Assembly (NCBI GenBank): GCA_002269645.1
Contig: NIVC01001656.1
Coordinates: forward strand, 1 to 42,743
Direction: 5' to 3'
Origin: Macrostomum lignano
Taxonomy: Eukaryota
Length of the DNA stretch: 42,743 bases
Shown: piece by piece, positions 1 to 42,743 of the stretch
Position numbering within the stretch: position 1 is the stretch's first letter
How the letters are laid out: the number at the start of each line of letters is the position of its first letter
Program-made: the position numbers and the translations under genes
Notes under the pieces: model-generated
Database searches by the model: none
What the model saw: the letters and a program-made list of their open reading frames with translations, nothing else
What the model was told of the DNA's origin: nothing

Positions 1-26
1 GCATTCCCTATCAGTGTTACTAACAG

Positions 27-1322
27 TGCAACAACGCAGTCACCTGTCAAACTGCCGTTGACCAGCTGCCAAGCCTTCCAAATCTACCAATCATCCAAAG
101 TTGCGGCCGATCGGCAGTAAGCCAACCGGCTACCTCGACCTGGGAATCTGTGAGCATTGCCACCGATGACCAGCCACCGGGTTACACGGTGACAACTCGA
201 GAAGAAACTCTGGATCGTTTGGCGACGCACATTAGAGAGAAAATGGGTGGGTAAAGTTTTATTGATTAAATTCAGCATGACGTCCTTGATTCGTTGATAA
301 AAGTACTCATTCTACTACTCGTAATCGAACTTGTTTCAGGAGAGCTATTCGGCTTTGCGGCGCTAAATCGTCCGAACGTTTTGCACTTCATACTAATTGT
401 GCTGCTGAGTAGTCGTAAATGCCTTTGTCGAATCCTAGTGTTCTGCGACGTCAACGGTCAAGAACGGAGCGGTTCTATTGAGTACTTCAAAATTCTCGAT
501 AGGGAAACCGCTGGGATGCTCTGGCAGAAGGTCAATAGAAGACCAGTGAGCAAGAATGCCTGTTCCGCATTCACGAGGGCAATTAGGTGAGCTAATTGTC
601 GATGTGTCGGAGTGTGTTGGTGTCGGATTTTTGTCGTTGTCGGAGTGTGTTGTTGGAGTGTTTCGGTGTCCGAGTATGTCGGTTTCGGGTGTGTCGGTGT
701 CGGGTGTGTCGGTTTCGAATGTGTTTGTGTTGGGCGTGTTGGTGTCGGGTGTGTCGGTGTCGGTTGTGTCAGTGTCGGATGTGCAGTGTCGGTTGTGTCT
801 GTATCGGGTGTTTTGGTGTCGGGTGTGTTGGTTTCAGATGCCGGGTTTGTTTGTGTCGGTTGTGTTTGTGTCGGTTGTGTTTGTGTCGGGTTGTTTGTGT
901 CGGGTTGTTTGTGTTGGGTGTGTTTGTGTCGGGTGTGTCGGTCTCGGGTGTGTCGGTGTCGGTTGTGTCGGTGTCGGAGTACTTAAGTGTCAATGTGTTG
1001 ACATTTAAAAAATATATTTAAGCCCTACAGTTTTTATTGACTCAAAACGCAGAGATCTTAAATCCTTAGAAATCTCAAGGAAAAAAGACACTGAAAAGAA
1101 ACCTTTGATACAATCAATTGTAAGTTCTGCACATAAATGTAATGCATCGACAAATATTTCTGTAGATTGGCCAAAGCAAAGTTATCTTCTAGCGGTGACT
1201 TTGGCGTCGTGGAAAGCCCTTCAGCGACTAAGTATGCCAACAGCAGAGTGATTCGCTTTGGTCGCAATGGACTGCGGCTGGTTAATGAACTAAGGATGCT
1301 TCTGTCGAGGACTGATGACTGA
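27..1322 (+). CDS. Divergent ETS-domain-like protein, paralog 1 (5' end outside window); exons 27-246, 340-586, 1166-1322
   Basis: The GT-AG model keeps frame (intron phases 1 and 2) and mirrors paralog 2, including a 93-nt intron before the ETS exon and a phase-2 intron inside RAIR. Spliced peptide: ...VLHFILIVLL...FKILDRETAGMLWQKV...FTRAIR...SRVIRFG, which follows the ETS layout (LW, RxxR, terminal xxFG). Confidence 0.65.
600..1005. repeat. Cryptic GT-rich tandem repeat (GTGTCG/GTGTTT-based) in intron of ETS paralog 1
   Basis: Visible runs such as gtgtcggtgtcgggtgtgtcgg; these generate the V/S/G/C-rich ORFs in the track. Confidence 0.85.
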
Positions 1323-2990
1323 ATTATGATTTTATGCAATATAGTATGCTACAGTTCTAAACTTTATCCAGTCGCAATTTCGGTTAAATCTGATTGTTCA
1401 AGTGATAAGTTGAACTAATTTTATTGTTTCTACATGTATTTGTACACACAATCATGTACTGTTTACTTTCGCTTTTAATGAAATCTTAAAAACGTTTATA
1501 GAAAACCGTTTGATGCTTAAATTACGAAACAGAGTATATGCAGAAATCAATTTTTATTTCAATTAATTGTCGAAAATAAAAACAGTGCGCCCCCCATTTG
1601 GTTTGACCAAAAAAGAACATAAAGAAAAAGTCAGTCAATTTCAGTTTTGAAACTTATTTCCGCTGCGTTAAATGGATCACCTCAATACGAAATGCAAAAA
1701 ATTCCAACTCCACCTTCGGGATATGCCTTAGTAGCACCCATGTCACCCTATACTTGATGGCTTCAATTGGTCTTAAAATCTGAATCCTTTGAGAACCTCA
1801 AAATCAACCTCATACGCTCGTAGTGAGCATCATCTTGGGAACGCCTTCTTCATGCTAAGATATTGAACGAGAATGTTTCTCAGCAACTCCTTGTCTCATC
1901 CACAATCATTCCAATTTGATGGTTCACCTTCGATTAGTAAGAAACAAATTATGTAGGAATTTTTAAAGCTTTTTGGCTACACCTCGCAGCTACTTAGAGT
2001 ATTATCGTACATGCTCCATCAGCTCGCTTTGAATAATGAATTGGTGAATACTGTAATTGGCTGGAGAGATGTTGCACAGGCAGTGTCGTAAGTAGATATT
2101 TTTAGCAACGGGCGGATTCTGAGGGAGACTAAATGCTTACACTTTAAAGGAGCGGATGGGGTTGGCCTGAGAGTACGCTCTTCGAAATAAATTCCCACGA
2201 CATTTTCACCCGCTAAAAAGCGCCCTCCCTGCATCCACTGGAGTGAAAAAATAGCTTGTACTCCAGTCGACACAAAAAAACAAAAAATGTGCGTCTCTAA
2301 AGATTTTAAGGCACAAAAAGCTATCTAACAGTAACTATTCTGTCACAATAGCCTCAAACACATTGTATTAATAGATATGACCAACTAGTTCAAAACAATA
2401 TTGCTTCACTAGTGGCAGCCATATTCGAGACACTTGACACTAGACACTAGACTTTGAAAACAGGAAGACGTTATTCAAAAGCAGTGTCTTCTGCACAAAC
2501 ATGCTACTGGATGTTTTTAGTCAATGCCCTACATATGGCAAAGGATTTAAAATACATGTAAATATAGCTGTGGTCCAAAGAAATAGTCGATAAGCATAAA
2601 ATTGATCAAATACTGTTTGTGACCGTTTTTAGGTCCCGTGACTAGAGTTTACAGATTAAATATTGTGGAAGTATTTTGCTTCACTCATAGATTAAGTTTA
2701 ATAATATGCTTGTAAACAGTCTACTAAGAGAGCTAGCTATAGACAAAATGGCAAGACCAAGTACCTTCCCCGGAATTCCCGTGGACTAGCCAGAATCTGG
2801 GCCATGCATACCCAGACGCTACACTGTACAAGTAAGTGTACACTCGCCAACAAGGTACAAACTAAAAGGAACATTTATAAAAGCGGGCAGTGAGCTGCCG
2901 AACCGAGGGGTAGGCTCGCTACGTGCTTCAATAATAAGCATCTCTGAATAAAAGCTTCTAAAATGAGCCAAAAAAACTACAGAGATCAAC

Positions 2991-4206
2991 ATGTCTGATT
3001 TCAATATTATGGAAGTCGATTCGAACGAACTGACTGCTGGCCTTCTACTGGACCACGAGAACAGTTTCAGTTGGCAAAGCTCCGTGTGCCAGCATTCTAC
3101 AGGTCCGGAAATTCCTGCGCCCGGGCCGGAGCAGCAAGTCTGTGTACCTGAGATTGATGACAGCTGTCTGCTAGATCTGCTGCAGGAAATTGTGGACGAA
3201 AACCAACTGCAAGGTGATGAAAACTTTCAGCTGAGCAGCTCGGTTTCGCATGAAAAGTGTGAGACGTTTGGAGAGCGACAATATACTAGCGGACTAGGAG
3301 TTTCTTGTGACAAGGAGACTAAGGAGCTTCTTGACGAGCTGATGGAGGACGCTGATGGAACTGGTCGTGGGAGTGCTACCAACCTGCCGAACGTTCCCAT
3401 GTTTGAGCCGCAGCAGCAGCAGCAGCAGCAGCAGCAGCGGCAAGTTCTACTCAAGGAGATTTCCCAAAGGAAACAACTGCTAGATGAACCGCCAAGTCCA
3501 ACGACTGTGAGCAGCGGCTTCGAGAGCTGCGAATCGCTCCAGCAGTTTTCTTCAGCTCGCGAGGCAGAGATTGACGAAATGGTGGCCTACATCAAGGAAG
3601 TCATAGGTGCGCAAGCTATTTTGAGCTTCTTGGTATTTCGGAAGACATGCGAGGGAATCTACGAGTAGGCTCATTATTTCCTTTTTTAACTTACTGCAGA
3701 AAGAAGCAGCAACTGCAAGCCGGAAGAAATGTCTTCGAAGCTTAAAGTGCACGAGGTCATCCTCACCATTCTGCTTAATTCGACATACGGCGACAAGACA
3801 AAGGATCTTCGACGGATTCTCGCCTTCTGCGACGAGAACGGACGCGAGACGTCTGGCGAATGTCGCCATTTTAAAACGCTCGACACGGAGACCATGGGAC
3901 TGTTGTGGAAAAAAATCAAGGGCAACAAGAAAGCTACCTACGACACGTTTGCCAGAGCGATGAGGTAATGAACCGAACTTCTGGCTTTGCTGCTAATGAG
4001 AAGAATGAAGGATGAATGGATGAACAACAACCATTCTTCCCCGCAGAGTTCGCAGGGAGAAGTCCAAAGGCTATTTCGACTACCTGGACACTGGGAAGCG
4101 CAGCAAAAAGCGAATCTACCGGTTCGGCGAGAAGACCATGGCCGATATGGACCGGATGAAGCGGACGCTGCGGCAAGTGTCCGAGCCGAGGGAATGCTGC
4201 TATTGA
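2991..4206 (+). CDS. Divergent ETS-domain-like transcription factor, paralog 2; exons 2991-3606, 3700-3964, 4047-4206
   Basis: Acidic N-terminus with Q9 (CAG repeat 3411-3437), then KLKVHEVILTILLN...FKTLDTETMGLLWKKIKGNKKATYDTFARAMR|VRR...KRIYRFG, aligning to ETS LWGxxK...YDKLSRALR...LVYKFG. Splice sites AG|GTGCGC, TGCAG|, AG|GTAATG and CGCAG| keep frame to TGA at 4204-4206. Confidence 0.8.
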
Positions 4207-5624
4207 CTAGGCGCTGAACTATCAGCTACGAAACAAAGACAGAAAGCACGAATATTCTTTGTAGATATTTTTTGTAGATATCAATGCGAATCCATGTCTA
4301 ATAGTAGCCATGAATGTATTTATGGTTCGTCATGCTGCTCCACCGAGCAAAACGATCATGTGTACAGATGCATTTCGATTCGGATGTTTTTAATTCCGTA
4401 ATTTATTGTAAATTTCATTTTTTTATAATGCGATATTTATTCAGAAAAAAAGTTTTGTTAAAGACATTTAACAATTGGCCCCATACAAGCGCAGCTGCTT
4501 TTTATGCTTCATCATAGGATCTGTAAAATTTGTAAATACACCAACTATCAATTGCAGTTGAATTCTTGTGTATCTAAGCCTGTCTTTTTTATGCGTTACT
4601 TATCGAAGACTGTCCAAAATTGTCGCAAGCAAAAATTACGAGCGCATATCTGAATTTTGATATACCTTAGTACAACATGCCAATATTGTTGCAATGCACT
4701 CAGTTGTCGGCAGAAAAGGGAACTTTGTGTCGGAAAATCCATGGAAAAACCGTAGAATTGCCATGACAATAAAGCAATTCATGTCTAGCCTAGCGTCTAT
4801 TTTTGTACTTTGTACTTGCTTGCTTCCAGTTGGCGTTCGTAGCTTGAATAAAAAAATAGACCTAAATTTTGAGGGAAATAACTAATGATAACAATAGCTT
4901 TTCATACCATAATTTCGGGATCCTCGGGACATATGCGCAACTATTGCAAAACTGAACTAAGTGTATTTATTAATAATTTAAAATTGATCAGATTTTGTTT
5001 TAGCGATAATTAATTTCATTATCTTCTATAAGCGGCTACTTTAAGTAGGAAAGAGAAGAGAATGTGCTCAAGTGCGAATTTTAATTAAACATTTATGACT
5101 AAAAAGATTCCGATCATGTTTGTAGGGTAATTTATTACGACTACTTACCAATTTTTTTGCGAAATGGAATTTATGCAATTAAATTTAAACTAATTAAAAC
5201 TGAGGCTGTGACAAAACAAGAAAAAATTGATGCTGCTTGTAAACTTCGTCAAAGCTTACAAGACTTGGTTAAAAACTGGTTATAAATGGATACAAGCAGA
5301 TGAATAGGAGTACTGTAAGTAGTTGATAAACATTTTCGGGTATTTTTTGAGACATTTTTAATAAAGTTTTCCGTTCCACCAGAGTTTAAGAGTTCCGAGA
5401 TATGCTTGTAGTTGGGGTCGTCAGGGTTATTTCTAAAGTATCAAATTGTTCAGTCGGGGTCGAGGTGGCATGTAGCTACCATTCAAAAGTACTTTTGTTA
5501 GTCTCCGTTCAAAGGTATACTCGTATTAGTTGTGGTCACTTCAAAGTTAGTTAAAGTAAATTTAGGTAAATTCGTGTTCGCATGAACAGTCTTCCATTTT
5601 TCATCTCAAATAGAGGCGCTTGTC

Positions 5625-8600
5625 TCAGTCCTCTAGCAGCATGCGGTTCTGCTTGGCGCTCTGCAGCTCCTTCCGGGACTCGTGCATCTGACAAGCAGCC
5701 TGAGTCAGGTAGCGCCTCCTCCGCTGCCTGCCCTCCTTCTCTCGCAGCAGATCCAGGATGTCCACCTGGTGGCTGCCGCCGGCAAACAGTCGAGTTATCT
5801 CGGCAACCAGCTTTGTGGCCACGCCGTCGAGCATGTGGCACAGCACTGACATTGGCACCGTGTCCGAGATGCGCTGACAGGCCAGCAGCAGGTAGGCTCT
5901 GGTTCCCAGGCGAATTCGCTCCTCGTTTGATGGGTCGCTTGAGGCGGCTTGTGCTGGCAGCCGCCTGCAAGAAATGGTTAAGGATCTTGTATTAGGATGG
6001 ACTGAATTTTACATTGCTGCACCAACGGGCTCCAGGTCCGAAGGCACCATGCCTATTCAAAGCAATTATTTACTGAGGAATACGATGTGTCGCTAGGAAC
6101 TCCTGCCATTGCGTAGTAACGTAACTCAGTTTTTCCGAAAACTGGCTGTCCTGAGTGAACAAGCGTCGCTCGTGTGCAATAAGCTTAGCCATATCTGTCC
6201 GACACTCAGCCTCTTGGGCTTCGATCGCCTTGACAACAGTTTCTTTCACAAGTAGCAGCAGCCTTGGAAACGCTTTGAAACAATTTTCGGCCAGGTTTTC
6301 AAGCGTTTTAGTAACTTTAGACTGCACGTTATCGAGTAGCCACTTCGCTAGGTCTTCTATTTTTGGCAAATATTCTTCGAATACAATCTTTTGAACAACA
6401 GGGAACACAAATGTGAAAGTCGGAAGCTCGCGTCCTCTTCTAAGCTGCACCTCGTCTGACACACCATTGGGCACTTTTTTCGAGTAGTCAATGATCCAGT
6501 CTGAAATAGAGAGTTTTCCATGGACGTTGTTATATAATGTAATTTGGGCTGCTCTGGTGGCGAGCCAAGGAGCTTAAAACAATATATTTAATCGCCCTGC
6601 CTCTTAGCACGTAGGCGGTGGAGGTCAGGGCCATAGACATGGATATACTAATAAGAGTCGATCCACATCATCTCCCCTTTCAATTCAGTGTCCTTATCAC
6701 TCGACAAAATTAACTTTTGGATGTCCTAGCCTACTGTACTGGAGTCGGGCGGGCGGGATGCCCTTCGTTGCTCTCGAGCTACTTCGAGGTTTCTCCTTGC
6801 TTGGTTGATTGGCCGTCGTAGTACAAGTCGTCTCCGTACGTCTTGTACTTTCGCCGTTTGTCGTCTTTGTCATTTTTTAGTTGTCGGCGGTCAGTGGCAA
6901 TGTTGGCCGTACGTAAATGCCGTTTCTCCGTAGTATTCTGCCGCTCGCCAACTTTACCAGGTAGTCGCGGTGTTTTTCCGACCTCTACCACTACTCCTCT
7001 CCGTTGCCACGGTTTCGTTGTTGGCTCTTGAAGAACTACAGTCGACCCTATTCGGATTCCATCGAGGCTTCTCTTGGACTTGTTTGCTCCACAGCCTCGT
7101 GAACTTCTGATGCTGTGTCCTCCATTTGTTTAATCGTGTTGTACCATTCGGGATTAAAGCTTCTTCGATGAGCAGGAGTGAATCTCTCTTGCTGGGTGTC
7201 CATACAGCATAATAGAAGGAATGCGTCCGTCATACATAGGTGTGTTTCTATAGATAAGTATTCCTTCCGCCATTTTGTCCTTGTTTATGTCATTGTTGCG
7301 ATAGTCCCACGATCCTCTGATGATCTTTTTGGCTGACTTGACTGCCGCTTCGGCTCTCCCGTTGCTTTGGTGGTGGTATGGGGATGAGAATCTGGACTCG
7401 ACTCCCCATCTCTTCAAAAAGTTACCAAATGCGCTGGCCTTGAACTGAGGACCTGAGTCTGACCAGAACAATTCCGGTACAGCTGTCTGACAAAATAGCT
7501 CACGGCACGCGTTAATCAGCTTGTAAACCGGAGCATTTTGTCCGAAGTTCCATATGTTGATCGATCCAGAGTATCCGTCCACTATCATTAGGAATTGCCT
7601 GCCGCGGTGTTCACAAAAGTCAGCATGAACTTCCTGGAAGCACCTTGCTGGTGTAGTTCTCGGCAACATCGGTTCTCTGACCTGACTTGGACGGGTTTCT
7701 TGGCATGCTTTGCATTGCTTTATTGTGTCATCGATCTGACGTTCCATGCTGGGCCAATAGACGACCATTCTTGCTCTTGCTTTGGTCTTAGTAGCACCTT
7801 GGTGACTTGAATGTAGTGTTCTCAAAACTTCTTTTCGCATTTCTTTAGGGATGATACAACGGCATCCATTGAGAACGACTCCGTTTTAGACGACAAGCTT
7901 ATGTCTAATGTGCCAGTACGGTCTTAGATTAACTGGAAGATTAGCTTTATCGTTCGGGAATCCATTCTCTATTACTTGGATAAGCTCTTGCATTTCTGTG
8001 TCCTTCTTTACGTGTTCTTGTATTCTCTTCATGTTAAAGTCAATTTCCCTATCTTCCATTACCATAGTCAACAAATTCACACTACTTAGAGCTTGATTCT
8101 CATCAATCTGATCTTCTTCAGTTGCATTTGCAATCGGAGCTCTTGATAGTGCATCGGCATATACATTGTCTTTACCTCGTACCCATTTTGCTTCATAGTT
8201 GTAGCGATTAAGCTTGGCACGAAGGCGCTGCAACCTCGGGTTTTCGATTTGGTCTAGTTGGTAGCCGTTTAATATCGGAATAAGTGGCTTGTGGTCAGTC
8301 ACGATTTGAAATGAATCGAGTCCTTAAAAAACAAGAGAGTCCATTTTTGCGAAGCCCACACAATTGCTAGAAACTCGAGCTCGATCATAGCATATCGCGT
8401 CTCCGCGTCAGCCAGAAACCGTGATCCTGCCTGAATCATTCGCCAGGCGCCGTCAGGTTGTTGCTGCTTGAGAACAAATCCGAGTCCCTTCAACCTTGAT
8501 GCGTCGGTGTGCAGTGCGGTTGGCTTCGTGGGATCGTAGTATGCCAATGATGGGACTTTAGACAGATGGATTCGTGCCTTATCAAAGGTTTTTTGGTGCT

Positions 8601-11600
8601 CCTCGTTCCAGATGAATGAATTCTTCGCGCTCAGTAGAGGTCTTAATATCGAGGTACATTCTGCGATCGAATCTGTGAATGGTCCTATTTGATTCACTAG
8701 GCCCATAAATGCGCGTAATTCTGTAACATTTGATGGCTCAGGGAATTGAGCAATGGCTGCTGTCATGTCAGGGTCCACCTGATAGCACTTTAGTGTAAGG
8801 ATAAATCCAGCAAACTTTACATTTTTCTTGGCGAAGACAAATTTTTTCTTATTCAATGATATTCCACTCTCGTCACACCGATAAATAAATTCGCGAACAG
8901 CTTGGATGTGGCTTTCGTAGTCGGCGCTTGCGATTATGCAGTCATCCACAATGTGGCGAGTATCTTTCAAGCCCTGTAGAACACTATCCAGTCTCCTGTT
9001 GTAATATTCTGAGATAGAGCTGATCCCGAAAGGTGCCATTCTTAACATGTATGTTCCATAAGGAGTAATAAATGTTGTCAGTGGCATACTGTCTTCGTGG
9101 AGTGGTACTTGATGGGATCCTTTCAATGCATCAACAACTGTAAACCGTGCGTTGGATACATTGGTGCTGGCCACAACTTCCAGTGGTGTTGGTGATTGGT
9201 ATCGAGGTCTCAGAACGTATTTGTTTATCTCTCTAAAATCTACGCAAAGACGAATTTGGTCAGTGCCCTTCTTCGGGGCTACGACTATTGGAGCGCACCA
9301 GGGTGTCGGCTCTGTTATTTTGCAGATAATTTGCTGTCTTTCCAAGGCATCGAGTTCGTTTTTAAGTTTTTCATGCAGTGGCAGTGGTAGCCGGCGTGGC
9401 GTCTTCAAGGAAAATGGGATCGCGTCCTCTTTGAGCACAATCGAAAATTTTTCGCCCTTCATCGGCCGAATTACTCCGTCGAAGACCCTCGGGAATTCTT
9501 GGATCAAATCCAGTTCTGTATGTTTTCTTCCGTCATTCGTCAGAACCTGAGTTATCTGGTTTATCTGACTTGGAAACTCTTTAGGGATGATTCCCAGTTT
9601 TCTACAGCTCTTCCAGGACAGCACTGGCGCGACCAAGTTCTTCAGCACATGAATCCTTGTCGCTGCGTGCTTCCCGTTCAGCGTTATTGTGGCGGAGAAA
9701 TTGCCGTCACTCTTAATGAACTGTCCACTGGCTGATTTAGGAAATATGGCGTCATGCCTTAGTTGTGCAACACGGATGCGGAGCTTTTTGCAATCGCATT
9801 CTCGGATTGCATCGATATTGGATCCCGTATCGGGCATCATTTCCAGCTGCTCCCCATTTATCGAGACTACTACTGTTGGGGTTGCGGGTTCCAGTGTAGC
9901 AACCAAAGTTGAGATTATCGGTGGTCGCCTTTATCCGGATGACCAGTGCTGCGACTGGACCGGCACATGGAACCAAAATGTCCAATGCGACCGCAGTTAA
10001 AGCACTTCTTGTCCTTGGCGGGACATTCTGAACGCTGATGTCGCCCTTTACCACAGGCAGTGCATTTCTTTGCTTCTGGAGTCTTTGATCGAGCCCCACC
10101 TCGCTTTGCTCGCCTCGGAACCATTAAATGCAGCCTCGGACATTCTAACCCATGGATGAATGAATAGAATGGATTGCTATTCTGGCTCTGGCTATTTTCG
10201 TTTTTGACTCTTTTGCATCCGGTTCCCCCCCGTGCCTTTTCATTGGTTGATGATTGCCATAGACAATTTCGCTCGTGTTTTGAAATAAAGTGGGAAGACC
10301 TACGAGCGCTCGATATTCTCTGCAAGTAACTGACATTCTCAGTTCTTTGCGCTTGTGCATCGAAAGAAAGGGGCGAAGGCCGAAAATTGTCTATGGCAAT
10401 CATCAACCAATGAAAAGGCACGGGGGGGAACCGGATGCAAAAGAGTCAAAAACGAAAATAGCCAGAGCCAGAATAGCAATCCATTCTATTCATTCATCCA
10501 TGTTCTAACCACAGAATGTGAATTAAACGGCGTTTATTATTTACTTAATCGCCCTGCCTCTTAGCACGTAGGCGGTGGAGGTCAGGGCCATGAACATGGA
10601 TATACTAATAAGAGTCCATCCACATCAGACGTCAAGCAACGACGAGTTTAGCATAAAGTGAAACATTTTTTAAACTGTGCATGGATTTTGTGCTAAAACA
10701 AAAGCAAGATTAAAATCGACGATTACGATACAAGCTTGTTACAAGTATGTGTTACAAGTATTTACAACTAAAATCTATATTTCGCATAGAAGCGCCCCGT
10801 GCGCCAGGAAACTCGTAATCAATAAACAACTCACCAGGCTGACTCCTGCTCACAGAGTAGCCAAAGCTGGAACAATTAGTCAGACAGCTGCTGTACAGAC
10901 TGCTGGAGCTGCCCGTGGCGAATGCGTCCCGCTCATCTTCTGGACTGACCGTGGCGGCGTGTACTTTTGAGGCAAACTGCTGCAGCTTGCGCATCAGGTA
11001 GGCTCTCTTGTCGCTGTCTGTCTCGCACAGGCTGTCCTCCAGGTCTTTCAGCTCGTCTTCGTAATCCTTCAGCTTGCTCTGTGAGAAATAATTTTTTTAA
11101 TTTAGTTCAGTTTGCGAGCTGTCAAATCAAAACGATTACGTGTACATTCGGTTGACCCTAAGCACGCATGCGCACATGAAAACAAGCGCCAAATAGAAAT
11201 CTGACCTGAAAGCATTCAGCCACATCAAGTCTTATATATTACGTAATGAAAAAGTAAACTGCTATTCTGTTTGAATGCATATCCGCTGACTAAGGGCAGC
11301 AAACTTCTTTAACCAGAGGACAAGAGGAGAGAGGAAAAAAGAGAAGACCTGATAAGAGAGATACGATCAGAAGAGACAGGATTAGTCGATTAGAGGTGAT
11401 AGGAGGGAGAGAGTAAAAAAGAAAAGAGAGGAAAGAGAGAGGAAAGAGAAAATAGGGGAGAGAGGAAAGAAGAGGGGAGAGTGGAGAGAAGAGGGGAGAG
11501 TGAAGAGAAGAGGGGAGTGAGGAGAAAAGAGCTGAGAAAATACATTAACCTTGAGTGGGCGGGATCGCATATAAAGTATTTAAAGTATTTAAAGGCCGGA

Positions 11601-14082
11601 TGGAAAGGCTTTGAGGACTGAAGTTCGCCAACTCCCCCGTGGAGCTGACTTTCTCAGTCGGCTTACCTTCAGACTCTCCTCCAGAGTCTCAATGCCCGCC
11701 GCCACTGCCTTGAACAACTCATTTGTCAGCTTCTCTGCCAGCGTCTTTGTGCCAACAATATCCTTTGGCAGCTGGCTGAAGTGCGGATCGTTTCTGAAAT
11801 AATCCTCCTCGATTTTGGCCACCTCGCTCAGACTAATGTTGTTCCTGAGCTCCTTGGGGCTGCGGCATTTCACCATGACAAAGCCTTTGTGCAGTCGCAC
11901 TCTGCCTTGGTTGTTGACGATGGCTTTGATGTCCTCCTCGCTGCCAGGGTTGGTCAGGTCCGGGCAAGTCAGGACTCCGATCGTCCTGGTGCCCCCTGGG
12001 TCCACCTGTTTGGCTAGAGCAATGGCCTCCACTGTCTCGATGTCCACGCTGCAGGGTACAACAACCAGGATGATCACCTGGTCCTGGCTGATGTAAGACA
12101 GAATCAGCTGCTTGGTGACCTCGTTGATCTTCGGATTCTTCTCAGAGTACCTGGCAATGCCGGGCAGGTCAACCAGGGTGAGGTCGGACACATCCGCGCT
12201 CTCAATGGTCAGGTCGATCTGCTCCGTAGACACGCCGTTCGAGTCGCCAGTGATTTCGTTTTGTACTTTGCGCACCATTTCGTCTACTTCACATTTTTTC
12301 GATATTTTACGCTCGACGTGCTCGCCCTTGCGATTTTGGTAGCTGTTGTCAGGGGTTGGAAGGGTGTCTTGTCAGAAAAGGCTCTTAGGAGAGCAGGAAA
12401 CGACACTTGTGAAATTACAGCTGGTTAACTTTGAAGACATTGGAATGACTTTTGAAATACTTTAACCCATGTATCTTTGTAATTTTGCAGCCTGGAGTAC
12501 TGGAAGAACGTTTTCTCGACGAAGGCAAATGATGTGCTGCCCAGCAGCAGTTTACAAAGGGGATGTGAACTTAAGAGTAAAAATGGAGTTCGAAACATTC
12601 GGTCCTGATTTTTCTACGCCAATCCCTTCATTTGGAGCCAAAAAGCTGCCGTCATGCGAAAACCCGAACACTTTAGCATTTGGGGATCTCTATGGGGAGA
12701 AATGGTTGTGGGGGAGCTTTGCACCTTTGACACGATATAAATGTGCGAAAATGATGTTTACCACCCTCCGTCTCAAAACTTCGGGTTAACCTCCGCTTCG
12801 TCGAGGTAGAAATCGTCGGTCTAATATGTGTGATACAAACCCCCCTTGACGAGAGCTGGGGTGGGGAAGATAACATAAACATTATTAAGAAACAACATAA
12901 TGGGGGCATTAAATAACATTACTATCGCTCCTATTCTTCCTACAAACATGAAAAGTGCCAAAAGGGGAGCGTATATTATGGTCATCTCGTTTTTTAAGCG
13001 TTTGAAGCTCCAAATGAAGGCATTGGCGTAGAGAAACCGGGACCCAATGCTTCATGCTCCATTCTGGAACCTGAAGTTCACATGAATTCTTCCCCATTAA
13101 TCCCATTTCTCCTCATAGGGATCCTCAAATGCTAAAGTGGTCGGGTTTTCGGCATAACGGCAGCTGTTTGGCTCCAAATGAAGGGATTAGCGTAGAGAAA
13201 CCAGGACAGAATGTTTCGGGCTCCATTTTTGAATCCCAAGTTCACATCCCATTTACTTTTCAACTTGACTTTTTATTTCAATCTAAAGTGCCTGCTAGTT
13301 TTCAGCAGAAAGGAAGCTAGTTCATTTCGGGCCTGTGCGGCCACATTTATTTGGGACAAATATTGGCCAGTTGGTTGTCCGTGTGGGGCCCCTGTGCACC
13401 TTGTGTGAGTGTGTGGGAGTTGCGTGCCTGTGTACATTACTGGCGCTCTTGTATGTACTCAGGGGTCAGTAGAAAGGGCAGAATAGCCTCATTGCTGGTA
13501 TTTCATATCATGCAGTGTAATTGAGAAAATGTTTTTTAGCAAGACAAATACCCGCGCTGTCAAATCTGTCAAAATTTGCTAATATTTGCAAGATATTTTT
13601 TATGTGCATTTAATGTCAATTCAGAAAGGAGTTCTAAGAAGGTGAATTGATAGAACTATAAAAATGCTCACCTAATCCTACCAGTCCAGTCTCCAGTTGG
13701 CTTTGAGCGCATGCTCAGCTGCAGCGGGCAGCGAGTCACAATTCCGGTACCGCGCGGCAAGTCCACGCCCGAGATGGCCTCCAGCACGCTGGATTTGCCT
13801 ACCGATTGGTCGCCCACAACGGCTACTGTGGGCAGGCGGAGCTCATTTTGTAGGCCGTGCGACCGGAGACGATCGATGCTGTTCAGCACTGGCCGGATTC
13901 GCTCGCGATACTGCTGACTGAGCGCTGGAGTGAACGTCTTGGAGGCGTCTGCAGCAGCGCTTAGCAACACAGTCTCAGTGGCATCGGGGCTCTTGACCTG
14001 TTTCGCCGGGGTCGGGCCATCGGAGGACTTGTGCTGCTGTGGGAGAAAAGGTAGTATTGTTCGTACTGCTAGTAGTAGTAAC

Positions 14083-14126
<44 letters not shown>

Positions 14127-14244
14127 CAGTGGAAAAGTAGTAGTCTTTTACTGAAATGTAGCGCGGTAAATTTTATGACTGAGCACTACAAAAATGATTT
14201 ACCCGCTTGTTTGACGACAAATTTGGCGAACTCCGCGATGACAT
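5625..14244 (-). CDS. Mx-like dynamin-family GTPase, copy A (~697 aa); exons 14244-14203, 14036-13672, 12342-11667, 11078-10835, 6500-6074, 5964-5625
   Basis: [31 protein letters not shown] (TRCPL is Mx-type), [21 protein letters not shown] and a C-terminal GED (AYL...RISDTVPM...LLRE); no PH or proline-rich domain. Six exons total 2094 nt in frame, with GT-AG junctions. Confidence 0.88.
6528..6670 (-). repeat. 3' LTR (143 bp) of the gypsy element
   Basis: Bounded by the PPT and the TSD; 6588-6670 matches 10545-10627 with 3 mismatches in 83 nt. Confidence 0.85.
7154..9906 (-). pseudogene. pol: Gypsy pol: aspartic protease, RT, RNase H and integrase, disrupted
   Basis: PDTGS (protease), HIVDDCII (RT), LHTDAS and TDHKPL (RNase H), HQG...CKAC (integrase Zn finger), D-D-E in VHADF/WSDSG/GRAEAAV. 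Frameshift near 8320 and in-frame TAA at 7886-7888. Confidence 0.9.
9915..10140 (-). pseudogene. gag: Gag nucleocapsid remnant with two CCHC zinc knuckles
   Basis: [14 protein letters not shown] and [14 protein letters not shown] (CX2CX4HX4C); the upstream gag region is missing. Confidence 0.85.
10151..10502. mobile_element. MITE (352 bp) with ~121-bp terminal inverted repeats, nested in the gypsy element
   Basis: 10151-10271 is the reverse complement of 10381-10502 (one indel); termini CATGG...CCATG; 8-bp TSD TTCTAACC at 10143-10150 and 10503-10510. Confidence 0.88.
10545..10627 (-). repeat. 5' LTR remnant (83 bp)
   Basis: Direct repeat of 6588-6670; the rest of the LTR, the PBS and most of gag appear deleted. 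Confidence 0.8.
11291..11640 (+). mobile_element. hAT-like MITE relic with GA-rich core in Mx-A intron 3
   Basis: Ends ggcagcaaactt ... gaagttcgccaactc resemble GGCAAACTT...AAGTTTGCC-type hAT MITE ends; related copies at 18057-18268 and 21200-21485. Confidence 0.45.
12560..13253. repeat. Long imperfect inverted repeat (arms ~12560-12710 and ~13100-13253), probable foldback/MITE, in Mx-A intron 2
   Basis: The reverse complement of 12585-12705 aligns to 13103-13220 at roughly 85% by eye; a further direct copy of part of the arm lies at ~13006-13083. Not present at the equivalent position of Mx-B. Confidence 0.7.
13310..13500 (+). mobile_element. Degenerate tRNA-derived SINE (family 2) in Mx-A intron 2
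   Basis: Body ttgtgtgagtgtgt...tgcgtgcctgtgtaca..actggcgctc is shared with 19279-19530 and with the reverse complement of 25250-25535. Confidence 0.5.
14070..14128. repeat. (TAG)n microsatellite in Mx-A intron 1
   Basis: Direct reading; a degenerate counterpart is in Mx-B intron 1 (~20115-20175). Confidence 0.9.
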
Positions 14245-14540
14245 TTCAGGTTTGTATAGTACGTCTGCTATACAGAATCCAAAAAATGAGTTGCGTTTTC
14301 GAAACTCAAAGTCAGAGAAAACAAATTGCCGGCAGGGCAAAATATTTTGAATAAGAACAACGGGCAGTACAGTGCATATTCACACTCCCATTTAAGCACT
14401 GATACACCACTGTCCGTTGGAATTTCTACAGGGAACGATAATGATAAACTGTACACCCTTTTCATCCATGTACATACGCTCGTATAATGAACTGCGCCAA
14501 AAATTTCCAAAAGATTCCTGCAGATGTGCGTGTGAACTAT

Positions 14541-14549
14541 TTCCTGGAA
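14541..14549. promoter_or_regulatory. GAS/STAT-type palindrome TTCCTGGAA ~300 bp upstream of the Mx-A ATG
   Basis: Exact match to TTCYNRGAA; function untested. Confidence 0.4.
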
Positions 14550-14654
14550 ACCTGTTTTTTCTGTGCTTTTTTTCTCGCAGTAAGAGCTAGTTTCATGTGC
14601 ACCCTTCGTACTACTGACATGTTACGAAGGGTGGCATCAGTATGCCTAAGTGTA

Positions 14655-14806
<152 letters not shown>

Positions 14807-16371
14807 ACACGTAAATAGCACATGCAGCGCATGGCAAAGCTTCAGCAGCTCCCATCCATTTCAGCCAGAGATCAAAGGCGAGGCTGCAATTTGACCTGGA
14901 CGGTTGACAAGCGGAGACGGCCGGCCGGCGAATTCTTAATGAGCCCAGCGCGGAGGCCGCTCCTGAGGAGGAGCCGCAGTGCAGGCCCGGGACCGACGCC
15001 CAGCCCCGACCTGGCGTGGCAACTGAGGGGTGGATGCGTTGGCCGGCCCGCACAGAAGGACAGTAAACGAACGCAGAACTGAGCTCTCCCCTGACGCTCT
15101 AACGCAACCAGAGCAACTCCGCAGTCTAACCGTCCAGCCCCCGCCCCCGTAGTAACGGGCCATGTCTAGTGCTGTTTTAATTGCATGCGCTGTTTGTGTA
15201 AACCCTGCCGTCGTTAGGAAAGCGGCTCCCCATCTCATCGACGGCAAGGGATGAAATTGTAGAAAACTCATAAATCCTAAAGAAGCCCTAAGAGGCACGC
15301 TAATCCTTTCGGTTTTGAAGTTTAAAATGTGTAGACAAAGAGAAGCATCTCCGGTAGTTGTCTTTTGTTCCACCGCTGTCTGATGGCAGAAGATAACCGG
15401 TGTTTAAAACATCGAAAACATCGCGTTATGCATGCATTGTTGCTGTGTATTTTGTTATTGGCAGAAAGACGAACTTTGCATCGGACATTTCTGTGAATAT
15501 AACAGCAATTCATATCTGGTCGCTATTTTTGTTCTGCGTATTTGCTTTAGGTTGGCATTTGAAGCTTGAAATGAAAGCTAAACACATGTGTCGGAAGAAA
15601 TAACAATGATATCCAAACACAAATAGCTTTCCCTAATTTAATATAATTTTAGGACACTGCAGTTGCAATAGGAAAATTTGCTCAACTCGAAATTTTAACA
15701 AAGTGTATTTAATAACAAGTTAAATTTGTTTGCTTTAGAGATTATTCCTTTTCATGACTTCTTGAGGCAAGTATTGCAATAGTTTACGAAGAAAAGAGAA
15801 CAAAACATGCTCAAGTGCGAATTTTAATAAATAGATTACGATTAGAGACGTGTTTAACCATGCTTTTAGATCATTAAAACTATCATAAAACTATCATAAA
15901 GATCATACAAACATAAAAACTTTTAGATTATTAAGATTTATTGTGAAATGGAATTCCTGCATTAAATACTAATAAAAACTGATCGTGCTGCAATACAATT
16001 AAAAAATTGAAGCTGCTTAAAAACTCCGCCCAAGCTTACAAGACTTGGTTAAAAAAATGGTTATAAATGGATACAGGCAGATGAGTACTGTAAGTAGTTG
16101 ATAAACATTTTCGGGTATTTTTTGAGACATTTCTAATAAAGTTTTCCGTTCCTGCAGAGTTGAAGAGTTCCGAGATACGCTTGTAGTTGGGGTCGTCAGG
16201 GTTATTTCTAAAGTATCAAATTGTTCAGTCGGGGTCGAGGTGGCATGTAGCTACCATTCAAAAGTACTTTTGTTAGTCTCCGTTCAAAGGTCACTTCAAA
16301 GATAGTTAAAATAAATTTAGGTAAATTCGTGTTCGCATGAACAGTCTTCCATTTTTCATCTCAAATATGTC

Positions 16372-19300
16372 TCAGTCCTCCAGCAGCATGCGGTTCTGCT
16401 TGGCGCTCTGCAGCTCCTTCCGGGACTCGTGCATCTGACAAGCAGCCTGAGTCAGGTAGCGCCTCCTCCGCTGCCTGCCCTCCTTCTCTCGCAGCAGATC
16501 CAGGATGTCCACCTGGTGGCTGGCGCCGGCAAACAGTCGGGTTATCTCGGCAACCAGCTTTGTGGCCACGCCGTCGAGCATGTGGCACAGCACGGACATT
16601 GGCACCGTGTCCGAGATGCGCTGACAGGCCAGCAGCAGGTAGGCTTTGGTTCCCAGGCGAATTTGCTCCTCATGTGACGGCTCGCTTGAGGCTCGGCTCA
16701 CTTGAGGCTCGGCTCTCTTGAAGCCCCCTTGAGACGCCCTTGTGGTTGGGCTTGCTTGAGGCTCGCAAGAGAATCGGATCGGCTGTGATGCTGCCGGGGC
16801 TCCGAAACCCGAAAAAAAGGTTGGGCTGAAAAACGGAACCTCCTCTTTTACATTGGATATATAATAACTATTCCATTTGTAGTGTTTTTAGATCCAAATG
16901 TGAGAGGCATAGCCAGGAGTTTCGTAGTAGCTAGGGACGCTTCTTTGAGTGCGAGGAACAAGGGGCGTCAGCTCCTAAAATCCTTCGTTAAACGCCCAAT
17001 TAAAGCAGTTACTTACGGAGGAACAGGTTGCTTAGCCAACTCCTTTTGTTGCTCTGTAACGTAACGCAGTTTTTCCGAAAACTGGCTGTCCTGAGTGAAC
17101 AAGCGACGCTCGTGTGCAATCAGCTTAGCCAGGTCTGCACGACACTCAGCCTCTTGTGCTTCGATCGCCTTGACAACAGTTTCTTTCACAAGTAGCAGCA
17201 GCCTTGGAAACGCTTTGAAACAATTTTCGGCCAGGTTTTCAAGCGTTTTAGTAACTTGAGACTGCACCTCACCGAGTAGCCACTTCGCCAGGTATTCTAT
17301 TTTTGGCAAATATTCTTCGAATACAATCTTCTGAACAACAGGGAACACAAATGTGAAAGTCGGAAGCTCGCGTCCTCTTCTAAGCTGCACCTCGTCGGAC
17401 ACACCATTGGGCACTTTTTTTGAGTAGTCAATGATCCAGGCTGAAATAAAATGTTCGCCATGGACGTCAAGCAACGTCGAGTTCGCGTGGCCAGTTTAGC
17501 ATAAAGAATGAAATTTTATAATGTGCATGGACTTTGTGCTAAAAAAGTCGCCGATTATGATACATGGTTGTTACAAGTATTTACAACTAAAATCTATATT
17601 TCGCATAGAAGCGCCCCGTGCGCCAGGAAACTCGTAATCAATAAACAACTCACCAGGCTGGCTCCTGCTCACAGAGTAGCCAAAGCTGGAACAATTAGTC
17701 AGACAGCTGCTGTACAGACTGCTGGAGCTGCCCGTGGCGAATGCGTCCCGCTCATCTTCTGGACTGGCCGTGGCGGCGTGTACTTTTGAGGCAAACTGCT
17801 GCAGCTTGCGCATCAGGTAGGCTCTCTTGTCGCTGTCGGTCTCGCACAGGCTGTCCTCCAGGTCTTTCAGCTCCTCTTCGTAGTCCTTCAGCTTGCTCTG
17901 TGAGAAATAAATTTTTAAATTTAGTTCAGTTTGCGAGCTGTCAAATCAAAACGATTACGTGTACATTCGGTTGACCCTAAGCACGCATGCGCACATGAAA
18001 ACAAGCGCCAAATAGAAATCTGACCTGAAAGCATTCAGCCACATCAAGTCTTATATCAGAAGAGACAGGGTTAGTCGATTAGAGGTGATAGGAGGGAGTA
18101 AAAAAGAAAAGAGAGGGGAGAGAGAGGAAAGAGAAAATATGGGAGAGAGGAGAAAAGAGCTGAGAAAATACATAAACCTTGAGTGGGCGGGATCGCATAT
18201 AAAGTATTTAAAGTATTTAAAGGCCGGATGGAAAGGCTTTGAGGACCGAAGTTCGCCAACTCCCCCGTGGAGCTGACTTTCTCAGTTGGCTTACCTTCAG
18301 ACTCTCCTCCAGAGTCTCAATGCCCGCCGCCACTGCCTTGAACAACTCATTTGTCAGCTTCTCTGCCAGCGTCTTTGTGCCAACAATATCCTTTGGCAGC
18401 TGGCTGAAGTGCGGATCGTTTCTGAAATAATCCTCCTCGATTTTGGCCACCTCGCTCAGACTAATGTTGTTCCTGAGCTCCTTGGGGCTGCGGCATTTCA
18501 CCATGACAAAGCCTTTGTGCAGTCGCACTCTGCCTTGGTTGTTGACGATGGCTTTGATGTCCTCCTCGCTGCCAGGGTTGGTCAGGTCCGGGCAAGTCAG
18601 GACTCCGATCGTCCTGGTGCCCCTTGGGTCCACCTGTTTGGCTAGAGCAATGGCCTCCACTGTCTCGATGTCCACGCTGCAGGGTACAACAACCAGGATG
18701 ATCACCTGGTCCTGGCTGATGTAAGACAGAATCAGCTGCTTGGTGACCTCGTTGATCTTCGGATTCTTCTCAGAGTACCTGGCAATGCCGGGCAGGTCAA
18801 CCAGGGTGAGGTCGGACACATCCGCGCTCTCAATGGTCAGGTCGATCTGCTCCGTAGATACGCCGTTCGAGTCGCCAGTGATTTCGTTTTGTACTTTGCG
18901 CACCATTTCGTCGACTTCACATTTTTTCGATATTTCACGCTCGACGTGCTCGCCCTTGCGATTTTGGTAGCTGTTGTCGGGGGTTTGTAGGTAGGAAATC
19001 ACACTTTCTAACTAAAAAGTCAGCTAGTGTTGAAATACTTTAAACAGTGAATATTCCACTTCTTGTAATGTTGCAGCCTGGAACACAGCACACGAAGAAC
19101 GTCTTTTGGACGAAGTCGAGATTTTCTGCGCTCCAAGCTCCAAAATAACAGCCGCGAAATTTTATAGTTTAAGGCTTTCCAAAAGCAGAACTTTTAAAGT
19201 TCACTTTTAAACATTGATTTTTAGCTTTCAACCCGATTTTTCAGCGAGTTTTCAGCAGAAAGCAAAGTACTTCATAGCGGGGCTGAGCAGCTCAGCATTA

Positions 19301-20246
19301 AACGCTCTGACGATCCCTGGCTCGATTCTGTGTGAGCCAACATTCATTTGGGACAAAAGTTGACCGGTGGGTTGTCACTTGTCAGTTAAGGGCTGCATGT
19401 ACACCCTATGTGAGTGTGTGTATGAGTTGCGTGCCTGTGTACATCACTGGCGCTCTAGTATGTGTTTAGGGGTCAGTGGAAAAGGGCAAAATTGCCTCAT
19501 CGCTGGTTGTGGGACGACGTTGCACCAGATTATTTCATTTCCTGCAGCGTCAATCGAGAACAAGAGAATGTTTTTAGCAGGATGAATAGCCGTGCCAGTA
19601 AGTTTAAAAAAATTTTCTAATATTTATGAGTAATTTTTTTCTTCTTACTTAAATTTTCGGTCAGAAAGGAGTTCTAAGAAGGTGAATTTATAGAACTATA
19701 AAAATGCTCACCTAATCCTGCCAGTCCAGTCTCCAGTCGGCTTTGAGCGCATGCTCAGCTGCAGCGGGCAGCGAGTCACAATGCCGGTACCGCGCGGCAA
19801 GTCCACGCCCGAGATGGCCTCCAGCACGCTGGATTTGCCTACCGATTGGTCGCCCACAACGGCTACTGTGGGCAGGCGGAGCTCATTTTGTAGGCCGTGC
19901 GACCGGAGACGATCGATGCTGTTCAGCACTGGCCGGATTCGCTCGCGATACTGCTGACTGAGCGCTGGAGTGAACGTCTTGGAGGCGTCTGCAGCAGCGT
20001 TTAGCGACACAGTCTCAGTGGCATCAGGGCTCTTGACCTGTTTCGCCGGGGTCGAGCCATTAGAGGACTTGTGCTGCTGTGGGAGTAGAAGTATGTTCGT
20101 ACTTTCGGTAAAAGTAATGGTAGTAGTATTAATAATAGTAATAATAGCAGTAGTAGTAGTAGAAGTAGTAGTAATACCCTCTTGTTTGACGACGAACTTG
20201 ACGTTGACGAACTTGACGAATGGTGTGACGAACTCTGCGATGACAT
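16372..20246 (-). CDS. Mx-like dynamin-family GTPase, copy B (~743 aa); exons 20246-20178, 20076-19712, 18970-18295, 17897-17654, 17440-17017, 16825-16372
   Basis: Same motifs and intron phases as copy A; exons 2-4 have identical lengths (365, 676, 244 nt); total 2232 nt in frame ending in TGA. Confidence 0.9.
18057..18268 (+). mobile_element. 5'-truncated copy of the hAT-like GA-rich MITE in Mx-B intron 3
   Basis: Paralogous to 11291-11640 with a deletion of the left end. Confidence 0.45.
19279..19530 (+). mobile_element. tRNA-derived SINE (family 2) in Mx-B intron 2
   Basis: A-box-like agcagctcagc and B-box-like ggctcgattct, followed by a body homologous to 25250-25535 (reverse complement). 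Confidence 0.6.
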
Positions 20247-20575
20247 TTGAGGTTGATACGAGCTATTATGTCAACTGTACAGAATCGCAAAACTTAATAG
20301 AGTTTTTGAAATTCAAAGTTAAATTAGACGAAATACTGAGTGGGCAGAATGTATAAACCCTAAAAATGCAGTGAGAATAAGAACAGTGGGCAGGAAAGCG
20401 TATATATACACTCGCATTTGTGCACTGAAACATCATTGCACGTTTTTTTCTAGAGTGTACGTTTTTGATCAGCGTATTTTTTATCAGTATAGCTACACTA
20501 TACACTCCGCTCATAAGTGTACATGCGCGAAAGAGCGTAGATCTAAAATGTGCATACCAAGAAAAGCTCTCAAAT

Positions 20576-20926
20576 TTCCTAGAAATAAATTTCTGCAGAT
20601 TTCCACAAACTGTTTCGTACGAGCGTAAAATTGTTTTTTTCGTTGTACTTTTCCCGCAGTAAGAGCTCTACTAATGACATGTTGCTTGCGTGATGTTTTA
20701 AAGCAAGTTGTTACGAGCGTAGTTTTGATAAAAAGTGAATTCGCGTTTAGTGTATCAACTTACGATAGTCAAACGTCTGATGCAGTTGAAAGCTTAGCAA
20801 GTACACTTTGATATCTAACTTACATGGTAGGCAAAAATTTCCAAGAAATTCCAACAGAAGTACTCTTATTCTGATTCCTAGAAATCTCTGCAATATTAAT
20901 GTGATATAAGCGTCCTTTTCTTGGAA
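20576..20926. promoter_or_regulatory. Cluster of four GAS/STAT-type palindromes upstream of Mx-B
   Basis: TTCCTAGAA 20576-20584, TTCCAAGAA 20839-20847, TTCCTAGAA 20875-20883, TTCTTGGAA 20918-20926; each is followed by AT. Confidence 0.55.
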
Positions 20927-21199
20927 ATTGTGTCCTAGTCTAGGTTCTGCTCGTTCCGTGGTTTTTTGTATGCTATGAGGAACTAACATGGTGGTATTCA
21001 TTTTTCACGAGTGGTGAAGCCACGAGTGACTTACATTAATCATCGTCCATGACAAAACCATATGCACAACGCAGCACAAGCACAAGAATGTTTTTTCAAC
21101 ACATTTTCATACTTTACGTATTATTTCTAGATACAATGTGCAACTGTTACGATCTAAAAAATGGAACGTTTGAATTTTCAAATTTCAGCACTTTCTCTC

Positions 21200-21485
21200 G
21201 AGTCAGAGTTGGTCAGCAAACTTCGGCCCGCGGGCCACATGTGACCCACCAAGCCTCTCTATCGGGCCCTGGAGTACTAAGGCTTGCTTAATTAGCTTAT
21301 GTCTCAACTCAGCTCTCTTCTCTTTCCAATCTTCTCTCTTCTCTAGCTCTCCCCCCCCTATCCTTTTATCTTTTCTCTCGCCTCTTATCTCTCCTCCAAT
21401 CCTTCTCCTTAAGTCTCGTATCTGGCTCGCAGGCATGAGCTGGATTTTTTATCTGGGCCTTAAGGTAAAAAAGTTTGCCTGGAGC
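21200..21485 (-). mobile_element. hAT-like MITE relic with CT-rich core
   Basis: ggtcagcaaacttcggcccgcgggcc ... aaaaagtttgcc ends; same family as the 11291-11640 element, in opposite orientation. Confidence 0.5.
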
Positions 21486-21734
21486 CGTGATGTCGACCAG
21501 CACCTCCTGAATAGGCCTTTTCATTAGTAGATTTGAATGTCAGAAAACGGTTTGGCTCGTCAAGTATTTATTCATAAACTTTTTAACTGCCCCAGGTGTT
21601 TTTATTTGATGCGCAATTCAACGAAAAAAACGTACAATTGCAATCCACTTTAGACTGGATGCAGACCCGCAATTAAAAGCGTCGTATTGGCAGCTCAAAC
21701 ACAACAACTAATGTTACTCCAAGAGCTGTTCAGG

Positions 21735-22524
21735 ATGGCAATGCAAGGCTTACAAATCACATTGCTAATTCAGTTTATACTCTGTGATCAGTTTTTGACA
21801 GCTGGCTTCAACGAGCAAGAGTTTCACTCGATTCACGGCAGTTTGTGCGTAAAAGCATCTATACGGAGATTCACTCAAATTGCAATTCAACAAACAAAAT
21901 TAACAAAATTAAATGTGCGCGGCTCTGTGCACCAGAAACCGGCGCTGCCAGGCGTTCAGCCTGGCTGACGGTCCGTGCCAGCTGTTCGTGTTTGACAAGT
22001 GCAGCAAGTCGGTGAGGGACTGCGGCTGCTCCAGGAGAGGCCGGGTGTTTGTGAAGCAGCAGCCGGGACTCGAGGCGGGCGCGCTGTGTCCGTCTTGCTA
22101 CGGAGACGACCTGTGCGGAGCAAAGTACAGGCTGCACTTCGGTTCAAGGAACTGGTCGATGAGTAGACAGAAATGTGAGTCGGAGAGCGGTCTGGTGATC
22201 ATGGCGGATGTTACTGACACCGCAGAGATGAGCAGAGTGAACATCATGTACAAGACATATTGCCCTGGAGGTCAGTTCTGGCTTGGTGGGTACCAAAAAC
22301 CTGGCAGTCTGGAGCCTGGAGAAGGTTGGCACTGGGTCGCCTGCAACATTTCCTTGGACAAAAGTCTGTGGAGCTCTCGCCAGCCAGACAACTATGGAAG
22401 TGAAAATTCTGTCGCAAGATTTGGAACTGCTTTTCCTGGTCTAGTGGACTTCAATGAAGCTGCAAGTGATTTTGCTTCTAAAGGATTTGGAGTGCTGTGC
22501 GAATGTATTTCTCCCTTTAACTAA
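21735..22524 (+). CDS. Secreted PAN/Apple-like plus C-type lectin protein with one frameshift at ~21912 (pseudogene or sequencing error)
   Basis: Hydrophobic leader MAMQGLQITLLIQFILC, PAN-like CAALCTRNRRCQAF..C, and CTLD motifs NWSMSRQKC, FWLGG, WHW, QPDN, VLCEC. Removing one A at 21911-21913 joins the two ORFs; no AG acceptor is available to splice around it. Confidence 0.7.
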
Positions 22525-22964
22525 ATTTTGATTAACTGAATTATGAAAGTAATTATGAATTTTTTCACGGTTTGCCTTTTTAAAGTTTTGGTTTGAGGCT
22601 GACATGCCATTCTCTCACGTTGTTCTTGCATGAATATACATAATAAACTAATCAAATACATGTATCTACACCTATTCACCCGCAAAGTCCTTATCAAATC
22701 CAATTTAGTTCTAAAAACTACTGTAAGCTCAGCTTAGAGGTTGTAACGTTGACCTTACATCATATGTCATCACGAATCATATGTACATCACGGACTCGCT
22801 TATTGAAGACGCGACACGCACACACGCTTCGTATATTTTCGCCCTCACATAGGCATAGAATATTCTTAGTTCTCAAGTAGTCTGTGATGCACATCAAGTA
22901 AAGACGCTGGTACACACGTAAATCTTAGAAATGCACCGCAATGTGTAACGCTCGACGAGGATGT

Positions 22965-23280
22965 TTATCTCTCTCTGGTGTCATTTTGACGGAGGACGTT
23001 GGTGACCACGGTCTTCCACGAAGCACGGTCCATTGAGACGTGGAGTATTTCCAGGGTGTTCAAGTCTATTCATTGTGATTAATGAGACAAGGTTTTTCAA
23101 TGTCTCTCCCGGTCACTTTTTCCTTCAATCTTCCCAGTCACTGACAGCTGCTCGATTCTTCCCTTCCTCATAATATGCCTCATAATATGCCCAAAGAACT
23201 ACACCTGGCGTCTCCGAATGTTTGCCGTCAACTTCCTTCTGCAGCCAGCTCTTTGCAGAACATCCTTATTCGCCGAATTA
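22965..23280 (-). mobile_element. 3' fragment of an RTE-type non-LTR retrotransposon
   Basis: Degenerate translation NKDVLQRAGCRRKLTANIRRRQV*FFGHIMR..GRIEQLSVTGKIEG...DRASWKTVVTNVLRQ is typical of the RTE ORF C-terminus. Confidence 0.7.
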
Positions 23281-24469
23281 TCAAGCTCACTCTCAGGAAG
23301 CGCCTCAAGAACTAAAACTCCAGGATGTTTATAGTATGTCGAAATTTATTGAACTAAATGAACATTATGGTGTCTTTTTGACAGCCTTATATGTACTCAA
23401 TTTTAAAAGTACATGTACCAGCGTGATTGAGCATCGTAGAGTTATTAGAAATTACAACATACTCAACACCAATTTACAGTATTTTACGATGCTCACACTG
23501 CAATTATACTACTGTTACTAACATTTACTAAACCATTCTGGTTTCAAAGTGAGTGATTCGTCAATATTCTAAGAACCAATCGTCAATTGCTCGTATTGAT
23601 ACTTTATAATTCACAAATTTCAGTGTCACAGTTTGAATGAATTGTCCAATTTTCGCTTAAAATGGCCCAGCTTCAGAAGCATAACCAGCTTCTCATATCG
23701 GTACCATCAGCTGCTGTCAGTGAAGACTCAACGGCCGAGGGTTGCTTTTCGGTAAGCCCATCGTGTAAGATATTATAAAGGGAGCGGAGTATCAACCTAC
23801 AAGGCGCAGAGAGTCCACATGTTTGAGTCTATTTGAGTCTGAATAAGCCAACAAATCCGGTCACCAGTGTAAAAATTTCGTGTTATACATTGTGTTTTTC
23901 AAATTTCGTGTGATTTCAGATATGCTGGCCTTAGTTGATGGCCGTGCAAACGAGCCTTTAAGTAAAGAGTTTTTCTAATTTCAAACTTGCTTTCTAGTCC
24001 TGAAATGCAAGCCAAGGACTGCTTAACAACTCAGGACAGGACATTACACTCTTGAATGGTAGAAATTCTAGTAGAAATAGTTGTAGTCCTTTATGCAAAC
24101 AATCGCCAAGTTCTTCAAAGTGAGGTTATTTTTACAGAATTAAAGTGAAATGCGAAAGCAGAAGTGCGCTCGTATGGCCGACCAGCCAACCGCCACTCAT
24201 TTCAGAACAGAAGCACGCAGTCGCTGGACAAAAGAAAGCGATTTCGAAGCAGCACAACCCCCAGTTACAGGTGCAGTATAGCCAAAGCTTTTAAGCTTCG
24301 TAAACTCTTTACATTTCAAATGTCTGTATAAAGTACATATTCACAACATATCAAGACCCGCAGGTGCCGCGTTTTATTCTCATCATCGGTCGACAACATT
24401 TGCTAGAGGTGAGAATAAAGAAGCCCTAGTTAATGTTAGAATTCGCATATGTAATAATATTAAAAATTT

Positions 24470-24772
24470 TATTGATTACACCTGCCCCAATTGGCAGATG
24501 TACGAGTGTAGAATCCGACAGCTCAGTGGCAGCTATTGCGCGGCGCATTTGAAGGCTGCGTACGGCTGTTCAGTCGATGGACTGGGGGGGGGGTCGCCAC
24601 ACACCCTCAAATACCCCAACTAATGCTGGCACCCATTTTACAGCTGGGTGAACTGAAGCAATGCACAGTTTAAGTGTCTTGCTCAAGGACACAAATTGTT
24701 CCGAGTGAGTCAAGAATCGAACCCCTGACCTTTCAGTCCTGATTCCGACGCTCTAACCACTAGACTACAACC
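24470..24772 (-). mobile_element. tRNA-derived SINE (family 1) with conserved central domain
   Basis: Minus strand: A box tagtctagtgg, B box ggttcgattct, then gtgtccttgagcaagacactt and cacccagctgtaaaatgggtgcc, resembling the conserved central domains of metazoan tRNA-SINEs; the exact superfamily is not determined. Confidence 0.75.
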
Positions 24773-25249
24773 CCCTTTAATACAATAATCTAGTAAACTT
24801 AATCATGCCAGTCAATCACAACAAGCTCTCCCTCTCAGTGAAAGCTTAAATTGAGCGACACCCACTTTGAGTCCATGTCACATTTCCGCCTGCACAATTG
24901 CAGCTCTTTTAAGACGAACATGCCCAGAACGGAAACTGTTCTACCCAAGCTCTCTCGCACAATCTTCTCTCACTCAAAAAGATCCAAGAGGAAAGTCAAA
25001 AAACTTTTCAAATAATTTTCCTATGATCTGATTCCTGAGCCTCTATACTCAGCACGTTTAAGAAGGCACAGCCATCGTAGAACAACGTTCAATGAACCAT
25101 GCCAGAAACTCCAGCCGGTATTCATGCAATTCAGCAGCGAAGGCAGCAGTTTTATGGGCACATGAATCTCTGGCATCAATCCATGGCCCCTCTGGGGTCT
25201 ATTGGGGGTCTGTCTTACTTGATTAGAATCTTGAAAAAAATAAAGATTC

Positions 25250-25535
25250 GCTCGATGGTTGTAGGCGTCCTGGCGCAACGCCTTTGGTGACATCGTCCCA
25301 CAACCAGGTGATTCCGCCCATTCGGCTGGCTCCTGAGCACACAAGCACGCCAATACTGTACGCTGGCACGCACTTAGACACACGCTCACACAGGGTGTAC
25401 AGCGATTCAGACTTATTAATCGTCAGGCATCGCACCACAAGCTCCTAGTAAACTTTCGTGCTCAAGCCCAAAACTAATGTGGAGAATCGAACCAGGGAGT
25501 CGTGGTGCGAGATTAAGACGCTTTTGCCGCTGAAC
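25250..25535 (-). mobile_element. tRNA-derived SINE (family 2)
   Basis: A-box-like agcagttcagcgg, B box ggttcgattct; body homologous to the copies in Mx intron 2. Confidence 0.65.
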
Positions 25536-26010
25536 TGCTCTACCCGTCATTTAAAAGCATACATGTACATGTAATGAAGCGTGCAAGTTTGTATTACCAT
25601 ATATACGCTCGTACTTGCACTGTCAGAATCTAGGTACGCGCTGAAGCTCCAGTAACCTTGTGCATTTACATACATGCGTAGCCAGTTCAGGACATATGCT
25701 TGCCAATGGTACAATAGATAAGCGGAAATTACATTTCAATTGGTTTCCATAACCGTAACGCACTACTTTTAAGTCAGTAGTGCTTATTTATTGTTCACCT
25801 CTCTGTGCTTACATCACACAGCTCAATTTAGACTGCACGCAGAGAGCGCCATATAAATTTTCATAGCAACGTGTTTTTAAAAAAGCGGCCGGTTTACTAA
25901 AAAGAGAAGAGATGAAGAGAGGGAGAGAGACTGGGGATAGAGCGCAAATGCCGACCAAATTCTGTGAGAGAGAAAGAGAATTTGAGAGCGCGATACTTGT
26001 CAGATCGTCA

Positions 26011-27640
26011 TCAAGTTGAGTCCACTATAGACGTACTGTAGATCTTGAAGAACTCGCCCATAGTCACAGGGGACGCCTCATCAGCAGAAGTGAGTATAAT
26101 TAAACCGCGAGCGGGCCAAAACGAAAGAGTTTTAGTAGAGACGGCAGACTGAAAAAGAACAATAAAGCTCTCCTGTGTACTCGGAGAGCAGGTAAAGGAA
26201 GGCAGAGAGACCTCGGAGTATCATTAAGCCAATACTAATATAGCGATAAGATGGCAAACATTTGAGCTCAACAAATATTACTTCGTTGTGTGAGCTTCAA
26301 CGTTTGCTTCTACTTACATGCCCCATCAGAATACTTTTGAGTAGTTTTTTGTCAGTAATGTCGAACAGTCGACGAGACCAGATGGCTGGTAGCAGCTCGC
26401 GCAGGTCGGAGACAGCCGACCAGGAGGAGTTTCTTGACCTACTGGCGGCCCTGAGCACTAGCAGAGGCTCAGTTAGTAAGTTCTCAAGCTCATAGAATGT
26501 ACTCTTTGTTGCAAACTGATCTTGCAGATTTCACTGAACGCGGCGGTGCGGACAAAGACGAATGGATCCCTGCCGCGTCTGCGACACGGGAAAATGCGAC
26601 TACTTTAATACCGCAGACTCCAGGCATGTTTAGGTTGCATAGTTACTCTTTAATGAGTTCCTCAAATAAGACCTTATAGTGCTGAGAGTTTACTATTTCC
26701 TGCATCACCAATGTGGCTAGGCTCGATGCAGATACAGGCCGACGTTTCGGATGTCTAACGACGTCGCTGACAAATATGTACTTTTGCATTGCACCGACGT
26801 TCAGGCGACGTATGACGTCATTATCCGTCGATGTAATGTAAAAGTACATATTCGTCAGTGACGTCGGATTGATTTAGGGGAACAGTGGCTCCTCTTATTG
26901 TAGTGAACTGGGGCTGGTACCCTACCTAACTATTTTATGGCTACGCATTGATTAAAAAAATCTTTTTACTGTACATGCATGTACCTGCCGAACTGCATGT
27001 ATACTCCCCCTCCGCAGGATCCCAAAGCGGTCGGCACACCTGGCAGCCTGGCCTGATACCGCCCTGTCTTGAGCCGCCTCATCGCATCCAGTCTCGCTTC
27101 TGCGTGCCTAAGAACACTCTGAATAAAGTCCCGGAACTGAACCATCCCGAACTCAGTCGAGGGCAGAGAAGCTACTTGCATTCGATTGCTCAGATCTACA
27201 GTCTCGATGACACCAAGCGGTCGCTTAGCAACAGTTACTATGGCTTGCTCATGAGCGAGTTGCTCAAAGGTATGGGATTTCAAACATAATTTGCATATTT
27301 TATTTTAAATATTTAAGTATGCACTCGCGTCGCGCAACAGGGAGCCCACGTATGGACGGGTTCGCATTTGGCCCCGCCTAAATGGGTCCTGTAGGGTGAG
27401 CAGCGCTGGACGTCCTTTACGAGCGGCTGAAACAGCTGTATAGGCTGGAAACAGTAGCACTTGGCTCGGATCACGTGGCGTTGTCGCTGGCGCAGGATGG
27501 TGGACAGGCATTGCAGCTGAGTCCCCTTTTTCAGGGCCTTGGTCAGCTTGAAGGGCCGCATGGAGCAGCCTCAAAGGCGCCGAATCCATGAGCTGCCGCC
27601 GCAGCGTCGCCTTCAGTTTTCACGTCTCGAAATATATTTT
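26011..27640 (-). pseudogene. Possible degenerate multi-exon gene of unknown function
   Basis: Several protein-like open segments and one clean phase-0 junction (LMGH|gtaag at 26318/26317; acceptor before 26211, 67 codons to TGA at 26013-26011). Other joins need frameshifts; no family recognised. Confidence 0.3.
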
Positions 27641-27699
27641 CTAAGAAAAATAAGAAAACATAAAAGCAGATCGGCACAGCGCAAATCTTTCCGCTTGGC

Positions 27700-28240
27700 G
27701 TCAAATGGCACCACAATGGCCGACCCGCCCCTTGTGCCCCTCTCCGCCCCCTTGGCCTGGCCTCCAATATAGAGCTGGTTAGGTGATACACTTGTGGCTT
27801 GCAGCCCTATAGGTAGTCGCAATATTTTGCTTGATAGGAGACTCGCCCTCGGATACAAGCATTCCAGACTCGCTCCAATAGTTAAGCAATTTCCAAGACT
27901 TCTGGGTTTCCCCGCTCTTGGACTGCTTTCAGTAGTATACCAAACATTTTCAATTCCAATTCTGTTTTTTCGCGCACTCCCGGGATTTGTCTGCTCGGTG
28001 GTGGCCTGGGTGGACTCGGTCCTAGCTCCGTCCCTGATTCCACTAATATTGGGTTGGCGGTGTCTTGTACCATAGGCTTGGGTTAGTAGCCTCCAAAATT
28101 CCCCTGGCCTAGACGTCGGGGTCCAATCAGGCGGGTATATCGGGCTTTATGCCCCTGGTAGTGCCCCTCAGCGGCAGAGCCCCTCTCAGGCCTGATCCGC
28201 TGGTAGCCCCCGGCTTACCACCCCGTTTAACAACAACAAT
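27700..28240 (-). mobile_element. Degenerate 5' part of an APE-endonuclease non-LTR retrotransposon (RTE-like)
   Basis: One frame gives RIGIENV...LRLPIGLQAT...QLYIGGQAKGAERGTRGGSAIVV, resembling the APE N-terminal pattern RIGTWNV...IDIIGLQET...YLGG...GVAILV, preceded by a GC-rich 5' UTR-like segment. Confidence 0.45.
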
Positions 28241-28538
28241 CTAACCAGATAGAACTATTTTTAAACATGCACTAGGAGACAGGATCGATTGTAATTTTGC
28301 CGCAATTTGCTTGCCGATCTCCGGCATATTTTAAAACTACGAACTTATGAATCTGCCTCTGACAAAGCGCAAACTTGCTTGGTTTTGCAAGTATATATAG
28401 CGTCCTTATACTTTTCACTTAAATGATCGAATAATATTGAATATTATCTTCTTTTCCACCTGAATTTAGTCAGTTTTTTATCTTTTACCCGTAAATCTTG
28501 CAATAACTGATTCATGGACCAACTTTGACTCTATCCAG

Positions 28539-29273
28539 GCGGCGGCCGAGAAGACAGTCACAAGCGCTATTCTGGTTGGATTTACGGCAACCACAAGCGA
28601 CTGTTTGAGACAAATCCGAAGATTTGGAGATCCAGGTGAATATTTTGCTGAGAATGCCAACTGTAATTTGACACATTATACCTTCACTTATAATGAAAAT
28701 TATGCTGAAAAGCACAAGTGTATACAAATGTAACTCCACTCCTTCATCACCAGGAAACTAAAAAGCAGCCGAGATGATTCCACTGCTCAACCTGCGTCAA
28801 GCGACAGGGCCAGTGCTGCTGCCCGAAAGAGCGAATCTCGCACTGATCGGTCTAAAGAAAAATCCCCGAAATCTTCGACCAAAAATCGAACGGCTCAGCC
28901 TGCCGATGCTGCTAAACCGTCGTCGCCTTCAAGCGAGTCTAAGGAGCCAAAACCGACGTCAGAGTCGCAGCAGGAGCAGCCTAGTCGACGACTTCAAAGC
29001 GCTCGATCGCGTCCCAGTCGAAATGGAAGCGGCAAATCAACTCGAACTCGAGCTGACAATGATCTGGAGGAACCAACAGTGCGGGTGTCTGGGACTGGAA
29101 CGGCTGGCGAATCTCGGGCCCGATCTGCGGGGCGGGGGTCCCGGACCACCTCCGCTGCCAGCAGACCCAACCACAGAGCGGATAAGAACAGAAGCGTCTA
29201 TGCAGACAGCGATGACGATGATGAAGTTGATCGGGGCCGTCGACCCAGGGACTTAAGCAGCATCATGTACTGA
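28539..29273 (+). CDS. Possible last two exons (28539-28635, 28754-29273) of an unknown gene with a S/R/A-rich disordered C-terminus
   Basis: GT-AG junction in phase 2 gives GGREDSHKRYSGWIYGNHKRLFETNPKIWRSR|KLKSSRDDS...DSDDDDEVDRGRRPRDLSSIMY*; 172 open codons in the last exon; upstream exons not found. Confidence 0.4.
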
Positions 29274-29889
29274 GGATTCCTTATTTATTTTCTTCTGACA
29301 GTTTCAATTTTTACCTTATGAGTTTGTATCTTTTGAAATTTTTATCATATTTTTAAGCAATTTTTGCACAGCTGCACTTTGAACTGTTTCTTCTATATTT
29401 CCTCCGTAATTCCGTAATTGACATGTTACATGTACAACAATTTACATGTAATTGAACTTGGAGCTATACGAGACTATTTTTAAGACGATTCTATTTTTAA
29501 ACTGCGGTTTTCCCTCTCTTTGAAACATTTTCCACTGCACTCTAGCAAACTAAATTTACTTCGGTAGAATCCTTTAGCTTGAGCAGAAATACATACATGA
29601 CGAGGTAGCTCGTAGTTACACGTATTCTTTAGTGTAACTTGCACCACTTGGGCCACTTACATAGGTATAGGCCTTACTCGAATGTAAAATTTCTTACTAG
29701 CCTTCGGCACAAACAAACAGAACAATGTAGATACGAGTAAATTATGATTCTGCTTGTGTCCATCGATCGAGTTTTGGCGTGCGCACAGATGGCTCGCTTC
29801 TCATTAACAGCAGCTTTCCCTGGCAACATTGGATTTGACCGCGGGTAACTTGATCCAGTTAGAGGAGTTAACGTCCCGCTCTCAGAACT

Positions 29890-30940
29890 AACTAAACTAA
29901 CTACTGACGGGGGGCGCAGGCGCCGCGAATAGGCCGCGAGGCCCCTATCGCAACCCCAAGGTAAAAGAGCACAAGGATAAGCCTTGGGGGTGCGCCCAGT
30001 CCCCGCCAGTAGTCGGCAGGTCCGCAGTGGAGGCATCGGCGACCCTCATCCGGCCGGAGTCCCGGACGAAGGCGCGGAGGTCTCGGATATTGTCCGCGGT
30101 GGTCAGCTCGTCCATCCGCTGGGGGTGGCCGAGGTATTTGTGCCGCGCCTTGTTGAAGTAAGGGCAGAAGGTGACGTGATGCTCCGCGGTCTCCTCTCCT
30201 ATGCCACAGAAGGGACAGGTGGGAGGGCAACCGGTTTGCAACGATATATGTCTCTGGAAGAATCCGTGGCCGGTTAGGACCATGCACATCTCCCTGAGGT
30301 CGGTTCTGTTAAGCGAAATCAGATAATCAGAGACTTTCCTGTTCAGGTTAGGCATGGCAGAGCGGCTCTGCCTGTACTCGGTGCAGCTGTTCCAGTGGAG
30401 CTGGTGCTGCTGATGGAGCCACCTGTTGATATGGCGGGTGACTTGCGACCTGGGGGTGGGTAGCCTCATCAGACGGTGGTTGCCGTCTGGGTTGCTGCCC
30501 TCCTTGGCGAGAGAGTCCGCGAGCTCGTTGCCCAGGATGTTGCTGTGACCAGGTGTCCAGATAATTCTAATCCTGTTAAGGACTGAGAGAGATTGCACAC
30601 TGCGGTGGCATTGAGATACTGTAGCAGCGGAGATATTCTCAGTGGTTAAGGCCTTAATAGCAGCTTGGCTATCAGTGTAGAAATTAATGTCAAAATTATT
30701 AATGTTCGCCTGAAACAGTTGCTGGGCACACTGCTCAATGGCGCAAATTTCAGCTTGGAAAACTGAGGTGTTCTCACCGAGGTGCAGACTTTCCTGGAGA
30801 AGCATCTTACCCTCGTGGAAAATGGCAATACCCGCTCCAGCGCGGCCGTTGAACAGCGAGCCGTCGGTGAAGCAGTGAATGCCCTGGCTGCGCCGGTTCA
30901 CACCGACATCCAGCGGAATGTTGTCAGAAAGTGTAACCTG
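29890..30940 (-). mobile_element. 3' part of a Loa/R1/I-group non-LTR retrotransposon: intact RNase H, CCHC finger, structured 3' UTR and (TAGT)n-like tail
   Basis: [33 protein letters not shown] (all catalytic residues present), then LTGHG and [18 protein letters not shown]; hairpin cgcaccccc-aagg...ccttgggg-ttgcg; tail tagttagtttagttagtt at ~29890-29907. No RT upstream. Confidence 0.85.
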
Positions 30941-31229
30941 TTGATGTAGGATAATCCAGAACTTCCTGTTTGTGCTCCAGCAGTCACGACAGTATTCATA
31001 TGCAAGGCTGATCGATCTATTAACTGCATATTCATGTAGTAGACTATCGTACATGTACTTTAAAGGCTGTGAAGCATGCAAATGCACATTTACATGCAAA
31101 TAAACACACCTGCTGTTAATTAAATACATGTACCTGCAATCAAAGACGAATCTAGGAGGGGCTACACCTAGGGGGTTAAAGCTGCCTTGAACTACTGATC
31201 TACCAAACAGCTGGAACACCCTATCGCGG

Positions 31230-32520
31230 ACCCGCGGAGCGCCCGGAGGCGCTCAGCGCGCGCTGAATCAGACCGCACCTCCGGGTGCTCCTGGCAGGTT
31301 TGCGGTTGCGATTGCTGGTTTCAGCAGCGCGGACTGCCTTACCGGGCTTGAGTCAGCCGTTTGCCTCAGCTTCTTTACCGGAGGAGCCTGGGCCCCAGTT
31401 CCGGTTTCGGAAGCCTCAGCATGCTTGGCTTCATCAGCTTTCCGCTCCTCGCAACGGAGGATGGTCAGCTGAGTCAGACCAAGCTGAATTGTGGCTTAGG
31501 CGGCAAGCGCTTAGCCCAAGCGTTAGAGAGCCCTAGGATCACCGTGCATGGTCCCCTTCTCCGTACGGGAAGTGACGTGTGGTGTATAGGATCCCGTTGA
31601 CCTCGAGGTGCAGGGTGCATGCAGCTTTGGCAGGATCGCCTCCGAGTTGCACCAGATAAAGATGCGGCCTTCGATCTTGGCTGGTCATAAGCGCAGCATC
31701 AAAGGTGCGCCATGATGGGCACTGTCGAGTTGATCAGCAGTGAGTTCCTTGCTCCTCCCCGAAGAGGAGGAGCTTGTTGGAGCTTTGAGTTTTGAGGCGT
31801 AGTTGGTGGCAGCGGCAGCTCACGAAGGCTCGGTCACGCTGATGGCAGGTTTTCTGGGTGGCACATCAAACGGGGGGTTTTTTGCTGGGGGGGGGGTGGG
31901 CAGGGGTCGCTGGCTCCTTTCGGCCCAACAGCAGCTTTCGACCTCCCGAGGTTTCCCCTTCGCAGGTGGCCGACCCGCAGCTTCCCTGTCTCGGTGTCGC
32001 CGTCGCCGCTAATTGCGACGTTTGATTGTGGGCACTTCGGGCCTCCACGGAGGGCCCGGTTGCACATGCGGGCTTGTCGCCTGACGAGCCGGCGGCGAGC
32101 CCAACTGCCCCGGTAGAACGGAGTTGCTCTGGACGGAGTTGCCGGGGTCCCTCCCGGCTTCAGCGGGATTTGTTTGAGGCCGTAGAAGCCACGGCTGAAA
32201 GCGGGAAAGGGTGAGCAGAGTCACGAAAGAAGGGTGGAAAAAATAAAAAAGAAAACCGCTAGCTACAGCGGCCGGTTTTGCTCCCCGACCTTCAGCCCTT
32301 CGGCGCGGTCAATACCTTAGGCATTGAGGGCAGTATAGCAGTGCCAGGTCCCGCAGTCTAGCTGCGTACCAGCTGTTACGGTCAAAGCTAGGGTACGACA
32401 GGAAAACGACAGGTAGGCGCACCGCGGGATAACCCGTACCCTTAGCGGCTAAGGCTCAAGGCCAAAGCCACGGAAGGGTGACCGGCGCCGTTTCCCAGTC
32501 TGTCCAGTGGTCCTAGGGTC
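31230..32520 (-). mobile_element. Possible degenerate ORF1 and 5' UTR of a non-LTR element
   Basis: GC-rich segment with broken low-complexity frames including NYASKLK..., collinear with and upstream of the RNase H segment; weak support. Confidence 0.3.
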
Positions 32521-35500
32521 CACGTTGAACACTCGCGGGATTCTTTGAAAGAGGCTGAGCAGGTGTGAAACATCGACGCAGACAACAGCCCATAGGCCTA
32601 ACGTCTGTTTCATATTTCACAGGCATGCTTGCCTACCACTGCGAGCGGTTTAGAGCCGAACTTCGGATTTAAGTTGACGTTTCCTCTAGTCATGTTGACA
32701 AAATGATAATGGTAATCGATCGAATATTTTAAGTTCACGATCGCGTTTTCACGAAGATATAAAAAACTGTGCACTATTTCAAAACGTGTTTGCTTAAGAT
32801 TTGAATTTGAGAACTCTCATACATACTCTAGGCTCTGCGCTTTCGATCTGACTGAATAATTTGATAAAAGAGTGGGAGGCTGGATCTTTATCTTCATTAT
32901 TCAACCGCTAGGCTATTTTTCAAAGCTTCGATTTAATTATTCAATGAAGTCAAGAAAGCTACATCATTAACTCAATTTCAATGAGTTAGGCCCTACATCA
33001 ATGGATTTGATTTGAGTTGAAATTTTGTTTGGTAATGTTTTGAAGATATTCAAACTTTATTTGGAATACGCCTACAACTTCTATAATAAATGGTTACCTA
33101 TTTGTTTAAAGCAGTTATAGATATATATAAATGGAAAACAAATGAAAAAGCTTTTTTGGCTAGCCACTAGGCCTAGCTAGGCCTAATCCCATGGCTATAG
33201 GCCTAGCCGTATAGGGCTACAGGCTATGCATAGGCCTATGTCCTATGTCCTATGGCCTATTTAAATAAGCCTAAAGGGCCTATTAGTAGACAGCTACTAG
33301 TACTATTAGGTTATGCCCTATGGCTCTGGTTAAAGGATTCCATTATAGTAGGAGTGTAGGACATGATTCTATTAGGCCTATCACCTTTTTTAATTGAATT
33401 GAATATGATCTATAATAAGTTTGTTGAACTTAGGCAATATAATTTAGGCCTATAATTAAATATATGTTTTATATTGCTATAGGCCTACCTTTTGCCTTAA
33501 TAAAAATCATCATAACATAAGTGCAACCTTTGAAATTATATCTGTTATATTTTATAACTAATATACTTTAGTTTTTTAGGCCTATTCATTTTTTTAAATT
33601 TGTTGTTTTGTTTTGTCTTTTCTATATTTGTTTTTCTAGACTAAATTTTCTTTTGCTTGCCATGTTTGCTCTTTTCTTTTTGCTCTTCCTTGAATCCTTG
33701 GTCTATAATAATTTAATTTTAGGGGGCCTCTAGATAGGTTAGTAGTTACATAGTAGTTATATATTCTTATATAAGGCTTATTAATTTACATATTGGCTGG
33801 CTTACTATGGCTTCAAGTAAGTGACCAATGTGGTTTTGTATTTTTGTTAACATACATGTGCAACCTCCTTGGCTATACAACACAAGCCATCATATATAAG
33901 ATCATATCATTTGCGCTAGAAATTTCTGACAAGCAATTTTAACAGCTAGGCCTAGTGTATACTAGTACAATTTTTTTAAAAAGTCTTGTGGTGCATATAT
34001 GCTTAAATTTTGGTATATAGCATGGACTATATAGTATACATACACTTATTTTAGACTTAAAAAAAGATTGCACCATGCCATTATTGTTTATAAAAATATA
34101 TATTATGTGCAAATTCTATCTGACCTGGCCAATCTGGCCACTTTAAATTGTGGTGGACCAGGGGTAAGTTGCAAAAATGCCCACTTAAAAGAATATAAAG
34201 TAGTACTAATTAGATTATAAAAGGTATTCAGCCTTGATAAGACAGTCATAGTTACTCTTGCCATTTACCTAAAATTGTGTTAATTTTGCCTTAGTTTCTT
34301 TTATAGGTAAGTTGCATGGCCAGTGTAAATCAGGGGGTATACATTATATAAGCGCAATAAATCACATTTAAGTTAGGCCTTATGTAAATTTTAGTATTTA
34401 AAAAAAGTTTAAAAAATTATATAGCATTAGGTTGTAAGTAGGCCTATATAATTTAACAATTCTTTTGCAAATAGATTGTACATATATAAAAAATAATAGT
34501 TTTATCAAAAAAATGTTTGCACTTTTAATTTATATAAATGTTAGTGTTAAAGCTAGAATAAGCTAAGGACTAAGAGATTGCAGACTTACCACTGGCACAC
34601 CTAGTGTACTAATGCATTTTTTGCCTGGTATACCCAGCACATTAATTAAAAATAATAAAAAATATATTTGCATATTTTTGGGTAACTTCTAGTGCACACA
34701 TACATGATCCTACTATTGACTGGCTTTATAACTTATTTTTTCCAATAGCACCATAGGCAGGGGGCAGAGGGGGCTGCTGCCCCAAAATGACCATCCTCTA
34801 TCCCCTTAGGGGGGTGATGACCCTTCCATATCTCCATAAGGTGCCCCACCATAATTTTTAGTGTATGCTCATTATATGCACTATTTTGAACTTTTTGCAT
34901 ACTGCACTGCTCTAATTCTAAAAATTTGCTAGGAAGAGATAATTACCTAGCTGCCACTCCCCTAATCAGACTTGCTGCACTGCCACCACTTTTTGACCAA
35001 AGATTTAATTTATCTATGAAAGAAACCAAATCAAACATTAACATAGTTTTAGGTAAATGGCAAGAGTAATTATGACTGTATTATTAAGGCTAAATGCCTT
35101 GCCAGCTAATTAGTAAATGTCTATTTTTTGGGTTGGCATTTTTGCTACTTACCTTGGCCAGGCCCCTCATTAGCCAGCGGGCTCAACCAGTTGTTGCACA
35201 TGTATGACTGCTAGCCTAGTCCATCTAAGTGACTTGTACTATTGGTGACTCTAGCTAGCAAACCACCTCATCTGTACTAAGATATACTGCCTACCACTAG
35301 TGTAGAAAGTGCTATTACTAATGCTGTGGGCAAGGGCAGGCCTAGTCTTGACTTCCCAATCATTAAGCATGTACACTTTGAAACTTGGAGGTTGGCCTTA
35401 ATAACTGTGAATTTCCAAAAACCTACAAATTTATATGCTTAGCACAAGGATCCACAACTTATTTTAAAAATCACTCCAATAGGGTTTGCCATATAAATCA

Positions 35501-35904
35501 AATGTGTTATCACTGACCTAATCTGCTCCTTGATAAAAGTGCTTACTATTGTAAGAAATAATGATGCCTTTTAAGAAATCCAATAATATATACTACCTTT
35601 TAAAGTTATACTCTATTACTACAAGTATATAAAATCCTTTATATGACATAGCCATTGTCAATTTATAGATCATTGATAAAATATGCAGAATATAGGGCCT
35701 TTGTAAATGCCCATACTATCTTAAAGACTTTGGTGCCAGTATATACATGATGAAATTCATATCATAAGATCATTAAGTCTAAAATACCTATTACAATTTT
35801 CTTAGTACTAATAGATGGCCTTTTATAATATTTAAAATTCTTTACTAAAATTTTAGAGTTTTTAATTCAAAAGAAGTCTTGTGAAATCTATTAATTGATA
35901 AAAA

Positions 35905-37629
<1,725 letters not shown>

Positions 37630-37799
37630 TTGATGGCATTGGTCACGCTCTGAGAGCTGAACTGTGCATTCTGCAAGTGATGTTTACTTGGCTGTTTAAA
37701 AGCTGGATTGCAGTTTTGTTTTGCACTACTGCGTGCTGGTGCCATTCAGGGAAAAACTCAATCCTTAGTTTATTATATAACCTTTGAATCTTTAAGATG

Positions 37800-38115
37800 G
37801 GCCACCGCCTCCCAGATCCCCAGTTGTTGTGCCAGCCTCCCAGATCCCCAGTTGCTGGGCCAGCCTCCCAGATCCCCAGTTGCTGGGCCAGCCTTATTGA
37901 TCCTCAGTTTTTGTGCCAACCTCTCAGATCCTCAGTTTGGGGGCCAGCCTCTTAGATTCTCAGATTCTGGGCCACGATCTCCCAGATCCTCAGTTGCTGG
38001 GCCAGCCTCCCAGATCCTCAGTTGCTGGGCCAGCCTCCCAGATCCTCAGTTGCTGGGCCAGCCTCCCAGAGTGTCAGTTGCTGGGCCAGCCTCCCAAATC
38101 CTCTTATACTGGGCC
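37800..38115 (+). repeat. 28-bp minisatellite (CCTCCCAGATCCTCAGTTGCTGGGCCAG), block 1
   Basis: About 11 degenerate units downstream of UBE2E. Confidence 0.88.
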
Positions 38116-40074
38116 ACCGCTACTCTCTTGTATTTAGTTAACTATTTACACATAGATTTGTTCCACATATCGAAGTACATTTTGGCTGTCCAAACGGCTG
38201 CATCAGTTTAAATGCCAAGTTAAGCTCTTATAAGTTTCTATGCTAAAGTAGTAAATTTTAACTCTAATTTAAAGCAGGTTTTTCTCTTCACTTAATCTAT
38301 AGCTTGGATAGAATAACTAATGTCAGTGTCTGTGTGTTATATGTACTCCTAGCAACTGGAGGTTGAATTTTTGTAATCAATTAGCAAAGTGCAAGGTTGG
38401 CGACCGTTGTTGCGGACAATATTAACCCTGGAATCGCATTTCTCGCATTCGATAACGCATGATGCCTGTTGGAATATGTAAAACTGTAAAAGACAAAATC
38501 GTGTAAAAAATCGAGCAGGAAAAGTGCTGTCTGCACTACTGGCTGATCTAACAGTGGCACAGTAAGTAAGTGTGCTTATATTTTTACTTTACTTATTTAC
38601 TTGATTGTCTGAAAAAATCGTGTATAAAAGTGTGTAAACACTTTTTTTAACTCGAGTAACCAAGGCAACGTCGAATCGTGTTAAAATTGTTTGGCAAAGT
38701 TCAGCGCTTTCAAATTCTCCGTCTTTATTTATGTCCATAGCTGTTCTATTTAACTGTCTTTTTATTGTTCTATTTGTATTTTGTGTAATATCTAAGTCGC
38801 TTGGGGATAGGCTTTAAATACTGTATAGTTTAAGAAAGTAACAAAATACGAGTAACAGACTTTGTAAGTAAGCTTGCAAAACTACACGGTTGATGAAAGC
38901 TGAATTTAGCCTGTTATATTAGTGTTTATGTTGTGAATGCATTGGTCATCTAGATCAGGGTTCTGGCAGACTCCAACTCGCAAAGCCTCTTCTCCCGTTT
39001 CAAACCTTACCGTGACAAGAATCGCTGAAAAATTCGTTTTCAAACAACTCTCTGGCGATTCTAGGGCGACTCTTGTAAACTTTTTTAACGACTCAAACGT
39101 GTCTAATGCCACGAACAGGCGACTGTTGCGTCACAAGCGCAACAGATTCGTCAAGCGCGACTCTGATTCGTCATATGCACTCTAGCAGGCCTTAAGTACG
39201 TCTCTACGGCCCAGAGTCGCAGACAATAAAACGCTTTTAAGCGACTTTTAAGCGACTTTTGACGACTTGTACACCGTGACACCTCGTCTTAAAGAGTGGT
39301 CTAGAGTCAATTTCTTTCCTATTCTACCTGCGTTTCTAATCACGACTCTGGGATGCTTCTTGGCCTGGGTAACCGTTTTCACCCGCTGAGTGTTTGTCTC
39401 TTCTTAGCTCTCCTCTCCCCTCCTCTCTAGCTGGTTAAATAAAGGCTTGTACTGGAAGTGGGGAGGATCAAATCATGTAGGGAAGCTTCTTAAAAAGCAT
39501 CGATAATTTCCAATTCGTATTATTATAACTTTGCGCGTCTCAGTGTTTTCGCTTTGCTACACTTTTAACCCCGCAGTGCTTAGTGCTTTAGTGTTATATA
39601 TATAAAAAATATCACTTTCGTTAATCTTTGTTCCGCGTGTTTTTAATTTTTCTTTATATTGGTAGTTCCACTCGCACTGCTCGTTGCTGTTTTTCGAAAA
39701 AATACACATATTATTATCATTTTTCTCACAACTCGCTTTTTTGTCATACTTATACTAAAGCGAGTGTAATAAAGATCTCAAACTTTATTGTACTGTTTAA
39801 TCGATTGGTTTAACTTAAAAAAAAACTATGCAGCAGCAGACTTTTGTGTTAGTTTTATCTACATTATACTATCAAGTTGTACATTTAATACATGTTCAAG
39901 CTGCCCTCAGCCCTGATCAAGCTGGTATTTTAACACCTAGACATCTAGATACCTAGACGTATTTTAAACTCCCTAGACAAGTGCTGGAATTTTAGACGAT
40001 AATTACTCCCTAGATAAGAGGTGGAATTTAAAAACGGACGATAATTACTCCCTAGATAACCGCTGGCACTTTAA

Positions 40075-41181
40075 ACACCCGATAATTACACATCACTCTC
40101 TAGACAGGAGCTGGAACTTTAAACACCCGATAATTACACATCACTCTCTAGACAGGAGCTGGAACTTTAAACACCCGATAATTACACATCACTCTCTAGA
40201 CAGGAGCTGGAACTTTAAACACCCGATAATTACACATCACTCTCTAGACAGGAGCTGGAACTTTAAACACCCGATAATTACACATCACTCTCTAGACAGG
40301 AGCTGGAACTTTAAACACCCGATAATTAAACATTACTCTCTAGACAGGAGCTGGAACTTTAAACACCCGATAATTAAACATTACTCTCTAGACAGGAGCT
40401 GGAACTTTAAACACCCGATAATTACACATTATTCTCTAGACAGGAGCTGGAACTTTAAACACCCGATAATTACACATCACTCTCTAGACAGGAGCTGGAA
40501 CTTTAAACACCCGATAATTAAACATTACTCTCTAGACAGGAGCTGGAACTTTAAACACCCGATAATTAAACATTACTCTCTAGACAGGAGCTGGAACTTT
40601 AAACACCCGATAATTACACATTATTCTCTAGACAGGAGCTGGAACTTTAAACACCCGATAATTAAACATTACTCTCTAGACAGGAGCTGGAACTTTAAAC
40701 ACCCGATAATTAAACATTACTCTCTAGACAGGAGCTGGAACTTTAAACACCCGATAATTAAACATTACTCTCTAGACAGGAGCTGGAACTTTAAACACCC
40801 GATAATTAAACATTACTCTCTAGACAGGAGCTGGAACTTTAAACTCCCGATAATTACACATTACTCTCTAGACAGGAGCTGGAACTTTAAACACCCGATA
40901 ATTACACATTATTCTCTAGACAGGAGCTGGAACTTTAAACACCCGATAATTAAACATTACTCTCTAGACAGGAGCTGGAACTTTAAACACCCGATAATTA
41001 AACATTACTCTCTAGACAGGAGCTGGAACTTTAAACTCCCGATAATTACACATTACTCTCTAGACAGGAGCTGGAACTTTAAACACCCGATAATTACACA
41101 TTACTCTCTAGACAGGAGCTGGAACTTTAAACACCCGATAATTAAACATTACTCTCTAGACAGGAGCTGGAACTTTAAACA
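40075..41181 (+). repeat. 48-bp tandem repeat, ~23 near-identical units, preceded by shorter degenerate units from ~39940
   Basis: Unit ACACCCGATAATTACACATCACTCTCTAGACAGGAGCTGGAACTTTAA; GATAATT recurs every 48 nt from 40081 to 41137; no spacers. Confidence 0.97.
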
Positions 41182-42109
41182 GCTAAGTATTGCGTGTGAT
41201 ACGACAGATCGTAAAATGAATTTTTAATCAAATTAATACATGGAAATTACTACCTGCAATCTACAAGTACCTTTACGTACGAGTGTATGCTTAGTAGCTT
41301 CATAACATCGTTCGAACTTCGCGTCCACTTGTGGCGCACGGGTATATTTGCTACTCTATACTTCATACAATTTCTTTACGTGCTCAGTTTTGGACAATAA
41401 AACCAAAGCTTTACAACTTAATTTTGTTTTCTATTTTTTTATTGGGTGGAGCAGAACTTTATTATAGATAGACTTCTTTTATATAATTCCATCATTACCT
41501 TACTTGGTCATTTCTTCCTTTCTGCCAATTTCAGCTTTTTTGATATTGCCCTCAATTTTTTCATTAACTTTATTCACTGTTTGTTATAGAAAGGTTTGCT
41601 TCTTCATTGGCAACAAATTCTGTTACGAGAAGTGAGGACGTTTTGGCAATTCGTTGCATACTATTTAAATAACTATACGGGCTTGAACCAATTAAGCAAG
41701 TAGCCATTTGCATGTTTATATTGCAGAACTTTGCCGCTCTAGGACTGCCATTAGTCTTCCATTGGGCCAGGCTGTTCATTTATTTCTTGCGTGCCAAAGT
41801 GGATAAGTACTTTGGGTAGAATTATATAGATGTAGAAGAGTTTGGCTGCTGGTTGGAGGAGGGCGCTTTGTGTGGCGAATTAATGCTATCAGATACTTTT
41901 AGATGCTTCTCGCACTTTTCTGCCGGAATTTTCGAGGGGAGCGAATTTTATACACTTTGCGCTTTCTTACTTGAGCTCTCCCTTGAAGTGTCGCTTGGCC
42001 TTCCATCATTTTATGATCTGCTATACCTTTTCAGATTCTTGGAATGCACTGTTATTCAGAGTGTTAAATTAAGCCCATTAGCCTAACAAATCATGAGACT
42101 GAGCTCCTA

Positions 42110-42410
42110 TCTTCTTAGATCCGCAGTTGTTGGGCCAACATCTCAATGATGATCCCCAGTTGCTGGGCCAGCCTTATTGATCCTCAGTTTTTGTGCCAAC
42201 CTCCCAGATCCTCAGTTTGGGGGCCAGCCTCTGGGCCACGATTCTGGGCCACGATCTCCCAGATCCCCAGTTGCTGGGCCATCCTCCCAGAGTGTCAGTT
42301 GCTCGGCCAGCCTCCCAGATACTCAGTTTCTGGGCCAGCCTCTCAGATCCTCAGTTGCTGTTCCATACAGCCTCCTAGATCCTCAGTTTCTGAGGCAGAT
42401 CCTCACACTG
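42110..42410 (+). repeat. 28-bp minisatellite, block 2
   Basis: Same unit and same irregular variants as block 1. Confidence 0.85.
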
Positions 42411-42743
42411 AGGCTGCCGCCTTCCCAGATTCGCAGGATGAACCGACCTGAGTTACATGCATGTACTTGTAAATTTGGCCAAGCCACGTAATCATTGGGT
42501 TAGGCGAATCTTGCCCAGTGTTGTTTAATGAATCTTGCGTAGGCATGCGTGTGTAGGCATACAATGTATACTATACATTGTATAGAGTGGGCCATTAGGT
42601 ACGAATCTATTTGAGACCAGTGGAAATGAAGCCCCCTCTTTTAGAAGCCAATGGCAATAAAATAAGCAGGCTTATTGTTGTGCCCAACCCCCGCTTGGCT
42701 ATAAAAACCATTCTAGCCAGAAATATAAGCGATTATAAATTTC

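Follow-up and report, generated by a model that had tools for sequence, protein, structure and literature searches.

Two tandem Mx genes, flanked by divergent ETS-like genes and a PAN/C-type-lectin-like gene, on a contig of the flatworm Macrostomum lignano

Mx proteins are far older than interferon, and in vertebrate Mx proteins loop L4, at the position of the linker, sets target specificity. The vertebrate paralogs Mx1 and Mx2 (MxA/MxB) combine a G domain, a middle domain, and a GED without a PH domain, are arranged in tandem, and diverge most at the L4-position linker. We know of no interferon in flatworms. In a published phylogeny, six or more M. lignano proteins fall within the Mx clade (PMC11326297). 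In a planarian a STAT is reported, and mx1 and stat5 rise together in the dsRNA response that follows ADAR knockdown (PMC8797187). Mx genes are thus already known from M. lignano, and the two copies described here, Mx-A and Mx-B, are unannotated ones. They belong to the same clade as the other M. lignano Mx proteins, planarian mx1, and the Mx proteins of abalone and acorn worm. Planarian mx1 is known to be inducible in the dsRNA response (PMC8797187).

The window analyzed is the whole of contig NIVC01001656.1 (42,743 bp; M. lignano assembly GCA_002269645.1). The initial annotation had read part of it as an immune module of two ETS-like genes, two Mx genes, and one lectin gene, and all five are present in the order and orientation it gave (table 1). 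Gene identities, Mx as a plausible defense effector, and a cluster of GAS-type motifs withstood analysis; the tie of the ETS-like genes to defense did not. No RNA genes turned up when the window was scanned with Rfam and for tRNAs, a literature search on the gene identifiers returned no match, and a paper on the M. lignano microbiome holds no relevant expression data.

Table 1. Coordinates of features in the window (contig NIVC01001656.1)
Feature	Coordinates	Strand	Details
ETS-1	24..1322	+	exons 24-246, 340-586, 1166-1322; 5' end lost at contig start
ETS-2 = BOX15_Mlig011372g2 (P0121, 346 aa)	2991..4206	+	exons 2991-3606, 3700-3964, 4047-4206
Mx-A, 697 aa	5625..14244	-	exons 14244-14203, 14036-13672, 12342-11667, 11078-10835, 6500-6074, 5964-5625
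Degraded Ty3/gypsy-type LTR retroelement, 4.1 kb	6533..10627	-	in Mx-A intron 4 (exons 11078-10835 / 6500-6074)
Mx-B, 743 aa	16372..20246	-	exons 20246-20178, 20076-19712, 18970-18295, 17897-17654, 17440-17017, 16825-16372
Mx-B Middle-GED linker, residues 579-641, L4-loop position	16636..17034	-	span holds 191-bp intron between last two exons
Divergent spacer, Mx-B ATG / lectin ATG	20247..21734	.	TTCN3GAA at 20576, 20839, 20875, 20918, 21617
PAN/apple + C-type-lectin-like gene, single exon	21735..22524	+	frame break ~21880-21912

Mx-A and Mx-B, which lie in tandem, are complete six-exon models with GT-AG introns, open frames, and a conserved mini-exon that carries the ATG. Both match Pfam Dynamin_N (E-values 3e-41 in Mx-A and 1e-41 in Mx-B), Dynamin_M (1e-36 and 1e-35; the match covers profile positions 4–284 of 287), and GED over the cut-off, and neither has a Pfam match to a PH domain, the domain arrangement of vertebrate Mx. 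Judged by these and the following comparisons, both are closer to Mx than to dynamin, Drp1, Opa1, or Mgm1. Among solved structures, Mx-B is matched best by human MxB (2e-83, 284 bits) and MxA (5e-82, 280 bits), ahead of dynamin-1 (1e-42, 149 bits), Drp1 (137 bits), and OPA1 (79 bits); identity to vertebrate MxA/MxB is ∼47%. The best nonflatworm matches are all Mx (vertebrate, hemichordate, and abalone; 43–48% identity), with abalone and acorn-worm Mx among the top matches at 43–45%. P0002 and P0003, annotated Mx paralogs from the same species, are only 47–54% identical to these two copies. The G1 and G3 motifs are found. G4, which is TKPD in vertebrate Mx, is TCPD, the lysine being replaced by cysteine, and normal binding of GTP therefore cannot be taken for granted; TCPD is common to all M. 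lignano Mx paralogs, annotated ones included. For the start codon, we favor the upstream mini-exon, which is conserved, carries an ATG, and has a phase-0 donor. An ATG supplied by the spliced leader is the less favored option, though the M. lignano spliced leader ends in ATG (PMC8629364) and both genes have an in-frame acceptor, CCCACAG/CAG.

The two genes are predicted to be a young tandem duplicate pair, each copy intact and evolving under purifying selection. Collinear blocks are 84–98.6% identical, and dS is 0.069 overall (dN/dS of 0.40) and 0.013 in the GTPase exon. In the linker, by comparison, dS is 0.56 and dN 0.31 (dN/dS of 0.55), plus a 37-codon indel. Positive selection between the copies was considered and rejected, as dN/dS is below 1 everywhere, the linker included, and 0.2–0.4 outside it. 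Linker limits were taken from Pfam domain borders, where alignments to the MxA and MxB structures also end; so delimited, the linker measures 63 aa in Mx-B, about twice the vertebrate length, versus 31 aa in Mx-A (coded within ∼5920–6100). Most amino acid differences between the copies, as well as the indel, fall in the linker, and the GTPase domain is nearly identical. Mx-A and Mx-B differ mainly at the L4-position linker, which is predicted to be unstructured. As in vertebrates, the paralogs of this tandem pair diverge most at that position, and duplication with linker divergence may broaden the range of Mx targets.

Possible signs of decay are present in and around these genes. In the retroelement in the Mx-A intron, the frames for gag, protease-RT-RNase H, and integrase (Pfam zf-CCHC, RVT_1, RT_RNaseH_2, Integrase_H2C2, and rve) are split into four or more broken pieces. 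The element has direct repeats at 6582–6670 and 10539–10627; it is absent from Mx-B and common to a sister contig at 99%. A sister-contig copy of Mx has a 1-base deletion in its P-loop codons. Mx-A, Mx-B, and the lectin gene are absent from the assembly gene annotation (the sole gene called within 1–14206 is ETS-2) and may therefore be silent. Together with the TCPD motif and the frame break in the lectin gene, these features would fit a locus that is partly decaying, in which the lectin gene is a pseudogene and at least one of the two Mx genes persists as a silent relic of family turnover. We consider this very unlikely, because both Mx frames in the window are open over six exons with canonical splice sites, dN/dS outside the linker is low, TCPD extends to annotated paralogs, and single-base indels, a common error type of long-read assemblies, may be assembly errors.

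Mx is a reasonable candidate for a defense effector in a flatworm, given the place of M. lignano proteins in the Mx clade (PMC11326297) and the planarian mx1/stat5 response to dsRNA (PMC8797187). Like planarian mx1, Mx-A and Mx-B may be inducible effectors of a dsRNA or virus response.

The lectin gene lies head-to-head with Mx-B, as the initial annotation had it, with 1,488 bp from ATG to ATG. It is predicted to be a Macrostomum-restricted gene of secreted type, PAN plus C-type-lectin-like, divergent to Mx-B. Its nearest solved structures, by family profile, are codakine (2.9e-5), mosquito mosGCTL-1 (5e-5), and the PAN domain of microneme protein 5 (4e-4). As with known PAN/apple C-type lectins, the family profile matches CTLDs and a PAN domain, and the gene has WLGG and a QPD motif of the sugar-binding type where its paralogs carry EPN. 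It differs from known C-type lectins in that the WND motif is not present, this copy has no match to Pfam Lectin_C (paralogs score 16.8–18.5 bits against a cut-off of 22.6), the frame is broken, and all homologs found come from M. lignano. The ORF, which has no recorded gene call, spans 21913–22524; upstream of it, in another frame, are the signal-like start (ATG at 21735) and the N-terminal half of the PAN domain, and no intron signal was found between the two parts. As assembled, the gene therefore does not encode an intact secreted protein; its identity as a PAN plus C-type-lectin-like gene stands. An AlphaFold model from a five-sequence alignment (mean pLDDT of 32) was unusable, too poor for a fold search.

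The spacer between Mx-B and the lectin gene is rich in GAS-type motifs, in agreement with the earlier description. Five TTCN3GAA sites occur in 1,658 bp (20077–21734) versus a mean of 0.69 in local shuffles (P ∼0.001), the five not being independent since GAS-type sites lie partly in a duplicated 55-bp module. The stricter TTCYNRGAA form gives four sites versus 0.17 expected, and 20077–21734 is the densest stretch of TTCN3GAA in the window; TTCN2GAA and TTCN4GAA have no occurrence in the spacer. Four of the five sites carry WTTCYWRGAAAT, a 12-base palindrome-like form. A related site lies at 14541, 297 bp before the ATG of Mx-A. Homology between the two Mx promoters extends over ∼600 bp, and each has one GAS-type site ∼300–330 bp upstream of its ATG; the GAS sites of the two genes are at nonhomologous positions. 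Unlike vertebrate Mx genes, Mx-A and Mx-B have GAS-type sites without an ISRE, for which the pattern GAAANNGAAAST gave no matches. Each GAS-type site holds a TTCC/GGAA core, and because of the GGAA the motif is not STAT-specific. TTCN3GAA is compatible with ETS, NFAT/Rel, or BCL6-type factors as well.

The palindromic TTCN3GAA elements of the Mx promoters could serve a STAT-type factor. Because mx1 and stat5 are jointly upregulated in a planarian dsRNA response (PMC8797187), a candidate inducible unit of Mx-B and the lectin gene is plausible. In its strong form, in which Mx-B and the lectin gene, possibly with Mx-A, make up a co-regulated defense unit and a STAT-type factor on the spacer sites switches both on at infection, this idea has several points in its favor: the excess of sites and their shared palindrome-like form, the short head-to-head spacing, the similar site upstream of Mx-A, the planarian parallel, and the QPD motif of the lectin. 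However, four of the five sites are 330–672 bp from the Mx-B ATG and 809–1,151 bp from that of the lectin gene, and the lone lectin-proximal site is the weakest form. The broken lectin frame, the lack of an ISRE, the fit of the motif to other factors, and the lack of a comparable cluster at the Mx paralogs P0002 and P0003 also argue against it; no strict TTCYNRGAA site occurs in the 10 kb upstream of either. We regard a co-regulated unit of this kind as unlikely. The lectin gene may share an Mx-B enhancer simply through its 1.5-kb proximity.

Assignment of the two remaining genes to the ETS family is weak for each protein taken singly. Against Pfam Ets (PF00178), ETS-2 scores 21.3 bits as annotated and 26.6 bits with an alternative acceptor, relative to a cut-off of 26.9, and the ETS-1 protein has no Pfam match of its own. 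Support is transitive: searched against 1.84 billion proteins, the family profile reaches P0137 (E-value 4.8e-5), a true Ets-domain protein with a clear Pfam match of 57 bits. Against the PDB, five of five matches to the profile are ETS domains, the nearest being Elf-3/EHF/Elf-1. As in known ETS factors, the match spans helix 2, helix 3, and the wing, and the helix-3 arginines R291 and R294, which align to RAMR of Elf-3, are invariant in a five-sequence alignment. In contrast to those factors, the ETS-like genes score below or just at the Pfam cut-off and have neither the YYY motif after helix 3 nor a PNT domain. An AlphaFold model of ETS-2 (five-sequence alignment; mean pLDDT of 39) was likewise too poor for a fold search. 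The family has 14 representatives in the 1.84 billion proteins. ETS-1 is a paralog of ETS-2 with identical exon phases, and its complete homolog is present in sister contigs. There, one ETS-like gene on the minus strand and three on the plus strand precede an Mx gene, and ETS-1 and ETS-2 accordingly form the tail of a tandem array that comprises four or more highly divergent ETS-like genes.

The convergent order of ETS-like genes and Mx is found in three contigs, the window and two sister contigs of the polyploid genome. It could be taken to mean that the entire block is one module, in which the ETS-like factors regulate the Mx and lectin genes via the GGAA cores in TTCC...GGAA; the core in every GAS-type site and the invariant arginine pair with which the ETS helix contacts DNA would fit. 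But the sister contigs are ∼97–98% identical to the window and the retroelement insertion is common at 99%. The three are near-identical copies, and the order is therefore inherited rather than independently conserved. Linkage was seen only in these copies: the older Mx paralogs P0002 and P0003 neighbor XRN, a beta-lactamase-fold protein, and RabGAP, and no ETS or lectin gene occurs within 10 kb of either. Given also how divergent the ETS-like domain is, we find a whole-block module highly improbable, and the ETS-like genes may lie beside Mx by chance.

We suggest that this is probably an ordinary, gene-dense piece of the M. lignano genome, in which three unrelated lineage-specific or expanded families are adjacent, the young Mx pair are inducible effectors, and the ETS-like genes are neighbors by chance. 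If the genes are silent or uninduced, the locus would be mere gene-family turnover in a polyploid genome. A bolder idea, decidedly unlikely in our estimation, is that an interferon-free flatworm drives the divergent Mx-lectin pair and the sister Mx gene from GAS-type elements via STAT, with L4-position linkers that recognize different viruses. If true, both the logic by which interferon-stimulated genes are regulated and the arms-race surface of Mx would be older than interferon. The locus is a test case for how invertebrate Mx genes are switched on, in an animal capable of transgenesis, as it offers two intact, unannotated paralogs that differ mainly at the L4-position linker, a countable set of GAS-type sites in their promoters, and a divergent lectin gene as a second readout.

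By gene models, Pfam, and profile and structure matches, the gene list and arrangement proposed in the initial annotation are right: two ETS-like genes (ETS-1 and ETS-2) converge on two tandem Mx genes (Mx-A and Mx-B), and a PAN and C-type-lectin-like gene lies head-to-head with Mx-B. Open frames on the minus strand of the window hold two sets of Dynamin_N, Dynamin_M, and GED pieces, from which Mx-A and Mx-B were assembled by hand on conserved GT-AG junctions. The proteins match Dynamin_N (1e-41), almost the whole Dynamin_M profile (1e-35), and GED above the cut-off, with no match to the PH domain in Pfam. Scores against the human MxB and MxA structures are 280–284 bits (E about 1e-82 to 1e-83), compared with 149 bits for dynamin-1 and 137 bits for Drp1. 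Outside M. lignano, the best database matches are to Mx from fish, amphibians, mammals, acorn worm, and abalone (43–48% identity). The G4 motif is TCPD (about residue 270 of Mx-B), not the TKPD of other Mx, and TCPD is common to all M. lignano Mx paralogs seen. Both genes are missing from the annotation of assembly GCA_002269645.1, in which the sole gene called in 1-14206 of contig NIVC01001656.1, whose full length the window covers, is ETS-2. Langley and colleagues reported at least six Mx proteins encoded by M. lignano (PMC11326297); to this already described family the locus contributes two unannotated members.

The first large exon lacks an in-frame ATG in both Mx-A and Mx-B. A short exon further upstream is conserved between the two genes; it supplies an ATG, stays open, and ends in a phase-0 donor. 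Alternatively, the ATG may be donated by the spliced leader, which in M. lignano has an ATG at its end (PMC8629364); the acceptor is in frame in both genes. Predicted products are 697 aa for Mx-A and 743 aa for Mx-B. A (TAG)20 tract (14070-14130) lies immediately upstream of the Mx-A second-exon acceptor. In sister contig NIVC01001310.1 (L001), the Mx-A copy has a one-base deletion in its P-loop codons (L001 20960-20972), so that exon 2 is 364 instead of 365 bases and the frame is shifted; it is either a dead copy or an assembly error.

Comparison of the window with itself reveals a tandem duplication of Mx in collinear blocks. Divergence is uneven. Between Mx-A and Mx-B, whole-gene dS is 0.069 with a dN/dS of 0.40, and dS is only 0.013 in the main GTPase exon, while the 40 alignable codons of the linker between the middle domain and GED have a dS of 0.56 and a dN of 0.31. 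Mx-B has 37 additional codons in this linker, which by Pfam limits spans 63 aa there against 31 aa in Mx-A, and the structure alignments with MxA and MxB stop there. No selection test of Mx-A versus Mx-B reached dN/dS > 1. We take the linker to be the site of loop L4 in Mx and of the PH domain in dynamin, an equivalence that is positional only; L4 is the antiviral specificity determinant of MxA. The extra length in Mx-B consists of short tandem repeats with a GAGCC-TCAAG-type unit (16636-16760) that encode recurrent EPQ/SRAS peptide motifs.

An insertion in an intron of Mx-A is not in Mx-B. Its domain order (gag zinc knuckle, protease, RT, RNase H, and integrase) assigns it to the Ty3/gypsy plan, with frames split into at least four pieces and short direct terminal repeats at its ends. 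One sister contig carries this insertion too, at 99% identity. The gag end contains a perfect 119-base inverted duplication (10151-10269 and 10384-10502), where the sister contig has other, longer sequence; the duplication may be a real rearrangement or a long-read assembly artefact. Elsewhere in the window, a minus-strand frame in a GC-rich block (53–56% GC) is a probable non-LTR retrotransposon fragment. A gene for a ubiquitin-conjugating enzyme E2 of UBE2D/E type has a Ser/Gln-rich N-terminal extension and a (TAGA)208 microsatellite within its first intron.

Coordinates of features in the window and, where named, in sister-contig stretches
Feature	Position	Strand	Remark
ETS-2 (BOX15_Mlig011372g2)	2991-4206	+	95% match to ETS-2 query protein
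Fourth ETS-like gene	L005 4703-7744; L006 4688-7742	-	sister-contig stretches
Mx-A/Mx-B block	5153-5945 vs 15937-16692		90% identity
Mx-A/Mx-B block	6116-6527 vs 17056-17467		94% identity
Mx-A/Mx-B block	10750-11237 vs 17569-18056		98.6% identity
Mx-A/Mx-B block	11457-12357 vs 18091-18985		97% identity
Mx-A/Mx-B block	13333-14130 vs 19328-20166		84% identity
ATG mini-exon, Mx-A	14244-14203	-	open frame, phase-0 donor
ATG mini-exon, Mx-B	20246-20178	-	open frame, phase-0 donor
G4 motif TCPD	about 18520 (Mx-B), 11890 (Mx-A)	-	Mx coding sequence
Retroelement insertion, 4.1 kb	about 6533-10627		intron between Mx-A exons 11078-10835 and 6500-6074
Lectin ORF	21913-22524	+	203 aa
424-aa open frame	29945-31219	-	RNase H and reverse-transcriptase zinc-binding tail
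E2 gene	35905-36182, 37121-37253, 37363-37629	+	
28-bp repeat family	37798-38103 and 42150-42360		two places 4 kb apart
48-bp minisatellite	40044-41181		23.7 copies, 97% identity

ETS-1 and ETS-2 have their exon phases in common, as well as a C-terminal domain. ETS-1 has no Pfam Ets match, and ETS-2 scores 21.3 bits in its annotated model, rising to 26.6 bits if another in-frame acceptor is used, against a cut-off of 26.9. With a profile of five ETS-like members, all PDB matches are ETS domains, although weak (Elf-3, E 0.048). Run exhaustively on 1.84 billion proteins, a profile of the family retrieved only 14 relatives. One, P0137, was found at E 4.8e-5 and has its own Pfam Ets domain of 57 bits, and two others narrowly exceed the Pfam cut-off. 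Both helix-3 arginines are invariant in the family. On sequence similarity, we conclude that the ETS-like genes are a small, fast-evolving, lineage-restricted branch of the ETS family. Two sister contigs have a bigger array, with one minus-strand and three plus-strand ETS-like genes followed by a convergent Mx gene. The fourth gene, at the array head on the opposite strand, is more divergent (387 aa), and a ATTTCTTGGAAAT palindrome lies within its span. A GT-rich 15-bp repeat occupies 604-977 in the ETS-1 intron.

The lectin ORF has four relatives (53–58% identity), all from M. lignano or a read assembly, and the family profile matches the C-type lectins codakine (2.9e-5) and mosGCTL-1 (5e-5) and a PAN domain (3.9e-4). 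Relative to the paralogs, the hydrophobic N-terminus (ATG at 21735) and first PAN cysteine are off-frame from the ORF, and the A-rich stretch separating the two frames lacks a GT donor. The break (about 21880-21912) is either a real lesion or a long-read assembly error. The lectin has a QPD motif (22380-22400), galactose-type, in place of the mannose-type EPN or EPT of all four paralogs.

GAS-type motifs (TTCN3GAA) number 26 across the window versus 15.6 expected. Five are in the 1,658 bp from Mx-B exon 2 to the lectin ATG, where local dinucleotide shuffles yield 0.69 (P about 0.001), and no other stretch of this length in the window has more. Four of the five have the form WTTCYWRGAAAT and are 330–672 bp from the Mx-B ATG. 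The sites are not fully independent because a 55-bp module carrying one is repeated. Upstream regions of Mx-A and Mx-B are homologous over about 600 bp, and each has one GAS-type site about 300–330 bp from its ATG, at neighboring, non-homologous positions. A perfect (TCTG)38 tract (14655-14806) marks the boundary of this homology. A pattern search found no ISRE. Every GAS-type site contains a GGAA core, and thus STAT is just one candidate binder.

The initial annotation had read the locus as a candidate co-regulated innate-immune module, a reading partly supported for Mx-B and the lectin and not supported for the ETS-like genes. The ETS-Mx order also occurs in NIVC01001310.1 and NIVC01001050.1, but these contigs match the window at 97–98% identity and carry its retroelement, and are therefore homeologous or allelic copies; M. 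lignano, a free-living flatworm, is described as a hidden polyploid (PMC10468722). Among the M. lignano loci compared, linkage is confined to these near-identical contigs and absent at two older Mx loci. Those paralogs (47–54% identical) neighbor genes for XRN, a beta-lactamase-fold protein, RabGAP, and one unknown gene. Neither an ETS-like nor a lectin sequence lies within 10 kb of these paralogs, and the 10 kb upstream lacks the strict GAS-type form TTCYNRGAA. In the planarian Schmidtea, knockdown of ADAR raises dsRNA-response genes including mx1 and stat5 (PMC8797187), which by analogy makes an inducible role of flatworm Mx reasonable.

Follow-up and report, generated by a model that had tools for sequence, protein, structure and literature searches.

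Mx-like genes, a lectin gene and the region between them

[quoted passage not shown] Mx-A lies on the minus strand at ~5000-14244, with its ATG at 14244 and an LTR retrotransposon insertion in an intron. Mx-B, an Mx-like dynamin-family GTPase gene, occupies 15700..20246 on the same strand (start about 15700), with its ATG at 20246-20244. Its first exon (20246-20178, minus strand) encodes MSSQSS...NKR, and is followed by intron 1 (20177-20077, minus strand), which has a GT donor at 20177 and an acceptor before CAGCACAAG, the sequence with which exon 2 begins at 20076 (minus strand). This exon 1/intron 1 structure is kept in frame in Mx-A, and the main exons of both genes are all open. Self-comparison of the window delimited the tandem duplication, in which 4955 to ~14600 matches 15697 to ~20670; identity is 90-97% in the gene bodies and 65-84% in the 5' flanks.

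The large exon of the Mx genes matches Pfam Dynamin_N and Dynamin_M. Among proteins of solved structure, human MX1 (E 5e-49, 170 bits) matches best, followed by MX2, and a classical dynamin scored 103 bits (E 1e-28) against the same query. Since MX1 and MX2 stand well ahead of the classical dynamins, the label Mx-like is justified, and the flanking gene was correctly described in an earlier account made from the DNA letters (the sequence-only reading). The closest database protein is an M. lignano DYNc-domain protein, with which the Mx gene has long identical blocks in common. Upstream of Mx-B, a candidate TATA box, TATATATA, can be read from the sequence at 20403..20410, ~160 bp from the ATG; it is degenerate in Mx-A. 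Regulatory elements in M. lignano usually lie at most 2 kb upstream of their genes, many of which are trans-spliced, and more than 50% of the genome is made up of repeats (PMC5730564).

The divergent neighbour, a PAN/apple and C-type-lectin-like gene, is located on the plus strand at 21735..22524, with a probable ATG at 21735 and a long ORF at 21913-22524. Its N-terminus from 21735 is signal-peptide-like and reads MAMQGLQITLLIQFILC...GSLCVKASIRRF. The N-termini of lectin paralogs align to a different upstream frame than that of the long ORF, and a +1 frame change occurs near 21905-21913, beside a 9-bp tandem duplication and a run of A. Because the paralog N-termini align in that other frame, the gene probably starts at 21735, with a frameshift that is either genuine or due to an indel in the assembly; the interruption near 21910 may mark either a pseudogene or an assembly indel. 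A single-sequence Pfam search of ORF 21913-22524 gave no match. The closest relatives of the ORF are M. lignano proteins (54-56% identity) to which UniRef gives the name C-type lectin, and the ORF's paralogs show sub-threshold Lectin_C matches. When a five-sequence family profile was searched against solved structures, it matched mosGCTL-1 (1e-5), codakine (6e-5) and a PAN/apple domain. These profile matches and the C-type-lectin-named paralogs bear out the previous designation of the neighbour as a lectin. A single-sequence AlphaFold2 model reached a pLDDT of 34, and the identity of the protein rests on the profile search instead. Homolog searches recovered M. lignano UniRef proteins and, from Logan, a single 925-bp contig carrying a paralog of 54% identity; no contig records encoding the lectin ORF itself were found.

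Four GAS-type sites upstream of Mx-B

GAS elements are composed of palindromic TTC and GAA half-sites 3 nt apart (TTCNNNGAA), and TTCYNRGAA is their STAT5 subtype. Four exact TTCYNRGAA sites are found between Mx-B and the lectin gene. Site 1 (AATTTCCTAGAAAT, 20573..20586, plus strand; core TTCCTAGAA at 20576-20584) lies within the Mx-A/Mx-B duplicated segment, 330 bp upstream of the Mx-B start codon. In tandem with it, 6 bp downstream, a degenerate GAS-like sequence can be read (TTCTGCAGA, 20591..20599, plus strand), whose TTC(Y)TGCAGA portion is also kept in the Mx-A upstream region. Site 2 (AATTTCCAAGAAAT, 20836..20849, plus strand; core TTCCAAGAA at 20839-20847) is directly followed by TTCCAACAGAA (20849-20859), with a 5-nt spacer. 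Site 3 (TGATTCCTAGAAAT, 20872..20885, plus strand; core TTCCTAGAA at 20875-20883) continues into CTCTGCA, as does site 1, and site 4 (AATTTCCAAGAAAA, 20916..20929) is on the minus strand, with its core at 20918-20926 reading TTCTTGGAA on the plus strand. Sites 2, 3 and 4 fall within 88 bp, at spacings of 36 and 43 bp, and all four are positioned 170-520 bp upstream of the TATA-like box. With the Mx-B ATG at 20246, the sites are thus 330-680 bp upstream of the start codon. The sequence-only reading had reported four exact sites at this distance, three of them within 90 bp and all followed by AT, together with a single site ~300 bp upstream of Mx-A. Our coordinates agree on every count: the cores start at 20576, 20839, 20875 and 20918, three of them span 88 bp, AT follows in 4/4 cases, and the Mx-A site, TTCCTGGAA at 14541, is 297 bp from the ATG at 14244.

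The resemblance between the four sites extends beyond the consensus. All are TTCCWAGAA, every spacer is C-W-A, and a longer core of 13-14 nt, (A)ATTTCC[A/T]AGAAA(T), is common to them. ATTTC precedes 6 of the 8 half-sites in the cluster (background 0.108), and T occupies position -1 in 7 of the 8 (background 0.35); calculated from flank frequencies, the probability of this flank agreement is ~3e-5. By their letters, the four sites are of a high-quality STAT5-type GAS form with the common extended core ATTTCC[A/T]AGAAAT. We take the extended ATTTCC...GAAAT form to be that of the STAT4/5/6 motif derived from ChIP and of the beta-casein STAT5 probe.

Chance expectations were obtained from dinucleotide shuffles, 3000 of the whole window and 20000 of each local region. 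The window contains 11 TTCYNRGAA sites, compared with 4.0-4.2 expected, a background close to the one site per 10 kb that had been guessed beforehand. None of the 3000 whole-window shuffles held at least four sites in 351 bp or at least three in 88 bp. When the 1666-bp intergenic region was shuffled, 0.17 sites were expected, and for 20470-21000 the expectation was 0.04; in both cases the observed count was reached in 0/20000 shuffles. The 351-bp cluster itself has four exact sites where ~0.03-0.04 would be expected. The motif scan against a shuffled background that the sequence-only reading had called for therefore finds the cluster enriched (0/3000 and 0/20000). As a look-elsewhere control, all 64 palindromes of the form XXX-YNR-xxx were scanned. 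Only CAG clusters more than TTC, and the CAG cluster is inside a satellite at ~37.8 kb, so that TTC alone of the 64 forms a cluster outside satellite DNA.

In principle, pure chance could place four independent matches in an AT-rich intergenic region, and a search of 42.7 kb by eye, with any known motif in mind, does bring some look-elsewhere effect. The shuffles (0/3000 and 0/20000), the flank agreement (P ~3e-5) and the palindrome control, in which the cluster was beaten only by a satellite, nevertheless all speak against such an origin, and chance is already effectively refuted by the shuffles, the 64-palindrome control and the flank frequencies. The sites are not independent draws, as they have common flanks and partly a common origin, so that the shuffle P-values exclude chance and not local duplication.

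Motifs for other immune and stress factors were also sought. The strict ISRE core, GAAANNGAAA, is absent from 20247-21735 and from the region upstream of Mx-A, so that the earlier statement that no ISRE was evident holds for the strict core. In the whole window this core has two matches only, both inside Mx genes, and the vertebrate-type ISRE, GAAANNGAAA(C/G)T, does not occur in the proximal promoter here. A near-ISRE, GAAATTCAAAGT, is present on the plus strand at 20308..20319 with 1 mismatch to GAAANNGAAAST and is conserved at 14301 upstream of Mx-A; the near-ISRE at 20308/14301 is not above chance expectation. No match to the kappaB consensus was found anywhere in the 42.7-kb window, and neither HSE-type (N2) nor STAT6-type (N4) spacings were found in the intergenic region.

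The cluster could also be a real cis-regulatory module that is read by a factor other than STAT. This might be a BTB zinc-finger repressor of the BCL6/Ken type in competition for TTCNNNGAAA sites, an ETS protein recognizing the GGAA cores, an NFAT/Rel-type protein recognizing TTTCC, or a protein peculiar to flatworms. BCL6 in vertebrates and Ken in Drosophila bind sites that overlap GAS elements. The common core, at 13 nt, is longer than a minimal GAS and has GAAA(T) always on one side, TTCC/GGAA is found in every site, and a half site of kappaB-like form, GAAATTCC, overlaps site 2. Against these features stands the symmetric TTC-N3-GAA with ATTTC on both sides, a hallmark of STAT dimers; moreover, ETS and NFAT sites need no palindrome, and the window is without a full kappaB site. 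We regard a reader other than STAT as unlikely.

Possible turnover between paralogs and relatedness of the sites

The two 5' flanks differ in their GAS-type sites. In the Mx-A upstream region (14496..14549, plus strand), a decayed counterpart of the site-1 unit, GCCAAAAATTTCCAAAAGATTCCTGCAGATG (14496-14526), is accompanied by Mx-A's own GAS, ATTTCCTGGAAA (core 14541-14549). The site-1 homolog has decayed there to AAATTTCCAAAAG, ~35 bp from Mx-A's own GAS. Conversely, the Mx-B stretch aligned with ATTTCCTGGAAA reads TTTCGT-ACGAGC-GTAAA, the GAS being broken there by a 6-bp indel. With site 1 decayed in Mx-A and the other site disrupted by the indel in Mx-B, each paralog keeps one GAS, a different one, ~300-330 bp upstream. 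Sites 2-4 lie beyond the duplicated segment, which gives Mx-B four sites vs one for Mx-A. As judged from the alignment, the paralog pattern is compatible with turnover of binding sites and with neutral drift in a flank that diverges fast.

Several of the sites appear to be copies of one another. The 31-nt context of site 2, GGCAAAAATTTCCAAGAAATTCCAACAGAAG, is identical at 25/31 positions to Mx-A 14496-14526, the positional homolog of the Mx-B site-1 unit. Outside the core the agreement is 14/18; of the window's 292 TTCC-anchored contexts no other scores as high, and the runner-up has 11. Sites 2 and 4 are carried by an imperfect inverted repeat (20828..20937) with 21-nt arms at 20828-20848 and 20917-20937 that match at 18/21 positions, and site 3 sits near its centre. 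A version with 19-nt arms (20830-20848/20917-20935) matches at 16/19 and has TA on both sides. The inverted-repeat match is mostly the palindromic motif itself, with agreement at 5/8 positions beyond the motif. Sites 1 and 3 have in common TTCCTAGAAAT followed by TCTGCA. Given these copy relationships, copying of a short unit on the spot accounts for at least part of the cluster's growth, and since the sites are related by descent, the enrichment could be a duplication artefact.

Two further candidates at the cluster were discarded. A hairpin or non-coding RNA was rejected on the fold z-score of -2.4 relative to shuffles, a marginal value, and on Rfam, which gave no family match over the whole 42.7-kb window. 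An 84-aa ORF on the minus strand (20747-21001) was judged to be a non-coding by-product of the motif repeats.

The copy relationships bear on the possibility that the cluster is a non-functional repeat relic whose resemblance to GAS elements is incidental. Such a relic could take the form of a MITE-like or inverted-duplication element (TA|GGCAAAAATTTCC...GGAAATTGTGTCC|TA, 20830-20935) with a related solo unit at site 1, of a decayed minisatellite with a 36-43-bp period, or of DNA-transposon subterminal repeats. The 18/21 inverted repeat of sites 2 and 4, with TA either side of its 19-nt arms, would be accommodated by such an origin, as would the 25/31 match between the site-2 context and the site-1 unit as found in Mx-A, the TTCCTAGAAAT and TCTGCA common to sites 1 and 3, and the 36- and 43-bp spacings of sites 2, 3 and 4. 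The host genome is more than 50% repetitive, and sites 2-4 are outside the Mx-A/Mx-B duplicated segment. The repeat searches point the other way. Self-BLAST of the 42.7-kb window recovered no copy of the unit or of the inverted-repeat arms beyond the Mx-A homolog, Tandem Repeats Finder reported no array at the cluster, and local alignment of the site-1 region with the site-2-4 region found no larger duplicated block, the similarity collapsing outside 13-31 nt. The arms agree at just 5/8 positions beyond the motif, and the hairpin is only marginally stabler than shuffles (z = -2.4). Compared with MITEs and with the subterminal repeats of DNA transposons, the cluster is similar in that a short motif occurs in direct and inverted orientation within ~350 bp, and in that a ~106-bp unit has imperfect terminal inverted repeats and flanking TA. 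It differs from them in having no second copy in the window and inverted repeats that are weak beyond the motif; neither a transposase nor another transposon end was detected.

What sets the core apart from its surroundings is that it is intact in every Mx-B copy (4/4), whereas the flanks have diverged or are unrelated. This pattern fits constraint on the core and is suggestive, although it comes from four copies only. On this evidence, a repeat relic is possible but somewhat unlikely.

Proposed STAT control of Mx-B

We propose, with a probability that we would put at about 40%, that the cluster is a STAT-responsive enhancer or promoter module for Mx-B that was built partly by local amplification. 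According to this model, a short GAS-containing unit would have been amplified locally to give, at least in part, the homotypic cluster in the Mx-B 5' flank, whose four STAT5-type GAS elements have the core ATTTCC[A/T]AGAAAT in common. An activated STAT dimer would bind the candidate sites, including the sequence ATTTCCWAGAAAT, possibly with cooperative binding at the full and degenerate tandem pairs of sites 1 and 2. Binding would then raise Mx-B transcription in an antiviral or dsRNA response without an ISRE, and the target would be Mx-B rather than the lectin. The observations on which this model builds are the sites, their enrichment, the extended core, their position relative to the TATA-like box and the gene's Mx identity. 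It gains support from the GAS that Mx-A also has ~300 bp upstream of its ATG, and from the lack of a strict ISRE or kappaB alternative in the intergenic region. Counting against it are the loss of site 1 in Mx-A and of the Mx-A GAS in Mx-B, together with the kinship of site 2 with the site-1 unit and the fact that sites 2 and 4 are inverted copies.

The choice of Mx-B as the target can be weighed against the alternative that the module serves the divergent C-type-lectin gene, either alone or bidirectionally with Mx-B. The two genes are arranged head to head, with their ATGs (20246 and ~21735) ~1.5 kb apart, and C-type lectins are typical immune effectors. The cluster is, however, 0.8-1.2 kb from the lectin ATG vs 0.33-0.68 kb from that of Mx-B, and the lectin reading frame is interrupted near 21910. 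In addition, in the part of the planarian dsRNA-response table considered here, the sole C-type-lectin-like entry, which is COLEC11-like, was down-regulated (PMC8797187). The suggestion in the sequence-only reading that the cluster might be bidirectional with the lectin thus found no evidence, given the distance of the lectin start from the cluster and the frameshifted gene, and we consider control of the lectin improbable.

Work on other invertebrates lends the model of STAT control at Mx-B some plausibility. ADAR RNAi in planarians raises stat5 and mx1 together, in a manner dependent on PRLR1, a RIG-I-like receptor, and the authors hypothesized a role for JAK-STAT signalling in the response (PMC8797187). 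The Schmidtea mediterranea transcript dd_Smed_v6_7128 is STAT5A/Stat92E-like, and the first ~400 nt of stat5 are poorly conserved (PMC8797187). The co-induction of stat5 and mx1 by dsRNA signalling makes STAT control plausible. Searches for M. lignano STAT or Mx literature returned nothing. Both planarian transcripts, stat5 and mx1, have TTCTAAGAA at their 5' ends, which may be a spliced-leader sequence. In the oyster, CgMx requires an IFN-like cytokine for its response to poly(I:C) (PMC8218723).

The candidate module can be set beside several known systems. With the STAT5-type GAS elements of the mammalian beta-casein, CIS and SOCS promoters it has in common the 9-bp consensus TTCYNRGAA, several or tandem copies lying no more than a few hundred bp from the promoter, and A/T-rich ATTTC flanks. 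TTCTAGGAA is the beta-casein STAT5 site, and the full and degenerate pair 6 bp apart at site 1 resembles STAT5 tetramer sites. The differences are that the present sites belong to a flatworm, precede an Mx-like target and are partly duplicates of each other. In vertebrates, ISGF3 is the complex of STAT1, STAT2 and IRF9, and Mx promoters are governed through the ISRE and ISGF3. The present locus involves the same family of antiviral dynamin-like GTPases and proximal upstream control elements, but with GAS-type sites in place of a strict ISRE.

Drosophila offers an invertebrate parallel for the clustering itself. TTCNNNGAA sites are clustered there at real targets of STAT92E (vvl, trh, dome, crb and Socs36E), and such clusters mark true STAT enhancers (PMC2877871). 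Drosophila has a single STAT, which is STAT5/6-like, and non-conserved sites can add to activity; enhancers with only non-conserved STAT sites proved to be JAK/STAT-independent (PMC2877871). That last result urges caution directly here, where site 1 is without conservation in Mx-A. The predictive clusters in Drosophila hold phylogenetically conserved sites, whereas the Mx-A comparison shows turnover. The planarian (PMC8797187) and oyster CgIFNLP/CgMx (PMC8218723) studies are related to the present case through the same superphylum, the induction of Mx by dsRNA or poly(I:C) and the proposed STAT signalling, but they report expression without cis-elements, whereas candidate cis-elements are at hand here.

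The locus bears on whether a cytokine/STAT-to-Mx antiviral link existed before vertebrate interferons. In planarians and oysters, Mx homologs rise with STAT or IFN-like signals, and no cis-regulatory link has been defined. A GAS-only, ISRE-free STAT-response module at Mx-B could represent a direct STAT-to-Mx antiviral circuit in flatworms that predates vertebrate interferon and ISGF3, with amplification after the Mx-A/Mx-B duplication leading to differing inducibility (four sites vs one). We advance this broader proposal tentatively and think it rather doubtful. For now, the locus may be regarded as a lead on regulation, its GAS cluster being of a known kind, and not as a demonstrated mechanism. 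It provides a compact, mutable candidate element with four sites in 351 bp. M. lignano is the one flatworm for which stable reporter transgenesis is established, with promoters of at most 2 kb (PMC5730564), and a candidate element in a transgenesis-capable flatworm makes the hypothesis directly testable. If the cluster is a repeat fragment, it would serve as a cautionary case of how motif clusters arise by local duplication in a repeat-rich genome. If the module is real, its interest would lie in a GAS cluster placed before an invertebrate Mx gene without an ISRE, through which the question of a pre-interferon STAT-to-Mx link would become testable.

GAS-type and near-ISRE matches shared by the Mx-like paralogs

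A further match to the GAS (STAT-type) consensus TTCYNRGAA, TTCTAAGAA, occurs in both Mx-like GTPase genes, at 13632 in Mx-A and 19672 in Mx-B. In each paralog it lies approximately 40 bp past the end of exon 2, which makes it an intronic GAS-type site whose position matches between the two genes. The same sequence is also present in the window at 23567 and 27639. Where it appears at the 5' ends of planarian stat5 and mx1 transcripts, we suspect that it is a spliced-leader sequence and not a promoter element. It is found there in both transcripts immediately before the ATG (PMC8797187, supplementary files 6 and 7). Both Mx-B and Mx-A also carry a near-match to the ISRE (GAAATTCAAAGT / GAAACTCAAAGT, at 20308-20319 and 14301-14312, respectively) about 55-75 bp upstream of their ATGs, with one mismatch relative to GAAANNGAAAST; such near-matches are no more frequent than chance predicts.

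The Mx-B/lectin intergenic region and the lectin reading frame

Between the GAS-type match at 20576 and the three at 20839, 20875 and 20918 is a second short recurring motif, TACGAGCGTA (also AGAGCGTA), with copies at 20617-20627 and 20712-20722, and also at 20529-20539. The copy at 20617 contains a 6-bp insertion that breaks the Mx-B counterpart of the GAS-type site upstream of Mx-A. Closer to the lectin gene is a CT-rich block (ctctcttctct..., 21195-21480) bounded by GGCCCGCGGGCCACATG and GGCTCGCAGGCATG, which is possibly a small repeat element; a second copy was not found within the window.

The lectin gene comprises an N-terminal part (21687-21968), in which an ATG at 21735 opens the signal-peptide-like MAMQGLQITLLIQFILC, and a main ORF (21913-22524). 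The N-terminal part is homologous to the N-termini of paralogs but does not share the main ORF's reading frame, and joining the two requires a +1 shift at ~21905-21913. Next to this frame change are an A run and a 9-bp tandem duplication, AACAAAATT x2.2. Either the gene is a pseudogene or the assembly contains an indel here.

Repeats, retroelements and divergence of the duplicated genes

Simple and tandem repeats include a (GTCT)n microsatellite located at the junction between Mx-A and Mx-B (14653-14805), a long TCTA/TATC-type array (35860-37160), short-period tandem repeats in two places that are related to each other in sequence type (37798-38116 and 42113-42398), and a satellite of ~96-bp period and ~1.2 kb length (39968-41181). 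A 424-aa ORF on the minus strand (29945-31219) with RNase H and RVT_3 matches is probably a retroelement fragment.

An Mx-A intron harbors an LTR-type retrotransposon (6582-10627, minus strand) that has no counterpart in Mx-B. Two direct repeats, each 89 bp long and 94% identical to one another, delimit the element (6582-6670 and 10539-10627), and its ORFs (7154-10421) encode gag zinc knuckle, protease/RT and integrase-like proteins. Identity between the duplicated segments (4955-14600 versus 15697-20670) forms a gradient, from ~97% in a large exon-containing segment, through 90-92% in the remaining, mostly intronic, gene-body segments, to only 65-84% in the 5' flank. This gradient suggests either that the gene bodies have undergone gene conversion or that the promoters have been diverging faster.
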